Shown here: one piece after another, positions 1 through 64,000 of the stretch | How positions within the stretch are numbered: position 1 is the stretch's first letter | How the letters are laid out: each line of letters opens with the position of its first letter | Assembly (NCBI GenBank): GCA_052298855.1 | Contig: DAVZXP010000005.1 | Location: 109,253-173,252 of the forward strand | Length of the DNA: 64,000 nt | Reading direction: 5' to 3' | Origin: Candidatus Fimenecus sp. | Lineage (GTDB): Bacteria; Bacillota; Clostridia; Oscillospirales; Acutalibacteraceae | The notes under the pieces: model-generated | The model's database searches: none | What the model was told of the DNA's origin: nothing | What the model saw: the letters and a program-made list of their open reading frames with translations, nothing else | Made by a program: the position numbers and the translations under genes

Positions 1-202
1 TGTCAAGCTCGGAATTATACGAAGCGTAAGACGGAACGCACAGCGCCGAAGAAAAAATCAGCAAAACGCATAAAATTAAGGATAAGACTTTTTTCAACAA
101 AAACACCCCTTGAAAACAATTAAAAAAAAGTGTATTATATATCACAGTCATTATAACAAATATATATATAAATATCAATTTATTTTTGAGGATGTGAACA
201 AT

Positions 203-892
203 TTGATTTATGTTACCGGCGACACTCACGCAGACCCCGAACGCCTTTCGCTTTCAAAGCTTCGTGCACTTAAAGCAGGCGATACGCTTATTATTTGCGG
301 AGATTTCGGCTTTTTGTGGGATGACAGCAAAAGAGAGCAGAAAATCATCCGTCAGCTCGGCAAAAGAAAATATAACATTTGCTTTATCGACGGTACTCAC
401 GAGAATTTCAAGCTTCTCAACAACTATGAGGTAAGCGAATGGAACGGCGGAAAGGTTCATAAAATATACGGCAACCTCTATCATCTTTTAAGGGGTCAGG
501 TGTTTGAAATAGACGGCAAAACCGTGTTTACAATGGGCGGCGGCGAAAGTCCCGACATTGACATAAGAACCGACGAAAACGGCTGGTCTAAGGACGAAAT
601 TCCCACTCAGGAAGAGCTTTTAGAGGGCGTTAAGAACCTTGAAAAGCACAATTACAAGGTCGATATGGTAATTACGCACGAGCCACCGACAAGAATCAAG
701 GGCTTTTTGCAGCTTAAGGATTATGACACGCTTCGTGTCAGCGCACTCAATGCGTATTTTGAGGAGCTTTCGGACTCCTGCGAGTTTGATAAGTGGTATT
801 TCGGCAGTTTACACGCTGACAAATATATTTCAAGCACACATATCGGAGTTTTCAAGAATATTATCAATGCCGAAACAGGCGAAAAAGTCTAA
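203..892 (+). CDS. metallophosphoesterase (calcineurin-like phosphoesterase family)
   Basis: ORF 110..892 has motifs GDTHAD, GDFGF, GTHEN and ITHEPP. Its first ~30 codons are AT-rich, promoter-like sequence. GAGGA at 188-192 followed by TTG 203 gives MIYVTGDTH. The start is uncertain (110-203). Confidence 0.8.
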   Translation: MIYVTGDTHADPERLSLSKLRALKAGDTLIICGDFGFLWDDSKREQKIIRQLGKRKYNICFIDGTHENFKLLNNYEVSEWNGGKVHKIYGNLYHLLRGQVFEIDGKTVFTMGGGESPDIDIRTDENGWSKDEIPTQEELLEGVKNLEKHNYKVDMVITHEPPTRIKGFLQLKDYDTLRVSALNAYFEELSDSCEFDKWYFGSLHADKYISSTHIGVFKNIINAETGEKV

Positions 893-910
893 ATATTTGA
901 GGATTTATAA

Positions 911-2032
911 ATGAAGCTTACTAATTCAAGAAAATTGATAGGAAGTATCGAGATGCTTCTTGCGGTGATAATTATAGTTTTCGCTGTAGTTAAGGCACCC
1001 GACACCCCTGCCCCTAAGCCTGCCGACACAACGGTTGAGACGACTACGCAGGCACCCGAGCCGGACTCGCAGACGCAGCCGGAATCGACAACCGAAGCGC
1101 CGAAGCCATCGACCACCGCCTTTGCACAGACGGGTGACTACCAGATTACAAATTCAATCATAGTTTTCCCTGACTCGGCAATGGAAATGTATTCAATCGC
1201 TAAGACAAGGCTCGGCGAATATGCGCAGACAATCAACACCTTTGCCGCAAAGGTGCCCGATAAAAAGGTTTATTGTATGCTCGTGCCGACAAGAATTGCA
1301 TTTTACGGACCCGAGGAATACAGGACGGGCAGTCACTCCGCACCCGACGGAATAAACATTGCGTATTCTCAGCTTTCCCCGAGCGTCACGTCAATCGACG
1401 CATACTCGGCTCTTTTACAGCACACGGACGATTACATTTATTTCAGAACAGACCATCACTGGACGGCGAGAGGCGCATATTACGCTTATTCGGCATTTTG
1501 TGAAAAAAACGGATTGTCGCACGCTCCGCTTTCTGCTTATCAAAGCGGCAGGCTCGACAATTTCGTCGGCACAATGTACCGCTACACAAACAGCGAAAAC
1601 CTTAAAAATCATCCCGATTACGTTGAATACTTTATGCCTATTGTTGAGGCTTCGGGCGAATTTTATTCATCTCCCGCTATGACCGACGGTAAGCCGCTTC
1701 GCATTATTTCAACGAATATCACGGACACCTCAAGCAAATACATGTGCTTTATTCAGGGCGACAAACCGCTTGAAAGAATAGTAACCTCAAATCAGAACGG
1801 CAAGAAGATACTTGTTATCAAGGAGTCATACGGCAATGCAATGGTGCCGTTCCTGCTTGAAAATTACAACGAGGTTTATGTCCTCGACCCGAGACAGGAC
1901 GGTGTAAAGGATATGAACCTTACAGAGTTTGTAAACAACAACGGTATAAACGAAATTTTGTTTATAAACTATCTTATGGCACCGTCAAACTCAAAGTATA
2001 TGACAGCGCTTAATAATATCATAAACAAATAA
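911..2032 (+). CDS. DHHW-motif family protein, membrane-anchored, SGNH/AlgX-like
   Basis: N-terminal TM helix, a Pro/Thr-rich linker and the diagnostic FRTDHHWT motif. GAGGA lies 9 nt upstream of the ATG. Confidence 0.75.
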   Translation: MKLTNSRKLIGSIEMLLAVIIIVFAVVKAPDTPAPKPADTTVETTTQAPEPDSQTQPESTTEAPKPSTTAFAQTGDYQITNSIIVFPDSAMEMYSIAKTRLGEYAQTINTFAAKVPDKKVYCMLVPTRIAFYGPEEYRTGSHSAPDGINIAYSQLSPSVTSIDAYSALLQHTDDYIYFRTDHHWTARGAYYAYSAFCEKNGLSHAPLSAYQSGRLDNFVGTMYRYTNSENLKNHPDYVEYFMPIVEASGEFYSSPAMTDGKPLRIISTNITDTSSKYMCFIQGDKPLERIVTSNQNGKKILVIKESYGNAMVPFLLENYNEVYVLDPRQDGVKDMNLTEFVNNNGINEILFINYLMAPSNSKYMTALNNIINK

Positions 2033-2050
2033 ATATTAGCGGTAAACAGC

Positions 2051-2080
2051 AAAAGCGTCCTTATTTAAGGGCGCTTTTTT
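2051..2080 (+). terminator. rho-independent terminator after the DHHW gene
   Basis: Hairpin aagcgtcc/gggcgctt followed by a T-run. Confidence 0.7.
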
Positions 2081-2084
2081 ACGG

Positions 2085-2795
2085 GTTCAAAAAAAGGGGG
2101 ATAAATTGCTGTTCCCCTGCGCTGTAAAATCAAATTTGCGGATATATAACGGCTATCGGCTGTTATCAAAATTGAATTAAACATCATATCGTAGGGGCGA
2201 ACTGTGTTCGCCTATTTTTATTTTCATATAAAATTTGACAGGCGACCGCAGGTCGCCCCTACGGGTTGTGTGTGTATTTTAATGGCATTTTAACCGGAAA
2301 TCATTATATAACGGCAACAATCAAACGGCGGGAGCAAGCCCCCGCCCTACCGTGTGTAATTAAATTTTAAGGCTTTCATACGGCTTTTATCTAATTTGAA
2401 AATTTGTATGACCGTAGGGACAACCCTTGCGGTTGTCCGTTAATTTGATTTAATATGTAATTTTTTGCGGATTTTATGTCATTTCAGCCGTTAATTATCA
2501 TATATCTGTTAATTTCGCACGGCGGGAGCAAGCCCCCGCCCTACCTCGTCGTCGTTTGCACCGTATCGTTCGCAACAGCCTTTGGCTGTCTCTCACTCAC
2601 TATGCAACTCCTCCTTTTCCGCAAAAATCACGCTCGGCTCGCCTGTTCGGTTGTAAACGCCCTCACGACGGCTTGCTGTCGCTACCAACTTTTGCGGATT
2701 GCGGACAGGGGCAAGCCCTGTCCCTACGGAATAATATCTAATTTGAAAATTTGTGCAAAACAAAGGCTCCCTCGTCAGAGGGAGCCTAATTCATC
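2085..2795. repeat. mosaic REP-like repeat cluster 1
   Basis: Contains GTAGG-flanked GC hairpins at 2191-2212, 2241-2262, 2327-2351, 2414-2438, 2521-2545 and 2703-2727. Also contains a ~155-nt module at 2546-2700. All of these recur in clusters at ~12.0, 34.2 and 61.2 kb. Confidence 0.9.
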
Positions 2796-2799
2796 AAAT

Positions 2800-4212
2800 T
2801 TAATCTTCTTTTTTGTTCTCGCCGTTTTCTTTTCTCTTTTCGATAATGTAAGCGTGAACATTATCTGCAAGCTCGCCGTAGATTTTGAACTTCTTTCTGA
2901 ATACGATAAGTGAAGCCGTAAGGAACACTATCGGAGCACCGAAAGCAAGCACGCCGATACCCGTCTTTGTGCCGTTTGTGAAGCTGCCTGCCTCATTCTG
3001 TGCATTGTAGTTCATTGCCCAAAGCGTGCCGAAAAGAACGATTGTCTGAATAGTATATGCCATCTTCTGCAAGAAGCCTTTCATTGAGAACGTGATACTC
3101 TCGTTTCTCACGCCGTTCTTATATTCGCCGTAATCGACAATATCCGCCAAGAAAATAGTCTGTGAAACGAACATTGAGGAAATACCGATAGAAGCGATAA
3201 TATAGCAAATATCGAGTACGATAGGCAGCTTTATGAATGCGCCGAACAACAGCATCAACGCATAGCCTAAGATTGAGAATACAAGCGAAATCGTATATGT
3301 GGTACGCTTTGAAAACTTCTGTGAAAGCAACGGAACTACCAAAAGTCCGAGGATTGAGCCAACCGCACCTATCGTGCCGAACAAGGACTGCTTTGTCGGG
3401 TCGCCGAGAGCGTCCGAGAAGTAGTAAGCCGCTGTCGAAGATGTAAGATACCAGCCTGCGTTTGAAAGCATTGCAAAGACCATAAATACAACAAGCTGAT
3501 CATTTGACTTGATGACGTTGAAAATCTGCTTAAAGCTGAATTTCTGTTTTTCATTATATACAACATTTGTTTCCTTTGTTGTAAGGAAGCAGATAAGTGA
3601 GAAAAGCACCAATGCGACACCGCATATAATTGCCCATCTCGAAAAGCCCGAAGCCGAATAGCCCTTATCGGTTTTCTGCTCAAGGTCGCTTGAAAGCAAG
3701 GGGCAGATGATGGGAGTCAAAATTGAAATGATACCCTGACCTACGCCCGAAAATGTTCTTGCAACGGTTGCGACAAGGTTTCTTTCCTTTTCCTCGCTTG
3801 TGAATGACGGAATCATTGACCAATAAGGAATATCAGCCATAGTGTTTGTCATACCCCAAAGGACATACATAACGGCAATGTAGATATAAAGCTTCATTCC
3901 ACTCATACCGAACGAGGTAAAGAGCAATGAAAGAACAACAGCGTTCGACAATGCACCTATTAAAATCCACGGACGGTATTTGCCTAATTTTGTTTTGGTG
4001 TTATCAACGATAGTACCCATCATTGGGTCGTTAATGCCGTCCCAAATTCTTGCGATAGGCGTTAATATAAGCAAAAACGCCTCGGGAAGATTGAGCACGC
4101 TCGACAGATAATACGAAAGGTATGTGTAGAACATACCGTAGCTCAGGTCAAGACCTATTGCGCCGACGCCGTAGCCCAATTTTCCTTTGATAAATTTAAG
4201 TTGTTCCTTCAT
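2800..4212 (-). CDS. glycoside-pentoside-hexuronide (GPH):cation symporter, MFS
   Basis: 12-TM profile with the N-terminal signature DGINDPMMG...KYRPW typical of MelB/YicJ-type GPH transporters. Confidence 0.8.
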   Translation of the reverse strand: MKEQLKFIKGKLGYGVGAIGLDLSYGMFYTYLSYYLSSVLNLPEAFLLILTPIARIWDGINDPMMGTIVDNTKTKLGKYRPWILIGALSNAVVLSLLFTSFGMSGMKLYIYIAVMYVLWGMTNTMADIPYWSMIPSFTSEEKERNLVATVARTFSGVGQGIISILTPIICPLLSSDLEQKTDKGYSASGFSRWAIICGVALVLFSLICFLTTKETNVVYNEKQKFSFKQIFNVIKSNDQLVVFMVFAMLSNAGWYLTSSTAAYYFSDALGDPTKQSLFGTIGAVGSILGLLVVPLLSQKFSKRTTYTISLVFSILGYALMLLFGAFIKLPIVLDICYIIASIGISSMFVSQTIFLADIVDYGEYKNGVRNESITFSMKGFLQKMAYTIQTIVLFGTLWAMNYNAQNEAGSFTNGTKTGIGVLAFGAPIVFLTASLIVFRKKFKIYGELADNVHAYIIEKRKENGENKKED

Positions 4213-5509
4213 TTTTCCTATCCCCCGATGTTTTTGTCTTTATGCGTAATGCCGCCTGCATACAGCCTGCAAGCACGGAAAAGCACAGAATTTGTTTGGG
4301 CGTGCACAAGGTGTTATCAAACAATGACATCACCGCAAAACCCGAAAGTGATGAAAGAAAGGCTATACCGTAGCTTCTATACCAACCTGTCATACGACAG
4401 AGCTTGACAAAATCATAAGCCATTACCGAAAGCAGCACACCAAACAGACCTAAGCCTATTATTCCGCCCTCGGCAAGAACTTCGATAAACAGATTGTGCG
4501 AGTGTGAAAACTCAAGTCCGTTTTCAAAAAGATAACCCGTAACATTATTATAGCCTGCACCGACGCCCAAAAGGAAATTGTCCTTTATCAGTCCGAACGT
4601 ACAGCCCCAAAGTCCTATTCTGTAATTGGTCGAAAGGTCCTGCGCCGCCGCAACACCTCTTCGTTCAAAAATCGTTACCATTATTATAAGCGAAGCCGCC
4701 GCCGCAACTCCCGACATAAATTTAGCCGGTTTTTTGCCTGCAAACGAAAGCACCATAAACGATACGATAATTGCAACCGCCGCCCCTCTTAAAAACGTAA
4801 AGAGTATGCCGAAGAAGATGAGCAATGAGCAGATAATTGAGAACGCACGCCGCTTTTTCGTTGCGGTATAAAAGCAGCAATACGCCGCTATCGGAAATGC
4901 CATTACAAGAAACGTTGCGAAAATCAGCGGATTTTCAAAGCAAGCGGCTACCCTGTCCCTGACCTCTTCGAAGAAGAAATCATAGTTTACCAATCCGTAA
5001 ACGAATTCATCAAGCTTTTGATAAAGCGGATTCGGGAACAAATCGGAGCGTCCGACCGCCATAAAGCACATCTGAATTATGGCGATTACAGAGTTTGCCG
5101 CCGCCGTGCCGACAAGGCAGAGCATAATATTCTCAATTTTCTCCCTCGTGTCGCAAAGTGAGATGATTGTCATAGCGCAAACCGTCGCACCGATCCAAAT
5201 AATTCCCATCATAACTGAAACTTTCGGAACTTTTGCCCAAAAGGCGGTTACGGCGAGATACACGGCGTAAACGGACATAATGATAAGAAACTTATCTCCC
5301 TTTAAGCTGATACGCTCAGTGCTTTTCCTTGTAACACAAAAGACAAAGACCACAAACGGTATGATAACCGTCAGATACTCGGGCAAGAGTGTGCCGAGAA
5401 ACAGCGAAACCGCCAACAGCTTATATGCGACGGGGAAGCTTTTATCCTTTAGAAATTGCGGAATCAAATACATCAACCCCAAAATTGAATTACCGATATA
5501 TATTATCAT
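4196..5509 (-). CDS. O-antigen ligase/polymerase-like (Wzy_C) polytopic membrane protein
   Basis: Multi-TM protein with a late HSHNLFIEVLAEGGIIGL motif typical of the O-antigen ligase family. Overlaps the downstream GPH gene by 17 nt. Confidence 0.6.
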   Translation of the reverse strand: MIIYIGNSILGLMYLIPQFLKDKSFPVAYKLLAVSLFLGTLLPEYLTVIIPFVVFVFCVTRKSTERISLKGDKFLIIMSVYAVYLAVTAFWAKVPKVSVMMGIIWIGATVCAMTIISLCDTREKIENIMLCLVGTAAANSVIAIIQMCFMAVGRSDLFPNPLYQKLDEFVYGLVNYDFFFEEVRDRVAACFENPLIFATFLVMAFPIAAYCCFYTATKKRRAFSIICSLLIFFGILFTFLRGAAVAIIVSFMVLSFAGKKPAKFMSGVAAAASLIIMVTIFERRGVAAAQDLSTNYRIGLWGCTFGLIKDNFLLGVGAGYNNVTGYLFENGLEFSHSHNLFIEVLAEGGIIGLGLFGVLLSVMAYDFVKLCRMTGWYRSYGIAFLSSLSGFAVMSLFDNTLCTPKQILCFSVLAGCMQAALRIKTKTSGDRKNEGTT

Positions 5510-5612
5510 ATTTCATCGGAAAATACAATAACAATTAAAGTAACAAAAAATGTGGGACACTAAACGGATTATTGCTTATTTATTACAAATTTATGAATTT
5601 TTGGAAAAGTAC

Positions 5613-5640
5613 TTGATTTTTTTTGATAATCGGCTAAAAT
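5613..5640 (+). promoter_or_regulatory. putative sigma-A promoter of groES-groEL
   Basis: TTGATT (5613-5618), a 16-nt spacer, then TAAAAT (5635-5640), immediately upstream of CIRCE. Confidence 0.45.
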
Positions 5641-5645
5641 ATATA

Positions 5646-5672
5646 TTAGCACTCGGAGGTAAAGAGTGCTAA
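5646..5672 (+). promoter_or_regulatory. CIRCE operator (HrcA binding site)
   Basis: Perfect consensus match: TTAGCACTC-N9-GAGTGCTAA, 36 nt upstream of groES. Confidence 0.95.
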
Positions 5673-5707
5673 CGAAATGTTTTTAATTCTTTTGGGAGGA
5701 ATCTTAT

Positions 5708-5992
5708 ATGACAATCAAACCACTTGCTGACAGAGCTGTTCTCAAGTCAGTTGAACTCGAAGAAACCACAAAAAGCGGTATCATTCTTGCCGCTTCCGCA
5801 CAGGAAAAGCCTCAGGTTGCAGAAGTTGTAGCAGTAGGCCCCGGCGGTGTTGTAGACGGTAAAGACATCAAAATGTATGTCAAAGTCGGCGACAAGGTAA
5901 TTACAAGCAAATATTCAGGCACGGAAGTTAAAATTGACGACGTTGAATACGTTATCGTTCGTCAGTCAGACATTCTTGCAGTTGTTGAATAA
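5708..5992 (+). CDS. groES: co-chaperonin GroES
   Basis: 94 aa, beginning IKPLADRAVLK...; GGAGGA RBS; directly precedes groEL. Confidence 0.97.
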   Translation: MTIKPLADRAVLKSVELEETTKSGIILAASAQEKPQVAEVVAVGPGGVVDGKDIKMYVKVGDKVITSKYSGTEVKIDDVEYVIVRQSDILAVVE

Positions 5993-6008
5993 TCATTGGA
6001 GGTAATGA

Positions 6009-7646
<1,638 letters not shown>

Positions 7647-7672
7647 TCCGAAATCCTAACGGCACAATAGCT

Positions 7673-7712
7673 AAGGCTCTAACCGAGAAAATCGGTTAGA
7701 GCCTTTTTGTTT
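7673..7712 (+). terminator. rho-independent terminator after groEL
   Basis: Hairpin aaggctctaaccga/tcggttagagcctt followed by a T-run. Confidence 0.85.
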
Positions 7713-7735
7713 TGCTTTTTTGATTTATTATATTT

Positions 7736-7999
7736 TTACTGATTGTCCGTATGTAGATTTTTGTACTTTTCCCTCGTGGCAAGTCCGCCCCTTATATGCC
7801 GTTGTGCCTTGTTCTCGTCAAGCACCTTACGAACTTTCAAATAAAGCGCATAATCACTCTTTTTAAGCCTTTGCGAAACGTCCGTATGAACGGTGCTTTT
7901 GCTTATTCCAAACGCCTTTGCGGTGCTTCTGACGGTTGCATTGTTGGTAATTATGTATTCGCCAAGCTCTGCGGCACGGTCATCAACTGTATAATTCAA
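7736..7999 (-). CDS. spoIIID: sporulation transcriptional regulator SpoIIID
   Basis: 87 aa with an HTH (FGISKSTVHTDV) and the RHIRGGLATREKYK tail, as in B. subtilis SpoIIID. Confidence 0.9.
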   Translation of the reverse strand: MNYTVDDRAAELGEYIITNNATVRSTAKAFGISKSTVHTDVSQRLKKSDYALYLKVRKVLDENKAQRHIRGGLATREKYKNLHTDNQ

Positions 8000-8071
8000 A
8001 ACTAAAACCCTCCTTTACATATCAGTAATAGATATGCAAAAAAGGGTTTTTATATTCTTTATTTCGTCAAA

Positions 8072-8701
8072 TTACTTTGTGCCGAAAATTCTGTCGCCTG
8101 CGTCGCCGAGACCGGGAACGATATACTTATGCTCGTTGAGACATTCATCACAAGCAGCGCAGAAGATTTCAACGTCGGGATGAGCGAGTGAAAGAGCCTC
8201 AATTCCCTCGGGAGCTGCAATTATGCACATAAATTTGATTGATTTCGGATTATATGCCTTAATCTGATTTATAGCGTCGATAGCAGAACCGCCTGTTGCA
8301 AGCATCGGGTCGATAACGAAAACCTCACGCTGTGAAATATCCGACGGAAGCTTGCAGTAATAAGGAACGGGAAGTGCTGTTTCGGGGTCACGGTACATAC
8401 CGATATGACCAACCTTTGCCGACGGTACAAGTGAAAGAACGCCGTCAAGCATACCCGTACCTGCACGGAGAATCGGTACGAAAGCAAGCTTTTTACCTGC
8501 GATTACTCTTGCCTTTGCAACCGCTACGGGTGTTTCGACATCGACTTCCTCAAGCGGAAGATCTCTTGTTGCCTCATAGCAAAGGAGAGTAGCAATTTCG
8601 GAAATAAGTGCTCTGAATTCCTTAGAACCCGTGTTTTTATCCCTTAAAATGCTAAGCTTATGCTGAATAAGCGGATGATTTGTAATTGTAATGTTTGCCA
8701 T
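8072..8701 (-). CDS. upp: uracil phosphoribosyltransferase
   Basis: Typical Upp sequence ([20 protein letters not shown] loop DPMLATGGS). The start is moved to the ATG 9 nt after GGAGGA; the ORF itself extends to 8737. Confidence 0.93.
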
Positions 8702-8771
8702 TTTCATTTCCTCCATATACTTCTTTTCATTTACCACAATAATTATATACCACTAAAAATTTAATTACAAG

Positions 8772-9215
8772 TTATTTTTGAGCGTTTTCAATATCCTTGA
8801 GCTGATCTATTCTTCTCTGGTGTCTGCCGCCCTCAAACTCGGTGTTCAGGAACACCTCGACAAGCTCGAGTGCAAGACCTGCGCCGACAACTCTGCCGCC
8901 CATGCAAAGCACATTTGCGTCATTGTGAAGTCTTGTATATTTTGCGCTGAAATAATCCGAACAGCAAGCGGCTCTGATACCGTTTACCTTGTTTGCCGCC
9001 ATAGAAATACCGATTCCCGTGCCGCAACAAAGAATACCCTTATTGCCCTCGCCCGAAACGATTTTGTCGCAAGTCTTTTTGGCAATAAGCGCATAGTCAA
9101 CCGAGTCAGCGGAATACGTACCGCAATCCTCGTACTCTATCCCCTTTTCGTCAAGATATTTTTTGATGGACTCTTTAAGCTCAAATCCACCGTGGTCAGC
9201 TCCCAAATAAAGCAT
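8772..9215 (-). CDS. rpiB: ribose-5-phosphate isomerase B
   Basis: 147 aa with GADHGG and CGTGIGISMAANK; LacAB/RpiB family. Confidence 0.92.
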   Translation of the reverse strand: MLYLGADHGGFELKESIKKYLDEKGIEYEDCGTYSADSVDYALIAKKTCDKIVSGEGNKGILCCGTGIGISMAANKVNGIRAACCSDYFSAKYTRLHNDANVLCMGGRVVGAGLALELVEVFLNTEFEGGRHQRRIDQLKDIENAQK

Positions 9216-9218
9216 AAT

Positions 9219-9920
9219 TTATTCTCCTTTGTTTTTTAATTTATTGTTAAGCTCTCTCTGCGCCTGCGGCAGCCTCAAATAAACCGGTAAAAGTTCATTC
9301 GCACCGACAGTTTTTTCGCCCGAGAGAATTTTATCATACGCAATAAGCGCAACGCTCGACGCCTTCGGGAAACGTCTTTGCTCATCAGCCAACACAGCCT
9401 TTGAAAGCTCGCCCGACAACCTTTCAAAGCACATTTTTGCGCCGTCGCCTGCGAAAATAACAGGCTTGTCAAGTCCTTTGAGTTTTTCGAGCAATTCGTC
9501 AATCAAAATTGCCTCGTCGGGGAACAGCCTCTCCCCTTTCAAAAACGAAGCCGTATAAACCTGATTGCATCTTGCGTCCATAACCGCACACACAACCGCA
9601 TTTTCGTCCCTAAACGGATAAGCGATAGCCTCCAGCGACGACACGGCAAAGCACGGTGTAGCAAAGCTGTCTGCAAGTCCTTTTGCCGCCGCAACGCCTA
9701 TCCTCACGCCCGTAAACGAGCCGGGACCTGCGCTGACGCTGATGACATCGACATCACAAACAGCCGTATTTGTATTTTTAAGCACACTCTCAACCATAGG
9801 CATAAGAGTTTGCGAGTGAGTAAGCCCCGTGTTGAGGAAGCTCTCTGCAATAAGCTTTCCGTCCTCAATCAAAGCCGCACCTGCGCTCAAGGATGAACAT
9901 TCAAGCGATAAAATTTTCAT
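9219..9920 (-). CDS. tsaB: tRNA t6A37 threonylcarbamoyltransferase complex subunit TsaB
   Basis: YeaZ-like with GPGSFTGVRIG. Overlaps tsaE by 4 nt. Confidence 0.88.
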   Translation of the reverse strand: MKILSLECSSLSAGAALIEDGKLIAESFLNTGLTHSQTLMPMVESVLKNTNTAVCDVDVISVSAGPGSFTGVRIGVAAAKGLADSFATPCFAVSSLEAIAYPFRDENAVVCAVMDARCNQVYTASFLKGERLFPDEAILIDELLEKLKGLDKPVIFAGDGAKMCFERLSGELSKAVLADEQRRFPKASSVALIAYDKILSGEKTVGANELLPVYLRLPQAQRELNNKLKNKGE

Positions 9921-10348
9921 ATTTCAAAATCACATCCGTCAACGGTAATTATTCGGTCGTCGTCGCCCTCACCCTTTTCGATAGTAACCTTAATTGTGTT
10001 ATCGGGCAAAGCGTTTTCGATATTTTCACTCCACTCGACGCAAAGCACGCTTCCCATATCCATATAATCAAAAAAGCCTGTCGAATAGAGGTCGTCCCAG
10101 GAAGAAACACGGTACATATCAAAATGACAGAGCTCCGAGTTTTTTCCGTAAACATTTACAATCGCAAAGGTCGGACTGCTGACATCACATTCAATGCCCA
10201 TTCCCTTTGCAACACCCGTGGTAAATGCGGTTTTGCCCATGCCGAGTCCGCCGTAAAATGCAATTACGGTACCCTTTTTAACCTGCTTTCCGAATTTCTC
10301 GGCAAGCGCCACGGTCTCTTCATAATTTTTCGTTTTGAAAACCTGCAT
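9917..10348 (-). CDS. tsaE: tRNA t6A37 ATPase subunit TsaE
   Basis: Walker A GGLGMGKT, SPTFAIVN and HFDMYR. The start is set at MQVFKTKNY; the ORF extends to 10423. Confidence 0.88.
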   Translation of the reverse strand: MQVFKTKNYEETVALAEKFGKQVKKGTVIAFYGGLGMGKTAFTTGVAKGMGIECDVSSPTFAIVNVYGKNSELCHFDMYRVSSWDDLYSTGFFDYMDMGSVLCVEWSENIENALPDNTIKVTIEKGEGDDDRIITVDGCDFEI

Positions 10349-10471
10349 TATATCACCGATAGATATTGTACCACTAAAAGCCGTTTGCGTAAATAGTTTT
10401 GCTTGAAATCGGTGCGATAACATACTATAATATATTTGATATGTTAAGATTTAAGGCTAAACACGGCAGGA

Positions 10472-10791
10472 AATAGTGTGAAAATCACACTATTCACATA
10501 ATTATAATGCCCTCAAAATTTGCCTTTGGCAAAATTTTGAGATGGCAGAAATCACCATCACGCCTGTTTAGGCAACACGGGTTGAAACGGTGAATTTTAA
10601 TAAACTATTTGTTGCCTAAAAGGCTATGGTGAATAGTGTGAAAATCACACTATTCACATAATTATAATGCCCTCAAAATTTGCCTTTGGCAAAATTTTGA
10701 GATGGCAGAAATCACCATCACGCCTGTTTAGGCAACACGGGTTGAAACGGTGAATTTTAATAAACTATTTGTTGCCTAAAAGGCTATGGTG
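10472..10791. repeat. perfect tandem duplication, 2 x 160 bp
   Basis: 10472-10631 is identical base-for-base to 10632-10791. Each unit contains a 23-bp palindrome (aatagtgtgaaaatcacactatt), a TATAAT and two further long hairpins. Confidence 0.97.
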
Positions 10792-11964
10792 ATTAACATG
10801 AAAAAGCTTTTTAATACAATTTCAACATTCTTAAAAGAAACCGATTTATACCTACTCACCATGTGCTTTGTGGCCTCGGTGTTCGGTATAATTATGGTTA
10901 CGAGTGCGACAAAATACACGCTCACAGACGGTCAAATTCTCTCAAGAGAAACGATAATTATGATCGTTGCCGTTGCGGTGGGTATTCTGTCGGCGATTTT
11001 AATTTCAATGCTTGACTATCAGGTGTTCACGAAGCTATGGCCCGTCATTGCGGTCGTATGCATTGTGCTTATGCTGCTGCTTTTCAAATTCGGCACAGGC
11101 CCGAGCGCAAGAAGCGACGCAAGAACTTGGCTTAAATTCGGCCCGATTTCATTGCAGCCGTCCGAGCTTGTTAAAATCGGCTTTATCATCACCTTCAGCG
11201 TTCACATTGAAAAGCTCAAGGATAAGCTTAATCACATTTTGAGCATTTTACAGCTCGGCGTTCACGCAATTATACCGATTGCCCTCGTTGCTCTTACGGG
11301 CGATATGGGCTCGTCGCTTGTTTTCATCTTCATAACGGCGGCTATGCTCTTTGTTGCAGGCGTGCATTGGGGTTATTTCGCAGGTGCGTTTGCATTTATA
11401 ATCGCTATCACTCCGCTTGCTTGGATTTATGTCCTCAAACAGCTTCAAAGGGACAGATTTTTGGCACTTATCTACCCCGACTTATACAGCGATATTATCT
11501 ATCAGCAAAAGTGCGGAATGAGCGCATTGTCCTCGGGCGGCTTTGCGGGTCAAGGTCTTTTCAAGGGCGCATATACTCAGGCAGGAGTTATCCCCGAGAG
11601 CAAAAATGATATGATTTTTACCGTTATCGGCGAAGAACTGGGCTTTATAGGTTGTACCGTTGCCTTGCTTTTGCTTACGCTTATCGCATTGCGCTGCATA
11701 TCGGTCGGCAAAAAGTCAAGAGAGCAATCAACAGACCTTATCTGCTGCGGTATTGCGGCTATGATTGCAAGCCAGATGATTATCAATGTCGGAATGTGCC
11801 TTATGGTATTGCCCGTTATCGGAATTACGCTTCCGTTCTTCAGCGCAGGCGGCTCGTCAAACCTTTGTATATATTTGGGAATAGGTCTTGTGTTGAGCAT
11901 TTACCGCCACAATTGCGAGCGTGAAACGGTTAATATCAAGGTCTACGATTCATTGAGAAAATAA
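10786..11964 (+). CDS. SEDS-family peptidoglycan glycosyltransferase (FtsW/RodA/SpoVE)
   Basis: 10-TM profile with PESKNDMIFTVIGEELGFIG. The start is ambiguous: ATG 10786 lies inside the repeat, and ATG 10798 is the alternative. Confidence 0.88.
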   Translation: MVINMKKLFNTISTFLKETDLYLLTMCFVASVFGIIMVTSATKYTLTDGQILSRETIIMIVAVAVGILSAILISMLDYQVFTKLWPVIAVVCIVLMLLLFKFGTGPSARSDARTWLKFGPISLQPSELVKIGFIITFSVHIEKLKDKLNHILSILQLGVHAIIPIALVALTGDMGSSLVFIFITAAMLFVAGVHWGYFAGAFAFIIAITPLAWIYVLKQLQRDRFLALIYPDLYSDIIYQQKCGMSALSSGGFAGQGLFKGAYTQAGVIPESKNDMIFTVIGEELGFIGCTVALLLLTLIALRCISVGKKSREQSTDLICCGIAAMIASQMIINVGMCLMVLPVIGITLPFFSAGGSSNLCIYLGIGLVLSIYRHNCERETVNIKVYDSLRK

Positions 11965-11976
11965 AAGAAAATTTAG

Positions 11977-12560
11977 CACAAACACAGGCTCCCTTGTAAA
12001 GGGAGCTGTCGTTTTTTTGGAACAAAAAAATGACTGAGGGATTTTTACAAAATCATATAAAATCAACCTTACAATCCCTCCGAGTTGCCTACGGCAACCC
12101 ACCTCCCTTTACACAAGGGAGGCTGAAATGCGGTTGTCCGCAAACCGCAAAAGTTGGTAGCGACAGCGAGCCGTTGCGAAGGCGTTTACAACCGAACAGG
12201 CGAGCCGAGCGTGATTTTGCGGAAGAGGAGGAGCTGCATAGTGAGTGAGAAACAGCCAAAGGCTGTTGCCAACGATACGGTGCAAATGACGACGTTGTAG
12301 GGCGGTGGCTTGCTGCCGCCGTTAAATCACAACAAATCAAAGGTTACAAGCAATTACATTTTTATATTATATCGTAGGGGCGAACTGTGTTCGCCCGTTT
12401 TTAATTTGCTATGAATTGACGGGCGACCGCAGGTCGCCCCTACGGATTGACACTAAATTTAATTTTACAGCAACCGTTGGTCGTTATATATCCGCAAATT
12501 CGTAGGGCGGCAGCAAGCCACCGCCCTACACCGTTGAATGTAACTTTTAATTCGTTCGAA
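11977..12560. repeat. mosaic REP-like repeat cluster 2
   Basis: Begins with the terminator-like hairpin ggctcccttgtaaagggagc, part of a stretch (11986-12110) shared at ~95% with 61213-61330. Also has the ~155-nt module at 12142-12296 (inverted) and GTAGG hairpins at 12297-12320, 12374-12395, 12422-12443 and 12503-12530. Confidence 0.9.
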
Positions 12561-12636
12561 TCGCTAATTACTTTTTTAGTGGATTTTTTTCATGCTTAGC
12601 GGTATAATTAGCCCATAAAATTTGCGGAGGGGTATA

Positions 12637-13122
12637 ATGGACGTTAGGCACGCAACAAAACACGATATTTCCGCTATTTCCGAGGTCGAGGCTAAATGTT
12701 TTCCGCCGTCGGAGGCGGCAAGCAAAAAGGCTTTTACAGGACGAATTGAAAATTACGGAAATCATTTTTGGTTAATGTATGAAAACGATAAATTGATTGC
12801 TTTTGTTGACGGCTTCGTGACTGACGAAAGCGATTTGACGGACGAGATGTTTGCAAATGCTGCAATGCACAACGAAAACGGTGCGTGGCAGATGATTTTC
12901 GGCGTGAACACGTTACCCGAATATCGAAACAACGGATATGCAAGCGAGCTTCTTCGCCGTGCCGTTGACGAGGCAAGAGAGCAAGGTCGCAAAGGTGTGG
13001 TTTTGACTTGTAAGGATAAGCTATTACCGTTTTATGCAAGGCTCGGCTTTGTTGACGAGGGTGTGACCGATAAATCAACTCACGGAAACGCCGTTTGGCA
13101 TCAGATGAGGATAATTTTTTAA
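12637..13122 (+). CDS. GNAT family N-acetyltransferase
   Basis: Acetyl-CoA binding region RNNGYASELLRRAVDEAREQGRKGVVL. GGAGGGG RBS before ATG 12637. Confidence 0.8.
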   Translation: MDVRHATKHDISAISEVEAKCFPPSEAASKKAFTGRIENYGNHFWLMYENDKLIAFVDGFVTDESDLTDEMFANAAMHNENGAWQMIFGVNTLPEYRNNGYASELLRRAVDEAREQGRKGVVLTCKDKLLPFYARLGFVDEGVTDKSTHGNAVWHQMRIIF

Positions 13123-13171
13123 CGGTAATGCTTATATAATTTATCAAAAGTAATTAAAGATGAATAACAAT

Positions 13172-13206
13172 AAAAGACCTCCCGTTATTAAAACGAGAGG
13201 TCTTTT
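13172..13206. terminator. bidirectional hairpin terminator
   Basis: aaaagacctc...gagaggtctttt, between the GNAT gene and the tRNA-Pro 3' fragment. Confidence 0.7.
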
Positions 13207-13250
13207 GGTCAGAGTGAGGTGACTCGAACACCCGGCATCTTGCTCCCAAA
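13206..13250 (-). pseudogene. 3' half of a tRNA-Pro(TGG) gene (anticodon loop to CCA), candidate attR side
   Basis: The reverse complement reads TTTGGGA-GCAAG-ATGCC-GGGTG-TTCGAGT-CACCT-CACTCTG-A-CCA. No D-arm or 5' acceptor strand lies upstream. Confidence 0.75.
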
Positions 13251-13612
13251 CGAACCTATGAAGACACTTTCCGCTAAAAATAGCTTTTTCTGCCCCTTTC
13301 CGCTCGGAAAACCGTGTTCTTCGGCGCTCCCCATTCCACTGTTTCCGAGTGCTCCGAAACGGTAGGTGGTCTGTTATGTGGTCAACAGCAATTTCCGCAG
13401 AATAATACACACTACACGCCTCTCGTTATCATGCGAGAGGCGATTGCTTTTTATACGGTTATTATAACTCTGAACAACCCCTGATTCAAGTCAAAATTTG
13501 CACCGCAGTAGACAAAGAAAAAGAGGATTACGAAAATGCTCGGAGAAAATAGAAAACCTGCAACAAAAAGTTGAGAAATAATGATATCGCAGTATTTTTA
13601 TGCCGAAAACAG

Positions 13613-13666
13613 TTGATGTTTGGCGAAGCATGTGGTATAATGAATTTCAGTGATACAATGCACTGA
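13613..13666 (+). promoter_or_regulatory. promoter plus inverted-repeat operator upstream of the island XRE gene
   Basis: TTGATG (13613-13618), a 17-nt spacer, then TATAAT (13636-13641). This is followed by TCAGTG-N8-CACTGA (13647-13666). Confidence 0.5.
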
Positions 13667-13693
13667 CAATAATTACTTATGAGGTGTAATACA

Positions 13694-13903
13694 ATGGCCG
13701 CAAGCTATAAAAAATTATTCAAGCTCTTAATCGACCGTGATATGAAAAAGAAAGAACTCGCCGAAAAAGCCGGCATCAGCATAGCCACCATCACCAAGAT
13801 GGGCAAAGACGGCGCAGTAGTCTCCAGTGATGTGCTTGTAAAGATATGTACTGCGCTTGAGTGCACAATGGACGATATTGTCGATATTGTTCCACAAAAA
13901 TAG
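13694..13903 (+). CDS. XRE-family HTH regulator (possible controller/C-protein of the downstream MTase operon)
   Basis: 69 aa with HTH ELAEKAGISIATITKMGKDG. GAGGTG RBS. Sits 104 nt upstream of the methyltransferase. Confidence 0.7.
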   Translation: MAASYKKLFKLLIDRDMKKKELAEKAGISIATITKMGKDGAVVSSDVLVKICTALECTMDDIVDIVPQK

Positions 13904-14006
13904 TAAAGCCCGTTTTATGGTACATACACGTCTGTATAATTATAATAGCATAACCATGCTTTATGGTGTTTGAAGCTAAATTTACTATGAGTTTGGAGAC
14001 AAATAA

Positions 14007-16115
14007 ATGGGCAACAAAAATACGAATCTTCAAGTAGCCAAAAGGGCGAAAGATGATGAATTCTATACTACATATGAAACCGTAGAGCAAGAAGTGTTGC
14101 ATTATGTAGATCAGTTTAAAAATAAAACAGTATTATGTAATTGCGACGATCCGTTTGAATCAAACTTCTGTAGATTTTTTCTAAGAAACTTTAATGTTCT
14201 AAAACTCAAAAGGTTGATTTGCACATCATATTATTCTTCAAAAGTAATTGCTACGAAGTTGAGCTTTGATAATCAAGTCAAAGATTCCTTTGATCGTAAA
14301 AATGGATATGTCCTTGATGTCACCAAGTTTTGCAATGATAATGCCGAGCTTTCAGATGAGTATATAACTAACTTCTTACTATCACATAAGGTCATTAAAA
14401 TGTTAAATGGGGATGGAGATTTCAGGAGTAGTGAATGCATTGAATATTTAAAAGAATCTGATATAGTAGTCACAAATCCACCGTTCTCACTATTCAAAGA
14501 AATTGTTTCAGAGATAATCAAATACGGAAAAAGTTTCTTGCTCATCGGCAACCAAAATGCATTGACTTATAAAGAGATATTTCCTCTGATTCAAAATAAC
14601 GAGGTATGGACAGGATATCAATTCGGAGAAATGAAATTCAGAGTACCTCAATCATCTGAACCTCGTGCCACACGCTACTGGGTAGATGAAACAGGGCAGA
14701 AATGGCGCAGCTTGGGGAATGCTATGTGGCTAACAAACTTGGATAATGATAGACGTCACGAAGAATTGCCTTTAACTAAAAAATACAGCCCACAAGATCA
14801 TCCTAAGTATGATACATACGATGCGATCCATGTAAAATCAATAACCGAGATTCCTTATGACTATGCAGGTGTTATGGGAGTTCCAATAACTATTGTAAAT
14901 AAGTATAACAGCGAACAGTTCGAGATTGTAGGTGAAGCAAATCACGGATCTGATAATGAGTTCGATTTATTTAAACCTACCATCAACGGAAAAGAAGTAT
15001 TCAAGAGAATCTTAATTCGCAACAAGAGGTTAATTAAAATGCCAACTAAAGAGTTTAGAATATTAGACCTATTCAGTGGTGCGGGTGGAATGTCTTATGG
15101 AATGGAAAAGAATGCACACTTTAAAACAGAAGTAGCACTGGATTATAATCCGCAGGCACTCGAAACATTCAAATATAATATGCCTAATGCAGAGGTTGTT
15201 ACGGGCGATATCACAGATGACAGGGTTAAAAAGCAGCTCATTGAACTGAGCAAAAAGCGAAAGGTCAATATGATAATTGGCGGTCCCCCGTGTCAAGGAT
15301 TCTCGCTAAAAGGCAAAAAGCTTGGATTAGATGATCCGAGGAACTTTCTGTTCAATGAATATCTCAACATTGTAAGTATATTAAATCCTGAGGTGTTCGT
15401 AATCGAAAATGTTAAGGCACTCCTGTCCACTTCCGCTGGATGGTTCAAAAATCAGATAATAGAGAAAGTTAGACGAATGGGATATCATGTGGAATACGGT
15501 GTGCTTACAGCTTCAGACTTTGGTGTTCCTCAGGCAAGACAAAGAGCGATTTTTATATGCTCTAAAAATAAACCCGTAACACTTCCGAAACCTACATGCC
15601 ATGAAATGGTAACAGTTAGAGATGCTATCTATGATTTGGCATACTTGAATTCTGGCGAGGGCGAATTCGAGCAAGATTATGTTACAGAGCCTACAAGTGA
15701 TTACCAAAAAGTAATGCGACAAGGTAGTAAGAAGCTGTATAACCACAAGGCATCTAACCATGCAGAAATAGCAATCAGAAAATTACAAATGATTCCGCCT
15801 GAATGCGGAAAAGAACATTTACCGCAAGAGTTGACAGGCAATCAACAGTTTAGCGGAACATGGGGAAGATTGAAATGGGATGCTGTTTCTCCCACGATAG
15901 ACACAAGATTTGATGCATCCTCAAACGGTACGAATAATCATCCATTCTTGCATAGAGCTATCACGCCTCGCGAAGCAGCGAGAATACAATCGTTTGATGA
16001 TAAGTTCGTATTTATCGGAGCAAAACTATATATTCGTCAACAAATCGGAAATGCAGTGCCTCCCCTTATGGCAAAGGCGATTGCAGATCAAATTTACGAC
16101 ATACTGAGTAAATAA
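14007..16115 (+). CDS. bifunctional DNA methyltransferase: N-terminal EcoRI-family N6-adenine MTase fused to a C-terminal C5-cytosine MTase
   Basis: N-terminal half has DDEFYT and VVTNPPFS. C-terminal half has LFSGAGG (I), GGPPCQGFS (IV), ENVKAL (VI), QARQRAIFI (VIII) and GNAVPP (X). An in-frame AAGAGG-N9-ATG (15039) sits at the domain junction. Confidence 0.88.
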   Translation: MGNKNTNLQVAKRAKDDEFYTTYETVEQEVLHYVDQFKNKTVLCNCDDPFESNFCRFFLRNFNVLKLKRLICTSYYSSKVIATKLSFDNQVKDSFDRKNGYVLDVTKFCNDNAELSDEYITNFLLSHKVIKMLNGDGDFRSSECIEYLKESDIVVTNPPFSLFKEIVSEIIKYGKSFLLIGNQNALTYKEIFPLIQNNEVWTGYQFGEMKFRVPQSSEPRATRYWVDETGQKWRSLGNAMWLTNLDNDRRHEELPLTKKYSPQDHPKYDTYDAIHVKSITEIPYDYAGVMGVPITIVNKYNSEQFEIVGEANHGSDNEFDLFKPTINGKEVFKRILIRNKRLIKMPTKEFRILDLFSGAGGMSYGMEKNAHFKTEVALDYNPQALETFKYNMPNAEVVTGDITDDRVKKQLIELSKKRKVNMIIGGPPCQGFSLKGKKLGLDDPRNFLFNEYLNIVSILNPEVFVIENVKALLSTSAGWFKNQIIEKVRRMGYHVEYGVLTASDFGVPQARQRAIFICSKNKPVTLPKPTCHEMVTVRDAIYDLAYLNSGEGEFEQDYVTEPTSDYQKVMRQGSKKLYNHKASNHAEIAIRKLQMIPPECGKEHLPQELTGNQQFSGTWGRLKWDAVSPTIDTRFDASSNGTNNHPFLHRAITPREAARIQSFDDKFVFIGAKLYIRQQIGNAVPPLMAKAIADQIYDILSK

Positions 16116-16141
16116 TTAACGGGAAGGATATAGGTGCAAAT

Positions 16142-17035
16142 ATGAATAACGAAATGGCATATTTGTTAGGAATGATAACAGGAAACGGTGCAGTTCAAAG
16201 AGGCCCTTCTGAAACCACCATTGTTATTGAGATTCCTCATAAAAAGTTAGAAACAGAGTTTAATAGAGATGTTGCTCTTTATGTAAAAGCAAGTATCACC
16301 GATATGAGGCAAGTGTTAGAGCCTGTATTAGGAACAAGCTTGGTGTTTAATCAAAATCCCAATGTTTCTTTTTTGTCGTTCAGAAAGAGAAACGAAGATT
16401 ACTTGATGAGAGAAATTATACGCTATATCGGCGGAGCTACGTCGGCGGATAATGTGAGAATCTCACCCGAAGTCTTTTCGTTTACGCTTGATGAAAGAAA
16501 ACAATTTATTCGTGGTTTTGCGGATGTAACTGGATACATTAGAAGAAGCAACTATTTCTTTGATAAAGAAGCTCACCGTGTTTATTTTGAAATTCCACAC
16601 AACTGGGGCTTGGTTGTCGATTTTTGTAACATGCTGAAAAGTGTGGATATTCCCGTGCAAAACATCGACTGGGCACATCCTAACATGAGAGATGGTAAGC
16701 TTGTAAAATACAATCAGGGAAACCATGATTTTTGGAAGAAAGAACATCAGGTTAAGGTTTGGGCAGTCGAATATGAGCCTATTGGTTTTGCAGTTATACA
16801 TAAGCAGGAGGCTTTGTCTGCTTTTGCTAATGAACATAGAGTTTGGTTGCAAGAACAAGGAAAGAATCCCGAAGATGTAACGCATAGATATTATTGGGAT
16901 TCAAATGGCAAGGTCAAGGCTAAACCTCGTCATCCTGGAGAAATGGATACATTCTTGCCTGCTGAAATCAGAGGCATACACTTTGATTCTTGGAAAGATA
17001 TTGCTAAAAAACTTGGATATAGCGAGGAGTCGTAA
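16142..17035 (+). CDS. hypothetical protein with two LAGLIDADG-like motifs (acidic residues substituted)
   Basis: YLLGMITGNG (aa 7-16) and FIRGFADVTG (aa 122-131) lie ~115 aa apart, and each is followed by beta-strand-like segments. The stop overlaps the next start (TAATG). Confidence 0.45.
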   Translation: MNNEMAYLLGMITGNGAVQRGPSETTIVIEIPHKKLETEFNRDVALYVKASITDMRQVLEPVLGTSLVFNQNPNVSFLSFRKRNEDYLMREIIRYIGGATSADNVRISPEVFSFTLDERKQFIRGFADVTGYIRRSNYFFDKEAHRVYFEIPHNWGLVVDFCNMLKSVDIPVQNIDWAHPNMRDGKLVKYNQGNHDFWKKEHQVKVWAVEYEPIGFAVIHKQEALSAFANEHRVWLQEQGKNPEDVTHRYYWDSNGKVKAKPRHPGEMDTFLPAEIRGIHFDSWKDIAKKLGYSEES

Positions 17036-17511
17036 TGTTAGAGGAAAAATTATATGAACCTATGAGAGCTTGGCTCGAACAGTATCTTCGCGATAAATAT
17101 AAAAATGCGGAGATTATAACTGTTGATTCACATAGTGAGAGATTAGATAGAGTACTAGCTAAGTATGATGTGGTAAACGAGATGGCCAATGATGTTGATA
17201 TTCAGATCGATGTGCTTGGCATTGTAAAACAACGAAATGCAGTTAAACTGTTTTTTATAGAAGCCAAAAAGACAAGGTTAACATTGCGAGATTTGGGACA
17301 ATTATGGGCTTATTGCAAATTAGTGGATCCCGAAGAAGCATTTTTGTTAACTTCATCTGATTTGGGAAGCTTGAATAAGCTGCTAAATAGCTTTGGTAGA
17401 GAAGATCTCCTTGATTTTGGCGAAGGGAAGAAAATCAAAAAGATGCGAGTGGGCAAATGGGATGTTGTGAAAAACAGCCCCGCCTATCACTCGCTTATCC
17501 CAAAGATATAA
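17035..17511 (+). CDS. PD-(D/E)xK nuclease-fold protein (restriction endonuclease-like)
   Basis: 158 aa with the pattern E8...D59 (IDVLG)...E76-A-K78 (FFIEAKK). Translationally coupled to the upstream ORF. Confidence 0.55.
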   Translation: MLEEKLYEPMRAWLEQYLRDKYKNAEIITVDSHSERLDRVLAKYDVVNEMANDVDIQIDVLGIVKQRNAVKLFFIEAKKTRLTLRDLGQLWAYCKLVDPEEAFLLTSSDLGSLNKLLNSFGREDLLDFGEGKKIKKMRVGKWDVVKNSPAYHSLIPKI

Positions 17512-17535
17512 TTGTTAATAAAAAGGAGAAAAACT

Positions 17536-18066
17536 ATGGACAATAACTATTGGAAAAACGCATATCAGAACACATGGGATGAATCATCTAAAAGAGAAAA
17601 TTTTATGGTTGACTGGATTAAAGACAACGCTGAGCTTACAGCAGAAATCATTGGGCTTGGTGCTGGTACAAGTGATTTTATAGATGGCAGTGCAAGTGAA
17701 AATGGGTATGAAAAAGGAGATGCGGATCTACATATCATTAATACAAACATATACATTGAAGTCACAGGCCCTTTAACAAAAAGTGTATCTGTAAATAGTG
17801 CTTTGTGGTTTAGACCCGACAAATTTGAAAATGCCATAAGAAACATGACAAACGGACATGACACATTCTTTGCTCATCACTGCCCATCAGGAGATTTGTG
17901 GCGAATAATACATATTGATGATAAACTTGCTCAAAGATATCAAAGACATGAATTTCGTATAGTCACACCTTGGATCAGAGGCCGTCAGGAAAGATATGTT
18001 GAAATACCAAGCAATGATCTTTGCATTAAATCGTTGGAGTATTTAAAAGATTATTTGATAGGATAA
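17536..18066 (+). CDS. hypothetical protein, possible second nuclease-like subunit
   Basis: AAGGAG RBS before ATG 17536. GDADLHII...IYIEVTGP loosely resembles a D...ExK core. Last gene of the MTase operon. Confidence 0.35.
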   Translation: MDNNYWKNAYQNTWDESSKRENFMVDWIKDNAELTAEIIGLGAGTSDFIDGSASENGYEKGDADLHIINTNIYIEVTGPLTKSVSVNSALWFRPDKFENAIRNMTNGHDTFFAHHCPSGDLWRIIHIDDKLAQRYQRHEFRIVTPWIRGRQERYVEIPSNDLCIKSLEYLKDYLIG

Positions 18067-18085
18067 ATATAAACGAGTGATTAAT

Positions 18086-18235
18086 ATGGCAATATTAGGC
18101 AAAATAGAAAGAATTGATGATTTAAGAACAATATGGCCTCATGAGGCAAGAGATTTTTTAAAATGTCTCGCACAGTAAGAAAACCTTTCTTTGTTGAGTG
18201 ACAATATAGGTATGGTAATTGATATTTTAAGGAGA
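18086..18235 (+). pseudogene. remnant of a DUF4268-type PD-(D/E)xK nuclease gene N-terminus with an in-frame stop
   Basis: MAILGKIERIDDLRTIWPHEARDFLKCLAQ-stop-ENLSLLSDNIGMVIDIL matches, from memory, the conserved N-terminus of that family. It breaks off after ~50 codons. Confidence 0.5.
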
Positions 18236-18241
18236 GAAGCA

Positions 18242-18532
18242 ATGAAAAAGTTTTTAGCTCAGTTTGAAGAATTTTGTCAAACACCCGGAATAGAATCAGG
18301 AAAGGCCCGCTCGTATGCAAATGCAATAGCATATCTGTGTGACTATTTAAACATCTCAACAATAGATGCAAAAACTATTAGCAATATAAGAAGTATAGAA
18401 AATGATGTCAACGATAAGAATAGTGCATTATATAAAGACCTATTATTGTTTTTGTCAAATCGAGGACAAAAATCATATTTAACCAAAGGGTATATAAAAG
18501 CCGCACTAAAATACTTCTTTAAGTTTGTGTGA
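18242..18532 (+). CDS. hypothetical small protein
   Basis: AAGGAGAG RBS, then ATG 18242; 96 aa with no recognised motif. May itself be a fragment. Confidence 0.35.
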   Translation: MKKFLAQFEEFCQTPGIESGKARSYANAIAYLCDYLNISTIDAKTISNIRSIENDVNDKNSALYKDLLLFLSNRGQKSYLTKGYIKAALKYFFKFV

Positions 18533-18537
18533 AATAT

Positions 18538-18930
18538 ATGGTCGAAGTAGTAGCTGCACTGATCTGGAACAAAGATGGATTCATGATCTGCCAACGACCT
18601 GCGCACAAAGCGAGAGGACTCTTATGGGAGTTTGTTGGCGGTAAAGTCGAGCCCGGTGAGACGAAAGAACAGGCGCTCATCCGTGAGTGTCAGGAAGAAC
18701 TTGCAGTAACGCTGTCTGTTGGAGATGTTTTTATGGATGTAGTCCACGAATATCCTGACTTGACGGTACATCTGACACTGTTCAATGCTACTATTACCAA
18801 TGGTGTTCTACAGAAGTTGGAGCACAACAGCATCAAATGGATTGCGCCATGCGAAATCCCAAACTACAAATTCTGTCCGGCGGATGTAGAGATATTGAAA
18901 AAGATAACAGAGGTTTTTCGTGATGATTAA
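18538..18930 (+). CDS. NUDIX hydrolase, MutT/NudG-like (d)NTP pyrophosphohydrolase
   Basis: Nudix box GGKVEPGETKEQALIRECQEELAV; ~130 aa. Confidence 0.85.
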   Translation: MVEVVAALIWNKDGFMICQRPAHKARGLLWEFVGGKVEPGETKEQALIRECQEELAVTLSVGDVFMDVVHEYPDLTVHLTLFNATITNGVLQKLEHNSIKWIAPCEIPNYKFCPADVEILKKITEVFRDD

Positions 18931-19333
18931 GAATTTGGTGCATGATCCGATATTTCTTGCTGGAAAGTCGGAGACTGCGACAAAAGAAGATTTGCAGATC
19001 GCACAGGATCTGATTGATACGTTGATCACGCACAGAGACAGCTGCGTTGGTATGGCGGCAAATATGATCGGTGTCAAGAAACGTATCATCGCTTTTCTTG
19101 ATGAAAGTGGACGAACGCCTACATATACAGTGATGCTAAATCCGGAGGTTATTAAAAAAGACGGAGCTTATAACACTGAGGAGGGATGCCTTTCACAACT
19201 TTATGGTCATCGTAAATGCAAGTGCTATCAGACTATCAAAGTACAGTGGAAACGGCTGAATTTCAAACTCGTATCAAAACATTTATCGTCTGGTCCGCAC
19301 AAATTATCCAGCACTAAATTAATCATTGAATGA
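18920..19333 (+). pseudogene. def: peptide deformylase, decayed (frameshift, and HExxH destroyed)
   Basis: Motif 1 GMAANMIG and motif 2 EGCLS are present. After about 19250 the conserved C-terminus continues in another frame as ETAEFQTRIKTFIVWSAQIIQH-stop-INH-stop, so the Glu of HEIDH is a TAA codon. Confidence 0.6.
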
Positions 19334-19373
19334 AATATTAATATAAGCGAATTTATACTAAAGGAAATTCTTT

Positions 19374-20363
19374 ATGATAGAGTATACAGAAAACGAAAAA
19401 CAGTTAAATGGATATGATTTTATAGATTTGTTTTGTGGCATAGGTGGATTTCATTTAGCCTTGTCATCTTTGGGTGCTAACTGCGTATTTGCATCAGATA
19501 TTGATAAAGAAGCATGTAAGGTATATGAAACAAATTTTGGATTAAAGCCACATGGTGATATTACAAAAATAGCAGAAGAAAAAATACCCAAGCACGATAT
19601 TCTTTGTGCTGGTTTCCCTTGCCAACCTTTTAGTATTTCGGGAAATCAGCAAGGATTTGATGATGAGCAAGGGAGAGGGAAGTTGTTTTTCGACATCGTA
19701 AGAATTGCCAAATATCACAAACCTAAAGTGTTGATATTAGAAAATGTGAAGAATTTCGAAAAACACGATGGTGGAAAAACTATTAAAAGGGTAGAAAAAG
19801 AACTTAATGATATAGGATATACATTTTTTTCTGAAGTACTATGTGCATCAGATTTTGATGTGCCTCAACAGCGCAAAAGAATATATATAGTAGCATTTCG
19901 AAATGACTTGAATATTGATACATTTGAGTTCCCACAGGGGCTCAACAAATTTAAAGTATTGAAGGATGTTTTGATAACTAAAGCAGAAAACAAAATCAAA
20001 GGTAATTACTATATCGATAGAGAATACACAATTAAAAGTAACCCAAAACGAAAAGAGAATAAATTGATTAGAATTGGCGAGATAGGTCTGGGTCGCCAGG
20101 GAGAAAGAATTTATTCAATTAACGGTCAAGCCACAACGTTATCTTCACAAGGTGGAGGCTTGGGCGGAAAAACAGGACTGTATTTGATTCGAAAAAAAGT
20201 GCGCAAGCTATTTCCACGTGAATGTGCACGGGTAATGGGTTTTCCGGATAGTTTTAAATTGTCACATAGTCAGGAACAAAACTATAAGCAATTTGGAAAC
20301 AGTGTAGTTGTTGATGTTATTCAAGCTATAGTAAAAGAAGTTATTAAAAAAATCGAGGGATAA
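19374..20363 (+). CDS. DNA (cytosine-5)-methyltransferase
   Basis: Motifs LFCGIGG (I), GFPCQPFS (IV), ENVKNF (VI), QQRKRIYIV (VIII) and FGNSVVV (X). Confidence 0.93.
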   Translation: MIEYTENEKQLNGYDFIDLFCGIGGFHLALSSLGANCVFASDIDKEACKVYETNFGLKPHGDITKIAEEKIPKHDILCAGFPCQPFSISGNQQGFDDEQGRGKLFFDIVRIAKYHKPKVLILENVKNFEKHDGGKTIKRVEKELNDIGYTFFSEVLCASDFDVPQQRKRIYIVAFRNDLNIDTFEFPQGLNKFKVLKDVLITKAENKIKGNYYIDREYTIKSNPKRKENKLIRIGEIGLGRQGERIYSINGQATTLSSQGGGLGGKTGLYLIRKKVRKLFPRECARVMGFPDSFKLSHSQEQNYKQFGNSVVVDVIQAIVKEVIKKIEG

Positions 20364-20366
20364 ATT

Positions 20367-22493
20367 ATGGGAAGTAAAGCTTCGTTTAAATTAGCATATT
20401 CAGCGTTGAAAATGTTTGGAAAGCAACTTTATTCCAATGTCGGTGCCGCTATATCTGAGTTGGTTGCTAACGGGTTTGATGCCGGTGCTGATGATGTCTA
20501 TGTTGTAATAGATGCAAGAAACAAATCTGCTGCTACGGTAGAAATTTTAGACAATGGGTCAGGAATGTCTCCAGAACATATTGAAGAGAATTATGTAAAA
20601 ATTGGATATAACAAAAGAGAACATGAAAAAAATGCTGACACTGCTATGGGTCGAAAAGGAATAGGAAAATTGGCAGCTCTTTATATGTCAAATAAGTTTA
20701 TATTAGTTTCTAAGACGAAAAAAGACAAATGTTCTTCATGGGAATTGGATGTTACGAAAATCAAAAATGACGATGATGCGCCTGATTTGGTGCAAATAAC
20801 GGATGTAAATTTACAGCAATCACAATGCTTTGATATTTGGAATTCTCAAAAAACAGGGACTTTTATATATCTTGAAAATGTGGATTTAAGAGGGTTCGGT
20901 CAAAGAGGATTAGAGTCGATTCGCAAGAGATTATCAAACTATTTCTTGTTGGACGAACTTCGAAAAAATATTTATATTATGGTAATCCTTGATGATGAGA
21001 CTCCACGCGAATTCGTTAAAGTTGAGAAACAAATAGCCTTTAAGAATATGGTATGTATTTATGCATCTGATACAAGTCGTTTTGAAGATCTTAAAAGTAA
21101 TATATTTTCGATAGAGTATACCAACAAACTTAAACAAATTAAAGAATACGAGGAAACAACTACAATAAAAGAACTCGAATCAGCTAAAGATAATTTTAAT
21201 ATTTCTGGTGAGATTACCGTTGACGGTATAACAAAAAAGTACGTTTTATCGGGTTGGGTTGGAGTCCATTGCACAATTGATGAGGATAAAGCCAAAAAGA
21301 ATGACGATGCATATTTTAAAAGTACTTTTTATAATCCTAATCAGTTAAGGTTATACGTAAGAAACAAATTGGCAGTTGCTAATATGAGAGAATATCTTGG
21401 TATTAAGCAGGCCTTCGCAAACTATATCGAAGGTGAGGTTTCATTTGATATTCTTGATGACAATGATATGCCCGACATTGCAACGGCGGGACGGCAAGAC
21501 TACGACACTGCGGATCCGCGCTTTTTAAAATTATGTGAATTACTAAAAGTTATAGGCGATAGCCTTGTGAGGAGTAGACAAGCCTTAGCGGATAAACTAA
21601 AAGATGAAAGAAATGCGAGTGATATGAAAATCTCTACCGCCGCAAAGAAAAACTTTGCGGTTGGTTTTGCTCAGGCAGTGCATAGATTACCTATCACACA
21701 AGCAGACAAAAGCGAATTAATTAACACAACAGTAAATCAGTTAGAGGGAGATGTAGAAGCCAAGGGACAATATACTGTGTTTATTTCTCATTCCAGTCAA
21801 GATAAATTTCTATCGGATTTCTTTTATCACTATTTGGTAAAAAGAGGCTTCAATGGTGATATGAAAGACTTGGATAATTGTGAAGTTTTTTATTCAAGTG
21901 CCGGAATGGATAAAGCTTCTATGGAGAGTTTGGCGAGCACAATTAGAGATTTCTTAATTGCTAAAGATAACGATGTGCTTATGGTTACTTCCTCAGGGTA
22001 TAAAGACAGTGAGTTTTGTATGTTTGAGGGTGGTGCAGTATGGGCAACTAAAGCTGATAAACATAGATTGATTGCCATCGATTATGATACTATACCAAGT
22101 TTTTTGAAGAATGGTAGTCCAGAGATATGTTTTAGTGATACAGATAAAAACAGTTACCAGTTTAACGAGCAATTGTATGAAGATATATTAGCTGTGTTGA
22201 CACGTATAATGATTCATCTTAATCAAAATAGGATTGTAAGAGGAGAAAAGGAAATATCTATTCCTGAGAGACCAAACTTTCCAGACAAAGTTGAGCTCAA
22301 AAAGACAGGAAAGACTATTAAAGATTATATGGATCCTCTGATATTAGAATACTGGGATACCTATGTGTTGGATCAGGTTGATGATTACATAAATTACCGT
22401 GCAGGAAAAAAACTTTTGCAGAAAAAGCTTGAAGAAACAGAAAGGGAGTTTTGGGAAGAGTATAAATCCAAAAAGTTAGCTTTGGCTGAATAA
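20367..22493 (+). CDS. GHKL (HATPase_c_3, MORC/MutL-like) ATPase fused to a C-terminal TIR-like domain
   Basis: Bergerat-fold boxes ELVANGFDAGA, DNGSGM and GRKGIGKLA at the N-terminus. C-terminal region (~aa 470-620) reads VFISHSSQDK...VFYSS...VLMVTSS...SEFCMFEGG. The ATG lies 3 nt after the MTase stop. Confidence 0.7.
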   Translation: MGSKASFKLAYSALKMFGKQLYSNVGAAISELVANGFDAGADDVYVVIDARNKSAATVEILDNGSGMSPEHIEENYVKIGYNKREHEKNADTAMGRKGIGKLAALYMSNKFILVSKTKKDKCSSWELDVTKIKNDDDAPDLVQITDVNLQQSQCFDIWNSQKTGTFIYLENVDLRGFGQRGLESIRKRLSNYFLLDELRKNIYIMVILDDETPREFVKVEKQIAFKNMVCIYASDTSRFEDLKSNIFSIEYTNKLKQIKEYEETTTIKELESAKDNFNISGEITVDGITKKYVLSGWVGVHCTIDEDKAKKNDDAYFKSTFYNPNQLRLYVRNKLAVANMREYLGIKQAFANYIEGEVSFDILDDNDMPDIATAGRQDYDTADPRFLKLCELLKVIGDSLVRSRQALADKLKDERNASDMKISTAAKKNFAVGFAQAVHRLPITQADKSELINTTVNQLEGDVEAKGQYTVFISHSSQDKFLSDFFYHYLVKRGFNGDMKDLDNCEVFYSSAGMDKASMESLASTIRDFLIAKDNDVLMVTSSGYKDSEFCMFEGGAVWATKADKHRLIAIDYDTIPSFLKNGSPEICFSDTDKNSYQFNEQLYEDILAVLTRIMIHLNQNRIVRGEKEISIPERPNFPDKVELKKTGKTIKDYMDPLILEYWDTYVLDQVDDYINYRAGKKLLQKKLEETEREFWEEYKSKKLALAE

Positions 22494-22566
22494 AGATTTT
22501 AGCAAAATTCTCTGGACTTTCGCAAACCTTTGTGGTACTGTTGTGTACTGCAAAGGAGGTGCGGAT

Positions 22567-22830
22567 ATGGCACAGATGAGTTTAGAAGAATTGTACCGCG
22601 GAGAAGGTGCGGGAGAAAAGTACAGTATCTTGGGAAAAGTTATGAAAGACTTCCTCCAAAATGGGCGTCCGTCGGAATACGACGAGCGTACTTGGCTTGA
22701 AATGCTGCTTGTCAAGCACGCGCTGATTGCGGCAGAGAAAATGAAAAGTGAGGGCGACACGGTGTCGGGTATGACCGATAGCGTGCCGCCCTCTTCCTAT
22801 GTGAGGTGGAATGAGCATGACAACACTTGA
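22567..22830 (+). CDS. hypothetical small protein (mobile-element associated)
   Basis: AAGGAGG RBS before ATG 22567. Overlaps the next ORF by 20 nt. Confidence 0.45.
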   Translation: MAQMSLEELYRGEGAGEKYSILGKVMKDFLQNGRPSEYDERTWLEMLLVKHALIAAEKMKSEGDTVSGMTDSVPPSSYVRWNEHDNT

Positions 22831-23092
22831 AGATCTGTATTACGGAAATATCGCTCCGCACGAACACAGTTTTAAGCGCGGGAGTGCTTACAGCGAAGTG
22901 TTGAGCTATGTTATTCGGCATCAGGACAGCTTGATACCGACGCTCACGGTTCAGCAGAAAGAAGTCTTTGAAAAGCTCAAAGACTGCGAGGTGGAACTGC
23001 ACGGTATGAATGAGCGCGAAGCGTTTATCAGCGGCTTTAAGCTTGCGGCGAGAATCATGACCGAAGTGTTGTACGAGCCGTCAGAGAATTGA
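22811..23092 (+). CDS. hypothetical small protein (mobile-element associated)
   Basis: GAGGTGG RBS; 93 aa. Followed by a hairpin at about 23106-23135. Confidence 0.45.
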   Translation: MSMTTLEDLYYGNIAPHEHSFKRGSAYSEVLSYVIRHQDSLIPTLTVQQKEVFEKLKDCEVELHGMNEREAFISGFKLAARIMTEVLYEPSEN

Positions 23093-23238
23093 ATTTGCAG
23101 AAACAAGGCCGAGCCGATTTCGCGGTTTGGCCTTGCGATTTTCAGTTCGACACAGCACGGTTAAAATCTGCACCGCAGAAAACAAAGAAAACAGTATTCC
23201 CGCAAAAGCGCCGAAATATACACTGTTGGCGCAAAAAC

Positions 23239-23267
23239 TTGACAGAATTTTTCCGGTATGTTATACT
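23239..23267 (+). promoter_or_regulatory. sigma-A-type promoter of the xis-rep-int module
   Basis: TTGACA (23239-23244), a 17-nt spacer, then TATACT (23262-23267). Confidence 0.6.
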
Positions 23268-23452
23268 GCAAGTAAATAAAGCAACCGACAATTGAATACA
23301 CATATTTCTGTTTTGAGTTTCAGACTCGCACTTACATAATCACCGATGCAGATCAGCATCGGGATTGAGTGCGGGTCTTTTTGTTTTGCAAAACAGCAGT
23401 CCTCTACATAACACGGCGAAAAACCGTGTGAATTTAACAGGAGGAAAAACCA

Positions 23453-23662
23453 ATGAAAGAATCTGTTTACACCGCTTATGAGGATCTGCCACTGTTCCTT
23501 AATGCTGAAACGGTAGCCAAGCTCCTCGGCATCTCCATCTCAAGCAGCTACGAGCTGATGCACGAGAAAGGATTTCCGTCGTTGCGTATCGGCTCACGGC
23601 TCATCGTACCGAAAGAGAAGTTCCGCGCATGGGTCGAAGAAAAGACGGGAGGCAGCATTTGA
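23453..23662 (+). CDS. excisionase-like HTH (MerR/HTH_17-type) DNA-binding protein
   Basis: 69 aa with LLGISISSSYELMHEKGFPSLRIGSRLIVPKEKF. AGGAGG RBS. Lies upstream of the integrases. Confidence 0.7.
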   Translation: MKESVYTAYEDLPLFLNAETVAKLLGISISSSYELMHEKGFPSLRIGSRLIVPKEKFRAWVEEKTGGSI

Positions 23663-24099
23663 AGTTCACCCGATATCCAAAGCGTGATGCGATCCGGGAT
23701 TATTTCCCCGTGCCGAATGAAATTTTCAGCTTGGGTCTCAGCACCGGTGAGATCGCAGTGTATGCGTATCTGATGTACTGCGAGGACAGGAAAACATTTC
23801 AATGCCATCCAAGCTACAAAACGATTGGCAACGCTGTCGGCATGAGCAAAAACACCGTCAAGAAATATGTGGACAGACTGATTGAAAAACGGCTAATCAC
23901 TGCCGAGCCTACCTCAGTCATCACCCAAAAAGGAGAAAAACGCAACGGCAATTTGCGCTATACAATACGCCCGATTGCGGAAGCATTAGAGCAGTATTAC
24001 GAGCAACAGCTGATACGGCTGCACGAAGAAGTTCGGCGTCAGGTGGCTTTGAAAAAACTCGCCGAATTTGACCGCAAACATGGAAAATCGGCGGTTTGA
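23629..24099 (+). CDS. HTH domain protein of integrative elements (replication-initiator/regulator-like)
   Basis: Winged-helix-like segment YKTIGNAVGMSKNTVKKYVDRLIEKRLI. The more likely start is TTG 23659, which follows GGGAGG. Confidence 0.55.
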   Translation: MGRRKDGRQHLKFTRYPKRDAIRDYFPVPNEIFSLGLSTGEIAVYAYLMYCEDRKTFQCHPSYKTIGNAVGMSKNTVKKYVDRLIEKRLITAEPTSVITQKGEKRNGNLRYTIRPIAEALEQYYEQQLIRLHEEVRRQVALKKLAEFDRKHGKSAV

Positions 24100-24372
24100 C
24101 GGCAGTTTTACGGCTCGTCCGAAAACAAGCAGGAGAAAGCCGAGGGGTTGCACGGCAATCCCTCGGCGGCTCACAGCGGACGGCAACGCCGACCGCATAA
24201 GGCTTTGTGCGGCTTTTAAGAACGGTTATAAAAGCCTCAATTTAGGGGTTGCGGCGATAAAAACCTCGCTGATTTAGGGGTTGCGAATTTTACCGCAAAT
24301 TTAGCTGGATATTCCGCCATGTATGTGGTATTGTGTGTTCGGCTGGTGAGAGCCCTGCTAGGAGGTGATACC

Positions 24373-25548
24373 ATGGCAAAACGAAGACCGTCGAGAGACG
24401 GTATGGTGCGCAAGCGCGAAGACGGAAGATGGGAAGGCCGCATCGTTGTCGGTCACAAAAAGAACGGCGATCCGATTCACCGCTATGTGCTTGCCCGAAC
24501 ACAAAAGGAGTTAATCGTAAAGCTCCACGACTGCATCGAGATGTACCGCGATGCCGACCTCACCGAGGATTCGAATATGACGCTCGGCGAATGGCTCGAC
24601 CGATGGATCAATGAATATATGATCTTCACGATTCGTGAAAGCACGCTTGATTCTTACAAAGCGATGATTAAAAATCAAATCAAACCGTATCTCGGCGACA
24701 GACCTTTGTCGGCGCTGACCACGCAGGAGCTTCAAAAATTCTATAACACCGTCAAAAAGAAAGGTCGTGTGAAACCGGACAAGCTGCACGGCACAGAGCT
24801 TGCCGACAGCATGGTGCGCGGTATTCATATGATGCTGCACGAAGCACTCGATATGGCGGTGCGCCTACGGCTGATTGTTAAAAATCCAACGGTCGGCACA
24901 ACGATTCCCAAAAACAATTATCCGCCGAAGCAGATACTCAATGACGAACAGCTTGACAGATTTATGAAACGCATTAGGCAGGATGAGCGGTGGTACGATT
25001 TCTTCTACACCGAGCTGACCACAGGACTGCGGCGGGGTGAAATCTGCGGACTGAAGTGGGAGGACTTCGATGCGGAAAACGGAAAGCTGAAAGTGAGGCG
25101 CTCGGTTGCTAAAAGGAAAGGCGGCGGATTGAATATCGGCGAAACCAAAACCGAGACGGGAACGCGCACGATCGTCCTGCCGCCGAGCACTGCGGAACTT
25201 CTGCGGAAGCGAAAAGAAACGGCAGTCAGCGAATGGATATTCCCGAATATCTATGAGCCCGAAAAACCGATGCACCCCGACTATGCTTACCACCGATTAA
25301 AAACACTGTTAAAACAGGCGGAGCTTCCGCTGATTCGGTTCCACGATCTGCGCCACACCTTCGCCACTCACGCGCTGGCAGGCGGTGTGGATGCGAAAAC
25401 CCTGTCGGGAATTCTCGGGCATACCAACGCCAGCTTTACGCTGGACACCTACACCCATGTGACCACCGATATGCAGAGAAACGCTTCCGCTATCGTGGGG
25501 AGCTTTATGGATGAGATTATGCTTGAAGGAGATGATACCAATCGCTAA
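24373..25548 (+). CDS. tyrosine recombinase / phage-type integrase 1
   Basis: N-terminal AP2-like arm-binding motif (REDGRWEGRIVVG). Catalytic region has GLRRGE, HDLRHTFAT, LGH and the conserved Tyr in LDTYTHV. GGAGG RBS. Confidence 0.9.
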   Translation: MAKRRPSRDGMVRKREDGRWEGRIVVGHKKNGDPIHRYVLARTQKELIVKLHDCIEMYRDADLTEDSNMTLGEWLDRWINEYMIFTIRESTLDSYKAMIKNQIKPYLGDRPLSALTTQELQKFYNTVKKKGRVKPDKLHGTELADSMVRGIHMMLHEALDMAVRLRLIVKNPTVGTTIPKNNYPPKQILNDEQLDRFMKRIRQDERWYDFFYTELTTGLRRGEICGLKWEDFDAENGKLKVRRSVAKRKGGGLNIGETKTETGTRTIVLPPSTAELLRKRKETAVSEWIFPNIYEPEKPMHPDYAYHRLKTLLKQAELPLIRFHDLRHTFATHALAGGVDAKTLSGILGHTNASFTLDTYTHVTTDMQRNASAIVGSFMDEIMLEGDDTNR

Positions 25549-26962
25549 AAAAAGAAAAAATGGTGAGGGCACATTACGCCTGCGAAAAGACGGGCGGTGG
25601 GAAGGAAGAATTGTTGTCGGGTACAATGAGAAAAGCCTGCCTATTACAAAATGCGTAACGGCGAAAACAAAAACAGAATGTTCCACTAAGCTCGAAGCGC
25701 TGAAAGAACAGTACGGACGCTCTTCCGATAAAATTAAACCGGATATGCCGTTCGGGGATTGGATCGACTTCTGGTATCAGACATACTGCCGACACACACT
25801 CCGCATTACCACAAGAACCGACTACGAAAACCGCATTTACAATCATATCATTCCCGAAATCGGAAAAATTCCGCTGAACAGGCTGTCACAGTCGGATTTA
25901 CAGCAATTCTACGCAAAGGAAAAGACAGACGGAAGAAAACTGCACGCAAAAACCTACGGAAAGGGCCTTTCGGACAGAACGATAAGGGGGATACATGCCA
26001 ACTGCCGCACTGCTTTACAGCGGGCGGTGCAGGAGGGCTTAATTCGCACCAATCCCGCCGTCGGCTGTAAGCTGCCACCGAAGAAAGCACGGGAGATGCA
26101 GGTGCTCACGCAAAATGAAATTATCCGATTTCTGCATCAGGCAAAGGAAGAGGGATATTATGAGCTTTTTCTGCTGGAGCTCGGCACGGGAATGCGGCGC
26201 GGTGAAATATTGGCGCTCAAATGGAGCGACCTCAACTTCGCAACAGGAGAGCTTCGCATTGAACGGCAGGTATATATCATCAAGGCAGAGGTGATTATAT
26301 CAGCGCCGAAAACAAAAGCCTCGATACGCACCGTTATTCTGCCACCGTCACTCTTGAAAACCCTTGTGGCGTATAAGGAAACGGTGGATTCGGAATGGAT
26401 GTTTCCGTCACCGACGAATAACGGCAGACCGAGAAATCCGTCATCGGTTAGAAAACGGTTACAACTGATCTTGGAACGGGCGGGCTGTAAAAAGGTGCGC
26501 TTTCACGATCTGCGGCACACCTTTGCGACCATGGCGCTGGAGCACGGTATGGATGTGAAAACGCTCTCAGCAACTATAGGCCATGTGTCCTCGGCAACCA
26601 CGCTGGATATTTACAGCCATATCACCGATACTATGCAAAGGCAGGCGGCGGTGCATATCGACCGCAAAATCGGCGGTACAGACGCCCAAATGCCGACGGC
26701 TCAGCCGTCGGCAAGGAAAGATACCGTCCCAATCGAATTCACGCCGTACAAGCCGAAAATACGCAAACCCGGGACGGGCTGTGTCACGATGATAAACGAC
26801 CACCTGTATGAGGGACGGTACACTCCGACCAACGCCTACGGCAAGCGGGAAAGCCACAATATCTACGCGAAAACGCGCGAGGAATGCGAAGAAAAGCTCG
26901 CGGAAATGATTGTGCAGGTCAAGGCGCAAATCAAGGCGGAAAAAGAGAAAATGACAGGGTGA
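25511..26962 (+). CDS. tyrosine recombinase / phage-type integrase 2 with an extra C-terminal AP2-like segment
   Basis: RKDGRWEGRIVVG at the N-terminus. Catalytic region has GMRRGE, HDLRHTFAT, IGH and the conserved Tyr in LDIYSHI. The C-terminal ~90 aa repeat the arm-binding-like pattern (YEGRYTP...GKRESHNIYAKTREECEEKL). Overlaps int1 by 38 nt; the start is uncertain. Confidence 0.88.
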   Translation: MRLCLKEMIPIAKKRKNGEGTLRLRKDGRWEGRIVVGYNEKSLPITKCVTAKTKTECSTKLEALKEQYGRSSDKIKPDMPFGDWIDFWYQTYCRHTLRITTRTDYENRIYNHIIPEIGKIPLNRLSQSDLQQFYAKEKTDGRKLHAKTYGKGLSDRTIRGIHANCRTALQRAVQEGLIRTNPAVGCKLPPKKAREMQVLTQNEIIRFLHQAKEEGYYELFLLELGTGMRRGEILALKWSDLNFATGELRIERQVYIIKAEVIISAPKTKASIRTVILPPSLLKTLVAYKETVDSEWMFPSPTNNGRPRNPSSVRKRLQLILERAGCKKVRFHDLRHTFATMALEHGMDVKTLSATIGHVSSATTLDIYSHITDTMQRQAAVHIDRKIGGTDAQMPTAQPSARKDTVPIEFTPYKPKIRKPGTGCVTMINDHLYEGRYTPTNAYGKRESHNIYAKTREECEEKLAEMIVQVKAQIKAEKEKMTG

Positions 26963-27013
26963 CCGAAAAAGTCACTCTGTCAAAATTTGCGTCGCTGTAA
27001 ACAAAGAAAAGTC

Positions 27014-27652
27014 TTACCTGCGATATCCGTTTTTCTGGCACATTTCATTTATTGATTCTGCAAAAATCGAACGGGAGTGTTTATCAGGGTTATCATTGCA
27101 GTTTTTCTTGTATATGTAATAATCCTGCAACTCGCCCCAAAGGTTCTCCCTTTTTAACCAATCCATTTTCTTTTCTAATCCTACAAAACCCTTCCCCTGA
27201 TATTCCCAATAATAATAATTGTTATCTTTGTTGAACCGAATATACTGTTGTCTGCCATCAGTGCAGTTATACACTATTGCAAAATCACAGCTATGAATAA
27301 TGCGAGAATGAGAAGTGTCAACCTTTTTAATCGTAAGAACGCGAGTGGAATCCTCGCAAGATTTATATCCATAGCGAGGTGCAACACGGTCGATAGCAGT
27401 ACGTATTATTGTCCGTATTTCTTTAGGTTCAAAATCCTCATTATCGTCATTGACCTCGATGTTAATATCGAAGTCAAAACCGATGTTAGATTTTGCATCG
27501 TAGGTTATCATGTTACGGCTTGAACTGCCAATCGGTGTGAAGCTAAAAGTGAAATTGTCACGCACCAAATCCTGTACCATGTAAAGAATTTGATATAGCT
27601 CATCTTTTATAGGCTGAGCTTGTTTTTTGGTTACATACCTAAAGTCATGCAT
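27014..27652 (-). CDS. Pol-beta-fold nucleotidyltransferase with an OAS/CD-NTase-like signature
   Basis: N-terminal helix, then IGSSSRNMITYDAKSNIGFDFDINI (GSS...DxD), and a later acidic strand, SCDFAIVY. 212 aa with no adjacent partner gene. Confidence 0.5.
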   Translation of the reverse strand: MHDFRYVTKKQAQPIKDELYQILYMVQDLVRDNFTFSFTPIGSSSRNMITYDAKSNIGFDFDINIEVNDDNEDFEPKEIRTIIRTAIDRVAPRYGYKSCEDSTRVLTIKKVDTSHSRIIHSCDFAIVYNCTDGRQQYIRFNKDNNYYYWEYQGKGFVGLEKKMDWLKRENLWGELQDYYIYKKNCNDNPDKHSRSIFAESINEMCQKNGYRR

Positions 27653-27846
27653 TATGGTTTCTCCTTAAGATTATCTCCCTAACCGACCATCTAACCTGGG
27701 TTAAATCGTTACATTATACTACAATAATATCATTTGTCAAGGATTATTTCTGGGGGTTATCTTTTGCTAATTTTATCTGATTATTATACTCTCAACCTAA
27801 CAAAATTTGTATCGCAATAGACAGAGAAAAAGGCTGGAACGGTATG

Positions 27847-27882
27847 AAAAATCCTCTGAGACGCTCGGTTTCAGAGGACTTT
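27847..27882 (-). terminator. terminator downstream of the island tRNA-Pro
   Basis: Hairpin tcctctga/tcagagga followed by T5 on the minus strand. Confidence 0.7.
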
Positions 27883-27958
27883 TGGTCGGAGTGGCGAGGC
27901 TCAAACTCGCGGCCTCCGCATCCCAAATGCGGCGCGCTATCAACTGCGCTACACCCCG
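27883..27958 (-). tRNA. tRNA-Pro (anticodon TGG), intact, CCA encoded
   Basis: 76 nt: CGGGGTG-TA-GCGC-AGTTGATA-GCGC-G-CCGCA-TTTGGGA-TGCGG-AGGCC-GCGAG-TTTGAGC-CTCGC-CACTCCG-A-CCA. All four stems pair. Confidence 0.9.
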
Positions 27959-28084
27959 ATAGTTATTAAATTGTGGTCGTGTAGGTGGTCAAATCTGTGG
28001 TCAAACACATTTTTGACTGCTTTTTTTCATTTTCCGAACCGCCCGAAATACGCACGGTTGAAGGATTTTCGGCGGTTTTCGCTT

Positions 28085-28148
28085 TCGTGCGGTGCGAACA
28101 CCGTCTATGCTCCCAAAGCAAGCGCGCTACCAACTGCGCTACACCCCA
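28085..28148 (-). pseudogene. 5' half of tRNA-Pro(TGG) followed by a degenerate 3' part, candidate attL side
   Basis: The reverse complement reads TGGGGTG-TA-GCGC-AGTTGGTA-GCGC-G-CTTGC-TTTGGGA-GCA. It then diverges (TAGACGGTGTTCGCACCGCACGAAAGC) with no valid T-arm or acceptor strand. Confidence 0.7.
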
Positions 28149-28284
28149 AAATATTGATTTTTCAAGTTTTTATATGCTTGTAAGTTTATATAAATCAGTC
28201 CGCTGTGTTTTACTTCTTTCAGCATACCGATAGATTATACAATAACGCAAATGAAATGTCAATAACAAGTACAAGCTTGACAGA

Positions 28285-28320
28285 AACATAAAACCCCGAA
28301 TAATTCGGGGTTTTATGTTT
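28285..28320. terminator. bidirectional hairpin terminator
   Basis: aaacataaaaccccgaa/ttcggggttttatgttt, downstream of the TM2 gene. Confidence 0.75.
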
Positions 28321-28327
28321 TAACAAG

Positions 28328-28708
28328 TTAAATCCATTTATCAGGGTTTACTTCGTACTTGTCTGTGAAAATCTTAACCGCATCAATAAGAGCAAGTATT
28401 CCGGAAATACCTGTCCAAGCAATCAGAATTTTAAGAATACCCTTTTTACTTTCGCCCAGATAGAAATTATGAATACCAAATCCGCCAAGTAAAAGTGCGA
28501 GTATACCGGCAGTAGTTTTCTTGTCACCGAGATCTCCGGATGCCTTTTTAGTGATTGCACATCCACAATTCAAGCACACAGAAGCCTCGGCGGGAACTTC
28601 ATTGCCACAATTAGCACAAAACCTGTTGCCCTCACCAACATTTGTGCCACATTTAATGCATACAGCTTGATTTTCGTTAATGGATTCTCCGCATTGTCTA
28701 CAAAACAT
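28328..28708 (-). CDS. zinc-ribbon plus TM2 domain membrane protein
   Basis: Two CxxC...CxxC ribbons (CRQCG...CIKCG; CANCG...CLNCG), then a TM2-like LLLGGFGIHNFYLG. Confidence 0.75.
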   Translation of the reverse strand: MFCRQCGESINENQAVCIKCGTNVGEGNRFCANCGNEVPAEASVCLNCGCAITKKASGDLGDKKTTAGILALLLGGFGIHNFYLGESKKGILKILIAWTGISGILALIDAVKIFTDKYEVNPDKWI

Positions 28709-28709
28709 T

Positions 28710-29156
28710 TTAGTTTTCCTCCCTGTTTAATATATATCCAGCCAAGCACAAAACAAAGGTGATTGCGCCTGTAAGATAACCCCAGCTAATTATCGAAAGC
28801 GAACCGTCAGCTATAAGATTTATTACACCTGTTAAAACAAGAATATCTGTTAAAACACAACTTATAAACGGTGCAAAGGAAGCGATTTTACTGAAAGTAT
28901 TTCTATTTCCTTTAATTTGTAATATCAAACCTGACACTGCGAGAGCAAGTAATGCCCAAAATACAATTATATACAATTCGGAGTTGTATTTTCCTTCGCT
29001 AAGTAAAGTGAATGGAGAAAATTTCTCATAATAACCGTGAATCGTTCCAAAAAAACGAGATAACATACGTTGCTTAAATTGTGGTACGAATACCCACAAT
29101 AATTCAGCGATTACAAATAAAACGCTTTGAATTATCCTTTTTGATTGCTTATTCAT
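28710..29156 (-). CDS. hypothetical integral membrane protein
   Basis: 148 aa with ~4 predicted TM helices. Separated from the downstream TM2 gene by 1 nt. Confidence 0.5.
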   Translation of the reverse strand: MNKQSKRIIQSVLFVIAELLWVFVPQFKQRMLSRFFGTIHGYYEKFSPFTLLSEGKYNSELYIIVFWALLALAVSGLILQIKGNRNTFSKIASFAPFISCVLTDILVLTGVINLIADGSLSIISWGYLTGAITFVLCLAGYILNREEN

Positions 29157-29178
29157 TTTTTATACCCCCAAAAATATA

Positions 29179-29257
29179 ATATGACAGTTTGTCATATTTA
29201 ACATTATATGACGAAATGTCATATTTGTCAATACTAAATTATGACATACTGTCATAT
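29179..29257. promoter_or_regulatory. three 19-bp palindromic operators in a divergent intergenic region
   Basis: ATATGACAgttTGTCATAT (29179-29197), ATATGACGaaaTGTCATAT (29206-29224) and TTATGACAtacTGTCATAT (29239-29257). Confidence 0.8.
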
Positions 29258-29270
29258 AGGAGGTGCTACT

Positions 29271-29480
29271 ATGAACAATCTTAAAAAATTAAGACAAGAA
29301 AAAGGGATAACTCAAATAGCCTTGCAAATAAAAACAGGAATTGAACAAGCTTTACTTTCAAAATATGAGAACGGCGAGCGTGTTCCACCGACAGAAACTT
29401 TGATGACATTAGCCGATTTTTATGATGTGAGTATGGATTATATAATGGGCAGAACAGATAATCCGAAAATCAACAAGTAG
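29271..29480 (+). CDS. XRE-family HTH transcriptional regulator
   Basis: MNNLKKLRQEKGITQIALQIKTGIEQALLSKYENGERVP. GGAGG RBS before ATG 29271. Confidence 0.85.
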   Translation: MNNLKKLRQEKGITQIALQIKTGIEQALLSKYENGERVPPTETLMTLADFYDVSMDYIMGRTDNPKINK

Positions 29481-29571
29481 CAGAAATTTTTCTCAATTTG
29501 TATTGAAAAATAATTGAAAATATTCTAAAATTATAGTGTATATTCTATTTAACATAATCGGAGGCGGAACA

Positions 29572-30750
29572 ATGAGACCTTACGGATTGATACTTGCAGG
29601 CGGCGGTGCAAAGGGCGCATACCAGATTGGTGCGTGGAAAGCGCTTATCGAGCTTGGAATTCAAATTGAGGCGATTGCAGGCACATCTATCGGTGCAATC
29701 AACGGCGCTTTTATTGCTCAGGGCGACTTTGACAAGGCTCTTGCTGTTTGGGAAGAAGCTGAAGTTGTCAACGGTATAAAAATTGAAAGCGAACTGAAAT
29801 CAACCGAAAATCTTTTCTCGTTCAGCAACTTTCCGCAGTTGTTCCATGAGATTGTAAAAAACGGCGGTGTTGATGTTTCGCCCGCAAGGCAGATGATTGC
29901 CGACTCGATTGACGAGGACACCGTAAGGCGCAGTAATATTCCGCTTGGAATTGTATCGTTTCAGCTCGGCGGTATGAAGCCTGTTGAGGTGTTTATCGAT
30001 GAAATGCCCGAGGACTCGCTTGTCGATTATCTTATGGCTTCGGCGAGATTTCCGGGACTTAACAGACAGGGTCCCGACGACTCTAATTATCTTGACGGCG
30101 GAATTTACGACAATGCACCTGTCGGAATGCTTCGTAAAAGGGGATTAAATCGCCTTATTATCATAGATATTTCAAATATCAAGGGCATGGGTCACAAGGA
30201 GGACTTGTCCTGTGCGGATTTGATTTACATCAGACCGTTTGAGCCGAAGGATCTCGGCGCTTCGTTTGAATTTGACAAGGAAATGAATGAAAAGCGTATG
30301 CGTATGGGCTATTACGATACGCTCAAGGCATTTGGTAAAATCGCAGGTCGTGACTATTATTTCTCTCACAAGGAGTACAAAACTATGCTTTCGCTCTATG
30401 GCTTTGACGCTTGTGAACAGCTTGAGGGGCTTGCCCGTGAGCTTGAAATTCCGAGGCTTCGCATGTATACTCACAAGCAGTTTATGAGAGCGTTGACTTC
30501 TGCCGAGAAAAAGAGCAAAAAGGAAAAAGAGAGAGAAAAGGCGAAGGTAAAGGAGCAGAAAGCCAAAAATGCTCAAGCGGAAGAAAACGAAAACGAAAAA
30601 GAAAAGGAAATCGGCGAGGTAATCGCAAATTTCGTTCCGTCTATTATTCAGGAAAAGGCGAGAAGATTTAAGGATAAAATCAAGGAGTATGAAAAGAGCC
30701 ATTCCTCGTACAAATCGGCTTATGAGGCTATCGACAAATTCAACTCTTGA
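29572..30750 (+). CDS. patatin-like phospholipase with a Lys/Glu-rich C-terminal tail
   Basis: GGGAKGAY oxyanion motif, GTSIGA (GxSxG) and the DGG Asp motif. C-terminal low-complexity KEKEREKAKVKEQKAKN. Confidence 0.85.
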   Translation: MRPYGLILAGGGAKGAYQIGAWKALIELGIQIEAIAGTSIGAINGAFIAQGDFDKALAVWEEAEVVNGIKIESELKSTENLFSFSNFPQLFHEIVKNGGVDVSPARQMIADSIDEDTVRRSNIPLGIVSFQLGGMKPVEVFIDEMPEDSLVDYLMASARFPGLNRQGPDDSNYLDGGIYDNAPVGMLRKRGLNRLIIIDISNIKGMGHKEDLSCADLIYIRPFEPKDLGASFEFDKEMNEKRMRMGYYDTLKAFGKIAGRDYYFSHKEYKTMLSLYGFDACEQLEGLARELEIPRLRMYTHKQFMRALTSAEKKSKKEKEREKAKVKEQKAKNAQAEENENEKEKEIGEVIANFVPSIIQEKARRFKDKIKEYEKSHSSYKSAYEAIDKFNS

Positions 30751-31219
30751 CTTCGCACATAAGCGAGATTATTTCGCTGTTTGTGTAGATGAAAAAGTCG
30801 GCGTTATCGCTTGAAAATGATACGGTTGAGTCAGAAAAAACAATTTTGCTTGCATCGAACGAATTTTTAGAGAAAAGCTCCGCTATTTCGTCGCTTGTTT
30901 TGTTGCAAAGCACACCGCACATTGCCGAAAAGACCTTAAAGGAATATTCCTCGTCGGGGTGCTCGGGCTGAGTTAATGTGATTTCGCAGCGGCGCACTAT
31001 TCTTGCTTCGTCGGTCGTCAGGGTAAGCATAAAGCACGACGACGGGAAATAGTAATAATCGTTTCCCGAATTATAATAGTCCGACGGCTCAATTATATTT
31101 TCGGCAAGCTGTGAATTAAGCCTGTCGGAGAACTCAAAAATGTCGGTTTTCGGCTGTTTTGTGCAGGCACAGAGGAAAACAAGCAGGACTGTTATTGCGA
31201 GGACATAAAAACGTTTCAT
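30740..31219 (-). CDS. putative lipoprotein
   Basis: Signal peptide ending LVFLCAC (lipobox-like); 159 aa. Confidence 0.55.
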   Translation of the reverse strand: MKRFYVLAITVLLVFLCACTKQPKTDIFEFSDRLNSQLAENIIEPSDYYNSGNDYYYFPSSCFMLTLTTDEARIVRRCEITLTQPEHPDEEYSFKVFSAMCGVLCNKTSDEIAELFSKNSFDASKIVFSDSTVSFSSDNADFFIYTNSEIISLMCEVKS

Positions 31220-31327
31220 TGTACACTCCTATAAATATTGTTAATAAAATGTTTACATAAGAAAAGGAAAAATGTAGTAAAATATATTCAGTATTTTTTT
31301 GCGTTATGTTCAAATTTATAAAAGAAA

Positions 31328-32917
31328 GTGGTTTTTGCTGTGATTAAGAAATTCAAAAACATGACAAGAGCAAGGCAGATAGGCACAATAATCGTAACAA
31401 TAGTTATTTTGGTGCTTATCGGATATGTCCTTTACACGAACTTTAAGCCCGAGCCTCTTCCCGAATACAATGTGACGGAAATCAAGCTCGGTGATCTTCA
31501 GTCAACCTATGAGACAACGGGTACGGTTGTGTCCGATAACACGGAAGCGTACACCGCAATAACTGGCGTTAAGGTTACGGCTGTAAATGTCAAGGTCGGC
31601 GATAGCGTTAAAGCAGGCGATGTTCTCGCTCAGTTTGACGTTTCAACGCTCAATTCTCAGCTTAAAGAGTATAAAACCGCTTATGATAAGGCGCTCAAGG
31701 CTTATAACGATTCCGTTTCGTCAACAAATGCCGCAAAGCAGAATAAGGCGAACGCCGCAGCGCAGATGAACACCGTCAATTCTGAAATTGCTCGTCTTGA
31801 GCAGGAAATCAAGGCTGCCGAGGACACAAAAAATCAAACTCCGGACACTCCCGAATATTCGCAGGAGCAGCTTGACGCACTTATTCAAAAACTTAAGGAC
31901 AGCGGATTTTCAAAGGAAGAAATAGATAAAATCATCGAGTCGCTCAAGAATTCCTCGGGCGGAATCACAAAAGAGGATATTGAGTCGGCTATTGCAAACG
32001 CAACCGCTACAAAGAAGCTTGAGCTTGCACAGAAGCAGTCGCAAAAGCAAATGCTCGAAGCACAGCTTGCGCTTTATGAAGCACAGTCGGACGAAACAGC
32101 TTCTTCGATTTACAAGAACGTAATGGAGCAGAAAAAGACGGACTACGAAAGCTACAAGGCTTTGGTTGACTCAATGAAAAACGGCTGGGTAGCAAGCTCT
32201 GACGGACTTGTTACGGAGGTAAATCTCGTTGCAGGTCAAGCCTTTACTCCCAAAGCTTCAAAATCCACGACAACAGACCTTTCTTCGATTATGAAATATG
32301 TTTCGGGCAATAACGATATGACCTCGGTGCTCTCCGACATAATCGGCAGCGTAACCGACGGCAATGCCTCTTCGGGTACGGGTATTACCCTTGAAAATAC
32401 AAATGAATTTGTCGCAGAGTTTTCAGTCGGCAAATATGATATTTTGAGCATTAAGGTTGGACAGAGGGTTAAAATTTCTTCTCTCGGCAGCGATTATGAG
32501 GGCGAGGTTATATACGTCAGCGCAACCGCAAGCGAGTCCTCGTCACTTGACATAAGCTCAATCGCTTCCACCTTTACAGGCGGCTCTTCTTCGTCTTCAA
32601 ACGGTGCACTTGTAAGAGTCAAAATAAACAATCCCGATGAGAAAATCATTATCGGCTTCGACGTCGATATTAAAATCGATACCGAAAAGATAGAAAACGT
32701 TATGGTGCTTCCCATTGATGCGGTTGTGACCGAGGACTCGACAAACTTTGTTTATGTAGTTGACGAAAACAACAAGGTTTCAAAGCGTGAGATTACAGTC
32801 GGCAGATTTTCAGACGATAATTATGAGCTTCTCACAGGCGTAGAGCAGGGAGAAAGAGTTGTTGACAATCCCAAGACCTCAATGGCAGAGGGCGACAAAA
32901 TCGCAATAAAGAAATAA
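31328..32917 (+). CDS. efflux transporter periplasmic adaptor (HlyD/MacA-type membrane fusion protein)
   Basis: N-terminal TM helix, lipoyl-like hairpin VKVGDSVKAGDVLAQFD, a long coiled coil and a beta-barrel C-terminus. The start is uncertain (31328-31361). Confidence 0.75.
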   Translation: MVFAVIKKFKNMTRARQIGTIIVTIVILVLIGYVLYTNFKPEPLPEYNVTEIKLGDLQSTYETTGTVVSDNTEAYTAITGVKVTAVNVKVGDSVKAGDVLAQFDVSTLNSQLKEYKTAYDKALKAYNDSVSSTNAAKQNKANAAAQMNTVNSEIARLEQEIKAAEDTKNQTPDTPEYSQEQLDALIQKLKDSGFSKEEIDKIIESLKNSSGGITKEDIESAIANATATKKLELAQKQSQKQMLEAQLALYEAQSDETASSIYKNVMEQKKTDYESYKALVDSMKNGWVASSDGLVTEVNLVAGQAFTPKASKSTTTDLSSIMKYVSGNNDMTSVLSDIIGSVTDGNASSGTGITLENTNEFVAEFSVGKYDILSIKVGQRVKISSLGSDYEGEVIYVSATASESSSLDISSIASTFTGGSSSSSNGALVRVKINNPDEKIIIGFDVDIKIDTEKIENVMVLPIDAVVTEDSTNFVYVVDENNKVSKREITVGRFSDDNYELLTGVEQGERVVDNPKTSMAEGDKIAIKK

Positions 32918-32932
32918 GGTAGGTGCTGTCTG

Positions 32933-34174
32933 TTGAATATCAAAGAAAACATCAGAATAGCAATATTCAGCATCAAGACCAATCTTATGCGCTCGTTGCT
33001 GACAATGCTCGGCATTATAATCGGCGTTGCCTCGGTTATTGCGGTAATCACGGTCGGTAACGGCGGCAGGGATTATATCGTCGGTATGATCAAGGATATG
33101 GGCTCGAACGCTATAACAATCGGTGTTGACGCTACAACCGCTTCAAATTCCGACTATATCACGGACGGCGATATTGAAGCTATCAAGGCTCTTGACGCTG
33201 TTCAGTACGTTTCGCCGATGGTAATGTCAATGGGCTCACTCAATGCAGGCGACGAAACGGGAATCGGCTTGCTCATAGGCGGTAATGAGGAAATGCGTTA
33301 CGTTATGAGCGGTGAATGTGTTTACGGCAGATATTACACAAAGGCCGAAGCGGATTCGGGAAAGGCTGTATGCGTTATCGATATTTCAAGTGCCTTGCAG
33401 TTCTTCGGCAAGAAAAATTGCGTCGGCGAGTACATTAACTACACCGCAAACGGAATTACCGTCAGCATAAAGGTTATCGGTGTTACGGATATGGCAAGTG
33501 CTTTTGGCTCGGACTCCGAAAAGATGCTTGAATCTATGAAAGCTTTGGGCAATTCCACGCTTTCGGGCGGTATGATTATGGTGCCGACTAAATTTGCTAC
33601 GAACGTTATCGGTATGAGTGACCGCTATGACACGATTTATATTATAGCGAGTGACGAAAACGATCTTGATGCGGCAGGAAGTGCTGCACTTAACAGAATA
33701 AGAGCAAGGCATAACAACCACGATAAAGATGTATATTTGCTTACAAATATGGCGACATATATCAATCTTTTGGATACGGTAATCAACGTGTTCACAATAT
33801 TTATTGCCGCAGTCAGCGCAATTTCGCTTGTTGTCGGCGGTATCGGCGTAATGAACATAATGCTTGTTTCAATAACCGAGCGAACGAGGGAGATAGGTAT
33901 TCGAAAGGCGCTCGGCGCAAAGACCTCGACTATATTGTTCCAGTTCCTCACAGAGTCGATAATCCTTTGCGTAATCGGCGGTGCGATAGGTTTGCTGTTG
34001 GGTGTTTCGGGTGCGGCGCTTGTTTCGTCGATTATGAAAATTCCGCTTGCCGTTAAAGCCTCAACCGTTGCGCTTGCAATCGGATTTTCAACTCTTATCG
34101 GTGTAGTGTTCGGTGTTTACCCTGCAAGACGGGCAGCAAAAATGCCACCTATCGAAGCTTTGAGAAGAGATTGA
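32933..34174 (+). CDS. MacB-type ABC transporter permease (MacB_PCD plus FtsX)
   Basis: N-terminal TM helix, a periplasmic domain, then the C-terminal FtsX 3-TM bundle with ITERTREIGIRKALGA. TTG start. Confidence 0.82.
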   Translation: MNIKENIRIAIFSIKTNLMRSLLTMLGIIIGVASVIAVITVGNGGRDYIVGMIKDMGSNAITIGVDATTASNSDYITDGDIEAIKALDAVQYVSPMVMSMGSLNAGDETGIGLLIGGNEEMRYVMSGECVYGRYYTKAEADSGKAVCVIDISSALQFFGKKNCVGEYINYTANGITVSIKVIGVTDMASAFGSDSEKMLESMKALGNSTLSGGMIMVPTKFATNVIGMSDRYDTIYIIASDENDLDAAGSAALNRIRARHNNHDKDVYLLTNMATYINLLDTVINVFTIFIAAVSAISLVVGGIGVMNIMLVSITERTREIGIRKALGAKTSTILFQFLTESIILCVIGGAIGLLLGVSGAALVSSIMKIPLAVKASTVALAIGFSTLIGVVFGVYPARRAAKMPPIEALRRD

Positions 34175-34785
34175 CAGACGGCGAAATTTATATTTTTTAT
34201 TATTTAACGGGTACTTTTACAAAGTACCCGTTTTTAATACCCTTTAGCCTCCCCAAATTTCCTCGTTCAGCGAAGAGCGTGGGCTTGCTCCCGCCCTACC
34301 ACGTCGTCGTTTACGCCGTATCGTTCGCAACAGCCTTTGGCTGTTTCTCACTCACTATGCAACTCCTCCTCTTCCGCAAAAATCACGCTCGGCTCGCCTG
34401 TTCGGTTGTAAACGCCCTCGCAACGGCTCGCTGTCGCTACCGACTTTTGCGGATTTTGGACAACCGCATATTTAGGCTCCCTCTGACGGGCAACATATGC
34501 GACCGCCGCCTGTGACGGATAAAGGGAGCATCTGTTGGCGTAGCGGCCGATTTTGTGCGGCGCTCCAAGCCGCATAAACAAAATCGGGATACAGCAAGAG
34601 GGCAATAGTTGTCATTTTTCTGCGAAAAACGACAGCTCCATCGTCAGAGGGAGCTGTGTCGGACAACCGCAAGGGTTGTCCCTACGGTTGTGCGAATATT
34701 TTAATATCATATCAGCCAAAAATTATCATACATCAACAACAATAAAAAGGGCGAACTGTGTTCGCCCTTTGATAAATTTAATTTA
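34175..34785. repeat. mosaic REP-like repeat cluster 3
   Basis: Has the ~155-nt module at 34301-34455 and a ~133-nt module at 34475-34607 (an inverted copy of 61331-61462). Hairpins lie at 34661-34685 and 34746-34768, the latter an agggcgaactgtgttcgccct stem. Confidence 0.9.
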
Positions 34786-34788
34786 TTG

Positions 34789-37692
34789 TTAAACCGAAAG
34801 TATTGTGTCGAGGTTGCATTTTTCGAGCTGTTCACGGTTACCGACAACGCACACAGCAGGATTTTTATAGCACTCCTCAAGGCTTTCTGCGACCGCTTTC
34901 AAGTCATTGTGAGAAGTGGAAACAATCTGCTCCATTCTCGTCTTTCTGTCCTTTTCGCTGACGCCTCTGAAATAGAGCCTGTCACCGAGCGCACCCTTTG
35001 CCCTCGGAGTGAGAACGGGAAGCGAATCGGCAACAGTACCGATAATAAAGCCTGTTATGTCGCTGTTTGCATCTGCAACACTTCTAAGATAATCAGGAGT
35101 TTTTTTGAAGCTCTCAAGCGAAGCCGAAACCGATGGGTCACGGTATGAATAACAAGAAACCGTACCTGACGGACGAACGACCATACCCGTACCGTAAGCG
35201 CCGCCCTGCATACGAATTACAGTCCACAAGTAGTTAAGGCTGACGATTTTTCCTGCAACGGACACGCTTCCGGCAGACGTTTTGCCGAGTTTTCTCAAAT
35301 CGCCCGTCATAACCGCAAAAGACACATCTGCCGGAATTGCAATTCCCTCTTTTCTTAATCCCCACGGCTCAATTTTGCCGTCGAGCGCTCCGTCTGATTT
35401 TTCAGGGAGAGTGCTTGCAATTTCGTTTACGATTTTTTCTACGCTTTCGGGTGTACCCGTTATGCTGACGGTCAGCTTTTCACGGCAAATTATCTTACCG
35501 AACAGAGCGTTGATTTTCTTGCAAAATTCCTCTGCCGACCAATTTTCCTGCATATTTTTAAGCCAATTATAGTATTCAAAGCCGTAATTGCACTCGGAAA
35601 TTACACCGCCCTTTGAAAGCTGTGCGGCAGTTCTGCCCATTGCGACCTGTGAGCCGCTGACGAGAATGCTCTGAAGCAGCTCCATTCTGTTTTGACAGAG
35701 CAGTGAAAAAGCGTCCTCGCCGTTTGAAAAATCGGTTGTTGTAAGCACCTCGCCGATAAGCTGTATCGCCTTTTCGACGTTCTTTTCCATTGCCGAGAAA
35801 TTAACGTGAAAATAAGCAGAGCAGTCCGTACTGCCGTCCTTTTCATAGCAGGAAACGGTGCTTGAAACACTGCCGCAAAGGGTTCTTTTAAGCGTCAAAA
35901 GTTCTTCCGGCGAATGTTTTTCGGTTGCAAGTTCGCCCAAAAGTGAAGTTGCAAATGACAAAGCCGATATTTCGTTTTCGGTGCAACCGTTTGCGTCAAA
36001 ATAAAGATTTACATAGACAATTCCGTTGCTGTTTATCTTATGCACAAGCGTAGGGATATTGCCTACCGTGATTTTCTCCGTCGGTATTGCCTCGGGTTGA
36101 GCCTTTATGTCTTGAAGTGTAAGCCTCGGCAAAGTGGCAACAGCATCTTCTGTGTCGGGAGTATCCTGCCAAAGTGCAAGCCTTTCGCACTCTTTTTCTA
36201 CCCTCTCCCAATCCTCGTCATCAAAGCGCTCCGACGTTTTTTTAAGACGTTCCGTTTCCTCTGCTCTTATCTTATCGCCTACGGTTTTTGACGGCACAAG
36301 CATAACCTTACAGCGGTGCGGATTTTCAATGAATTCCTCTTTGATGATCTTCTCAAAATAACCCTCGTCAATCTTTGCACGAAGATTTTTGAAAAGCTCG
36401 CCGACCTCAAGATTTTTCTCGGGCTTTCCGCCGTAAAGCCAGCTGTCTAAAATATCCATTCCGAAAACCAAGCCCTGCGGATAGCTTCCGTAGTCCTTTT
36501 CACGCATTTGGAATTCAAGATATGTCAAAGCCGCTTCGAGCTGATTGCGGTCAATTCCGTTTTCGGCAAGTTCCGAAAGAGTATCGAAAATTCTCTTTTC
36601 AATCTCGTCGGCATCCTCTTTTTTGAGGTTTTGCACCTTGATTGTAAGCTGAGGCTGTAAAACAATTTCGGGCATGTCAACGCTGACCGCTTCGGCAAGT
36701 GAGTCGCCTAAAATACAGGCGTTAAGAGGAGATTTTACGCTTCCGCAAAGCACGTCCGAAAGTGCTCTGACAGCCACGATTTTTTCTGTATCGGAAAAGT
36801 CGCCTACTACCCTGCCCCACGCAAGAATGTATCTGTTATCTGCGTTTTCGTCGGGAGAAATTTCATATTCGGTCACGATTTCTCCTGCATCAACAGCCTT
36901 TTGAAGCTCGGGCAATTCGACTCTTTCGCCTGCCGGAATATTCTCAAGATATTCATCGTTAATAATTTTCAAAACAGCGTCAATATCCATTTTACCGTCA
37001 AGGATTATGAATGCATTTGACGGAGAATAATGCTTTTTATGTGCCGCTATAAAGCTTTCATAGGTAAGCTCGGGTATGCTCTTGGGGTCGCCGCCCGAAA
37101 CATAGCCGTATGCGTTATCGGGGAAAAGCGCCTTGCTCATTACGGTTTCAAGCTTTGCGTCGGGATCTGCAAAAACGCCTTTCATCTCATTGAAAACAAC
37201 GCCCTTATATAAGAGTTCGCCGTTCTCGCCCTTTTCATAGTGCCAGCCCTCTTGACGGAAGCACTCGGGATTTTGATATATCGCAGGATAAAAAACGGCG
37301 TCGAGGTAAACCCTCATAAGGTTTATAAAATCCTTGCCGTTTTTACTGCTTATCGGATAAAAGGTCTTGTCCGAAAAGGTCATTGCGTTCAAAAATGTGT
37401 TCATCGAGCTTTTGAGAAGCTCAACAAACGGGTCCTTAACAGGATAATTCTTTGAACCGCACAAAACCGAGTGTTCGATTATATGGAACACGCCCGTATC
37501 GTCCTCGGGAAATGTCGGGAATGCAATACCGAAGGTCTTGTTTTCCTCGTCCCTGTCAAGCCAAAGGAGCTTGAGCCCTGTCTTTTCGTGCACCATCTCG
37601 TACATATCGGCTTTAAGCTCGCCGAGGTGCTCTTTTCTTAACTGTTTGAAACCGTGAGCCATTTTATTTTCATATCTCCTATCAATTATCAA
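34789..37692 (-). CDS. M16C insulinase-family zinc metallopeptidase (PreP-like)
   Basis: 967 aa with the inverted zinc motif HIIEH (HxxEH) near the N-terminus. Confidence 0.85.
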   Translation of the reverse strand: MIIDRRYENKMAHGFKQLRKEHLGELKADMYEMVHEKTGLKLLWLDRDEENKTFGIAFPTFPEDDTGVFHIIEHSVLCGSKNYPVKDPFVELLKSSMNTFLNAMTFSDKTFYPISSKNGKDFINLMRVYLDAVFYPAIYQNPECFRQEGWHYEKGENGELLYKGVVFNEMKGVFADPDAKLETVMSKALFPDNAYGYVSGGDPKSIPELTYESFIAAHKKHYSPSNAFIILDGKMDIDAVLKIINDEYLENIPAGERVELPELQKAVDAGEIVTEYEISPDENADNRYILAWGRVVGDFSDTEKIVAVRALSDVLCGSVKSPLNACILGDSLAEAVSVDMPEIVLQPQLTIKVQNLKKEDADEIEKRIFDTLSELAENGIDRNQLEAALTYLEFQMREKDYGSYPQGLVFGMDILDSWLYGGKPEKNLEVGELFKNLRAKIDEGYFEKIIKEEFIENPHRCKVMLVPSKTVGDKIRAEETERLKKTSERFDDEDWERVEKECERLALWQDTPDTEDAVATLPRLTLQDIKAQPEAIPTEKITVGNIPTLVHKINSNGIVYVNLYFDANGCTENEISALSFATSLLGELATEKHSPEELLTLKRTLCGSVSSTVSCYEKDGSTDCSAYFHVNFSAMEKNVEKAIQLIGEVLTTTDFSNGEDAFSLLCQNRMELLQSILVSGSQVAMGRTAAQLSKGGVISECNYGFEYYNWLKNMQENWSAEEFCKKINALFGKIICREKLTVSITGTPESVEKIVNEIASTLPEKSDGALDGKIEPWGLRKEGIAIPADVSFAVMTGDLRKLGKTSAGSVSVAGKIVSLNYLWTVIRMQGGAYGTGMVVRPSGTVSCYSYRDPSVSASLESFKKTPDYLRSVADANSDITGFIIGTVADSLPVLTPRAKGALGDRLYFRGVSEKDRKTRMEQIVSTSHNDLKAVAESLEECYKNPAVCVVGNREQLEKCNLDTILSV

Positions 37693-37892
37693 TCTTTCTC
37701 TTTATAGTAGAGCTTGCAATGGCAATACCCCTCAAAATCGGGGTCTGCTATCTGATTGCGAAACTCCTCGCAGATACATTTATACTTTTCATCCTTGCCT
37801 ATTCTGCAAGGGCAATAGCCGCCCTTTTTCTTCAAGCCCTCTTTTATCGTTTTGACGATTTCCTCGTCTGAATTAAGTCTGACCTTTGCCAT
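37689..37892 (-). CDS. ferredoxin-thioredoxin reductase catalytic-subunit-like small Cys-rich protein
   Basis: 67 aa with CPC...CIC...CHC spacing. Its stop overlaps the peptidase start by 4 nt. Confidence 0.65.
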   Translation of the reverse strand: MAKVRLNSDEEIVKTIKEGLKKKGGYCPCRIGKDEKYKCICEEFRNQIADPDFEGYCHCKLYYKEKD

Positions 37893-37907
37893 AATATCGC
37901 CCCTTTA

Positions 37908-40115
37908 TTACTTTTTCTTTTTAACCTTATTGAGAATTGCGTTCATTCTAAGGATTTCCTCTTTAGTGAACTTTCCGCCCATCATCGAAACTGCTCTTTT
38001 CACGGTAAAGCCGTAAGCGAGCTTTAGCATACCCGTATTGAAGCTGAAGCCTGCAAAGCTTGCGCCTTTCTTCTTCTTTTTATCGCCCTTTTCTTTCGGC
38101 TTATCATCCTTTAATGCGCCGAGCATTATTTTGCCTATTCGAAGCATTGCGATTTTACCGCCGAGCGTTGACATAATATCGCCGATAGTATCGTTTACCG
38201 AGTAGTAGCCTGTCGGGGTTTCAATCTCAAACCAGTTTATGACCGCCCCCTCTTCTTTCATTCGGTAAGCCTCGTTGAATTTATCAACCTTTCTGATATG
38301 GCTTTCGTCGGTTAGTTCTCCCGCCTTTGCTAATATAACCGACTCGCCGACGTTCGCAATTTCAAACTTGAAGAACGGATATTTGCCCTTTTTCCGGACT
38401 CCGACGCTCTCTCCGTTTACAAAAAGCTCAACCTCATCAAGATTTGAGTAAACGGTAACGCTCGTCCTATCCTCTACCCTGTCAACATAACGCTTTGAGC
38501 AAATATGAAGCACAGGCTCACTCGAAAGCCATGCCTTGTATGCGTAAAAGCTGTCTTTTTTATATTTTCTGTCAAAGGTAACAAGTCCCTTGTGGTTCAT
38601 ACCGTTTTCGCCGCCCTCGGCTCTTGCGTCTGCGGCAAAATCAAACATATTCCAAACATGAGTTGCCCAAAGATACGGTCTGTCGATTATCTGCTTTATA
38701 ACCTCTTCATGATAATAAGCCTGATATTCCTCGGTATAATCGCCCTGCTCGGGAGTGCTTGTGTGCCAATTCAGCGCCTCACAGCCGTACTCGCTGATAC
38801 CGATAGGCTTATTCGGATATTTCTTATGGAATTTGTCAAACCACGGGCCGTACATATCGACCTTTCCGCCGTACCATCCGAAATAATGGTTATATGAAAC
38901 AATGTCGCTTATATGGACGTATTCGTCGTCAATCGGGCACATCGTAACAACCGCCACGGTAGTAGGTCTTGTGCTGTCAAGCGAATGTGCAAGCGAATTT
39001 AACATACGGTGATTGTCAACAACGGACTTTCCGCTACCTGCCATAGTAATTTCATTTGAAAGTCCCCAGACGACTATCGACGGGTGATTATAGTTTTGAT
39101 AAATAAGCTCGGTCATTTGAGTTTTGGTATTTTCGACGCCGTTTTCAAGGTGCTTTGAAATATACGGAATTTCCGCCCATACGACCATTCCTCGTTCATC
39201 ACAGAGGTCATAAAACTCCTGTGCGTGCTGATAATGAGCAAGTCTTATTGTGTTAGCACCCATTTCGCAGATTAAATCCATATCCTCTTTATGGTGCTCA
39301 TACGAAAGAGCGTTACCGATTTCGGGTCTGTCCTGATGCCTTGAAACACCTCTCAACGGATAAACCTCGCCATTGAGGATAAAGCCTTTTTCCGCATCGA
39401 TTTTGAATGAACGGATACCGAATTTTGTCGAAACCTCGTCCTCGACAACGCCGTCAACCACAAGCTGTGCGGTTGCGGTATACAAGAACGGGTCTTTAGT
39501 TCCGTTCCACAAATGAGGGTTCTCAATTTCAAAGGTAACGTCGTTTCCGACAAGCTCTTTTCCGTCAACAAAAACGTGAATTTCGCCCAATCCTTGTGTA
39601 AAGGTCTTTACATTTACACTTGCGATATTTCCTTTAATATCAGGGGTTACGGCGATTGCGTTTGAGCCGAAGCGGTCAAGACTGAAATGATTGTGAGAAA
39701 CGCCTATCAAGGTTACGCTTCTGTAAATTCCGCCGTAAAAAGTGAAGTCTGCCTGCTGCGGATAGACAAAATCATTGGGGGAATTATCGACCTCAACCTT
39801 GATTTTATTCTCATCTTTGATGTTTTCGAGCCTAACCCTGAACGCAGAATATCCGCCGTGATGCGTCGTGAGCTTTTCGCCGTTAAAATAGACTGTCGCA
39901 GAGGAATTTACGCCGTCAAACTGAAGATAAAATTCCTCGCCCGACGGAAAATCCTCCCTTTTCAAAGTCTTTTCATAGGTGCAGATGCCACGGAAATAAT
40001 CATTTCCGCCGTCCTGTCCGTCCTTGCCGTTCCAGGTGTGCGGCAAATCGAGCGTTACGCACTCGCCCTGCTTTATAAAGTCCCATTGGGAGTTGATATT
40101 TTTCGTCTCTCTCAT
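37908..40115 (-). CDS. glycoside hydrolase family 2 (beta-galactosidase/beta-glucuronidase-like)
   Basis: NHPSIVVWGLSNE (acid/base Glu) and IGISEYG (nucleophile Glu). The start is set at the ATG after GAGGTG; the ORF extends to 40130. Confidence 0.85.
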   Translation of the reverse strand: MRETKNINSQWDFIKQGECVTLDLPHTWNGKDGQDGGNDYFRGICTYEKTLKREDFPSGEEFYLQFDGVNSSATVYFNGEKLTTHHGGYSAFRVRLENIKDENKIKVEVDNSPNDFVYPQQADFTFYGGIYRSVTLIGVSHNHFSLDRFGSNAIAVTPDIKGNIASVNVKTFTQGLGEIHVFVDGKELVGNDVTFEIENPHLWNGTKDPFLYTATAQLVVDGVVEDEVSTKFGIRSFKIDAEKGFILNGEVYPLRGVSRHQDRPEIGNALSYEHHKEDMDLICEMGANTIRLAHYQHAQEFYDLCDERGMVVWAEIPYISKHLENGVENTKTQMTELIYQNYNHPSIVVWGLSNEITMAGSGKSVVDNHRMLNSLAHSLDSTRPTTVAVVTMCPIDDEYVHISDIVSYNHYFGWYGGKVDMYGPWFDKFHKKYPNKPIGISEYGCEALNWHTSTPEQGDYTEEYQAYYHEEVIKQIIDRPYLWATHVWNMFDFAADARAEGGENGMNHKGLVTFDRKYKKDSFYAYKAWLSSEPVLHICSKRYVDRVEDRTSVTVYSNLDEVELFVNGESVGVRKKGKYPFFKFEIANVGESVILAKAGELTDESHIRKVDKFNEAYRMKEEGAVINWFEIETPTGYYSVNDTIGDIMSTLGGKIAMLRIGKIMLGALKDDKPKEKGDKKKKKGASFAGFSFNTGMLKLAYGFTVKRAVSMMGGKFTKEEILRMNAILNKVKKKK

Positions 40116-40279
40116 AATACGGCACCTCATTAAAAATTATAATTTAAGTATAGCACAATTTCCGTTTATGCTCAACTTATATAACTATATTTTTACTCCT
40201 TATTAACATTTAATTCTCTTATTGACTCAAATGCGTAAAAACATTATAATATTTACGACTTCAAGAAAGGAGAATCGTT

Positions 40280-41434
40280 ATGAATACAAACATTTCAAAC
40301 GACATTAAATATATCGGAGTAAACGACCGTGACATTACGCTTTTTGAGGGCCAATACCCCATTAAAAACGGTATGGCTTATAACTCTTATGTGATTTTTG
40401 ACGAAAAAATTGCAGTAACAGATTCCGTTGATAAAATAGCAGTTTCAAGATGGCTTGAAAAGCTTGAAAGTGAACTTTGCGGCAGAAAGGTTGATTATCT
40501 CATAGTTCAGCACCTTGAGCCTGACCATTCGGCAGGCATTGACGCACTTTCGGAGAAATTCCCCGAAATGAAGGTTGTCTGCTCGGCAGGCGCATTGAAA
40601 ATGCTCCCGAATTTCTGTGATGTGAGCCTTGACAGAGTTATGACTGTTAAGGAAAAAGACACTCTCTGCTTGGGTAAGCACACACTTACATTTGTTATGG
40701 CGCCGATGGTGCATTGGCCCGAGGTTATGGTAACGTATGACAGCACGGACAAGGTGCTTTTCTCTGCCGACGGCTTCGGAAAATTCGGCACGGTTGACGC
40801 CGACGAGAATTGGACGGACGAGGCGAGAAGATACTATATAAATATCGTGGGTAAATACGGAAAGCAGGTTCAGGCGCTTCTCAAAAAGGCTTCGGCACTT
40901 GAAATTAACACAATTTGCCCCTTGCACGGTCCTGTTTTGACAGACACAATCGGCGAAGTGTTAAGGCTTTATGACCTTTGGTCGTCATACTCTCCCGAAA
41001 AGAAAGGTGTGCTTATTGCCTGTGCTTCAATTCACGGAAACACCCTCAAGGCGGCTGATGAATTAAAGACAATGCTTGAAGCAAAGGGCGAAAGCGTTGT
41101 CCTCTTTGACCTTACAAAGGGCGATATTTCCGAGTGTGTTTCGCTTTGCTTCTGCTATGACAGAATTGTGTTTATGGCTTCAAGCTATGATGCGGGCGTG
41201 TTTACACCTATGAGCGACTTGCTTCACCATCTTCAGTCAAAGTCGTTCCAAAACAGAACGGTTGCTCTTTGTGAAAATGCAAGCTGGGCACCGTCGGGAA
41301 TAAGAACAATGAAATCAGAGCTTGAAAAGTGCGCTAACATCACAATTCTTGACAAAACGGTTTCAATAAAGACAAGGCTTTCCGACGCATCCCGTTCGGA
41401 ACTTCAGGAGCTTGCAGATGAAATTTCAAAATAA
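40280..41434 (+). CDS. FprA-family A-type flavoprotein (flavodiiron protein)
   Basis: Metallo-beta-lactamase-like diiron motif HLEPDHSAG plus a C-terminal flavodoxin-like domain. Confidence 0.85.
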   Translation: MNTNISNDIKYIGVNDRDITLFEGQYPIKNGMAYNSYVIFDEKIAVTDSVDKIAVSRWLEKLESELCGRKVDYLIVQHLEPDHSAGIDALSEKFPEMKVVCSAGALKMLPNFCDVSLDRVMTVKEKDTLCLGKHTLTFVMAPMVHWPEVMVTYDSTDKVLFSADGFGKFGTVDADENWTDEARRYYINIVGKYGKQVQALLKKASALEINTICPLHGPVLTDTIGEVLRLYDLWSSYSPEKKGVLIACASIHGNTLKAADELKTMLEAKGESVVLFDLTKGDISECVSLCFCYDRIVFMASSYDAGVFTPMSDLLHHLQSKSFQNRTVALCENASWAPSGIRTMKSELEKCANITILDKTVSIKTRLSDASRSELQELADEISK

Positions 41435-41452
41435 GCATAAATAATCGATTTT

Positions 41453-41486
41453 AAGCGTGTACGGTGCTTCGTGCACGCTTTTTTTA
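41453..41486 (+). terminator. rho-independent terminator after fprA
   Basis: Hairpin aagcgtgtacg/cgtgcacgctt followed by T7. Confidence 0.8.
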
Positions 41487-41540
41487 TGCAAATTATATTA
41501 TAATGCACAATAAATATTGTGTATTTTTACCTTTTTGCTA

Positions 41541-41588
41541 TTGACGAGTTAGCCGCCGCTAACTATAATATAGTTAGCAGTTGCTAAC
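41541..41588 (+). promoter_or_regulatory. consensus-like promoter overlapped by twin 16-bp palindromes
   Basis: TTGACG (41541-41546), a 17-nt spacer, then TATAAT (41564-41569). GTTAGCcgccGCTAAC (41548-41563) fills the spacer, and GTTAGCagttGCTAAC (41573-41588) follows the -10. Confidence 0.75.
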
Positions 41589-41625
41589 TAATGTTTATAT
41601 GTTAAAAATAAAGGAGAAGAAAATT

Positions 41626-42327
41626 ATGAGCTTTGTTGAAATCAAGGGTATAAAAAAGCATTTCGGGCAGGGCGACAGTCTTGTCAATGTTTTGAACGGC
41701 GTTGACATAAGCATTGAAAAGGGCGAAATTTGCGTGCTTTTAGGACCGTCGGGCTCGGGAAAATCTACATTGCTTAATATTATAGGCGGAATTGAAAATG
41801 CAGACGAGGGCTATATCGCAATCGACGGCGAAAAGACTAAGGATATGAACGAAAAGCAGCTTACTCTTTACAGGCGAAAGCATCTCGGCTATGTTTTTCA
41901 AATGTACAACCTTATTCCCAACCTTACGGTAAGGGAAAATATTGAGGTCGGCAAATACCTCGGCAGCGACACGCTTGATGTTGATGAGCTGATGAAAACG
42001 CTCGGCATTTATGAACAGAGGAAGAAAGCTCCGTCACAGCTTTCGGGCGGTCAGCAGCAGAGGACGTCTATCGGAAGAGCTATTGTTAAGAACCCCGATA
42101 TTCTCCTGTGCGACGAGCCTACGGGTGCGCTTGACTACAACACCTCAAAGGAAATCCTCAAGCTTATCGAGGACATAAACAAAAAATACGGCAACACGAT
42201 TATTATGGTAACGCACAACGACGCTATAAAGAATATGGCGGACAGAGTTTTCACGCTAAAGGACGGCGTTGTCAGAAAGAACTATGTAAACGAAAACAAG
42301 ATACCTGCGGCAGAGCTTGAATGGTAA
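41626..42327 (+). CDS. ABC transporter ATP-binding protein (MacB/LolD-like)
   Basis: Walker A GPSGSGKST, signature LSGGQQQR and Walker B ILLCDEP. AAGGAG RBS before ATG 41626. Confidence 0.92.
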   Translation: MSFVEIKGIKKHFGQGDSLVNVLNGVDISIEKGEICVLLGPSGSGKSTLLNIIGGIENADEGYIAIDGEKTKDMNEKQLTLYRRKHLGYVFQMYNLIPNLTVRENIEVGKYLGSDTLDVDELMKTLGIYEQRKKAPSQLSGGQQQRTSIGRAIVKNPDILLCDEPTGALDYNTSKEILKLIEDINKKYGNTIIMVTHNDAIKNMADRVFTLKDGVVRKNYVNENKIPAAELEW

Positions 42328-42349
42328 GAGATGCTAAAGAGGTGAAAAA

Positions 42350-45300
42350 ATGAAAAACCCACTTAATAAAAGATACTCGAGAGAGCTTAAACAGGACTTC
42401 GGAAAATATGCCGCAATTTTCCTTTTTCTCGTGTTCTTTATCGGCGCAATGTCTGGATTCTTTGTCTCGGATATAAGCGTTGCGGCAACATATTATGAAG
42501 GTCTTGAAAAGTACAATATAGAGGACGGACATATGGCGTTCAATCTTGTACCCGACGACGAACTGCTCAATAAAATCGAAGCAGACAACAATATCACTCT
42601 TTATAAAATGTACTATAAGGACGAAACGGTCGCTCAGAACGACACCACACTTCGTATTTATGTTGACAGAGACACCGTTAATACCGAATGTGTTATGGAC
42701 GGCAGAATGCCGACAGCCGCAAACGAAATGGCTGTCGACAGAATGTATGCTGTAAATAACAAGATTTCAATCGGCGACACCGTAACGGTTAACGGACAGG
42801 ATTATACCGTAACGGGATACACCGCCGTCCCGGATTACAGCTGCCTTTTTGAGAGCAATGCGGATATGATGTTCGACGCAGTAAATTTCGGCGTAGGCTT
42901 TGTGACAAACGAGGGCTACGAAAAAATCAGAGCCACTCACGAGTCGATAAACTATGCGTGGAAATATCTTACACCCACAACGGATGATGTTGACGCAAAA
43001 AACCGTTCGGACGATATTACCGACAGCCTTGAAAGCATATTAAAGCAGTACGACCAAAGCCTTATTCAATCGCAGGTTGACTCGCTTTACGCTCAGGCAA
43101 GGGATATTTCCGCTTCTCTCGGCACGGACTTTGAAAAGGCTTCAAAAGCAATAACAAACACAGTTACCGCCGCTGCCGAAAAGGCTGCGAAAAATGCGGT
43201 TTCCTCTCTTTCCTCTGACGAGATGCTTGATGTTATCTCGTCGGCTTCGGGCAAGAGCAAGGATGAAATTACGGCAACGGCATTCAACTCCTTAGGTCTT
43301 ACCGACGAACAGAAATTTATGCTTGCGGCATATTCGGGCTCACTTTCAAATGAGGAGAAGCTCGGTGCGGCTCTCAAGCTTTCAGGCAAAACGGAAAGCG
43401 ACCTTATGCCGATAATTGCGTCGGCAAGCGGTATGAGCGAGGACGAATTAAGTACGGCTTTAATAAAGTACGTTGCTCAAAAGCAGGGTACGACGGTTGA
43501 CGGACTTATCGCAAGACAGCTCGGCACGACTGAGGAAAAGTACAGAGCAATGCTTGACGCCTTTGAAGAGGCAAAGACCTTAACGGACGACCTCGACAAG
43601 AGCTCGGCGGAGGCTCCTAAAATCAACCTTGACGAGCTTGAAAACGAAAAAGACTACGAAAACGATATGGAGTTTTCGCTTGATAAAATATATTCGATAG
43701 TCGATAAAATAAGTGCTGTGGGCATTTATGATATGAGCAGTATCAGAGCAAGACTTGACAGCCTTGACGCACTTACAAGGACAGAAATCGACGACAGCGG
43801 AATAATTACCGTCAAGGACTATAATCCGAAATTTTCAAACAAGGCAATCAACTTTACCATTGAGGATACCGTCGGCGACAAGGCTAACGCATCACTTATG
43901 CTTTACATGATAATTGCGGTTATTGCGTTTATGTTTGCCGTTACCTCCTCGAACACAATTTCAAGGGAAGCAAGCGTTATCGGTACGCTCAGAGCCTCGG
44001 GCTACACTAAGGGAGAGCTTGTAAGGCACTATATGACGTTGCCTGTTGTCGTAACGCTTCTCGGTGCCGTTGTCGGCAATATTTTGGGCTACACAGTATT
44101 TGAAAAGCTGTTTATAGGCGTTTACTATTCGAGCTATTCGCTCCCGACATACGAAACACTTCCGAGCGCACAGGCGTTTTTAGACACTACGGTTATACCG
44201 CTTATTCTTGTAATTGTAATAAACCTTGCGGTAATCGGAAGAAAAATGCAGCTGAGTCCGCTCTCTTTCCTCAGAGGCGAATTAAGCAAGGGCAAGAAAA
44301 AGCAGGCGGTAAGCCTTTCCAAAAAGCTTCCGTTTATCTCACGCTTCAGACTTCGCATACTCTTTCAAAATATCCCGTCATATCTTACAATGTTTATCGG
44401 AATTTTCCTCGGCGGTGCGCTTGCGGTGTTCGGACTTATGTTCGGACCGCTGCTTTCCGACTACGGAGAGCTTGTAAAGCAAACGCAGATTTCACAGTAT
44501 CAGTATGTGCTTGCAGATACAGCCGAAACGCAGAACGGGCAGGCTGAAAAATACTGTGTGACGTCGCTTGATACGGTTGATGAAGGGTTTATGACAGATG
44601 AGGTTATGATTTACGGAATTGAGAGCAACAGCAATTACGTAAAAGCCGAAATCCCGTCGGGACAGGTGCTCATTTCAAACGGCTATGCCGCAAAATACAA
44701 GCTGTCCGAGGGCGACGAAATAACGCTCAAGGATAAGTATTCAAGCAAGACCTACACCTTTACCGTCGGCGGAATTTACAACTATGACGCCGCAATTTCA
44801 ATATTTATGCCGAGAGAGGAATATCTCAGCACGTTCGGCGAGGACAGCGATTATTTCACGGGCTATTTCAGCAACGAAGAACTGACCGACATTGACTCGG
44901 ACGATATTGCAACGGTTATAACCGAAAAGGATCTTACCAAAATCGTTACACAGATGCAGGTGTCAATGGGCGAGTTTATGAACGTGTTTAAGGCACTCGG
45001 CGTTATAATATTTATGCTTGTTATCTACATTCTGACAAAGCAGATAATTGAGCGTAATGCAAAGTCAATTTCAATGACTAAGGTCTTAGGCTTCACGAAC
45101 GGCGAGATTGCGAAGCTGTATATTGTAATAACCTCGCTTGTGGTAATCGCCTCATTGCTCATTTCAATACCGCTTATCCACCTTGCTCTAAAGGCAATTT
45201 TCGAGGACTATCTTTATACGCAAATGACAGGATATATTCCGTACATAGTTTCAAACTCCTGCTATATCAAGATGTTTATTATGGGAATTGTCAGCTATGC

Positions 45301-45376
45301 GGTGGTTTCAATCGGTATGTTTATCAAGATTAAGAAGCTTCCTAAGGGCGAGGCACTTAAAAATCAGAACTTATAA
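42350..45376 (+). CDS. large FtsX-family ABC transporter permease (two FtsX modules, long extracytoplasmic insert)
   Basis: 1008 aa with TM clusters around aa 20-40, 520-640, 680-700 and 880-1000. A ~450-aa soluble region lies between TM1 and TM2. Confidence 0.8.
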   Translation: MKNPLNKRYSRELKQDFGKYAAIFLFLVFFIGAMSGFFVSDISVAATYYEGLEKYNIEDGHMAFNLVPDDELLNKIEADNNITLYKMYYKDETVAQNDTTLRIYVDRDTVNTECVMDGRMPTAANEMAVDRMYAVNNKISIGDTVTVNGQDYTVTGYTAVPDYSCLFESNADMMFDAVNFGVGFVTNEGYEKIRATHESINYAWKYLTPTTDDVDAKNRSDDITDSLESILKQYDQSLIQSQVDSLYAQARDISASLGTDFEKASKAITNTVTAAAEKAAKNAVSSLSSDEMLDVISSASGKSKDEITATAFNSLGLTDEQKFMLAAYSGSLSNEEKLGAALKLSGKTESDLMPIIASASGMSEDELSTALIKYVAQKQGTTVDGLIARQLGTTEEKYRAMLDAFEEAKTLTDDLDKSSAEAPKINLDELENEKDYENDMEFSLDKIYSIVDKISAVGIYDMSSIRARLDSLDALTRTEIDDSGIITVKDYNPKFSNKAINFTIEDTVGDKANASLMLYMIIAVIAFMFAVTSSNTISREASVIGTLRASGYTKGELVRHYMTLPVVVTLLGAVVGNILGYTVFEKLFIGVYYSSYSLPTYETLPSAQAFLDTTVIPLILVIVINLAVIGRKMQLSPLSFLRGELSKGKKKQAVSLSKKLPFISRFRLRILFQNIPSYLTMFIGIFLGGALAVFGLMFGPLLSDYGELVKQTQISQYQYVLADTAETQNGQAEKYCVTSLDTVDEGFMTDEVMIYGIESNSNYVKAEIPSGQVLISNGYAAKYKLSEGDEITLKDKYSSKTYTFTVGGIYNYDAAISIFMPREEYLSTFGEDSDYFTGYFSNEELTDIDSDDIATVITEKDLTKIVTQMQVSMGEFMNVFKALGVIIFMLVIYILTKQIIERNAKSISMTKVLGFTNGEIAKLYIVITSLVVIASLLISIPLIHLALKAIFEDYLYTQMTGYIPYIVSNSCYIKMFIMGIVSYAVVSIGMFIKIKKLPKGEALKNQNL

Positions 45377-45403
45377 TAATTCCTTATAACCCCTTTCCTA
45401 ATG

Positions 45404-45437
45404 AAATATGCACGGTATTTTGCCGTGCATATTTTTT
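45404..45437 (+). terminator. rho-independent terminator after the permease
   Basis: Hairpin aaatatgcacgg/ccgtgcatattt followed by a T-run. Confidence 0.8.
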
Positions 45438-45500
45438 ATTGAAAATATTTATAAATTGTACTAAAATATAGGTACAGAACAGGAAATCGGAGTTGATAAT

Positions 45501-46130
45501 ATGGACGCTAACGAATTCAAAAGAAATGAAATGCTTGCACAGCTGATAATCAAAGGCTTGCAATCAAGAAATATGACAGGCTACTACGCCGAGTCAAAGG
45601 AAAAAGCAAAGGAAATCGCACTTTCGCTTATGCCGAACGGCTGTTCGGTATCGCACGGCGGCTCGTGTTCAATCAAGGAAATCGGACTTATCGACGAGCT
45701 TAAAAGCGGTAGATTTAATTACATTGACCGCAATTCTGCACCCGACAAGCACCAAGCAGAGCTTGACGCATATGACTGTGATGTATTTTTGGGCAGTTCA
45801 AACGCAATAACCGAGGACGGTGTTCTTGTGAATATCGACGGCAACTCGAACAGGGTTTCTGCTTACGCTTACGGACCTAAAAAGGTAGTGCTTATCGTCG
45901 GAATGAACAAGGTTGCAAAGGACGTTGACTCTGCGCTTAAAAGAGCGAGAAACATTGCCGCACCCGTAAATGCACAGCGCTTCGGGCTTGATACTCCTTG
46001 TTCAAAAACAGGTTCCTGCCTTAATTGCAAGTCACCCGACACAATTTGTTGTCAGTTCCTTATAACGAGGTATTCACGCCATAAGGACAGAATTCATGTT
46101 ATTTTGGTAAACGATACATTGGGGTATTAA
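45501..46130 (+). CDS. LUD-domain (lactate utilisation LutB/C-like) protein
   Basis: 209 aa with a FLGSSNAITEDGVLVNIDGNSNRV core and a C-terminal Cys cluster. The call is made from memory of the family. Confidence 0.55.
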   Translation: MDANEFKRNEMLAQLIIKGLQSRNMTGYYAESKEKAKEIALSLMPNGCSVSHGGSCSIKEIGLIDELKSGRFNYIDRNSAPDKHQAELDAYDCDVFLGSSNAITEDGVLVNIDGNSNRVSAYAYGPKKVVLIVGMNKVAKDVDSALKRARNIAAPVNAQRFGLDTPCSKTGSCLNCKSPDTICCQFLITRYSRHKDRIHVILVNDTLGY

Positions 46131-46182
46131 ATTTTTAACGATATATAAAAATTTAAGCGGACAGAAATCTGTCCGCTTTTTG

Positions 46183-46659
46183 TTATGTGTTTTTATTAAA
46201 CATATAATCCTCACACCATCTATAAGGATTGTCCTCAATATATTGCCACCTTATTTGGAAATCATATTCATCACGAATTATATGATCGTAAAATCCTTTT
46301 TGCCAAATCGACTTACCGAGTCGCTTAGTTATTACACCTTTAAACTGCTTAATAATGCGAGATATCGTAGGGGCGAACTGTGTTCGCCCGCTAAATGTAT
46401 CTATGAAAACAAGCAGATGAATATGGTTTGGCATAATCACATAGTTTTCAACAGTTACATTTTTATATATTTCGCTTATATTTTTTATTTCTTCTTCAAC
46501 TATTTCCCCTACTTTTGATAGGCGAACACAGTTCGCCCCTACGTGTATATACGATAAAATTGGGTTGCGATTTTCAACACAAACCGTTATAAAATAAACT
46601 CCGTTTTGCGAATAATCATAATTCTTAAGTCTATTTGGCTTTCTTGTTTTGGAATTCAT
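46183..46659 (-). CDS. REP-associated tyrosine transposase (RAYT) / IS200-like Y1 HUH transposase
   Basis: 158 aa with YDYSQNGVYFITVC, the HUH motif PNHIHLL and the Tyr region GFYDHIIRDEYD. No terminal IS ends are visible. Confidence 0.8.
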   Translation of the reverse strand: MNSKTRKPNRLKNYDYSQNGVYFITVCVENRNPILSYIHVGANCVRLSKVGEIVEEEIKNISEIYKNVTVENYVIMPNHIHLLVFIDTFSGRTQFAPTISRIIKQFKGVITKRLGKSIWQKGFYDHIIRDEYDFQIRWQYIEDNPYRWCEDYMFNKNT

Positions 46660-46663
46660 AATT

Positions 46664-49090
46664 TTATATCTTCTTCAAATTCGCCATTTTTGCCATAAGT
46701 TTTTTTGTTCCTACCTTTTGGAAGGCAATTTCAAGGAGCATATCGTTGCCCATAGGTGTTGCTCTCGACACAACGCCGTCTCCGAAAACTCGGTGGCTTA
46801 CGGTGTCGCCGGGCTTGAAATCAAGCTTAACCGTAGAGGCGGATTTGCTCTTTCCTGCGCCGGAAAAGCCTCTGTTTACAGTATTGCTGTGGCTTGAATA
46901 TGAGCCTTGCTGTGCGGAACGGGCAGAGGAAGTCGAGTTATCTCTTGCCGAACCGCCTGAGCCGAAGCTTGAGAACGAGGAATGCCCGAAGAACGGATTG
47001 TCCGAAGAGCGTTCAAGCAAATCGCTCGGAATTTCGTCCAAAAACCTTGACGGTCTGTTGTAGTTTGTAGAGCCGTACATCATTCTCTGCTTTGCATCGG
47101 TAAGATAAAGCTTCTGCTTCGCCCTTGTAATTCCAACGTAGCAAAGGCGACGTTCTTCCTCAACTTCAGCCTCGTTAAACATACTCTGTCTGCCGGGGAA
47201 AACGCCCTCCTCCATACCGGGCATAAACACAACGGGAAATTCAAGTCCCTTTGCGGAGTGGAGGGTCATAAGCACAACCGCATCCGCATCCTGATTGTAG
47301 TTGTCAATATCGGTCATCAACGCAACCTCTTCAAGGAAATCGCCGAGCGTTTTTTCGGGGTCTTCTTCGAAATATCTTGTAATATTTGCGCCCAACTGAT
47401 TGAGGTTTTCCATTCTGTCCTCATACTTTACGGGGTCATCCTTGAGCGAACGGGCATAACCTGTCGTTTCAAGCACTTCTGCTAAAAGTTCAGCCGGAGA
47501 AATCTCCTCAAGCCTTGATATGAAAGCATCTATCATATCTGTAAAGCTTTTTAGCTTTACAGCACTTCGCTTTAATAATTCGTAATTTTCGGCAGTTTTG
47601 AGCACCTCATAAAGCGGTACTCCGAGGGTGTCGGCAATCTGTGAAGCGTTGTTCACGGTGGTGTCGCCTATTCCCCTTTTCGGAGTATTGATAATTCGCA
47701 TAAGCCTTACTTTATCCGAGGTATTGTTGATTACGCTCAGGTATGCCATAGCATCTTTGATTTCCATACGGTCATAGAACTTGTGTCCGCCGATTATCCT
47801 GTACGGAATCGAGTTGCGCATAAGCTCCTGCTCTATGGGGCTTGACATTGCATTCATTCGATACAAAATTGCAAAATCGCTCAATTTACGCTTTCTTCCC
47901 CTGTCATATTCCTCGGAAATCTTTTTAACTATGTATTTAGCCTCTCCCGTTTCATCATTTACGGTACGGCACTCAACCTTTTCGCCTGCACCGTTGGCAG
48001 TCCAAAGATTTTTACCCTTTCTCTCGCTGTTGTTTGAAATTACGGCATTTGCGGCATCAAGAATATTCTGCGTTGAACGGTAGTTCTGCTCAAGTCTAAT
48101 GACAACAGCATCTGAATATCTGTTCTCAAACTGCAAAATATTCTCAATCGTCGCACCTCTGAAACGGTAAATACTCTGATCATCATCACCGACAACGCAA
48201 ATATTTTTATATCCGTCTGCAAGCATTGAGGTGAGCTTATACTGTGCAAGGTTAGTGTCCTGATACTCGTCAACCATAATATGACGAAATCTTCGCTGAT
48301 AGTATTCAAGCACCTCAGGACAGCTCTCAAAGAGCTTAATTGTGTTTACGATAATATCGTCAAAGTCCATAGCGTCAGCCTCTTTAAGCATCTGCTCGTA
48401 CTTTTTATACACCTGACCGATTTTTTCAAGTCTTATGTCGCCCGAATTGTCATTGATAAACTGTTCGGGGGTTATAAGTTGGTCTTTCGCACGGCTGATT
48501 TCATTTAATATTGACTTGTGCGGCAGGAATTTATCGTCAATGTCGAGAAGCCTTTGGCACTCCTTGACAATGCGCTTGCTGTCGTCTGTATCATAGATGG
48601 TAAAATGACTTGAAAAGCCGATTTTGTCGCCGTCACGCCTTAAAATACGCACGCAGGACGAGTGGAAGGTGCTTGCCCATATATCAAGTGCATCTTCACC
48701 TAAAATGAGCGAAAGCCTCTCTTTAAGCTCATTTGCCGCCTTATTCGTAAAGGTAATGGCAAGTATCTGCCACGGTTTCACGGCATTAACGCTCAAAAGG
48801 TCCTTTATGTCCTCATAAACGGTCTTATCCCCGTCAAGATAACGGCGCATTTTGTCAATATCCGTGTCGTCGGGCGTTCTTTCAAGCCACTCGGAATTAT
48901 ACGCATCGCCGTATTTTATAAGGTTTGCAATCCTGTTTACAACGACCGTAGTCTTTCCCGAGCCTGCGCCTGCAAGAATTAAAAGCGGTCCTTTCGTATT
49001 AAAGACCGCTTTCTTCTGCATATCGTTCATTCTCTTAAATTCGTTTTCGATTATCTGTCTTCTTAAAGTTAAAATTTCGCTTTTGTCCAT
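46664..49090 (-). CDS. pcrA: ATP-dependent DNA helicase PcrA (UvrD family)
   Basis: 808 aa with GAGSGKTT, DEYQDTN, TLHSAKGLEF and YVGITRAK. Confidence 0.92.
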   Translation of the reverse strand: MDKSEILTLRRQIIENEFKRMNDMQKKAVFNTKGPLLILAGAGSGKTTVVVNRIANLIKYGDAYNSEWLERTPDDTDIDKMRRYLDGDKTVYEDIKDLLSVNAVKPWQILAITFTNKAANELKERLSLILGEDALDIWASTFHSSCVRILRRDGDKIGFSSHFTIYDTDDSKRIVKECQRLLDIDDKFLPHKSILNEISRAKDQLITPEQFINDNSGDIRLEKIGQVYKKYEQMLKEADAMDFDDIIVNTIKLFESCPEVLEYYQRRFRHIMVDEYQDTNLAQYKLTSMLADGYKNICVVGDDDQSIYRFRGATIENILQFENRYSDAVVIRLEQNYRSTQNILDAANAVISNNSERKGKNLWTANGAGEKVECRTVNDETGEAKYIVKKISEEYDRGRKRKLSDFAILYRMNAMSSPIEQELMRNSIPYRIIGGHKFYDRMEIKDAMAYLSVINNTSDKVRLMRIINTPKRGIGDTTVNNASQIADTLGVPLYEVLKTAENYELLKRSAVKLKSFTDMIDAFISRLEEISPAELLAEVLETTGYARSLKDDPVKYEDRMENLNQLGANITRYFEEDPEKTLGDFLEEVALMTDIDNYNQDADAVVLMTLHSAKGLEFPVVFMPGMEEGVFPGRQSMFNEAEVEEERRLCYVGITRAKQKLYLTDAKQRMMYGSTNYNRPSRFLDEIPSDLLERSSDNPFFGHSSFSSFGSGGSARDNSTSSARSAQQGSYSSHSNTVNRGFSGAGKSKSASTVKLDFKPGDTVSHRVFGDGVVSRATPMGNDMLLEIAFQKVGTKKLMAKMANLKKI

Positions 49091-49103
49091 TAAAATTCTC
49101 CGA

Positions 49104-49634
49104 TTATTTTATGAAAAGATTTCCGCCGTGCGCATCAATGGCAACCGTAAGCGGAAATGAATTAAATTCTAATTTTTTGACCGACTCACAGCCCAAATCC
49201 TCAAATGCGATAACCTCGCACGAAGCAATGCACTTTGAAGCAAGCGCACCTGCACCGCCTATCGCACAAAAATATACTGCGCCGTTTCTGACAATCGCAT
49301 CACAGACGTCCTTTGAGCGAGGACCCTTGCCGACCATTGCCGAAAGCCCCATATCAAGCATTTGCGGTGCGTAAACGTCCATTCTCGACGAGGTTGTAGG
49401 GCCGCAGGAGCCTATTGCAAGCCCTTCCGGTGTGGGGGTGGGACCTGCATAGTAAACAGTTGCGCCGTCTATGTCATAAGGTGTTTTTTCGCCGTTTTTC
49501 AAAAGCTCAAATATACGCTTATGTGCGGCGTCACGGGAGGTGTAGACAGTACCGCTTAAATACACGGTGTCCCCTGCCTTGAGGTACTCCGCCGCCTTTT
49601 TGATTTCACTTGTGTTAATATGATATTCGCTCAC
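49104..49634 (-). CDS. Fe-S hydro-lyase beta subunit (class I fumarate hydratase C-terminal / TtdB family)
   Basis: 176 aa with GTVYTSRDAAHKR, GPTTSSRMD and VGKG. Confidence 0.8.
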   Translation of the reverse strand: MSEYHINTSEIKKAAEYLKAGDTVYLSGTVYTSRDAAHKRIFELLKNGEKTPYDIDGATVYYAGPTPTPEGLAIGSCGPTTSSRMDVYAPQMLDMGLSAMVGKGPRSKDVCDAIVRNGAVYFCAIGGAGALASKCIASCEVIAFEDLGCESVKKLEFNSFPLTVAIDAHGGNLFIK

Positions 49635-49636
49635 GG

Positions 49637-50428
49637 TCAGCCCTCTTTCGTGTTAAAAGGGAAGCTGTCGGGCTTGATATTCAAATCCTCGTGGAAATCG
49701 GTGTGAGGCGGATACTGAATATATGTAAGACCGCTGCCGTCGTTTGTTTCAAGCACTCCCGAAGCATCGTCATCAACCTCAAACGAAACCGAAAGGTCCG
49801 GCTCAAATACTGCGTCCTGTCTTATAGACAAATTCTTAGCCGTAGCAGCCATACGCTGTGCAAGAATAGAAATATTCGCCTGAAGCTCGTCCACCGACTT
49901 TGTGAAAAGGGCGGAAATTTTATCAACCTCAGATGAAAGTCTTGTGATTTCGCTTGCCTGCTTTGAAATATCCTCCGATATAGTCTTTGAAGCGGTATGA
50001 GCCTTTTCATTGGCAGCCGCAACGATGTTCTCCGAGTATTTTCTTGCGTCGAGGAACGCTGCGCCCAAGCGAGCCTGAGCCGCCTCAATTTCCCTGTTAT
50101 TTCTCTCAATTACAGACTTCGCATTTGAATATTCCTCGGAAACCTTTGAAAGCGTTTCCAATCTCTCAACGATTTCGCTGTTCTGATTCTCAAGTGCGGA
50201 AATTCTCTCCGACTTCTCTGTTGTTTCCTTTTTAAGCTCCTCAAGCTGTGCACAATCGTCAGTCAGCTCCAAAACCTTAGAGTTAAGCTCGCCGATTTTG
50301 CCGTCCTTCTTCTCGACATCAGCCTTTAAGCTCTCGATTTCCTTTTTAAGCTCTTCGACATAAGAGATAACATCCTCTTTCTTAAAGCCGCCGAAAACGC
50401 TTGTTCTCATAATCTTTTCTGCGTCCAT
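49637..50428 (-). CDS. DivIVA-domain-like coiled-coil protein
   Basis: The N-terminal FGGFKKEDVISYVEEL resembles the DivIVA/GpsB head. The rest is heptad-rich coiled coil. Confidence 0.5.
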   Translation of the reverse strand: MDAEKIMRTSVFGGFKKEDVISYVEELKKEIESLKADVEKKDGKIGELNSKVLELTDDCAQLEELKKETTEKSERISALENQNSEIVERLETLSKVSEEYSNAKSVIERNNREIEAAQARLGAAFLDARKYSENIVAAANEKAHTASKTISEDISKQASEITRLSSEVDKISALFTKSVDELQANISILAQRMAATAKNLSIRQDAVFEPDLSVSFEVDDDASGVLETNDGSGLTYIQYPPHTDFHEDLNIKPDSFPFNTKEG

Positions 50429-50574
50429 ATAAACACCCCTACGGATAAATTGTCATTATTATTTTTTATTTTAACAGATTTCTGAACTAAATACAACCTA
50501 AATGTGGATAATTGTCAAATAAATTGATTTTACCTTTGATTTATGCTAAAATATGTACAAAAGGAGTGAGGATT

Positions 50575-51555
50575 ATGTCAAACGAAAAAAATCACGGTGC
50601 CTTGAAATATATGGCTATCGTGGCAGGTGCGTTTGCGACAACATTTTACATTTCAGGTGAAATAGCATATCACTTTATGCTTTCAAGAAGAGGACTTAAC
50701 GGCCCTATCGCAACCGCCGTACAGGACAAGGAAAGAAAGTCTATTCAGGAAAACGAATACAGAGCAAACCTTGAGAGAATTCTCCACGAGGGTACTGATT
50801 GGTTCGAGTCCTTCCCGAAGGAAAAGCTTGAAACCGAAAACAGAAACGGAGATATTCTCCACGCCGATTTAATTAAGCCCGAAAAGGAGAGCAATATTTA
50901 TGTTCTCTGTATTCACGGCTACACCTCTGCGCCGAAATTTATGGGAATTTACGCTAAAAAGTTCCGTGAGCTCGGCTACAATGTAGTTCTTCCGAGCCTT
51001 AGAGGTCACGCTGACAGTGAAATAGAGTTTATTTCAATGGGCTGGAAAGACAGGCTTGACGTTGTCGATTGGATTAACTATATAGTTAAAGAGCATCCCG
51101 ACTGTGAAATCATTCTTCACGGCGTTTCAATGGGTGCCGCTACAACAATGATGACTCTCGGTGAGGAGCTTCCCTCAAATGTTAAAGCGGCTATCGAGGA
51201 TTGCGGTTATACAAATGCTTGGGATGTTATCAAGCACAAGATGTCAAAGATGAGCATTCCGGATTTCCCGTTCCTTTACAGCGCAAACAGTATCAATATG
51301 ATGAGAGAAAAGTTCAGCTTGAAAGATGCTTCCTGCACAGAACAGCTCAAAAAATGCACCACTCCGTTGCTGTTCATTCACGGCGAGGCGGACGATTTCG
51401 TTCCTTATTCAATGCTCGACATTGTTTATGACGCTGCCGACAAGTGCGAAAAGGAAAAGCTTTCCGTTCCCGATGCACCTCACGCACGCTCTGTTTGTGC
51501 GCACCCCGATTTGTATTGGAATACAATTATCAACTTCCTTAAAAAGTACATCTAA
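50575..51555 (+). CDS. alpha/beta hydrolase with an N-terminal membrane anchor
   Basis: HGYTS oxyanion region and the nucleophile elbow GVSMGA. AAGGAG RBS before ATG 50575. Confidence 0.8.
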   Translation: MSNEKNHGALKYMAIVAGAFATTFYISGEIAYHFMLSRRGLNGPIATAVQDKERKSIQENEYRANLERILHEGTDWFESFPKEKLETENRNGDILHADLIKPEKESNIYVLCIHGYTSAPKFMGIYAKKFRELGYNVVLPSLRGHADSEIEFISMGWKDRLDVVDWINYIVKEHPDCEIILHGVSMGAATTMMTLGEELPSNVKAAIEDCGYTNAWDVIKHKMSKMSIPDFPFLYSANSINMMREKFSLKDASCTEQLKKCTTPLLFIHGEADDFVPYSMLDIVYDAADKCEKEKLSVPDAPHARSVCAHPDLYWNTIINFLKKYI

Positions 51556-51718
51556 TCGGTATAATTTAATTTCAATGGCACGGTATTCATTGGCGGAGTG
51601 TTCATAAGCCAATGAAACCGTGCCTTTATTTTGTCATAAACCGTACAACTTCCGAATATAAATTTATCGAAATACAAATTTAAGTCCTCTAAAAAGAGGG
51701 TTTTAGGAGGTACTGTTA

Positions 51719-53197
51719 ATGGCAGAGAGAAGTATATATGCCGATATAGCAAACAGAACTAACGGGGATATTTATATCGGTGTCGTCGGCCCCGTAAGAA
51801 CGGGAAAATCGACCTTTATCAAGAAATTTATGGACACCCTCGTTATACCCAATATAGAGGACCCTGCTGTCCACGACCGTGCCACAGACGAGCTTCCGCA
51901 ATCTGCCGCCGGAAGAACAATTATGACGACAGAGCCGAAATTCATACCCGAAAATGCGGTTGAAATCACTCTGCCCGACAACGCCTCGCTAAAGGTCAGA
52001 ATGATTGACTGCGTTGGCTATATCGTACCGAGCTCACTCGGATATATTGAGGGCGACAATCCGAGAATGGTAAACACACCGTGGTTTGACCACGAAATTC
52101 CGTTTAATATGGCGGCGGAAATAGGCACTAAAAAGGTTATTACCGAACACTCGACAATCGGGCTTGTAATCACGACGGACGGCAGTATTTCCGACATTCC
52201 GAGGGAAGAATATGAACAGGCAGAGGAAAGAGTAGTAAACGAATTACGAGAACTCAACAAGCCGTTTATAGTGCTTCTCAACTGCACCTATCCGAAAAGC
52301 GAAAGTGCGTTGTCAACTGCCGCACGACTTACGGAAAAATACAGCGTTCCTGTCATTCCTGTGAACTGTCTTGAGCTTGACGAGAGCGAAATTAAGGAGA
52401 TTTTAACGCAAATCCTCTTTGAATTTCCGATTAAGGAAATCAGCATTGATTTCCCTGCGTGGCTCATTTCCCTGCCCTCCGACCATTGGCTTCGACAAAG
52501 CATTACAGAAGTTGTCACAAAGGCAACGGAAAATCTTTCACTTGTGCGTGATGTGGGACTTTTGACGAATGATTTAAAGCAAAGCGAATATATCAACAGT
52601 GCTTCGGTTACTCGGATGAATCTAGGCGAGGGCAGTGCGTTTGTCGATGTCAAAATGGATAACTCTCTGTTTTACAAAATCATTGCAGAGTACACGGGTC
52701 TTGAAGTTGGCGACGAGTATGAGCTGATGAAATGTATGTGCGATTTGAGCCGCACGAAAAAGGAATACGATAAAATCAAAAACGCTCTTGACGAGGTTGA
52801 AAGCACAGGCTACGGAATTATAATGCCCGATATTGACGAATTGAAGCTGCAAGAGCCGGAGATAATCAAGCAGGGCGGAAGATACGGCGTAAGGCTCTCG
52901 GCATCCGCACCGTCAATTCATATGATAAAGGCGAACATACAGACGGAAGTTGCACCGATTGTCGGCACAGAAAGTCAATCGGAGGAGCTTGTAAAATATC
53001 TGCTTGCAGGCTTTGAAGAGGACCCGACGAAGATTTGGGAGTCAAACATTTTCGGAAAATCGCTTAACGACCTTGTAAATGAGGGACTTCGAAGCAAGCT
53101 GTTCCATATGCCGAACGAGGCAAGAATGAAAATGCAGGAAACTCTCGAAAGGGTAATCAACGAGGGCTGTAACGGCTTAATTTGTATAATTTTGTAA
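51719..53197 (+). CDS. spoIVA: stage IV sporulation protein A (spore coat morphogenetic ATPase)
   Basis: 492 aa with IYIGVVGPVRTGKSTFIKKFM (Walker A) and full-length SpoIVA-like sequence. Confidence 0.93.
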   Translation: MAERSIYADIANRTNGDIYIGVVGPVRTGKSTFIKKFMDTLVIPNIEDPAVHDRATDELPQSAAGRTIMTTEPKFIPENAVEITLPDNASLKVRMIDCVGYIVPSSLGYIEGDNPRMVNTPWFDHEIPFNMAAEIGTKKVITEHSTIGLVITTDGSISDIPREEYEQAEERVVNELRELNKPFIVLLNCTYPKSESALSTAARLTEKYSVPVIPVNCLELDESEIKEILTQILFEFPIKEISIDFPAWLISLPSDHWLRQSITEVVTKATENLSLVRDVGLLTNDLKQSEYINSASVTRMNLGEGSAFVDVKMDNSLFYKIIAEYTGLEVGDEYELMKCMCDLSRTKKEYDKIKNALDEVESTGYGIIMPDIDELKLQEPEIIKQGGRYGVRLSASAPSIHMIKANIQTEVAPIVGTESQSEELVKYLLAGFEEDPTKIWESNIFGKSLNDLVNEGLRSKLFHMPNEARMKMQETLERVINEGCNGLICIIL

Positions 53198-53214
53198 AAT
53201 TTAAGCTAAAAATT

Positions 53215-53242
53215 AAGCGAGTGAAATCACTCGCTTTTTTTT
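53215..53242 (+). terminator. rho-independent terminator after spoIVA
   Basis: Hairpin aagcgagtga/tcactcgctt followed by T8. Confidence 0.85.
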
Positions 53243-53303
53243 GCATATTACGGTAAAATCAGTGAATAATAATTTCAAAGCAATAAATAAGGAGTTGAAA
53301 AAA

Positions 53304-53516
53304 ATGCTTGATAAAATCGCTTTGATTATTCTTGTTATCGGCGGTATAAACTGGGGCTCAATCGGCTTGTTCCGGTTTGACATAGTAAGCTGGATATGCG
53401 GAGGTCAAGACGCAGTACTTGCAAGAATTATCTACACGCTCGTTGCGCTGTCGGCAATTTGGTGCATTTCCCTGCTTTTCAGAGATAACGAGCTTGTTTC
53501 CGCAGACGATAAATAA
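53304..53516 (+). CDS. DUF378-family small membrane protein
   Basis: MLDKIALIILVIGGINWGSIGLFRFDIV is typical of DUF378. GGAG RBS. Confidence 0.75.
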   Translation: MLDKIALIILVIGGINWGSIGLFRFDIVSWICGGQDAVLARIIYTLVALSAIWCISLLFRDNELVSADDK

Positions 53517-53533
53517 TCGCCGATATCAAACAA

Positions 53534-53564
53534 AAAAGACACCGTTCGAAAACGGTGTCTTTTA
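53534..53564. terminator. bidirectional hairpin terminator
   Basis: aaaagacaccgtt/aacggtgtctttt, between convergent genes. Confidence 0.85.
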
Positions 53565-53590
53565 TTATTAAATCTTATAAAAGAAGCTGA

Positions 53591-55687
53591 TTAAACTGTA
53601 GTAGTTACCACATACTTAAGAATTTTCTTTGCATCAATGATATCAACAACTCCGTCTTCATTCATATCTGCAAGGTTTTCTTGATACTTATTAAGTGTTG
53701 CCATTCCTATTGTTGATTTAAGCACCAATTTAGCATCTAAAACAGTTACCTCACCATCTAAGTTTGCGTCGCCCTTCTTGTCGGAATAGTTAACATTCTT
53801 AACTGCTGAAGTCGCTGATGTCACAAATGAATAGCCTATAACACCTTCAGATGTAGCACCGCATGCATATGAAAGGTTTGCGCTTTCAATTTCGCCTGTG
53901 CCGTAGATGTTGTCGGGAGTAGCACCCTTGAACTTAACTACATACTGAATCTCCTCATATGCAAGATCTGATGCCATAACATCAAGTCCAACACCAAGTG
54001 AGCCTAACAATCCGCCGACTGTATCAATAAGTGAAGCATTGAGAGCCTTAACGAACTTCTCGTTTGTGATATAATCGTTTGTAAGATGAGCTATTGAGTC
54101 ATATCCTGTCTCTTTATTCTGAGAGGGAAGGCTTACGATAATTGAATTTGTGCCTTCATCATATTCAGCCGAATCAATATCATATACATTAAGCTCTGTT
54201 GCCTTTACAGCAAATCTCGCATCGAGTTTATCAGAAGCATTTGAGCCTGAAGGAACAACTGCAGAGGTTGAACCGTTAGCAAACTGAGTAGAAGCTGTAG
54301 CACCTACATTTTTCTGCAAAAGGCCTGCAATTTTGCCCAATGTTTCCTTAAGTGTAGCATTGGTTTCGTCTATTGCACTCGATACATCCTGATAATGACA
54401 TTCAGGATCTGTAACATAACCGCACTTGCAGTCTGCGCTTGAGCAAACTGACTTGTCACAAGGATGAGTTGATGTGCAACCTGCACCTGCACAACATGCG
54501 CAACAACCGTCTACATCCTTACATGTGCACTGCCATACCTGGTGAGGATGTTTAGCTGTACATGTGTCGGGATTATTGCCGTCGCCTGCATTTTTACAAA
54601 CCCATTTTGTATAGTGAATGTCGGTTCCCAAATCCTTATTAACCTTAATAAGAATGTTATCTACCTTACCAAACAAAGGGACTAAAAGCGAACCTATAAG
54701 GCTGTCAGATGTAACTAAATCATTTGTTGAAAGAGTGAATGTATATTCATCTGTAAAGCCGCTATATCTTGAATAATCATAGCCTGCTTTTGCATCAACA
54801 ATATTTGCTGTGCCGGCATTGATTCTATTAGCGAGTTCAGCAAGATTGATGTCATCATCAGTGTAGTCAAACTTATTGTATTTTGACTCAACCGTAAGGC
54901 TGAATTTAGCATTCATAGCCTCGGGAGAAGCGTAATACACATCTGCCGAGCCCTCAAGCTTGTATGAATAAACAAGGAGTTTTATTCTGCCGTCTCCGTC
55001 GAAAGCAAACTTAATTGAAATGTTCTTAATTTTTACATCAAGATTTTTAATATCAAGTGCTGTATTATGCTCTTTTGCGCTGTACTTAAGGGTGTCATCA
55101 AGACCTGAAGCGTTAGGGTAATTAGCTGTAATAGCAGCCAAAACCGAATCCTCTACTCTCTCATCAGCTACGATATCGATATCATTACACTCAAATATTG
55201 TAGCCTGAGTACCGTCTACTCTTCCTGACTTCTGCTTCTTTACTTGAGAAGCGTTAAGAGCAGTTGCAATTATAGCATCTCTGCCTGCCTTGATAGTCGG
55301 ATCTGCATTCTTTTTAACCACAGCGTTTAAAGAATCAACGCCAACAAGGTTTTTAAGAATAGCGTCAAAACTGTATTCTCCGTTCTTATTGCAGTACGGT
55401 TCCTTTGAATACTCGGGATATTTCTCTGCCAAAATAGCTTTGATTACTTTATCATTTTCGTCACTGCCAAACGAAACTGACGAATCAACTTTTTTAGTCA
55501 ATTCATAAGCCGGAGTTGTGTGTGTTGTTCCATCTGCATTTTTTGCATTGGCAATGTATGCAGTCTGTGTGTTGATTTTCTCAACATTTTCTTCAATCGT
55601 CGGTGTAGCTGCGATTGTAACAAAAGCAACTGTAAGGCTTGAAACAATCATAACCATTGCGAGAAGAATCGATAAGATCTTTTTCAT
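53591..55687 (-). CDS. secreted dockerin-containing protein with a Cys-rich insert
   Basis: Signal peptide MKKILSILLAMVMIVSSLTVAF. C-terminal type-I dockerin repeats (GDANLDGEVTVLDAKLVL; DMNEDGVVDIIDAKKIL). The ORF extends to 55756. Confidence 0.8.
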   Translation of the reverse strand: MKKILSILLAMVMIVSSLTVAFVTIAATPTIEENVEKINTQTAYIANAKNADGTTHTTPAYELTKKVDSSVSFGSDENDKVIKAILAEKYPEYSKEPYCNKNGEYSFDAILKNLVGVDSLNAVVKKNADPTIKAGRDAIIATALNASQVKKQKSGRVDGTQATIFECNDIDIVADERVEDSVLAAITANYPNASGLDDTLKYSAKEHNTALDIKNLDVKIKNISIKFAFDGDGRIKLLVYSYKLEGSADVYYASPEAMNAKFSLTVESKYNKFDYTDDDINLAELANRINAGTANIVDAKAGYDYSRYSGFTDEYTFTLSTNDLVTSDSLIGSLLVPLFGKVDNILIKVNKDLGTDIHYTKWVCKNAGDGNNPDTCTAKHPHQVWQCTCKDVDGCCACCAGAGCTSTHPCDKSVCSSADCKCGYVTDPECHYQDVSSAIDETNATLKETLGKIAGLLQKNVGATASTQFANGSTSAVVPSGSNASDKLDARFAVKATELNVYDIDSAEYDEGTNSIIVSLPSQNKETGYDSIAHLTNDYITNEKFVKALNASLIDTVGGLLGSLGVGLDVMASDLAYEEIQYVVKFKGATPDNIYGTGEIESANLSYACGATSEGVIGYSFVTSATSAVKNVNYSDKKGDANLDGEVTVLDAKLVLKSTIGMATLNKYQENLADMNEDGVVDIIDAKKILKYVVTTTV

Positions 55688-55968
55688 TTTCAAAAGCTCC
55701 TTATAAGAATTTGTATTTTCACCGCAGCTTAAGGGTGAAACCCCCTTAGGGTGCATAATTACATTTCATATAATATCACAAGATAATGGCTTTTGCAATA
55801 AGATTGTCAAAAATTTTTGATAAAAAATGATATTTTTATCGTATTACACAATAACAACCGCATCCATTTTATATGCATTGCACAAAACAAGCTGTTTTGT
55901 TTGTAAAATCGGGAAATATGTGCTATAGTATTGTGGTTATTTAATACATTATATATTACGGAGAAAAT

Positions 55969-57864
55969 ATGTTAGTTACGCTTACCGATGTTTCAAAGGG
56001 CTTCCTTGACGAAACGATACTCGAAAAAATAAATATGTCTATAAATGAGGGCGACAAAGTCGGTCTTATGGGCGTGAACGGTGCCGGTAAAACGACGCTT
56101 CTCAATATCATTGCGGGAGTTCTCCCCTGCGATGAGGGTACGGTGTCGAAAAAGAGCAATCTCGAAATCGGCTACCTGCAACAAAATGAAGCTCTTGACG
56201 ACGGCAACACGCTTGAAGAAGAAATCAAATCCGCACTTGAACGCACATACACGGTGCGCAGGCTTATGGCTGAAATTTCCGCAAAAATGGCTTCGGCTGA
56301 TGTCGAAGGTGACGAATACAAACGCCTTGAGAACGAATATGCAGCCCTCGACAACGAATACACGGCTCTTGACGGCTACTCGGCGGATACGAGGATAAAC
56401 CGTGTACTCACGGGTCTCGGATTTCGTGATTTTGACCTCAAAATGAAAACCTCGGCACTTTCGGGCGGAGAAAAGATGCGTTTCGGTATGGCTAAAATCC
56501 TGCTTCGCAACCCTGAACTGCTTATTTTGGACGAGCCGACAAACCATCTTGATTTTTCAATGCTCGCATGGCTTGAGGATTATATAAAATCGTATAAAGG
56601 CGCAGTTTTGACGGTGTCGCACGACAGATACTTCCTTGACAGCATTGTTTCAAGCATATATGAAATCGAGCAAAAGCACATTTACAAATACAAAGGCGGT
56701 TACTCGGCTTTCATAAAGCAAAAGGAAGAACGACTTCGTGTGCTTGAAAAGGAATATGACAAGCAACAGCAAGAGCTTGCGGCAATGCGTGATTATGTCA
56801 GCCGCAACCTTGCCCGTTCAAGCAGTTCAAACAGCGTAGGTTCAAGGGTTAAGGCACTTGAAAAAATGGAAATTATGCAGAAGCCGAACCCGAGACCGAA
56901 AGATATTCATTTCAAATTCGACTATGATATTGAGCCTCACAAAACGGTGCTTACCGTCAAGGATATGGGCGTTCACGTGGGCGACAGGGTAACGGGCAAG
57001 CAGTTATACGACAACATTTCACTTGAAGTTCTCTGCGGCGATAAAATTGCGATCGTCGGCAAAAACGGCGTCGGTAAATCATCATTTTTAAAGGCTGTTA
57101 TGAAGCGCATAAGCTGTTCGGGAACTGTCCGCTTCGGCGGAAATGTCAAGGTTGCGTATTTCGATCAGGAGCTTCGTGACCTCGATTTGAACGACACGGT
57201 TATTGAGGCGGTACACAAGCAATTTCCGACCAAGACCGATTTTGAAATTCGCAGTGCTCTCGGCAGACTTTTGATTGAGGACGAGGCAGTTTTCAAGCGT
57301 GTGCGTGAATTGTCTGGTGCAAACAGGGCGAAAGTGCAGTTTTGTATTATAATGTTCAAGCGTGCAAACGTGCTTATCCTTGACGAGCCGACAAACCATC
57401 TTGATTACATTGCAAAAGAGGCTCTCGATGAGGCGTTGAAGCAGTTTACCGGTACGCTTATAACCGTTTCGCACGACAGATATTTTCTCAACACCGTGCC
57501 GACTAAAATAATCGAAATGTTCCCCGACGGGCTCGAAATATACAACGGAAAATATAATTATTATCTTGAACACCGCAAGACCGTTCAACCGCAAGTGACG
57601 GAAAAACAGGATTCAGAGCAAAAGACGGCATATATAGCCTCAAAGCTCAACAAAGCGGATGAACGCAAGCGCAGAGCAAAAATCAATGCTCTTTCAAAGG
57701 AAATCGAAGCACTCGAAAGTAAAATTGAGGAATTAAAAGTCCGCTCGGCAACCGAAGAAATCGTAACCGACTATGTAAAGCTCGGCGAAGTGCTCGAAGA
57801 AATCAAACAAAAAGAAGCCACCCTCGAAGAAAAAGAAATCGAATGGCTTGAATTGTCAGAATGA
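55969..57864 (+). CDS. ABC-F family ATPase (translation factor / Uup-EttA-like)
   Basis: Two ABC cassettes (GVNGAGKTT/LSGGEK and GKNGVGKSS/LSGANR), no TM region and a C-terminal coiled coil. Confidence 0.9.
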   Translation: MLVTLTDVSKGFLDETILEKINMSINEGDKVGLMGVNGAGKTTLLNIIAGVLPCDEGTVSKKSNLEIGYLQQNEALDDGNTLEEEIKSALERTYTVRRLMAEISAKMASADVEGDEYKRLENEYAALDNEYTALDGYSADTRINRVLTGLGFRDFDLKMKTSALSGGEKMRFGMAKILLRNPELLILDEPTNHLDFSMLAWLEDYIKSYKGAVLTVSHDRYFLDSIVSSIYEIEQKHIYKYKGGYSAFIKQKEERLRVLEKEYDKQQQELAAMRDYVSRNLARSSSSNSVGSRVKALEKMEIMQKPNPRPKDIHFKFDYDIEPHKTVLTVKDMGVHVGDRVTGKQLYDNISLEVLCGDKIAIVGKNGVGKSSFLKAVMKRISCSGTVRFGGNVKVAYFDQELRDLDLNDTVIEAVHKQFPTKTDFEIRSALGRLLIEDEAVFKRVRELSGANRAKVQFCIIMFKRANVLILDEPTNHLDYIAKEALDEALKQFTGTLITVSHDRYFLNTVPTKIIEMFPDGLEIYNGKYNYYLEHRKTVQPQVTEKQDSEQKTAYIASKLNKADERKRRAKINALSKEIEALESKIEELKVRSATEEIVTDYVKLGEVLEEIKQKEATLEEKEIEWLELSE

Positions 57865-57874
57865 ATATAAATAG

Positions 57875-57915
57875 GAAAACACCGACTGCATTAGGAGATA
57901 ACAGTCGGTGTTTTC
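57875..57915 (+). terminator. rho-independent terminator after the ABC-F gene
   Basis: Hairpin gaaaacaccgactg/cagtcggtgttttc. Confidence 0.75.
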
Positions 57916-57939
57916 TATACTATATGGGAAAAAGGGAAA

Positions 57940-58863
57940 TTATCGATTTAAGAGTCGGGAAAGAAAACTCTTTCTCGGCGGGAGTTGATTGTACCGGTTC
58001 AAATCGTCAATTAATTCATCGCACGAATTGTAACGCTCTCTCGGATTAAACTGAGTACATTTGTTTATTATATAAGCCAAACCCGACGGTATTCCGGGCT
58101 CGTTTTTCTCAATCGGATTTAAGAGAAAGCTTCGTTCGCAAACATTCTGCCCTGTCAAAAGACGATACATTGTAATTCCGATTGCATAAATATCAGTTCG
58201 GGGGTCGGTTTGTCCCCTGCCCCCGAACTGCTCGGGTGCCGCATACCCTTTCGTTCCAAGACAGCAGGTATCGCCTGTCTGTCCGTCCTTATATATTCGC
58301 ATAATGCCGAAATCGATTATTCTCAGTCTGCCGCTCGGTTCTAAAATAAAATTGGCAGGCTTAACATCTCTGTAAATGTGTGCAGGCTCTAACGAATGCA
58401 AATAGCCGATGATACTACAAATTTGTCGAGTCCAGTCAATAACCTTTTCAACAGATTGAGCGCCGTAGTTTTCAACGATCCTTTCAAGCGTCATACCATG
58501 TATATATTCCTGAACAACAACGGTTTTATCCTCAACGGTATATACCTCTGCAAGCTTTGGAATAAGCGGATGGTCAAGCTCTTTTAGCATTTGAGCTTCC
58601 CTTCTTGCCGCTTGCACGGAAGCAGGAGAATCAGAACGAGTTACCTTGACTGCCCACTTCAAATTAAGGCGTGTATCATTTGCGAGAAAAACATCAAATG
58701 TTCCGCCTCTGCCGATCTGCTCAACAATTTCATATTTGTCATTTAGAATCATACCCGATTTAACATTAAATACAGGGTTGATTTCTTTAGATACTTCTGT
58801 TCGTATCGGAAAATGTATAACCGTTCCGCTTTTTGAAATTTGACGAGCGTCAAGTGTGTTCAT
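57940..58863 (-). CDS. Hanks-type serine/threonine protein kinase (cytoplasmic, no TM region or PASTA)
   Basis: Has GRGGTFDV (G-loop), WAVKV, YRDVKPANF, DFG and APE. The start is uncertain; the ORF extends to 58977. Confidence 0.85.
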   Translation of the reverse strand: MNTLDARQISKSGTVIHFPIRTEVSKEINPVFNVKSGMILNDKYEIVEQIGRGGTFDVFLANDTRLNLKWAVKVTRSDSPASVQAARREAQMLKELDHPLIPKLAEVYTVEDKTVVVQEYIHGMTLERIVENYGAQSVEKVIDWTRQICSIIGYLHSLEPAHIYRDVKPANFILEPSGRLRIIDFGIMRIYKDGQTGDTCCLGTKGYAAPEQFGGRGQTDPRTDIYAIGITMYRLLTGQNVCERSFLLNPIEKNEPGIPSGLAYIINKCTQFNPRERYNSCDELIDDLNRYNQLPPRKSFLSRLLNR

Positions 58864-59096
58864 AGCTCTCTTGTTCACCGTTTCTTTTATTATAGACACA
58901 TAATATCGACAAATTCGGTGCATTGCAATATGTTCGTGGTGAAAAGCAAAATTTGCGTGGTATAAAGCACAATGCAAAACGGCTTGGCAAAGAATTATAT
59001 TAACATATTGTTGTCTTTTTCGCCTTAAAATGTTAAAATGAATTTCGATATATTTCCTTGAGTTTCGTTTTATGAAAAAAGTTCGGAGGTGGGTAA

Positions 59097-59807
59097 ATGA
59101 ATATAGTGATTTGCGACGATGACCGTGATTACGGTGAGCTTTTGAGTGAGAAAATCAAGCTTTGTTTAAAGGATATGTTCAATTTTAATTATGAAATAAT
59201 CTACAAAAGCAGTCTTGACGAGTTAGCGAAATTTCTTGAAAATGACAAGGCTGATATTTTGTTTCTTGACATAATGGTAAACGGCATAAACTCTGTTGAT
59301 TGGTCGATAAATAACTTAAACGGCAACAATTTTCAGTTGATTTTTATGACGTTTTACCCTGTCGAAGCGTACAATATTTTTGAAACTAAATGCTCATATT
59401 TTCTCATAAAATCAAAAGTCACAATCGAACAGCTCAAAAGTGCTCTCAAAAAGTGCATAGGCAATATAACGCAGAAAAAAGCCGATTTGCTTGTGGTTAA
59501 AAGCGGTGCTAAAAATGTGACGCTGAACTTACAAGACATTGAGTACATAGAGTCGCTCAATAACAATATTTCAATTTATTTCAACGAGCAGCCGCCTCTC
59601 ACCCTCTATATGAAACTGAAAAATTTTGAAAAACTGTTGCCGTTGTATTTTTTGAAATGCCATAAGTCGTATATTGTCAATATGAATTGTATAACAGGCT
59701 GTGAGCCTTATGAATTTGTGCTTCACAATAATATTAAAATCCCCATTCCGTCAAGGAAGTACAAAGGCACGGTAAAAGCGTATAACGATTATATTACTAA
59801 TTTATAA
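59097..59807 (+). CDS. LytTR-family response regulator (AgrA/LytR type)
   Basis: REC domain (MNIVICDDD...FLDIMV) plus a C-terminal LytTR domain (FLKCHKSYIVNMN). Confidence 0.88.
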   Translation: MNIVICDDDRDYGELLSEKIKLCLKDMFNFNYEIIYKSSLDELAKFLENDKADILFLDIMVNGINSVDWSINNLNGNNFQLIFMTFYPVEAYNIFETKCSYFLIKSKVTIEQLKSALKKCIGNITQKKADLLVVKSGAKNVTLNLQDIEYIESLNNNISIYFNEQPPLTLYMKLKNFEKLLPLYFLKCHKSYIVNMNCITGCEPYEFVLHNNIKIPIPSRKYKGTVKAYNDYITNL

Positions 59808-59816
59808 GGAGACAAA

Positions 59817-61169
59817 ATGACACAGGTTGACTTAACTCAATTTTTCCCGTGGACATTCATTCTGCATCTTGCAAGAAGTCTGCTGACCTTCAACGTAATA
59901 ACCGCAATGCTCAAGCCTAAGAAAAGCCTTACTTTGACATTTTTCGGCTTTGTGGGAATTACAATGCTGTATTCTTATCTGTCGCTTGAGCTGATAGACT
60001 ATACGGTAAACATTATGGAGTACCTTGCGGTTATAGGCTATTATGTAACGGTGTTTTTGCTTGCATTTTTTATGTACGAGGGCAAAACGAGCAGGAAAAC
60101 CTTTTCGATTTTCATCAGCTTTGCGGCATATTTCGTATCGGTAATGCTCTTTACCATGCTTGAGGGCTTGTTTTACGGCTTTGACCTCGGCTCGGTTTCA
60201 TACAGCACCGTTACGGTTACGGACGTGTTCGCTCAATCGATATTTATGTTCTCATTTTCGTTTGTGTTCGCTGCGCTGCTGAAATATCTTACCAACCGTA
60301 AAAACACAAGGTCAACTGAAAGCAAGCTGTTTTTAATCTACCTTTTCCCCGTCACGCACATAATAAACGTGATGATTTTGTTTATGGCGTTCAAAATCTA
60401 CAACATAAACCGTACCGAGTTTGATGCGGTTGCGCTCGATATGGGTGTGTTCGGATTCATTTCGTTTATACTCTGCTTTGCGATTGATATTCTTATCATT
60501 TTTGCAATTGAATACATTGAAAAAGTGCAGGAGGAAAACCTCAAATACGAAAAAGCCTTAATGCAAAACCAAATCGACTACAACCGCATACAGCAACTTA
60601 AAGAGGAAAAGACCGCAATCAGTAAAATCCGCCACGATTTTACGGGAATTATCTCCACGGCGGCAGGATTTATCGAATTGGGCAATTACGAAAAGGCGCT
60701 GTCAATTCTTTCCAATGCGGGAAGCGATGTTTTCGGAAGCAGTGAGAAATATTGTCATAACGAGCTTATAAATATTATCGTTCAGCTTAAAAGAAACACC
60801 GCAAAACAAGCGGGGACAGAGCTTTCGTTTGATATAAACGAAAATGCCAAGCTAAATATTGACGACTATGACATTTGCAGACTTCTCAACAACCTTATTG
60901 ACAACTCGATAAACGCCGTACAATATACAAAGGTTAAAAAGTCATTTGTTTCAATCGTTATCGACCAAGACAAAGTTGTTGTCAGAACGGAAAACAAGTT
61001 TGACAGTACAGCAAAAAAGCCGAAGCGTGACGAGTCAAAGCACGGCTTCGGTACAAAGATAATTAAGGATATTGCAAAGAAATACGGCGGTAAATATTCG
61101 ATTGAAATCAACGGCGACAATTATATTACGGTTACAACATTGAAGAATTACGGGTTATCTGCAAATTGA
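59817..61169 (+). CDS. AgrC-like (HPK10) GHKL sensor histidine kinase
   Basis: 6-7 N-terminal TM helices, H-box IRHDF and N-box LLNNLIDNSINA. Starts 10 nt after the regulator gene. Confidence 0.85.
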   Translation: MTQVDLTQFFPWTFILHLARSLLTFNVITAMLKPKKSLTLTFFGFVGITMLYSYLSLELIDYTVNIMEYLAVIGYYVTVFLLAFFMYEGKTSRKTFSIFISFAAYFVSVMLFTMLEGLFYGFDLGSVSYSTVTVTDVFAQSIFMFSFSFVFAALLKYLTNRKNTRSTESKLFLIYLFPVTHIINVMILFMAFKIYNINRTEFDAVALDMGVFGFISFILCFAIDILIIFAIEYIEKVQEENLKYEKALMQNQIDYNRIQQLKEEKTAISKIRHDFTGIISTAAGFIELGNYEKALSILSNAGSDVFGSSEKYCHNELINIIVQLKRNTAKQAGTELSFDINENAKLNIDDYDICRLLNNLIDNSINAVQYTKVKKSFVSIVIDQDKVVVRTENKFDSTAKKPKRDESKHGFGTKIIKDIAKKYGGKYSIEINGDNYITVTTLKNYGLSAN

Positions 61170-61174
61170 ATTCA

Positions 61175-61955
61175 ATATCATACCGTATGGACAGCCCTTG
61201 CGGCTGTCCGTCAAAGGCTCCCTTGTAAAGGGAGCTGTCATTTTTTGGAAACAAAAAATGACTGAGGGATTTTATAAAATCATATAAATCAACCTTACAA
61301 TCCCTCCGAGTTGCCTACGGCAACCCACCTATTGCCCTCTTGCGGTATCCCGATTTTGTTTATGCGGCTTGGAGTGCCGCACAAAATCGACCGTTGCGCC
61401 AACAGATGCTCCATTTATCCGCCACAGGCGGCGGTCGCATATGTTGCCCATCAGAGGAAGGCTTAATATCTTGTACGATTGAAAATGGCATTAAAATCCA
61501 CGCACAACCCGTAGGGGCGAACTGTGTTCGCCTGTCAAAAATTTATATGAAAATAAAAATAGACGAACACAGTTCGCCCCTACGATATGATGTTTAATTC
61601 AATTTTAATAACAACCGTTAATTATCATATATCCGTAAATTTCCTCGGCGGGAGCAAGCCCCCGCCCTACCGTATGAAAATGAATTTGTGTGTTTCACAA
61701 TCCCCCCGAGTTGCCTACGGCAACCCACCTCCCTTTACAAGGGAGGCTGAACGCACGAATTGAATTTGATGTGAATTTCAGCAGGGCTTGCCCCTGTCCG
61801 CAATCCGCAAAAGTTGGTAGCGACAGTGAGCCGTCGTGAGGGCGTTTACAACCGAACAGGCGAGCCGAGCGTGATTTTTGCGGAAAGGAGGAGCAGCGGA
61901 ATGAGTGCGAGGCGATAAAAAAATCGCCGCAAGCGATATGTAGCTTGCGACGACG
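61175..61955. repeat. mosaic REP-like repeat cluster 4 (abuts tRNA-Val)
   Basis: Hairpins at 61185-61209, 61511-61532, 61562-61583, 61647-61671 and 61782-61799. Shared modules at 61213-61330, 61331-61462 and 61803-61955. Confidence 0.9.
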
Positions 61956-62031
61956 TGGTGGACGTTAACGGACTCGAACCGCTGACCCTTCGCACGTCAA
62001 GCGAATGCTCTACCAACTGAGCTAAACGTCC
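61956..62031 (-). tRNA. tRNA-Val (anticodon GAC), CCA encoded
   Basis: 76 nt: GGACGTT-TA-GCTC-AGTTGGTA-GAGC-A-TTCGC-TTGACGT-GCGAA-GGGTC-AGCGG-TTCGAGT-CCGTT-AACGTCC-A-CCA. All stems pair. Confidence 0.88.
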
Positions 62032-62081
62032 TTAATTGACAGTATCGCTATTATACAGGAATATCCCGAAATTTGCAACAC

Positions 62082-62336
62082 TCATTTAAAAATTGTTGCG
62101 CTTAAAAACAAAAATATTACGCCGGGAATTCCGCCGATTGCCGAAAGCGTCAGCGTGTGTGCGTTGATATTAGGACCTATGCCGAAAAATCCGCCGACAT
62201 ATTTTGCCGCAAACAGCGTGATTATCCCCTGTGCCGCCGTCAGAAAAAGCACGGAGAAAAAGCGTTTTGTCCTTATCATTGAAGCAATTATTGCAAGTCC
62301 CGCAACCGCAAATAAGCAGTATATTGCCGTGTTCAT
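62082..62336 (-). CDS. bofA: pro-sigma-K processing inhibitor BofA
   Basis: 84 aa with 2 TM helices; the GIGPNINAHTLTLSAIGGIPGV motif resembles B. subtilis BofA. AAGGAG RBS before ATG 62336. Confidence 0.7.
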   Translation of the reverse strand: MNTAIYCLFAVAGLAIIASMIRTKRFFSVLFLTAAQGIITLFAAKYVGGFFGIGPNINAHTLTLSAIGGIPGVIFLFLSATIFK

Positions 62337-62510
62337 ATTTGTCACTCCTTTAGTGAATTTTATGCTCACGACGGCGTAAAATATGACAGGCGGAAACAGA
62401 GATTATTAAATTTTGCGGATTTTGTCGATTTACGGTTGACCTATTATGCAAAATAAAGTAAAATAATATAATACGATTATAACTTTTTAATATAGATACG
62501 GTGCAGATAA

Positions 62511-63182
62511 ATGAAAAAAATATTTCCCTTTGAAGTATTTGACATTATACCTTGTCCCGACGGAATTATCCTCTCGCAAAAAGAATTGTTCAACGGAACA
62601 AGTTATAAGGTCAGCTTTCTTCAATACAGCGTTGTAACGGGTAAACTTTCTCCCGTTACAAAGGACTTTTATCAACTTAATAAATTCGGCGAAAACTATG
62701 CAAAGATTTGCGAGGAAATCGGCGACTATATATCCTGCGAGGCTACTGTTTTCAAAAACGGCAGCGTTGCTGTTGTGTATTCAAGCGGCGAAACGGGACT
62801 TTTTGACGCAAGCGGCAAGCCCGTATGGACGGGAGATTTGATTTACAAGGATTGCCCTATAAACGGTGCTGTTGCCGACGGTGTTTATTTTTGGACTACC
62901 GTTCCGCTTCAAAACTCGATAATCAATTACTCAGTTCCGCACAAGAAATTCAGTATGCGAATAGGCTCTGAAAAGTCCGCAACATTCAGCGAACCCGTTT
63001 CCTTGAGCATTTACAGGAAAGAGATGTTCGTCTGCAACGCAGGGTCAAATAAGATACGCAAGGTAAACCTCTCGAACTATCTTGTCAGTGATTACAAGCG
63101 CTTTGACGAGCCCGTTTACAAATACATTCGCTCGGCACTAAAGGAATTTGTCATTTTAAGCTCGGGTGTATATGTCCTTTAA
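62511..63182 (+). CDS. hypothetical protein
   Basis: 223-aa ORF with no recognised motif and a coding-like composition. Confidence 0.4.
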   Translation: MKKIFPFEVFDIIPCPDGIILSQKELFNGTSYKVSFLQYSVVTGKLSPVTKDFYQLNKFGENYAKICEEIGDYISCEATVFKNGSVAVVYSSGETGLFDASGKPVWTGDLIYKDCPINGAVADGVYFWTTVPLQNSIINYSVPHKKFSMRIGSEKSATFSEPVSLSIYRKEMFVCNAGSNKIRKVNLSNYLVSDYKRFDEPVYKYIRSALKEFVILSSGVYVL

Positions 63183-63273
63183 TAATAAATCTAAAAAAAC
63201 GCTCTTATTGAAGGCTGAGTGTTAATAAGGCAGTTTTGCTTCAAAACAACATCTTTTTGCACAATAATTCGTT

Positions 63274-63312
63274 AAACCCCGCAGATATGCGTTAGCATTA
63301 TCTGCGGGGTTT
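63274..63312. terminator. bidirectional hairpin terminator
   Basis: aaaccccgcagata/tatctgcggggttt, between convergent genes. Confidence 0.75.
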
Positions 63313-63530
63313 GCCTTTTCTTGCATCAAAAATATATTATTTTGAAGTGCGTTGCAGTTTCGTAGTTATAAAAAATCTTTTATGCCGAAGCCGAGAAATG
63401 ATGCAAGGCTGTCGCCTTGCGAGGCTTTTTGGCAAAAGCATAAGGGATTTTTATGCGAGAAACCAATACTTCCTTATGAACACTCAGCCAAAGCTTAGTA
63501 AGAGCGTTAGTTTTATGCCTTTTTGGAAAC

Positions 63531-64000
63531 TTATTTTGCTTCCTTTTCAGCCTTTTCCTCAGCCTTGTTTTTGTCTTTTCCGCCAAGAACAAGGTTTGCT
63601 ACGATACCGAGGATAAGCGCACAGGCAACCTCTGTAAGAGTAACCTTACCGAATGAAAGTGTGAGTCCGCCGATACCGCAGATAAGGATGATTGCAACAA
63701 CAAAGAGGTTTCTGTTATCGCCGAGGTCAACGTCCTGAATCATTTTAAGACCGCTTACTGCGATAAAGCCGTAAAGAGTGATGCAAACGCCGCCCATTAC
63801 GCAGTTGGGGATTGTTGAAAGGAAGGTTACGAACGGTCCGAAGAATGAAATTACGATTGACATAATTGCCGTTGCAAGGATTGTAACTACCGAAGCGTTA
63901 CCTGTGATAGCAACGCAGCCTACCGACTCGCCGTAAGTTGTGTTCGGGCAGCCGCCGAAGAAAGCACCTGCTATCGAGCCTACGCCGTCGCCGAGGAGAG
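63531..64000 (-). CDS. NCS2-family uracil/xanthine permease, C-terminal part (gene continues beyond the window)
   Basis: Translation beyond the listed Met stays open to the window edge and reads GDGVGSIAGAFFGGCPNTTYGESVGCVAITG, typical of UraA/PyrP. Confidence 0.8.
   Translation of the reverse strand, partial: LLGDGVGSIAGAFFGGCPNTTYGESVGCVAITGNASVVTILATAIMSIVISFFGPFVTFLSTIPNCVMGGVCITLYGFIAVSGLKMIQDVDLGDNRNLFVVAIILICGIGGLTLSFGKVTLTEVACALILGIVANLVLGGKDKNKAEEKAEKEAK

Follow-up and report, generated by a model that had tools for sequence, protein, structure and literature searches.

The attP of Haemophilus phage HP1 carries tRNA-operon sequence, an intact tRNA complement is present once the phage has integrated, and the split tRNA is rebuilt precisely via long identity with the host. 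Canonical tRNA/tmRNA islands (Islander-type, PMC4383910) use a tyrosine integrase and cross over in the anticodon loop of a tRNA gene, which is regenerated from the island's own 3' part; the integrase genes are found beside the tRNA, and a displaced tRNA fragment at the far end. A third arrangement, tRNA-dependent lysogeny, was described in the actinobacteriophages Fionnbharth/K4, Cluster L, Gaia and Gordonia CQ2/DL (Guerrero-Bustamante & Hatfull, mBio 2024, PMC10865867). Here, a tyrosine integrase acts on an attB that overlaps a tRNA gene of the host, and arm-type sites lie on either side of a core that is only ~8-17 bp long, too short to give back a functional tRNA at attL. The Lj965 prophage of Lactobacillus johnsonii is named in the same paper as a possible non-actinobacterial case and, as far as that citation goes, reportedly rebuilds no tRNA and encodes the cognate tRNA.

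In this study, we analyzed a window (the whole stretch of DNA, 64,000 nucleotides) from a gut Clostridial lineage (Oscillospirales-type MAG), in which a 14.9-kb non-phage island very probably splits the host tRNA-Pro(UGG) gene in its loop and brings a whole tRNA-Pro(UGG) as a replacement. This principle has already been described under the name tRNA-dependent lysogeny (PMC10865867), and the tyrosine integrase, the attB within a host tRNA gene, the short core, the unrestored gene at attL and candidate arm-type sites all recur at this locus, as judged from the sequence alone. What is new is the non-phage nature of the island, an att-linked tRNA without a promoter call, paired integrases and arrays. 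First, the element is a 14.9-kb restriction-modification/defence island rather than a phage, and its host is a gut Clostridial rather than an actinobacterial one. Second, its target is tRNA-Pro, with a core of exactly the 7-nt anticodon loop. Third, it has two tandem paralogous integrases, and its family enters more than 20 host alleles and forms serial arrays in which the preceding element's tRNA is split. As in HP1, the attachment region holds more than a tRNA fragment, whereas it shares only 7 nt with the host and the split gene stays broken. The layout resembles that of Islander-type islands (PMC4383910) in its integrase, crossover position and displaced fragment, but the window island supplies a whole gene and regenerates nothing from a 3' part of its own. 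Lj965 is likewise from Firmicutes, but is a prophage and, in the account that cites it, a single case (PMC10865867).

The split host tRNA-Pro gene and its empty site

The original prediction described two halves of a tRNA-Pro gene on the minus strand, and all of its coordinates and sequences match the window: the 5' half runs from 28148 to 28108 (TGGGGTGTAGCGCAGTTGGTAGCGCGCTTGCTTTGGGAGCA) and the 3' half from 13250 to 13206 (TTTGGGAGCAAGATGCCGGGTGTTCGAGTCACCTCACTCTGACCA). Thus, attL (28108..28148, minus strand) comprises positions 1-38 of the host tRNA-Pro(UGG) gene plus GCA, with a derived T at position 1, and attR (13206..13250, minus strand) comprises the core and then the host 3' half, positions 32-76, with a derived T at position 71. 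The 10-mer said to be shared by both junctions, TGCTCCCAAA, has exactly two copies in the window (13241-13250 and 28108-28117), against 0.07 expected by chance; at least two matches were obtained in 0 of 100 shuffles. When the halves were joined over the core, ARAGORN called the 76-nt product as tRNA-Pro(tgg), while default settings gave no tRNA at either unjoined junction (attL, attR). The acceptor-stem wobbles described at pairs 1-72, 2-71 and 4-69 are all present in the joined tRNA, and G4-U69 is usual in this tRNA family (20 of 21 alleles). A 43-nt core spanning the junction of the joined halves was uninterrupted in 31 related species, and in 29 of these the tRNA differed from the joined halves by two mismatches only (74/76 identical). 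By these comparisons, the joined sequence lies far beyond chance.

Analysis of related genomes revealed the predicted empty site. One related species (L041) has GNAT, an uninterrupted tRNA-Pro and TM2 in that order, that is, the opposite of adjacent fragments with no intact gene, and it is collinear over the junction with the window from which the island had been removed in silico (1,347 nt, 82% identity). It also keeps the host promoter and terminator of the window. The promoter, TTGACA-17-TATAAT (28234..28262, minus strand), matches the consensus at 12/12 positions and now faces the orphan 5' half and, further on, the island tRNA; the terminator (13172..13206, minus strand) serves both the tRNA-Pro gene and GNAT, which converges on it, with the same layout in L041 and L028. 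No conspecific empty site emerged when the flanking GNAT and TM2 proteins were looked up by exact match; each informative contig contained the window island, a variant island in the case of L011 or, in L006, a different insertion.

Three further loci in other hosts (L046, L049 and L130), with other alleles, have attL and attR halves that join into valid tRNAs, and TTTGGGA is the sole stretch common to host gene and island there. Given the metagenome-assembled source, and with some contigs ending near the tRNA (L003), the juxtaposition might be ascribed to an assembly or binning artefact; however, identical attL/attR junctions were present in independent ENA, NCBI and Logan assemblies of different samples, and the architecture recurs at ~90 other loci, which makes an artefact almost inconceivable.

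Attachment core and island arms

The common core measures 10 bp in the window; across hosts it is 7 bp (TTTGGGA). Comparison of these junctions shows that the true core is the 7-nt anticodon loop, which forms the crossover region within attL (28111-28117, minus strand), and that the additional GCA is a coincidence of the window host's allele. Integration took place within the loop TTTGGGA.

The island P' arm (27959..28110, minus strand) is conserved in other hosts. Its core-proximal part, arm A (GCATAGACGGTGTTCGCACCG; 28090-28110, minus strand), is a truncated relic of a tRNA T-arm, and it aligned locally to the host T-arm better than shuffled sequences did (P=0.0026). The host 5' half plus this arm scored 23.6 bits with the Rfam tRNA model (threshold, 29). 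The arm had been described as a decayed imitation of the 3' half; the tRNA resemblance stands, but decay peculiar to this locus was rejected, because other hosts keep the arm and a second arm variant bears no likeness to a tRNA. As in tRNA-dependent lysogeny (PMC10865867), gene-restoring close relatives are implied, with arm A as the decayed 3' half. In 32 of 37 distinct host/island combinations, a chimera of host 5' and island 3' parts would lose one stem pair or more, and in the window's own combination it would lose three. The arm by the core encodes no usable 3' half, and the host gene therefore remains two orphan halves.

The P' arm also contains a conserved hairpin (28037-28077) and three GTGGTC(A/G) repeats with 12 bp spacing (27973-28003), which are candidate arm-type integrase sites. 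At the other end, the island P arm (13251..13400, minus strand) shares its left end with L011 and with the attP-like junctions found in L047 and L055, and includes a conserved motif (TTTCCGAGCGGAAAGGGGC; 13292-13310) and two GTGGTC repeats (13366-13372 and 13378-13384). Window-wide, these repeats show no enrichment (11 versus 7.4 expected), and their candidacy as arm-type sites is based on clustering at both att sites and conservation, not on statistics.

The island-borne tRNA-Pro

An intact tRNA-Pro(tgg) inside the island was confirmed on the minus strand at 27883..27958 by both ARAGORN and the Rfam tRNA model (62.5 bits). It lies 149 nt inward of attL and 159 nt from the loop start, in the same orientation as the broken gene, and a terminator hairpin is found past it (27852..27878, minus strand). 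This tRNA is the commonest cargo allele of the family (38 loci) and a different allele from the orphan halves and the L041 gene. A consensus scan of 27959..28110 called neither promoter nor terminator on the sense strand, and promoters were called in only 2 of 68 family spacers. Judging by these scans, in which no terminator was called, the island tRNA would be expressed from the host promoter: once integrated, it would sit behind the host tRNA promoter or operon and take over decoding. A non-consensus promoter of its own, overlapping the GACCAC repeats, is possible. In Fionnbharth, by contrast, the phage tRNA is located elsewhere in the genome and its promoter was demonstrated (PMC10865867), whereas the tRNA of the window is part of the att module, co-oriented with the broken gene at this short distance from attL and with no promoter of its own called.

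An intact tRNA followed by integrase genes is also the usual layout of a tRNA island. The gene at 27883-27958 could then be the regenerated host gene of a canonical tRNA-restoring island, with the outer fragments as older relics, and in L017 a complete tRNA adjoins Int2 with non-arm sequence upstream, of which only 36 nt are visible. However, the 149 nt upstream of the intact tRNA are conserved island DNA in unrelated hosts, and the host promoter precedes the orphan 5' half rather than the intact gene. In addition, the orphan halves fit each other and the relatives' empty-site gene, while the intact tRNA is another allele. We therefore consider a restored host gene highly improbable. The central reading of the original prediction, namely anticodon-loop integration that leaves the host gene unrestored and supplies its own tRNA-Pro(UGG), is supported by L041, by the three other hosts, and by the survey of junctions and the match of cargo and target anticodons below.

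Conservation of the design and need for the island tRNA

Among 96 junctions drawn from human-gut metagenomes and IMG/VR, 90 had a host 5' half, TTTGGGA, an island arm and then a complete tRNA-Pro, with a modal distance of 159 nt; the downstream tRNA was absent at the other six. The junctions had 29 distinct left sides, more than 20 of which were tRNA-Pro 5' halves, and L019 and L026 show the window's architecture in other hosts. Nested and tandem arrays were also observed, in which islands or prophages split the preceding element's tRNA. Hundreds of gut Clostridial islands, along with some prophages, retain this design. Carrying a whole tRNA would free the element from the need for a matching host allele, with the conserved anticodon loop being sufficient, and such a loop-only requirement would explain the invasion of more than 20 tRNA-Pro alleles. 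Each integration would also set down a new target site, and elements would therefore stack in arrays.

The cloverleaf of the island tRNAs is kept (99.8% of cells paired), with compensatory changes in 13 of 21 pairs. All sampled elements splitting UGG genes carry tRNA-Pro(UGG), and two CGG-splitting elements of a sister lineage carry tRNA-Pro(CGG) or its one-base variant AGG. This match of anticodons could partly stem from tRNA capture at the target locus, not from selection for complementation.

The island copy would be dispensable in a host with a further tRNA-Pro(UGG). In that case, both split and island would be real but the island tRNA unneeded, being a by-product of capture, a portable landing pad or an anti-defence tRNA. 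Several observations point in this direction: island tRNAs frequently serve as attB for later islands and phages, cargo alleles are native alleles elsewhere (L019 and L026 carry the window's host allele as cargo, and the host gene split in L046 is nearly identical to the window's cargo allele), and the family member L149 has a mutated anticodon (C34->A). However, an unneeded tRNA does not readily account for intact cloverleaves in 90 of the 96 junction-linked copies, which persist across Int2 divergence down to 63%, or for a cargo anticodon that follows the target anticodon in both lineages. Moreover, the split gene is often the sole tRNA-Pro(UGG) visible in a tRNA operon context (e.g. Gly-Arg-His-Gln-[Pro]), the decay of both orphan halves suggests that the function has moved elsewhere, and phage tRNAs of this type were experimentally required (PMC10865867). 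A dispensable island tRNA thus seems unlikely, though less so than the other alternatives, and replacement of the split gene is the preferred reading.

Orphan-half changes and excision

It had also been proposed that island loss and tRNA supply are interdependent. Such interdependence is not intrinsic, because precise excision would rejoin the halves, but it may be emerging in this lineage. Two derived C->T changes, at positions 1 and 71, are distributed one per orphan half and occur in 0 of the 31 related species; both T1 and T71 were present in all island-bearing conspecific contigs and absent from L006 and L011. The orphan halves of the window lineage thus seem to be starting to decay (C1->T, C71->T), and excision would therefore no longer yield a wild-type gene. 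Upon excision, the predicted attB is GCGCGCTTGCTTTGGGAGCAAGATGCC and the predicted attP is CATAGGTTCGTTTGGGAGCATAGACGG.

No excised circular form was found among three candidates. MT839022.1, a 4.6-kb faecal-virome record with 98% identity to Int2, is an integrated nested fragment with no terminal repeat, and the attP-like junctions of L047 and L055 lie inside long contigs and were read as tandem islands. A plasmid search with the att-integrase module gave 0 matches.

Implications for tRNA-Pro evolution in gut Clostridia

Integration dependent on a carried tRNA, experimentally shown only in actinobacteriophages, now appears to extend to prophages and non-phage defence islands of Clostridia that are abundant in the human gut. 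The suggested payoff is that one whole-gene element may enter many tRNA-Pro alleles, whereas a canonical restoring attP would give mis-paired chimeras. tRNA-Pro genes of these gut Clostridia can thus be foreign replacements. Such islands would be overlooked or wrongly mapped by methods that look for a restored tRNA together with a displaced 3' piece of identical sequence. The attP-Int-tRNA cassette could become a broad-host-range integration tool for gut anaerobes that are hard to engineer.

A broader proposal, which we offer tentatively and with somewhat more doubt than belief, is that the attP core, the 150-nt arm and the complete tRNA-Pro form a landing pad that renews itself and drives the replacement of an essential tRNA by horizontal transfer across gut Clostridia. 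If this were true, each insertion would kill the resident tRNA-Pro and place a foreign allele behind the host promoter as the next attB, arrays would grow by leapfrogging, and taxa would exchange host tRNA-Pro alleles. The replacement gene, which has no promoter call of its own, would therefore be expressed only upon correct integration, and orphan-half decay would turn a reversible insertion into addiction. Of the paired integrases, one may deal with the conserved loop and the other with the variable stems.

Gene content and classification of the island

The island, 14.9 kb long and located inside the host tRNA-Pro(UGG) gene, contains a low-GC cargo block (13679..23295, plus strand) that begins with a Cro/CI-type HTH gene (13679-13903). 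It is followed on the same strand by a fused EcoRI-like N6A and C5 methyltransferase (14007-16115), four ORFs without assigned function (16142-18532), a NUDIX protein (PADLOC PDC-S07; 18529-18930), a peptide-deformylase-like protein (18920-19333), a C5 methyltransferase (19374-20363), a BbrUII/HgiDII-like GHKL restriction enzyme (20367-22493), an unannotated ORF (22543-22830), DUF6809 (22811-23092) and a small ORF (23089-23295). On the opposite strand, a 212-aa ORF (27014..27652, minus strand) is variable cargo, with its own consensus promoter (27740->27713) and only ~9 family loci. Pfam, NCBIfam and PHROGs scans detected no capsid, terminase, tail or lysis genes among the island ORFs, and domain scans detected no relaxase or T4SS domains, seven ORFs having no family match. 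Its gene content classifies the element as a non-phage integrative island with restriction-modification/defence cargo. Prophages are found among the relatives that have this att/tRNA design; the mechanism is therefore shared, and the member in the window is an island.

The integration module lies between the cargo block and the island tRNA. Int2 (25511..26962, plus strand) is a 483-aa tyrosine recombinase with Pfam Phage_integrase and SAM_3 domains and the catalytic residues RRGE...HDLRHTFA...GH...Y. Int1 (24319..25548, plus strand; likely start 24373, 391 aa as called in L001) is a second tyrosine recombinase, likewise with a Phage_integrase domain and catalytic motifs, and a paralogue of Int2 (41% identical), and the two genes overlap by 38 nt. 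NCBIfam gave XerC/D-like matches that were sub-threshold only, and Int1 and Int2 are therefore left without a named subfamily. Upstream of both are genes for an Xis-like HTH_17 protein (23453-23662, plus strand) and an HTH_36, Rep/DnaD-N-like winged-helix protein (23629-24099, plus strand), which accompany Int1/Int2 in 66 loci. Close relatives of Int2 were found in more than 540 metagenomic stretches.

Split tRNA-Pro gene and empty site

The window sequence bore out the original prediction of two tRNA-Pro halves sharing an exact 10-mer. On the minus strand, 28148→28108 (attL) reads as a clean tRNA 5' half ending with the anticodon loop and GCA, and 13250→13206 (attR) starts with TTTGGGAGCA, as the attL half ends, and then reads through a tRNA 3' half as far as CCA. 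The plus-strand 10-mer TGCTCCCAAA occurs in the window only at 13241-13250 and 28108-28117 (0.07 expected). With default settings, ARAGORN found no tRNA at either junction by itself, and the halves joined over the core gave a 76-nt product that it called tRNA-Pro(tgg), as anticipated. The intact tRNA-Pro(TGG) expected inside the insert is present at 27883-27958(-) (Rfam, 62.5 bits). The observation was thus confirmed, and its interpretation is supported with the refinements described below.

A 43-nt pattern spanning the junction was found without interruption in the genomes of 31 species (Oscillospiraceae, Acutalibacteraceae and Ruminococcaceae-type MAGs), in 29 of which the whole tRNA equals the joined halves save two positions. 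All 31 species have C1 and C71, whereas the window has T1 and T71. The original prediction also implied that relatives should carry an empty site, at which the GNAT gene, an uninterrupted tRNA-Pro and the TM2 gene follow one another. Such a site was found in contig CAKSAP010000001.1 (L041), whose GNAT and TM2 proteins, in that order around an intact tRNA-Pro, are 94% and 80% identical to those of the window at the amino acid level. When 13251-28117 was removed from the window in silico, the remainder was collinear with L041 over 1,347 nt (82% identity), straight through the junction, and the intact gene of L041 is flanked by the window's TTGACA-17-TATAAT promoter, leader and common terminator. 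A Ca. Fimenecus sp. (Clostridia) locus, L028, has the GNAT, tRNA and terminator side in common with the window. Judged from these comparisons, what the island has split is a genuine gene of the host.

Family-wide architecture

Scanning metagenomes for Int2, one of the two tyrosine recombinases of the island, revealed more than 540 stretches with a close relative, mainly from human gut, of which 80 were kept; IMG/VR added 25. The element family is abundant in the human gut. The kept metagenome and IMG/VR loci contained 96 junctions of the form [left side]-TTTGGGA-GCATAGAC…, and a complete tRNA-Pro followed at 90 of them, most commonly at 159 nt from the loop start. There were 29 distinct left sides, more than 20 of which were different tRNA-Pro 5' halves, and the host 5' half was identical to that of the island tRNA in just 7 of the 90 cases. 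In two other species (L019 and L026), TTTGGGA is likewise the point at which a host tRNA-Pro 5' half of different sequence is cut, downstream of a consensus host promoter; the arm (GCATAGAC[G/A]GTGTTC…), hairpin and GACCAC repeats of the window follow, and beyond them lie a complete tRNA-Pro and Int2/Int1, the latter with 92-97% nucleotide identity to those of the window.

At three loci with attR also in reach (L046, L049 and L130), the attL 5' and attR 3' halves together gave an ARAGORN tRNA-Pro(tgg), each of another allele, and TTTGGGA was the sole sequence shared by host and island. Strand exchange must therefore take place inside the anticodon loop; the core reaches 10 bp in the window because the stem of this host happens to begin with GCA. 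Xis, HTH_36, Int1 and Int2 co-occurred in 66 loci. On these sequence comparisons, the architecture is a trait of the family and not an accident of the window locus.

The island tRNA as a probable replacement gene

Several features support the island tRNA as a functional replacement, beginning with its almost constant linkage to the junctions (90 of 96). Among 21 distinct island-linked alleles, the cloverleaf was kept in 99.8% of pair cells, and compensatory double changes were present in 13 of 21 pairs, far above shuffled and slid controls. In a sister lineage (L118 and L149; Int2 89% and 63% identical, respectively), a host tRNA-Pro(CGG) is split in the loop TTCGGGA. The cargo of L118 is tRNA-Pro(CGG) and that of L149 a C34→A derivative; the anticodon of the cargo thus tracks that of the target. 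The cargo tRNA of L149, a distant family member (2466-2542; target tRNA-Pro(CGG)), has the anticodon AGG in an otherwise perfect cloverleaf, a sign of decay or else of an uncommon tRNA-Pro with A34. A few island-borne tRNAs look damaged; at one locus, a copy of the commonest cargo allele reads TGGGGTG… and has C1→T, as in the orphan half of the window.

A consensus host promoter lies upstream of the orphan half in the window (28262→28234). Between it and the island tRNA, neither sense-strand terminators nor promoter-like sites were called, and just 2 of 68 spacers across the family had a promoter-like site. It is therefore plausible that the island tRNA is expressed by read-through, starting at the host promoter or in the tRNA operon.

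When every distinct host 5' half was paired with the 3' half of the resident island tRNA (37 combinations), 32 of the chimeras lost one or more pairs of the acceptor or anticodon stem and 29 lost two or more, with three lost in the window. In most of the hosts that the family occupies, an attP of the canonical restoring kind would therefore not work, and the selective rationale of the design may be that a complete tRNA cassette needs only an invariant anticodon loop.

Origin and interdependence

Arm A, the island sequence beside the core at attL (28090-28110), resembles the T-arm of a CTTGC-type allele (GGTGTTCG---CACC.CAC; P=0.0026 versus shuffles), and the 5' half plus arm A scored 23.6 bits against the Rfam model for tRNA, short of the 29-bit threshold. 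This fits an ancestor with a canonical restoring attP whose 3' half would have decayed after gain of a whole tRNA, one scenario discussed for actinobacteriophages (PMC10865867). A second arm variant (GCATAGACGGCATTTCTGACG…) had no T-arm relic in the same comparison. The cargo alleles look as if they were captured from hosts: the native allele of the window serves as cargo in L019 and L026 and also lies beside Int2 in another locus (L017), and a single base separates the cargo allele of the window from the native gene that is split in L046.

The interdependence of island loss and tRNA supply proposed in the original prediction was only partly upheld. Precise excision would re-join the halves, and dependence on the island is therefore not mechanistically built in; the re-joined window gene would have U1·G72 and G2·U71. 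On the other hand, T1 and T71 are common to all island-bearing conspecific contigs; the conspecific strain L011, with a variant island, has C71, and another, L006, has C1. As the sequence does not otherwise vary across the family, these two derived changes suggest that constraint on the orphan halves was relaxed in the window lineage.

Island contents and relation to tRNA-dependent lysogeny

Base composition of the island is bipartite: the cargo (~14-22 kb) has 35-37% GC and the recombination module (23-27 kb) ~50%, against a host background of ~43%. The cargo encodes a Cro/CI-type HTH protein, a fused EcoRI-like N6A and C5 methyltransferase, a NUDIX protein (PADLOC PDC-S07), a peptide-deformylase-like protein, a C5 methyltransferase and a BbrUII/HgiDII-like GHKL restriction enzyme (GHKL-ATPase; 20367-22493, +). 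Between the two methyltransferase genes lie four consecutive ORFs (16142-18532, +; 297, 158, 184 and 113 aa) with no matches in Pfam, NCBIfam, PADLOC or PHROGs. The C-terminal region of the GHKL protein had weak SpbK/TIR-like matches (PADLOC spbK 2.7e-10; Pfam TIR_2 0.004); in this protein, a restriction module may be fused to an abortive-infection-type domain. The recombination module comprises DUF6809, an excisionase-like HTH_17 protein, an HTH_36 protein like the N-terminal domain of replication initiators, and the overlapping Int1 and Int2 genes, whose products share 41% identity and each retain RRGE…HDLRHTFA…GH…Y. Between Int2 and the tRNA, a 212-aa ORF (27014-27652, -) with a perfect consensus promoter (27740→27713) had no matches in Pfam, NCBIfam, PHROGs or PADLOC and is variable cargo, present in only ~9 family loci; by eye, its GSS…D.D stretch is reminiscent of nucleotidyltransferase folds. 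Neither phage structural or lysis genes nor a relaxase were detected in the island gene content, and we therefore read the insert as a non-phage integrative island.

In the tRNA-dependent lysogeny of actinobacteriophages, a tyrosine integrase uses an attB in a tRNA gene with an 8-17-bp core, the tRNA is not reconstructed, and the cognate phage tRNA is required for viable lysogens; occurrence beyond actinobacteriophages was suggested, citing prophage Lj965 (PMC10865867). At the sequence level, the island shares with this system a tyrosine integrase with attB in a tRNA gene, a short core without reconstruction of the tRNA, and a cognate tRNA of its own; unlike the actinobacteriophages, it is not a phage. 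The principle is already published, and the island is a variant of it. In contrast with actinobacteriophages, the island tRNA sits in the att cassette with no promoter call of its own, the family core is exactly the anticodon loop, two paired integrases are present, and family members enter many host alleles and stack in arrays. Among the papers found to use the term tRNA-dependent lysogeny, none dealt with gut Clostridia or with non-phage islands, and other literature searches gave no further precedent.

Arrays and other elements at tRNA-Pro

At several loci, among them L057, L091, L046, L129 and L148, island repeats precede an island tRNA that has itself been split by the next element. Two loci (L047 and L055) have P-arm-core-P'-arm junctions typical of tandem copies; for the second, tandem tRNA copy in L055 (20862-20937), ARAGORN gave a 4-nt anticodon, and this copy looks damaged. 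In 18 loci (L083, L089, L121 and L125-L145), a prophage end lies ~320 nt upstream of the island junction, with a holin-like membrane protein gene, then …TTTGCGG|TTTGGGA|GCGTAGACGG…, an arm of its own, bearing a promoter, and a tRNA-Pro later split by the island. As these prophage ends have their own core, arm and tRNA-Pro, phages use the same att/tRNA design.

Other junction kinds were also observed. In L006 (810-963, with the TM2-promoter flank of the window) and, upstream of an Int2-linked tRNA, in L062, L072 and L114, the tRNA is broken after 19 nt (CGGGGTGTAGCGCAGTTGG) and followed by a conserved ~130 nt (GCGAAG…GCGACTATGTTT.TGAGGGAAGCG), a duplicated host leader and a complete tRNA-Pro, as if an element coming from the other side had replaced the gene wholly or in its 5' part. 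In L086, L104 and L116 (tRNA-sense ~7400-7950), tRNA-Pro is split at TTTGGG|CAAAAAACG by yet another type of element, with a ~190-nt spacer unrelated to the window-family arm before a complete tRNA-Pro; in L104, the unit of 5' half and spacer occurs twice in tandem. Finally, in L011 (620-1340), whose island end is a sequence variant of that of the window, the GNAT terminator is separated from the tRNA 3' half by ~650 bp that have TTTGG at both bounds and contain another GNAT gene (193 aa, opposite strand); this DNA may be left over from an element that had inserted at the 3' end of the tRNA.

Follow-up and report, generated by a model that had tools for sequence, protein, structure and literature searches.

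A candidate Type II restriction–modification operon that pairs a degenerate LAGLIDADG protein with a small PD-(D/E)xK protein

The 64,000-nt stretch of DNA analysed here (the window) carries what we interpret, with a probability of about 0.6, as a Type II restriction–modification (R–M) operon comprising a controller, a hybrid m6A/m5C methylase and a two-subunit endonuclease formed by the products of two adjoining genes, ORF1 and ORF2. ORF1 is a catalytically dead double-LAGLIDADG fold in which both catalytic acids have been lost, and we propose that it acts as the DNA-recognition subunit; ORF2, a small protein with a PD-(D/E)xK motif, is predicted to be the strand-cleaving nuclease. The pair is most likely a previously undescribed kind of restriction enzyme, and we see roughly even odds that it represents the first restriction-endonuclease family to recognize DNA through a dead LAGLIDADG scaffold, with a PD-(D/E)xK cutter either coupled to it or joined in one chain. 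A third gene, ORF3, encodes a nuclease-fold protein that, judging from its distribution, is an optional accessory with a putative role alongside the EcoRI-like m6A methylase module and not a core subunit.

Organization of the locus

The transcription signals and genes of the locus are collected in Table 1. The 74-aa helix–turn–helix (HTH) protein is the likely controller (C) protein, and homologues occupy the equivalent position at L009, L017, L048–L063 and other loci. The methylase that follows is a true hybrid, as the original prediction held: residues 7–340 form an EcoRI-like N6-adenine domain (EcoRI_methylase, PF13651), and residues 350–697 form a cytosine-C5 domain (PF00145 DNA_methylase) that aligns with PF00145 positions 1–323 in the canonical motif order. 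The protein also matches TIGR00675 (NCBIfam) and PADLOC MTase_II. Downstream lie the three ORFs with the motifs, the TAATG overlap between ORF1 and ORF2, the ribosome-binding site of ORF3 and the combined size of about 630 aa (631 aa by the ORF calls within the window), all just as had been described.

Table 1 Features of the putative R–M locus in the window
Feature	Position	Strand	Evidence or remark
Terminator-like hairpin, strong	13417–13442		Closes the unit upstream of the putative controller gene
Promoter-like site TTGATG-17-TATAAT, extended TG	13613–13641	+	Precedes the putative controller gene; consensus scan only
74-aa Cro/C1-type HTH protein	13679–13903	+	Pfam HTH_26, 1.6e-17
702-aa hybrid DNA methylase	14007–16115	+	PF13651, 1.6e-120; PF00145, 5.6e-70
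ORF1, 297 aa, degenerate double-LAGLIDADG fold	16142–17035	+	AF2, Foldseek, alignment A1
LAGLIDADG-like motif 1, YLLGMITGNG (residues 7–16)	16160–16189	+	Metal-binding position N15
LAGLIDADG-like motif 2, FIRGFADVTG (residues 122–131)	16505–16534	+	Metal-binding position T130
ORF2, 158 aa, predicted PD-(D/E)xK-type nuclease subunit	17035–17511	+	Alignments A2 and A5; ORF1 fusions
ORF3, 176 aa, accessory PD-(D/E)xK-fold protein, Hjc/RecU/D212-like	17536–18066	+	AF2, Foldseek, alignment A3

A scan from 13443 to 18700 found no + strand terminator-like site. The locus is matched by only a few short metatranscriptome contigs, one of which crosses the ORF2/ORF3 junction; this is too thin a sample to establish an operon. 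Joints in the metatranscriptome contigs resemble those of chimeric contigs.

Searches with single sequences and profiles gave no significant match for ORF1, ORF2 or ORF3 in Pfam, NCBIfam, PADLOC, PHROGs or the PDB (the cut-off in the Pfam, NCBIfam and PHROG searches of ORF1 was E ≤ 0.1). Database relatives number 1,206 for ORF1, 2,689 for ORF2 and 137 for ORF3, and those of ORF1–ORF2 are all named 'hypothetical protein'. Because the relatives are so many and the motif residues invariant or nearly so, the features of the three ORFs are far beyond what chance would produce.

ORF1 has a dead LAGLIDADG fold

The AF2 model of ORF1 (pLDDT 89.8, pTM 0.90) has the topology of the double-LAGLIDADG fold that had been predicted from its two motifs, which lie 115 aa apart. 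Consistent with this, the best 50 Foldseek matches listed from the PDB are all LAGLIDADG homing endonucleases, a maturase or WhiA, and include I-AniI, PI-PfuI, PI-SceI, I-DmoI, I-OnuI, the bI3 maturase and WhiA (E values of 5e-7 to 3e-4). At the sequence level, ORF1 had no match to the Pfam LAGLIDADG families at E ≤ 0.1, and the PDB profile search was empty. The non-acidic metal-binding positions noted in the window recur across the family, as neither position is D or E in any of the 34 aligned homologues (alignment A1): the residue is R, N, K, S or G in motif 1 (34/34) and T, A, S, G, C, I or N in motif 2 (34/34). Conservation extends to the motif glycines, with G125 invariant, and stands at about 90% for D128 (alignment A1). 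The C-terminal tail of about 60 aa has nothing beyond short helices and a NUMOD1-like motif.

Conservation in ORF1 peaks at the β-saddle of the second domain. In homologues down to 23% identity, W155, H179 and P180 never vary, and N181, E201 and H202 are at least 90% conserved (alignment A1). The conserved saddle fits one shared target site or, equally, a constant protein partner rather than the reading of DNA. No ORF1 positions were found to track the three methylase combinations described below, as specificity-determining positions might, and we therefore see no evidence of specificity diversification.

ORF2 carries a nuclease motif and accompanies ORF1

The start codon of ORF2 and the TAA of ORF1 overlap by one base (TAATG), with GAGGAG 5 nt upstream, an arrangement indicating that ORF2 is translationally coupled to ORF1. 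The predicted PD-(D/E)xK core consists of D59 (in IDVLG; 17209–17211) and E76-A-K78 (in FIEAKK; 17260–17268). Among 27 sequences reaching down to 24% identity, E3, D59, Y93 and P99 are invariant and conservation is 90% or more at E76, K78, G88 and Q89 (alignment A5), so that the D...(D/E)-x-K signature is conserved as a sequence motif throughout the family; G88, Q89 and Y93 make up a QxxxY motif (Q89-xxx-Y93) like that of RecB. Weak, sub-threshold Pfam matches in the ORF2 family are to YhcG_C PDDEXK (9/27 sequences) and to HSDR_N, VRR_NUC and PDDEXK_4. Profile searches of the PDB with ORF2 returned nothing real; designer pentatricopeptide proteins that surfaced in the search with alignment A5 were dismissed as an artefact of summed weak matches to the 'KPDVVTY' repeat. 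Comparisons by hhalign of ORF2 with ORF3, and of each with the NOV_C domain, were not significant.

Genome loci were collected by a scan with an ORF1 alignment (A4), from which 80 representative loci (L017–L096) were taken. ORF2 lies directly after ORF1 in all 80, across many phyla, and the adjacency persists at 31% ORF1 identity. Moreover, about 20 distant proteins of around 545 aa each are natural ORF1–ORF2 fusions. These fusions and the unbroken adjacency mark ORF2, on comparative genomic grounds, as an obligate partner of ORF1. The family comprises more than 1,000 protein clusters in Bacillota, Bacteroidota, Spirochaetota, Campylobacterota and other phyla, and the pair travels together in hundreds of bacteria; it is widespread and horizontally mobile, with a patchy distribution. 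Treponema socranskii ATCC 35536, Anaerotignum neopropionicum DSM 3847, Butyrivibrio sp. X503 and Merdimmobilis hominis An559 are among its carriers in culture. The original prediction of a split restriction enzyme is largely upheld for ORF1 and ORF2 as a probable two-subunit enzyme, but is not supported for ORF3 as a fixed third subunit (0/80 loci).

ORF1–ORF2 is associated with methylase pairs

In every locus that is not interrupted by a contig end, ORF1–ORF2 is flanked by two methylases within 4 kb. These come in three combinations: (a) m6A and m5C fused in one polypeptide, as in the window; (b) m5C plus a gamma-class m6A methylase; and (c) gamma-class m6A plus a beta-class N4/N6 methylase. 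Combinations a and b share a C5 methylase at about 70% identity, and b and c a gamma-class N6 methylase at about 45% identity. The methylase pairs are interchangeable among ORF1–ORF2 loci. The expected co-conservation with a methylase therefore holds for methylase pairs, but not for the hybrid specifically. As in Type II systems, ORF1 and ORF2 adjoin methylase genes, the cleavage role of the pair being predicted; as in Type IIS/IIT systems, there are always two methylase domains or genes, whose assignment of one per strand is likewise predicted. Two paired methylases point to an asymmetric site. The simplest example is a 6.5-kb Lactiplantibacillus plasmid, p9 of L. plantarum P9 (NZ_CP060181.1), whose defence genes are limited to those for the hybrid methylase, ORF1 and ORF2; its other genes are for replication and a toxin–antitoxin.

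ORF3 is an optional nuclease-fold protein

ORF3 begins 24 nt past the ORF2 stop codon, with AAGGAG at 17523–17528. That it is nuclease-like, as first suggested, is upheld by an AF2 model (pLDDT 89.5) with a PD-(D/E)xK core fold and by Foldseek matches in the PDB to Hje, D212, RecU, a SPARDA nuclease and HincII; the best of these, to Hjc/Hje, RecU and D212, have E values of 6e-4 to 3e-3 and TM scores of 0.45–0.63. Phage homologues in BFVD reach a TM score of 0.77, and a search of the phage collection found no match. The relevant residues are E21, D64 (17725–17727), E75-V-T77 (17758–17766) and R93-P-D-K96. D64 and E75 are invariant, although the lysine position is occupied by an invariant threonine (T77), so the core lacks the canonical (D/E)-x-K (alignment A3); the nearby invariant K96 might substitute for the lysine. 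In the hhalign comparison with NOV_C, only a 17-residue D...E-V-(K/T) stretch of ORF3 was aligned.

A three-part enzyme is not supported. ORF3 is present at none of the 80 loci L017–L096, including the closest relative (L017, 96% ORF1 identity), nor on plasmid NZ_CP060181.1. The order ORF1–ORF2–ORF3 recurs in seven loci (L009, L013, L108, L113, L126, L141 and L142; ORF3 identity 33–69%), and among ORF1/ORF2 loci ORF3 is found only with the EcoRI-like hybrid methylase. Elsewhere it occurs without ORF1 and ORF2, beside unrelated methylases, in Type III mod–res operons and on phage-like contigs, its methylase neighbours being EcoRI-like, gamma-class, Type III Mod or FkbM-type. At L101–L103, a stand-alone EcoRI-like methylase 76% identical to the N-terminal domain of the window's hybrid adjoins an ORF3 homologue (66% identity), and a C5 methylase, ORF1 and ORF2 are absent; at L010 and L114, a 580-aa gamma-class methylase is paired with an ORF3 homologue. 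More than 20 residues of the family are invariant across these contexts with unrelated methylases (alignment A3).

Many loci, among them L044, L057, L072 and L075, have no third small gene, and in some relatives the third place goes to a different nuclease-like gene, either a NOV_C fusion or, in L015, a paralogue of ORF2. Optional accessory genes seen at ORF1/ORF2 loci are ORF3, the Ndom/p115 family and NOV_C fusions. A Vsr-like repair role for the third gene was rejected because methylase pairs lacking m5C show the same association.

Proposed mechanism and alternatives

We infer that ORF1 and ORF2 have restriction activity. In the preferred model, ORF1 would be a domesticated, dead single-chain scaffold whose two β-sheet saddles bind an asymmetric DNA site, and ORF2 would dock on it and supply strand cleavage, possibly as a dimer. 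Within that site, one methylase domain would mark an adenine of one strand and the other domain a cytosine of the complementary strand, and the host would be protected because both strands carry marks from the hybrid methylase. ORF3 would be a separate, optional nuclease-like protein that accompanies the EcoRI-like m6A methylase module. Besides the ambiguity of the conserved saddle, three points weigh against the model: one ORF2 active site in each complex would not on its own account for the cutting of both strands; the conserved H179-P-N181 and E201-H202 of ORF1 are left unexplained and could form a different active site; and the LAGLIDADG domain of WhiA, the nearest domesticated analogue, may not be its main DNA binder (PMC3384342), which counts against a recognition role for ORF1.

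A rival model, the three-part reading of the original prediction, makes ORF1, ORF2 and ORF3 obligate subunits of a single endonuclease in which ORF2 cuts one strand and ORF3 the other. The closeness of ORF3 to ORF2, its own ribosome-binding site, the absence of a + strand terminator-like site from the scan, the metatranscriptome contig across the junction, the recurrence of the gene order in seven divergent loci, the nuclease fold of ORF3 and the other second nuclease-like genes in third position all speak for it. We nevertheless consider it improbable: ORF3 is missing from all 80 loci, the 96%-identical relative among them, as well as from the minimal plasmid, a third small gene of any kind is lacking in many loci, and ORF3 relatives occur without ORF1 and ORF2, by other methylases, in Type III operons and on phage-like contigs. 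Alternatively, two systems could be stacked on one methylase, with ORF3 the self-sufficient enzyme of the EcoRI-like domain and ORF1 plus ORF2 an independent second endonuclease. The EcoRI-like methylases paired with ORF3 homologues in the absence of C5, ORF1 and ORF2 (L101–L103), the gamma-class pairings (L010 and L114) and the restriction of ORF3, within ORF1/ORF2 loci, to the EcoRI-like hybrid are all in keeping with such an arrangement, which is still unlikely, as more than 20 invariant residues across unrelated methylases would be unusual for enzymes of different specificity, the nearest folds of ORF3 are structure-specific resolvases (Hje/Hjc, RecU) and not typical Type IIP enzymes, and T77 stands in place of the canonical lysine.

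The division of labour within the pair could also be different, with ORF1 a nuclease with a new active site (for example H179, N181, E201 and H202) and ORF2 regulatory or structural. Such a site would coincide with the most conserved region of ORF1, including its invariant W155, H179 and P180; however, the residues lie on the β3'–β4' hairpin, where LAGLIDADG proteins contact DNA, so their conservation may reflect binding, and the strong conservation of the full D...ExK...QxxxY signature in ORF2 is unexpected for a mere scaffold. We regard this reading as very unlikely. Scarcely plausible is that ORF1 and ORF2 are no restriction enzyme at all but an accessory of the methylases, for instance a regulator of the WhiA type together with a nuclease that is selfish or serves repair. 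WhiA is a precedent for a dead LAGLIDADG scaffold turned regulator (Foldseek E = 8e-5), yet every locus would then be without a restriction gene despite two methylases and, often, a controller; plasmid NZ_CP060181.1 has only a methylase and the pair as defence genes; and the association with non-m5C methylase pairs argues against a deamination-repair role.

Implications

The catalytic folds of known restriction enzymes are PD-(D/E)xK, HNH, GIY-YIG, PLD and half-pipe. LAGLIDADG is the sole major homing-endonuclease fold without a reported restriction relative (PMC3384342; our literature searches found none, in line with the original remark that no characterized restriction enzyme was known to use this fold). 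If the preferred two-subunit model is right, a dead LAGLIDADG specificity subunit in a common gut-bacterial R–M family would close that gap, add to WhiA another, independent domestication of the fold and link homing endonucleases directly to restriction enzymes in evolution. It would also be nature's equivalent of the engineered 'meganuclease scaffold plus nuclease domain' chimeras, offering a compact module for the recognition of asymmetric sites, built on a scaffold whose retargeting is already within the reach of protein engineers. The family is unusually modular, with methylase pairs that swap and accessory genes that are optional, and the 6.5-kb plasmid of a cultured Lactiplantibacillus strain is a ready three-gene test system.

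Comparison with known systems

In Type IIS/IIT enzymes such as FokI, BtsI, BsrDI and BbvCI, recognition and cleavage functions are separate. The present system resembles them in its two methylases and in having subunits from adjacent coupled genes. To our knowledge, no Type IIS/IIT enzyme uses a LAGLIDADG fold for recognition, and none was found in literature searches; ORF1–ORF3 have no sequence similarity to restriction enzymes in the PDB or NCBIfam.

Systems of the Alw26I/Esp3I/Eco31I type are similar in that adenine and cytosine-C5 methylases act together, the two being fused in the window. The fusion protein of that type reportedly methylates both strands, a finding attributed to Bitinaite et al. 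These systems place m6A plus m5C on an asymmetric site, sometimes through one fusion protein, and their C5 domains are circularly permuted (PMC5944983); their endonuclease is reported to be a single-chain HNH enzyme (Jakubauskas 2007). No HNH match was found in ORF1–ORF3 (Pfam for all three; Foldseek for ORF1 and ORF3), and membership of this family was rejected because the C5 motif order in the window is canonical and HNH is absent.

ORF3 resembles Hjc/Hje, RecU and fusellovirus D212 in having an E...D...E-x core at the expected positions. It differs from them in its T77 for lysine with the invariant RPDK96 nearby, and in its context of methylases and R–M operons, not recombination genes.

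ORF1 shares its conserved motif glycines with LAGLIDADG homing endonucleases (I-AniI, I-DmoI, I-OnuI and the PI-SceI domain). Unlike them, it lacks both metal-binding acids, as do all its aligned homologues, has no Pfam LAGLIDADG match, lies in a methylase operon and not in an intron, intein or free-standing homing locus, and invariably has a PD-(D/E)xK protein beside it or fused to it. WhiA is a transcription factor whose partners are RNA polymerase and WhiB; it is similar to ORF1 in being a dead double-LAGLIDADG scaffold with a C-terminal extension that the host has put to new use (Foldseek 8dy9_I and 8dy7_I, E about 1e-4). WhiA/DUF199 is a domesticated inactive LAGLIDADG scaffold plus a C-terminal HTH (PMC3384342). 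ORF1 has no sequence match to the WhiA families in Pfam or NCBIfam; whereas WhiA is universal in Gram-positives, ORF1 is patchy and horizontally spread, and it is coupled to a nuclease and to methylases.

Operon layout and neighbourhood

The three small genes directly after the hybrid methylase (ORF1, ORF2 and ORF3) were originally predicted to encode a split restriction enzyme, in which a catalytically dead LAGLIDADG scaffold is joined by one or two PD-(D/E)xK subunits. The predicted gene positions and peptide motifs held, as did the TAATG in which the ATG of ORF2 overlaps the TAA of ORF1 (with GAGGAG just upstream) and the 24-nt gap, with AAGGAG, ahead of ORF3. The methylase is, as proposed, a genuine hybrid of an EcoRI_methylase domain (PF13651, 1.6e-120) and a canonical-order C5 domain (PF00145, 5.6e-70). 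Consensus scans place a promoter-like site upstream of the HTH gene and a strong terminator-like hairpin at the end of the upstream unit, and found no terminator-like site on the plus strand before 18700.

ORF2 and ORF3 share a reading frame, separated by one TAA and eight codons, and in the ORF listing the ORF3 frame extends back to a TTG at 17512. Further downstream, a peptide-deformylase-like ORF that overlaps a NUDIX gene aligns only to positions 19-125 of a 156-position profile and has an unrelated-looking C-terminus; it may have been truncated or frameshifted. At 1.3 kb downstream of the three small genes, a second defence pair consists of a 329-aa C5 methylase, 3 nt and a 708-aa protein. 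The N-terminus of the latter is a GHKL ATPase (HATPase_c_3), residues 8-405 partially match the BbrUII/HgiDII restriction-enzyme model, and its C-terminus is TIR-like (PADLOC spbK 2.7e-10; Pfam TIR_2 0.004), which together place a TIR domain at the C-terminal part of a restriction-enzyme-family protein.

Coordinates of features in the window and in numbered comparison loci (L)
Feature	Sequence	Position	Strand	Description
Cro/C1-type HTH gene	window	13679-13903	+	74 aa
Methylase	window	14007-16115	+	702 aa; PF13651 + PF00145
ORF1	window	16142-17035	+	297 aa
ORF1 C-terminal unit	window	16943-17023		residues 268-294
ORF2	window	17035-17511	+	158 aa
ORF2-ORF3 junction	window	17509-17538		
ORF3	window	17536-18066	+	176 aa
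NUDIX gene	window	18529-18930		
Peptide-deformylase-like ORF	window	18920-19333		
Second defence pair	window	19374-22493		
Ndom151/p115	L001	9416-9871		
Ndom151/p115	L004	6986-8008		
Ndom151/p115	L017	7657-7992		
~120-aa protein	L001	5060-5425		
~120-aa protein	L004	3966-4322		
~120-aa protein	L006	4059-4424		
Second ORF2 paralogue	L015	9635-10141		
Gene with C-terminal ORF1-type domain	L148	1211-4186		
ORF3 relative	L119	5992-6525		

ORF1 is predicted to be a dead LAGLIDADG scaffold

Searches of Pfam, NCBIfam, PADLOC, PHROGs and PDB sequences with single sequences and profiles returned nothing significant for ORF1-3, although metagenomes and genomes contain 1206, 2689 and 137 clusters of relatives of ORF1, ORF2 and ORF3; the names given to these are all 'hypothetical protein'. 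An AlphaFold model of ORF1 (pLDDT 89.8, pTM 0.90), built on an alignment of 34 homologues with identities from 79% down to 23%, was compared with the PDB using Foldseek, and the 50 best listed matches were all LAGLIDADG enzymes, a maturase or WhiA (I-AniI, 5e-7; PI-PfuI, PI-SceI, bI3 maturase, I-DmoI and I-OnuI; WhiA, 8e-5). In the same alignment, the helix-packing glycines G10, G16 and G125 of the two LAGLIDADG-like motifs (residues 7-16 and 122-131) are invariant, and the metal-binding position at the end of the motif helix is never acidic: motif 1 has R, N, K, S or G there, and motif 2 has T, A, S, G, C, I or N. Model and alignment agree with the original prediction that ORF1 is a degenerate double LAGLIDADG protein, catalytically dead as an enzyme of this class. 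WhiA, which cannot cut DNA, likewise has non-acidic metal-binding positions (PMC3384342).

ORF1 ends in ~27 residues similar to a NUMOD1/I-TevI-type DNA-binding motif; P0385, a protein of 640 aa that matches both the NUMOD1 and the I-TevI DNA-binding model, contains 11 copies of this unit. In more distant homologues this C-terminus has conserved Cys and His residues that may form a zinc site; the window's subfamily has lost them. The ORF1-type domain also occurs C-terminally in 990-1300-aa proteins (P0430, P0436, P0439, P0442, P0458 and the L148 product), whose preceding ~700 aa have no Pfam match; the L148 gene adjoins an N6_N4 methylase and two unknown genes.

ORF1 and its obligate partner ORF2

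Scanning a single genome per species yielded 217 loci. Among the best 80, which come from Lachnospiraceae, Bacteroides, Treponema socranskii, Campylobacter, Desulfovibrionaceae, Synergistaceae, Mycoplasmatota and others, ORF1 was followed by ORF2 in 80/80. In every context examined ORF2 came directly after ORF1; the pairing persists at 31% ORF1 identity (L149), and about 20 distant relatives are ORF1-ORF2 fusions of ~545 aa. ORF2 is thus an obligate partner of ORF1. In 27 ORF2-type sequences with identities as low as 24%, E3, D59, Y93 and P99 are invariant and conservation is at least 90% at E76, K78, G88 and Q89, forming a D...ExK...QxxxY signature (D59 and E76-A-K78 in the window). Scanned singly, 9 of the 27 weakly matched the YhcG_C PDDEXK model and others matched HSDR_N, HSDR_N_2, VRR_NUC or PDDEXK_4. 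Judged by this motif, ORF2 probably has the PD-(D/E)xK fold originally assigned to it.

Two methylases accompany every pair

The expected restriction-modification setting was found, in that the ORF1/ORF2 pair is tied to two methylases in every locus not cut short by a contig end; the expected link to the hybrid enzyme was borne out for one of three combinations only. These are (a) the fused EcoRI-like m6A and C5 enzyme of the window (22 unique ORF1 sequences), (b) a separate C5 and a gamma-class N6 methylase (17) and (c) a gamma-class N6 and a beta-class N4/N6 methylase (43). The C5 enzymes of (a) and (b) are about 70% identical and the gamma N6 enzymes of (b) and (c) about 45%. No ORF1 residues were found to track the combination, and conservation in ORF1 is highest in the beta-saddle of the second domain. 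Taken with the recurrence of related methylases across combinations, this suggests an asymmetric target that is the same or very similar throughout, its A and its C lying on opposite strands. In Lactiplantibacillus plantarum P9, the 6.5-kb plasmid p9 carries genes for a 700-aa hybrid methylase and homologues of ORF1 (48%) and ORF2; its remaining annotated genes encode only replication functions, a toxin-antitoxin pair and a DUF536 protein. If these loci are restriction-modification systems, ORF1 and ORF2 are the only universal endonuclease candidates.

A controller-type HTH gene is common. Three further kinds of gene are optional, and some loci have none of the three. The Ndom151/p115 family (111-160 aa), absent from the window, lies ahead of ORF1 or behind ORF2 in L001, L004, L017 and 41 other loci, with a NOV_C (PF13020) nuclease domain attached to some copies. 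A conserved ~120-aa protein without a family match is encoded upstream of the methylases in many loci, sometimes in place of the HTH gene and sometimes behind ORF2. In L015 the optional gene is a degenerate, free-standing second ORF2 paralogue after a fused ORF1-ORF2; it has N-x-E in place of ExK and may be an inactive dimerisation partner.

ORF3, an accessory with a nuclease fold

The ORF3 model (pLDDT 89.5) matches Hje/Hjc, fusellovirus D212, RecU/PrfA and the SPARDA nuclease domain, HincII more weakly, and many uncharacterised phage proteins (TM up to 0.77). E21, D64, E75 and K96 are invariant in the family, as is T77, where the canonical lysine is expected (D64 and E75-V-T77 in the window). 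The nuclease-like character first suggested for ORF3 therefore stands, but a role as an obligate third subunit does not: ORF3 is absent from all of the best 80 of 217 genome loci, including L017 (96% ORF1 identity), and from p9. It accompanies ORF1/ORF2 in the window, L009, L013/14, L097-L100, L108, L113, L126, L141 and L142, and wherever a methylase lies on such a contig it is the EcoRI-like hybrid. Elsewhere, the neighbour of an ORF3 relative is a stand-alone EcoRI-like methylase with 76% identity to the N-terminal domain of the window's hybrid (L101-L103) or a gamma-class methylase of 580 aa (L010, L114); relatives also occur in contexts of Type III mod/res, unrelated methylases or phage-like contigs (L104, L106, L110, L111, L119, L121). 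In L106, L119 and L121 they lie inside or adjoin Type III pairs (Mod, N6_N4_Mtase; Res, ResIII + RE_endonuc), and on phage-like freshwater contigs they adjoin an FkbM-type methyltransferase. No Pfam model covers this family of small, conserved nuclease-fold proteins associated with methylases. ORF3 is an accessory, not a core subunit.

Human gut metagenome assemblies, including a 148-kb contig (L097), contain a locus whose ORF1 and ORF2 are 100% and ORF3 99% identical to those of the window. The nearest genome representative, L017, is a Clostridia MAG from roe deer rectum with a p115 gene instead of ORF3.

Proposed mechanism and comparison with known systems

We consider the finding real and interesting. 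ORF1 and ORF2 most likely form the two-subunit core of a structurally new variant among Type II restriction enzymes. In our model, to which we give a probability of about 0.6, ORF1 would use the two saddles of its dead LAGLIDADG scaffold to recognise an asymmetric site, and ORF2, co-translated through the TAATG overlap and bound to ORF1, would provide Mg-dependent PD-(D/E)xK cleavage. Host protection would come from the hybrid methylase, which would mark an A on one strand and a C on the opposite one. The analyses show folds, motifs, linkage and fusions; recognition, cleavage and a restriction phenotype are predictions. ORF3 would be a nuclease-like add-on tied functionally to the EcoRI-like methylase module; it could complete or process breaks, or supply a second small restriction activity.

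The closest structural relatives of ORF1 are single-chain LAGLIDADG homing endonucleases and WhiA, and an active homing endonuclease fails as an identity for ORF1 on catalytic residues, sequence profiles and genomic setting. Identity with Alw26I/Esp3I/Eco31I-type systems is excluded by their permuted C5 methylase and their endonuclease, an HNH enzyme. The C5 methylases of that type are circularly permuted, whereas the window's C5 domain has the canonical order (PMC5944983). Full-text literature searches, which were not exhaustive, found no report of a LAGLIDADG-fold protein in a restriction-modification system, and a 2012 review of homing-endonuclease relatives gives restriction enzymes only for other folds (PMC3384342). 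In function, although without shared sequence, the ORF1/ORF2 system resembles the modular or heteromeric Type IIS/IIT enzymes.

Follow-up and report, generated by a model that had tools for sequence, protein, structure and literature searches.

A DNA cytosine methyltransferase paired with a paraMORC4-type GHKL-TIR protein: a conserved two-gene module that may join restriction-modification to NAD+ depletion

In the 64,000-nt window that we analyzed, a gene encoding an M.HhaI-like C5 DNA cytosine methyltransferase (329 aa; 19374..20363, + strand) is directly followed by a gene encoding a 708-aa protein of the paraMORC4 type (20367..22493, + strand), hereafter GHKL-TIR, which combines a GHKL ATPase with a C-terminal TIR domain. 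The methylase and GHKL-TIR genes form a real conserved module. We judge the chances to be about even that this is a restriction-modification (R-M)-like module: the methylase would mark the DNA of its host as self, and the TIR domain would deplete NAD+ in place of cutting DNA. We favor this reading because the GHKL-TIR chassis is homologous to restriction enzymes, its TIR is SpbK-like, and its linkage with a methylase is conserved. The two-gene architecture was already predicted in 2008 by comparative genomics.

Both open reading frames were recovered at the coordinates given in the preliminary description, together with every motif that it quoted from the translations. The junction reads GGA TAA ATT ATG, the methylase stop codon (20361-20363) being separated by 3 nt from the GHKL-TIR start (20367), which bears out the tight coupling claimed earlier. 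The Shine-Dalgarno sequence of GHKL-TIR (GAGGG) is located in the 3'-terminal part of the methylase gene, and the methylase has its own (AAGGA, 19361-19365); the two genes are co-transcribed and translationally coupled. The methylase translation contains FCGIGG, GFPCQPFS, ENVKNF, QQRKRIYIV, and GNSVVV, the full catalytic motif set expected of the methyltransferase of a Type II R-M system. It matched Pfam DNA_methylase (E = 4.5e-95), TIGR00675 dcm (9.6e-89), and, using phmmer, M.HhaI structures (6.7e-109) over residues 7-321, a range that covers both target-recognition loops. Judged by its sequence, the enzyme is a C5 DNA methyltransferase with no part missing and very near M.HhaI, and the probable target of the window copy is GCGC. 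Counts of GCGC in the island carrying the pair and in its flanks revealed no avoidance of the site (16 observed versus 12.5-17.9 expected).

The GHKL (Bergerat-fold) ATPase domain occupies residues ~8-200 of the second protein (20388..20966, + strand), as indicated by HATPase_c_3 (E = 3.2e-23, residues 26-164), invariant columns, and Foldseek. It carries the boxes ELVANGFDAGA (31-41), DNGSGM (62-67), and GRKGIGKLA (95-103), and a 43-sequence alignment showed that E31, N35, D62xGxG66, G95-K101, and G164-T165 are all invariant. It is followed by a transducer-like middle domain (residues ~201-383; 20967..21515, + strand) that is common to the BbrUII/HgiDII family, and that is beta-rich and confidently modeled in the full-length AF2 structure (mean pLDDT 85). 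Its family-invariant motifs are GW.G.H, YNPNQLR.YVR.K, NYIEGE..FD.LD, and R376-Q377, and a C. coli protein of HgiDII-like type still keeps G296, W297, G299, K334, Y353, G356, D361, R376, Q377, and D383. With the N-terminal half of the model, Foldseek gave Hsp90/GRP94/TRAP1 as best matches, the N-terminal and middle parts superposing on the Hsp90 N+M domains; a profile of the middle domain (residues 195-405) found no meaningful match to any solved structure among PDB sequences.

The relationship with restriction enzymes became clear from family profiles. NF050001, which describes the BbrUII/HgiDII enzymes, matched residues 8-405 on model positions 4-358 of 659 (E = 1.6e-52), with a score of 179 bits versus a curated cut-off of 550 bits for full-length members, and the PADLOC REase_II models (1e-25 and 1e-19) likewise covered only the GHKL and middle part. 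Going by these matches, residues 8-405 share ancestry with the GHKL restriction enzymes of the BbrUII/HgiDII type. The likeness includes the GW.G, K334, Y..GE..D, and RQ positions in the first ~400 residues, a size of ~660-710 aa, and an adjoining DNA methylase; a C. coli plasmid relative matched NF050001 end to end and also adjoins a Dcm methylase. R.HgiDII was described as a GHKL module with an unassigned C-terminal domain (Orlowski & Bujnicki 2008, PMC2441816). The C-terminal ~300 residues are instead unrelated, being a TIR and tail in GHKL-TIR and a D...ELK domain in the HgiDII type; the HgiDII-like protein of locus L061 had no similarity to the TIR profile, and the C-terminal regions could not be aligned. 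The earlier statement that no recognizable restriction endonuclease accompanies the methylase thus stands for the nuclease domain, since Pfam, NCBIfam, and PADLOC contained no nuclease family matching GHKL-TIR, but it does not stand for the chassis. The pair may also fail to escape defense finders, contrary to what had been expected: the PADLOC Type II REase models match GHKL-TIR, so annotation tools may label the pair an ordinary Type II R-M system.

Downstream of the chassis, DSSP on the AF2 model assigned a long helical/coiled-coil linker to residues 384-460 (21516..21746, + strand; helices 384-439 and 445-460), whose sequence varies among family members. The TIR domain comes next (residues ~469-600; 21771..22166, + strand), with the motifs VFISHSSQDK (471-480), VFYSS (507-511), and SEFCMFEGG (548-556). 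Its HxSxD loop (H475-S476-S477-Q478-D479, H475 and D479 being invariant) comes after strand 469-475, and a catalytic-type glutamate, E554, sits in the helix C551-x-x-E554-G-G-A-x-W559. Four comparisons agreed on the TIR fold of the C-terminal region: the PADLOC spbK model (2.7e-10), the match of the family profile to the SpbK structure 9phb (4.8e-9), TIR_2 (matched in 23/24 family members), and Foldseek on the domain model, in which the top matches were the TIRs of RUN1, L6, SPARTA, TIR-STING, BtpA, and MyD88 with probability 1.0. The isolated TIR model had a pLDDT of only 67, and the same region was better modeled in the full-length protein (block means about 57-93). The TIR is not the last ~150 aa, as first described; a conserved helical extension of ~100 aa lies beyond it (residues 601-708; 22167..22490, + strand), with model helices 601-625, 641-654, and 657-707 and conserved columns HLN.N, DYMD, and YW..YV, in which H617, L618, N619, N621, Y662, W663, and Y666 are invariant or almost so. 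The first tail helix may be the counterpart of the additional helix, alphaF, that SpbK has. Apart from this boundary, the GHKL ATPase plus TIR architecture was correctly recognized, as Pfam, PADLOC, the AF2 model, the family profile, and Foldseek all show, and the E-values put these domain assignments well outside what chance would give.

SpbK of Bacillus subtilis ICEBs1 (PDB 9phb) is the closest characterized TIR, and it is an NADase shown experimentally, in which E192 is catalytic, S121, S122, and Y188 contact NAD+, and G194 and W197 lie at the alphaC interface (PMC12847820). In our alignment these correspond to E554 (E192), S476 (S121), S477 (S122), F550 (Y188), G556 (G194), and W559 (W197). 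S477, E554, G556, and W559 are invariant in the family, position 476 is Ser/Ala/Gly/Thr and position 550 Phe/Tyr, while the BB-loop residue D158 of SpbK is unconserved, M519 standing at the equivalent place in the window protein. The 2 proteins share the ISHSSKD-type loop, the S.YC..E.GA.W helix with its catalytic Glu and the alphaC Gly and Trp, and carriage on an integrative mobile element, from which SpbK acts by abortive infection via NAD+ hydrolysis. SpbK differs in being a 266-aa protein with a small N-terminal domain that recognizes the SPbeta portal protein, and in having neither a GHKL ATPase nor a methylase partner. Keeping the catalytic Glu as well as the positions that contact NAD+, the C-terminal TIR of GHKL-TIR is plausibly an NADase, and the earlier proposal of an NAD+-consuming effector gains plausibility from the SpbK match and these aligned residues.

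GHKL-TIR might instead be a true ATP-dependent restriction endonuclease in which the TIR or the acidic middle region cuts unmethylated DNA, making the pair an unusual Type II-like R-M system. We find this distinctly unlikely, even though the chassis is common to the real BbrUII/HgiDII restriction enzymes and the CxxE of the TIR (C551, E554) resembles the plant TIR motif. That plant motif was reportedly required, in work of Yu et al. in 2022, for nuclease and 2',3'-cNMP synthetase activity. A nuclease TIR was also suggested by Iyer et al. 2008, by analogy with nuclease domains on other GHKL proteins (PMC2292703). The nearest characterized TIR is however an NADase whose NAD+-contact residues are kept in GHKL-TIR, and the three databases named above offered no nuclease family. 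As for the middle domain, E357, D361, D364, and D370 are invariant, but these acidic residues also occur in HgiDII-like proteins, which have a separate C-terminal D...ELK domain; they are more likely to be parts of the ATPase transducer.

The architecture had been presented as undescribed, and this claim was rejected: paraMORC4 was defined as GHKL plus S5 plus a C-terminal TIR with Hx[ST]xD, found in R-M neighborhoods (Iyer, Abhiman & Aravind, Biol Direct 2008, PMC2292703). Judged by this published family description, the window protein fits paraMORC4, with intact GHKL ATP-binding motifs, the middle domain next, a C-terminal TIR having H475-S-S-Q-D479 after its first strand, DNA methylases (for the most part cytosine-specific) in the gene neighborhood, and a patchy distribution with lateral mobility. 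Listeria welshimeri is in the paraMORC4 species list (PMC2292703), and a Listeria GHKL-TIR and Dcm pair is a distant relative. The family was set up by comparative genomics alone. As no TIR was then known to be an NADase, its authors guessed that the domain serves either as a nuclease or as an allosteric site for a ligand. In the literature that we searched, we found no work that examines a GHKL-TIR or paraMORC4 system by experiment.

Among other known systems, VcSduA (GHKL-Shedu, paraMORC3, that is GHKL plus PD-(D/E)xK) shares the GHKL ATPase chassis with a C-terminal defense effector; it is antiphage experimentally, and its ATPase Glu is required (PMC12137116). It differs by its PD-(D/E)xK (DUF4263) nuclease, by being a stand-alone gene with no methylase, and by giving direct rather than abortive protection. 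Fusions of paraMORC with HEPN are also present in R-M neighborhoods, where PrrC/RloC-like roles were proposed (Anantharaman et al. 2013, PMC3710099). Such effector swapping on the paraMORC chassis supports the reading of a TIR standing in for a nuclease. SPARTA (short pAgo with TIR-APAZ), whose TIR ranks with the best Foldseek matches of the window TIR, likewise couples a nucleic-acid-recognizing module to a TIR NADase, oligomerizes on invader DNA, and kills or arrests the cell, whereas its recognition relies on an RNA-guided Argonaute, self and non-self are told apart by means other than DNA methylation, and an ATPase is lacking. The pair is neither Thoeris (the ThsB model matched only at E = 0.0056, and a C5 methylase is the sole conserved neighbor) nor Mza (MzaB scored 37 bits versus a cut-off of 850, with no Z1 or AIPR-type neighbors).

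We found more than 100 full-length relatives of GHKL-TIR (41-99% identity), and the identical 708-aa protein on 14 metagenome contigs. Synteny upheld the neighborhood proposed for the pair: a C5 methylase is adjacent in 53/55 informative loci from about seven phyla, no farther than 128 bp away in 52 of them and 454 bp away in the remaining one. It lies upstream on the same strand in 38 loci, downstream on the same strand in 5, divergent in 5, and convergent in 5. The commonest order has the methylase first, with genes overlapping or nearly abutting; such closely packed, methylase-first order is typical of many R-M operons. Clustering of neighbors within +/-5 kb yielded the C5 methylase alone and no third conserved gene. 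This distribution, with its four orientations and at least seven methylase lineages, makes hitch-hiking hard to invoke and speaks against independent genes, in which an orphan anti-restriction methylase would simply sit beside a single-gene abortive-infection GHKL-TIR that senses a phage protein via its Hsp90-like module. The Listeria pair, a clean two-gene insertion among housekeeping genes, argues the same way. Independence therefore seems to us quite improbable, although Hsp90 chaperones head the Foldseek list for the N-terminal half, SpbK works as one gene and responds to a phage portal protein, the island holds another, clearly orphan-type fused methylase, and two loci have no adjacent methylase.

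We also compared GHKL-TIR proteins paired with different methylases. The partners belong to at least seven lineages with only 19-27% identity among them, and GHKL-TIR proteins across these lineages are 36-38% identical with hardly any lineage-specific fixed positions. Per-column comparison of methylase-defined clades revealed no specificity-determining region (at most 2 fixed differences per 20 residues). No GHKL-TIR segment tracks the methylase lineage, and we saw no sign of an element that would confer DNA specificity. This could suggest that GHKL-TIR acts as a guard or that the methylase acts as the sensor. In one version GHKL-TIR would bind the methylase and fire when the latter stalls at abundant unmodified sites; in another it would fire when phage anti-restriction disturbs the methylase. 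The logic would be PrrC-like, or the methylase would supply specificity in a Type III-like way. Anti-restriction factors named in such a model are SAM depletion, a DNA mimic, and a methylase inhibitor. Translational coupling would favor a two-protein complex, and the PrrC/RloC-like roles proposed for paraMORC-HEPN fusions offer a precedent. We nevertheless hold this model to be unlikely: the protein-protein interface is conjectural, gene orientation varies (convergent or divergent in 10 loci), HgiDII and BbrUII are sequence-specific enzymes on the same chassis, and it too accounts poorly for the loci where GHKL-TIR is intact but the methylase is broken or absent.

Those loci bear on the antidote role of the methylase as well. 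L050 has an intact methylase beside a broken GHKL-TIR gene, the decay order expected of a toxic "R" gene. On the other hand, the methylase has a 1-nt deletion beside an intact GHKL-TIR in L027, on a complete Campylobacter concisus chromosome, is split in L047, and is not adjacent in L025 and L035; if real, these defects mean that the methylase cannot be an indispensable antidote. Together with the missing specificity element, they complicate a mechanism in which the methylase marks self.

In our preferred reading of an R-M-like module with an NADase effector, the methylase would modify host DNA, probably at GCGC for the window copy, and so silence GHKL-TIR. The GHKL module would be an ATP-driven dimerizing DNA clamp, like MutL, MORC, and HgiDII-type enzymes, that engages incoming unmodified DNA, its sequence being read by GHKL-TIR itself or via the partner methylase. 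Clustering on DNA would bring the TIRs into a head-to-tail two-stranded assembly with a composite NADase site, as in SpbK, and NAD+ hydrolysis would arrest or kill the invaded cell, blocking the spread of phage or plasmid in a SPARTA-like manner. Stated as a non-DNA-restricting R-M system, in which methylation is the self mark, unmodified DNA acts through the ATP-dependent GHKL clamp on the TIR NADase, and the methylase is perhaps the sequence-reading subunit, the proposal has in our view somewhat less than an even chance of being right.

If true, methylation-based self/non-self discrimination would be joined to the NAD+-depleting suicide of Thoeris, SPARTA, SpbK, and DSR, two strategies usually treated apart, and a TIR would be able to take the place of the nuclease on a restriction-enzyme chassis. 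Abortive-infection systems would then lie behind some genes now labeled Type II R-M or bare "ATP-binding protein". The family would also provide a bacterial model for the reading of DNA modification by MORC-type GHKL ATPases. Its members are present in hosts that are both tractable and medically relevant (Campylobacter concisus, Veillonella parvula, and Listeria monocytogenes). As the window partner is M.HhaI-like, the hypothesis is directly testable with commercial M.HhaI and HhaI-type reagents.

The window copy lies on an integrative element of ~14.7 kb that has inserted at tRNA-Pro and whose ends we set from a second insertion context and the tRNA-Pro; a search for exact att repeats returned chance-level 12-mers only. 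The element also carries other methylases and a PADLOC defense candidate, a context that favors the defense-module reading, and the same self-marking logic could also stabilize the element that bears the pair. One further methylase of the island is a fused protein, clearly of the orphan type. A prophage origin was rejected, since PHROGs matches were limited to integrases and a replication-initiator-like protein and IMG/VR viral contigs contained no relative. The sole match in the phage collection, MT835506.1, shares the backbone and carries other genes in the slot of the pair.

The pair consists of a C5 DNA methyltransferase gene (19374-20363, + strand, 329 aa) and a GHKL-TIR gene (20367-22493, + strand, 708 aa), and the preliminary description had placed both ORFs exactly there; all the motifs that it quoted were found in the translations. 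Their tight coupling was also seen, as only ATT separates the TAA of the methylase (20361-20363) from the ATG of GHKL-TIR, whose GAGGG ribosome-binding site lies within the 3' end of the methylase gene. Profile searches gave domain calls far beyond chance for both proteins (DNA_methylase, E=4.5e-95, and dcm TIGR00675, E=9.6e-89, for the methylase; HATPase_c_3, E=3.2e-23, for GHKL-TIR). M.HhaI is a close full-length relative of the methylase (phmmer 6.7e-109, residues 7-321), with a match spanning both target-recognition loops, and this relationship makes GCGC its likely target, as inferred from sequence.

An AlphaFold2 model of GHKL-TIR, built from a 43-sequence alignment (mean pLDDT 85), divides the protein into five: residues ~8-200 form the GHKL domain and ~201-383 a beta-rich middle domain, long helices (384-460) lead on to a flavodoxin-like TIR domain (469-~600), and a helical tail (601-707) follows. 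The catalytic positions of the GHKL domain (E31, N35, D62xGxG66, G95-K101 and G164-T165) are all invariant across the family in the same alignment, and the best Foldseek alignments of the N-terminal and middle parts were to the N and M domains of the Hsp90 family.

Four lines of evidence from profiles and structure models identify the C-terminal globular domain as a TIR. The PADLOC spbK model matches GHKL-TIR (2.7e-10), the TIR-domain profile matches the solved SpbK structure 9phb (4.8e-9), and 23 of 24 family members have a Pfam TIR_2 match. In addition, the preliminary description had read this region as TIR-like and proposed Foldseek on a structure model; with a separate model of residues 462-630, the top matches were all TIR domains (RUN1, L6, MapSPARTA, TIR-STING, BtpA and MyD88), non-TIR Rossmann-like folds appearing only from rank 18 with much weaker scores. 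SpbK is an NADase by experiment, with E192 as catalytic residue, S121, S122 and Y188 among the modelled NAD+ contacts, and G194 and W197 of alphaC at the interface of a two-stranded TIR assembly (PMC12847820). The profile alignment places S476, S477, F550, E554, G556 and W559 of GHKL-TIR at SpbK S121, S122, Y188, E192, G194 and W197, respectively. Among the 43 aligned sequences, S477, E554, G556 and W559 are invariant, position 550 is Phe or Tyr, and position 476 is a small residue (Ser, Ala, Gly or Thr). With a threshold of E<=1e-10, the TIR-region profile retrieved 83 cluster representatives (50% identity clusters); those of full length almost all measure ~670-730 aa and have the TIR at ~465-640, which argues that this TIR version is essentially confined to the GHKL-TIR fusion.

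The preliminary description had considered the architecture possibly undescribed, a view that does not hold. In 2008, Iyer, Abhiman and Aravind grouped GHKL+S5 ATPases from restriction-modification neighbourhoods into five 'paraMORC' families, of which paraMORC4 ends in a TIR whose conserved Hx[ST]xD motif lies in the loop past the first strand (PMC2292703); H475-S-S477-Q-D479 of the window protein lies exactly at this place. The module is real and widespread but of a family already predicted in 2008, and the literature searched yielded no experiments on a GHKL-TIR protein. We also compared the protein with restriction enzymes. NCBIfam NF050001 ('BbrUII/HgiDII family restriction enzyme') aligns to residues 8-405 with E=1.6e-52; the score of 179 bits is below the 550-bit cut-off, and the match covers only model positions 4-358 of 659. 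Two PADLOC Type II REase models match the same region. A Campylobacter coli plasmid protein (L061) that adjoins a Dcm methylase and lacks the TIR matches NF050001 end to end, and has in common with GHKL-TIR the middle-domain motifs GW.G, K334, Y..GE..D and R376-Q377. The HgiDII-type match and the motifs shared with a TIR-less relative indicate that GHKL-TIR has the chassis of a restriction enzyme, with a TIR in exchange for the C-terminal half. For R.HgiDII itself, a GHKL domain has been described at the N-terminus, the C-terminal domain being left unassigned (PMC2441816). By eye, the C-terminal half of the HgiDII-like L061 protein (4001-6031, plasmid pSH89) has a D...(V)ELK pattern; this recalls PD-(D/E)xK nucleases and may allow the unassigned domain of R.HgiDII to be assigned.

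Other effectors are known on other paraMORC chassis, namely a PD-(D/E)xK nuclease in paraMORC3, that is the Shedu protein VcSduA, for which antiphage activity was shown (PMC12137116), and HEPN RNase (PMC3710099). Iyer, Abhiman and Aravind suggested that the paraMORC4 TIR might act as a nuclease or bind an allosteric ligand (PMC2292703). We regard a true nuclease function of the TIR or middle domain as decidedly unlikely.

The preliminary description had also proposed looking for synteny of the two genes in other genomes. Scanning a single genome for each species recovered 59 GHKL-TIR loci, 55 with usable flanks, spread over Clostridia, Negativicutes, Bacilli, Campylobacterota, Actinomycetota, Spirochaetota, Bacteroidota, Deferribacterota and one methanogen MAG. 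A C5 methylase directly adjoins the GHKL-TIR gene in 53 of these 55, with a gap of at most 128 bp in 52 loci and of 454 bp in one. The methylase lies upstream on the same strand in 38 loci, often overlapping the GHKL-TIR gene, and is divergent in 5, convergent in 5 and downstream on the same strand in 5. Clustering of all neighbours within 5 kb gave no further conserved gene near the pair, and a more distantly related pair of Dcm and GHKL-TIR in Listeria monocytogenes forms a clean two-gene insertion between thiE and a glycosidase gene. That these are two independent genes merely travelling together might draw on two loci where an adjoining methylase is absent (L025 and L035); given the near-constant adjacency in four orientations, we hold it to be very unlikely. 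At L035 (8953-14393, Demequina sp.), GHKL-TIR is flanked upstream by a PLDc_2 (PLD-family) protein and downstream by a GmrSD Type IV restriction enzyme, so that this locus resembles a defence island in which the partners are others.

Decay variants were found for either gene of the pair. In Companilactobacillus tucceti (L050, 9929-12003) a GHKL-TIR gene disrupted into three ORFs accompanies an intact methylase, the order of decay expected of a toxic 'R' gene. GHKL-TIR is intact beside a methylase with a 1-nt deletion on the complete chromosome of C. concisus RMIT-O23 (L027, 9560-9720) and beside a split methylase at locus L047 (2830-4088), each lesion being real or a sequencing error.

The partner methylases belong to at least 7 lineages with mutual identity below 40%; among the three largest, the methylases are 19-27% identical and the GHKL-TIR proteins 36-38%. 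Almost no positions of GHKL-TIR are fixed differently between methylase-defined clades, and no target-sequence-reading module was seen in this between-clade comparison. The partner methylase may provide recognition, in the manner of Type III systems, or sensing could be non-sequence-specific. A guard or methylase-as-sensor mechanism would also give the methylase a part in sensing; considering the intact GHKL-TIR genes beside damaged methylases, we judge it unlikely.

Beyond the architecture, homologies, conserved residues and synteny, which the analysis shows, we infer that the pair senses DNA, is gated by methylation and acts through an NADase with an abortive outcome; this is the likeliest reading, to which we give an even chance. 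The methylase would mark host DNA, and the GHKL module, as an ATP-driven dimerising DNA clamp like those of MutL, MORC and HgiDII-type enzymes, would engage unmodified invader DNA. Clustering there would bring the TIR domains to assemble into an active NADase, and the loss of NAD+ would arrest or kill the invaded cell, much as with SPARTA or SpbK. What gives the module its value is that self-marking by methylation would here be linked to NAD+ depletion by a TIR, a prediction that can now readily be tested.

The GC content around the pair is low (0.35-0.38; flanks ~0.43-0.45), and the pair is cargo of a ~14.7-kb integrative element at tRNA-Pro, also present on 14 metagenome contigs. Comparison with L063, the element in another context where its neighbours are a further integrase and an AbiEii toxin gene, puts its ends at ~13196 and ~27960, with a degenerate tRNA 3'-half copy on the left (~13202-13256) and tRNA-Pro(TGG) on the right (27883-27958, - strand). 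A prophage origin was rejected, as the only PHROGs among the proteins tested were integrases and a replication-initiator-like protein; no relatives of GHKL-TIR were found in IMG/VR.

The element begins with an XRE-type HTH gene and a fused M.EcoRI-like N6-adenine and C5 methylase (14007-16115, 702 aa; 73% DNA identity to a phage methylase, PV036447.1), followed by three co-directional ORFs (16142-18066; 297, 158 and 184 aa) that had no match in Pfam, PADLOC, PHROGs or NCBIfam. A NudG/MutT-like Nudix gene (18529-18930; NCBIfam PRK10546, 4.5e-30) encodes a full-length match to the PADLOC phage-defence candidate PDC-S07 (E=1.2e-44). The preference of NudG-type enzymes for 5-methyl-dCTP would be in keeping with the three C5-methylase domains of the island. 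The Nudix gene is overlapped by a short peptide-deformylase-like gene (18920-19333, 137 aa), of a kind also seen near the pair, variably up- or downstream, in the Clostridia loci L002, L003, L004, L008 and L017. After the HhaI-like methylase and GHKL-TIR come two small ORFs, an excisionase-like HTH_17 gene, the HTH_36 replication-initiator-like gene and two overlapping tyrosine integrases (24319-25548 and 25511-26962). The virome-derived contig MT835506.1 (L001) has the same backbone (PDF-like gene, orf95/orf93, HTH_36), and in the slot of the pair (8427-10921) it carries two unrelated ORFs of 383 and 448 aa, neither with a Pfam or PADLOC match; this replacement on a shared backbone points to the slot as a cargo-exchange hotspot.
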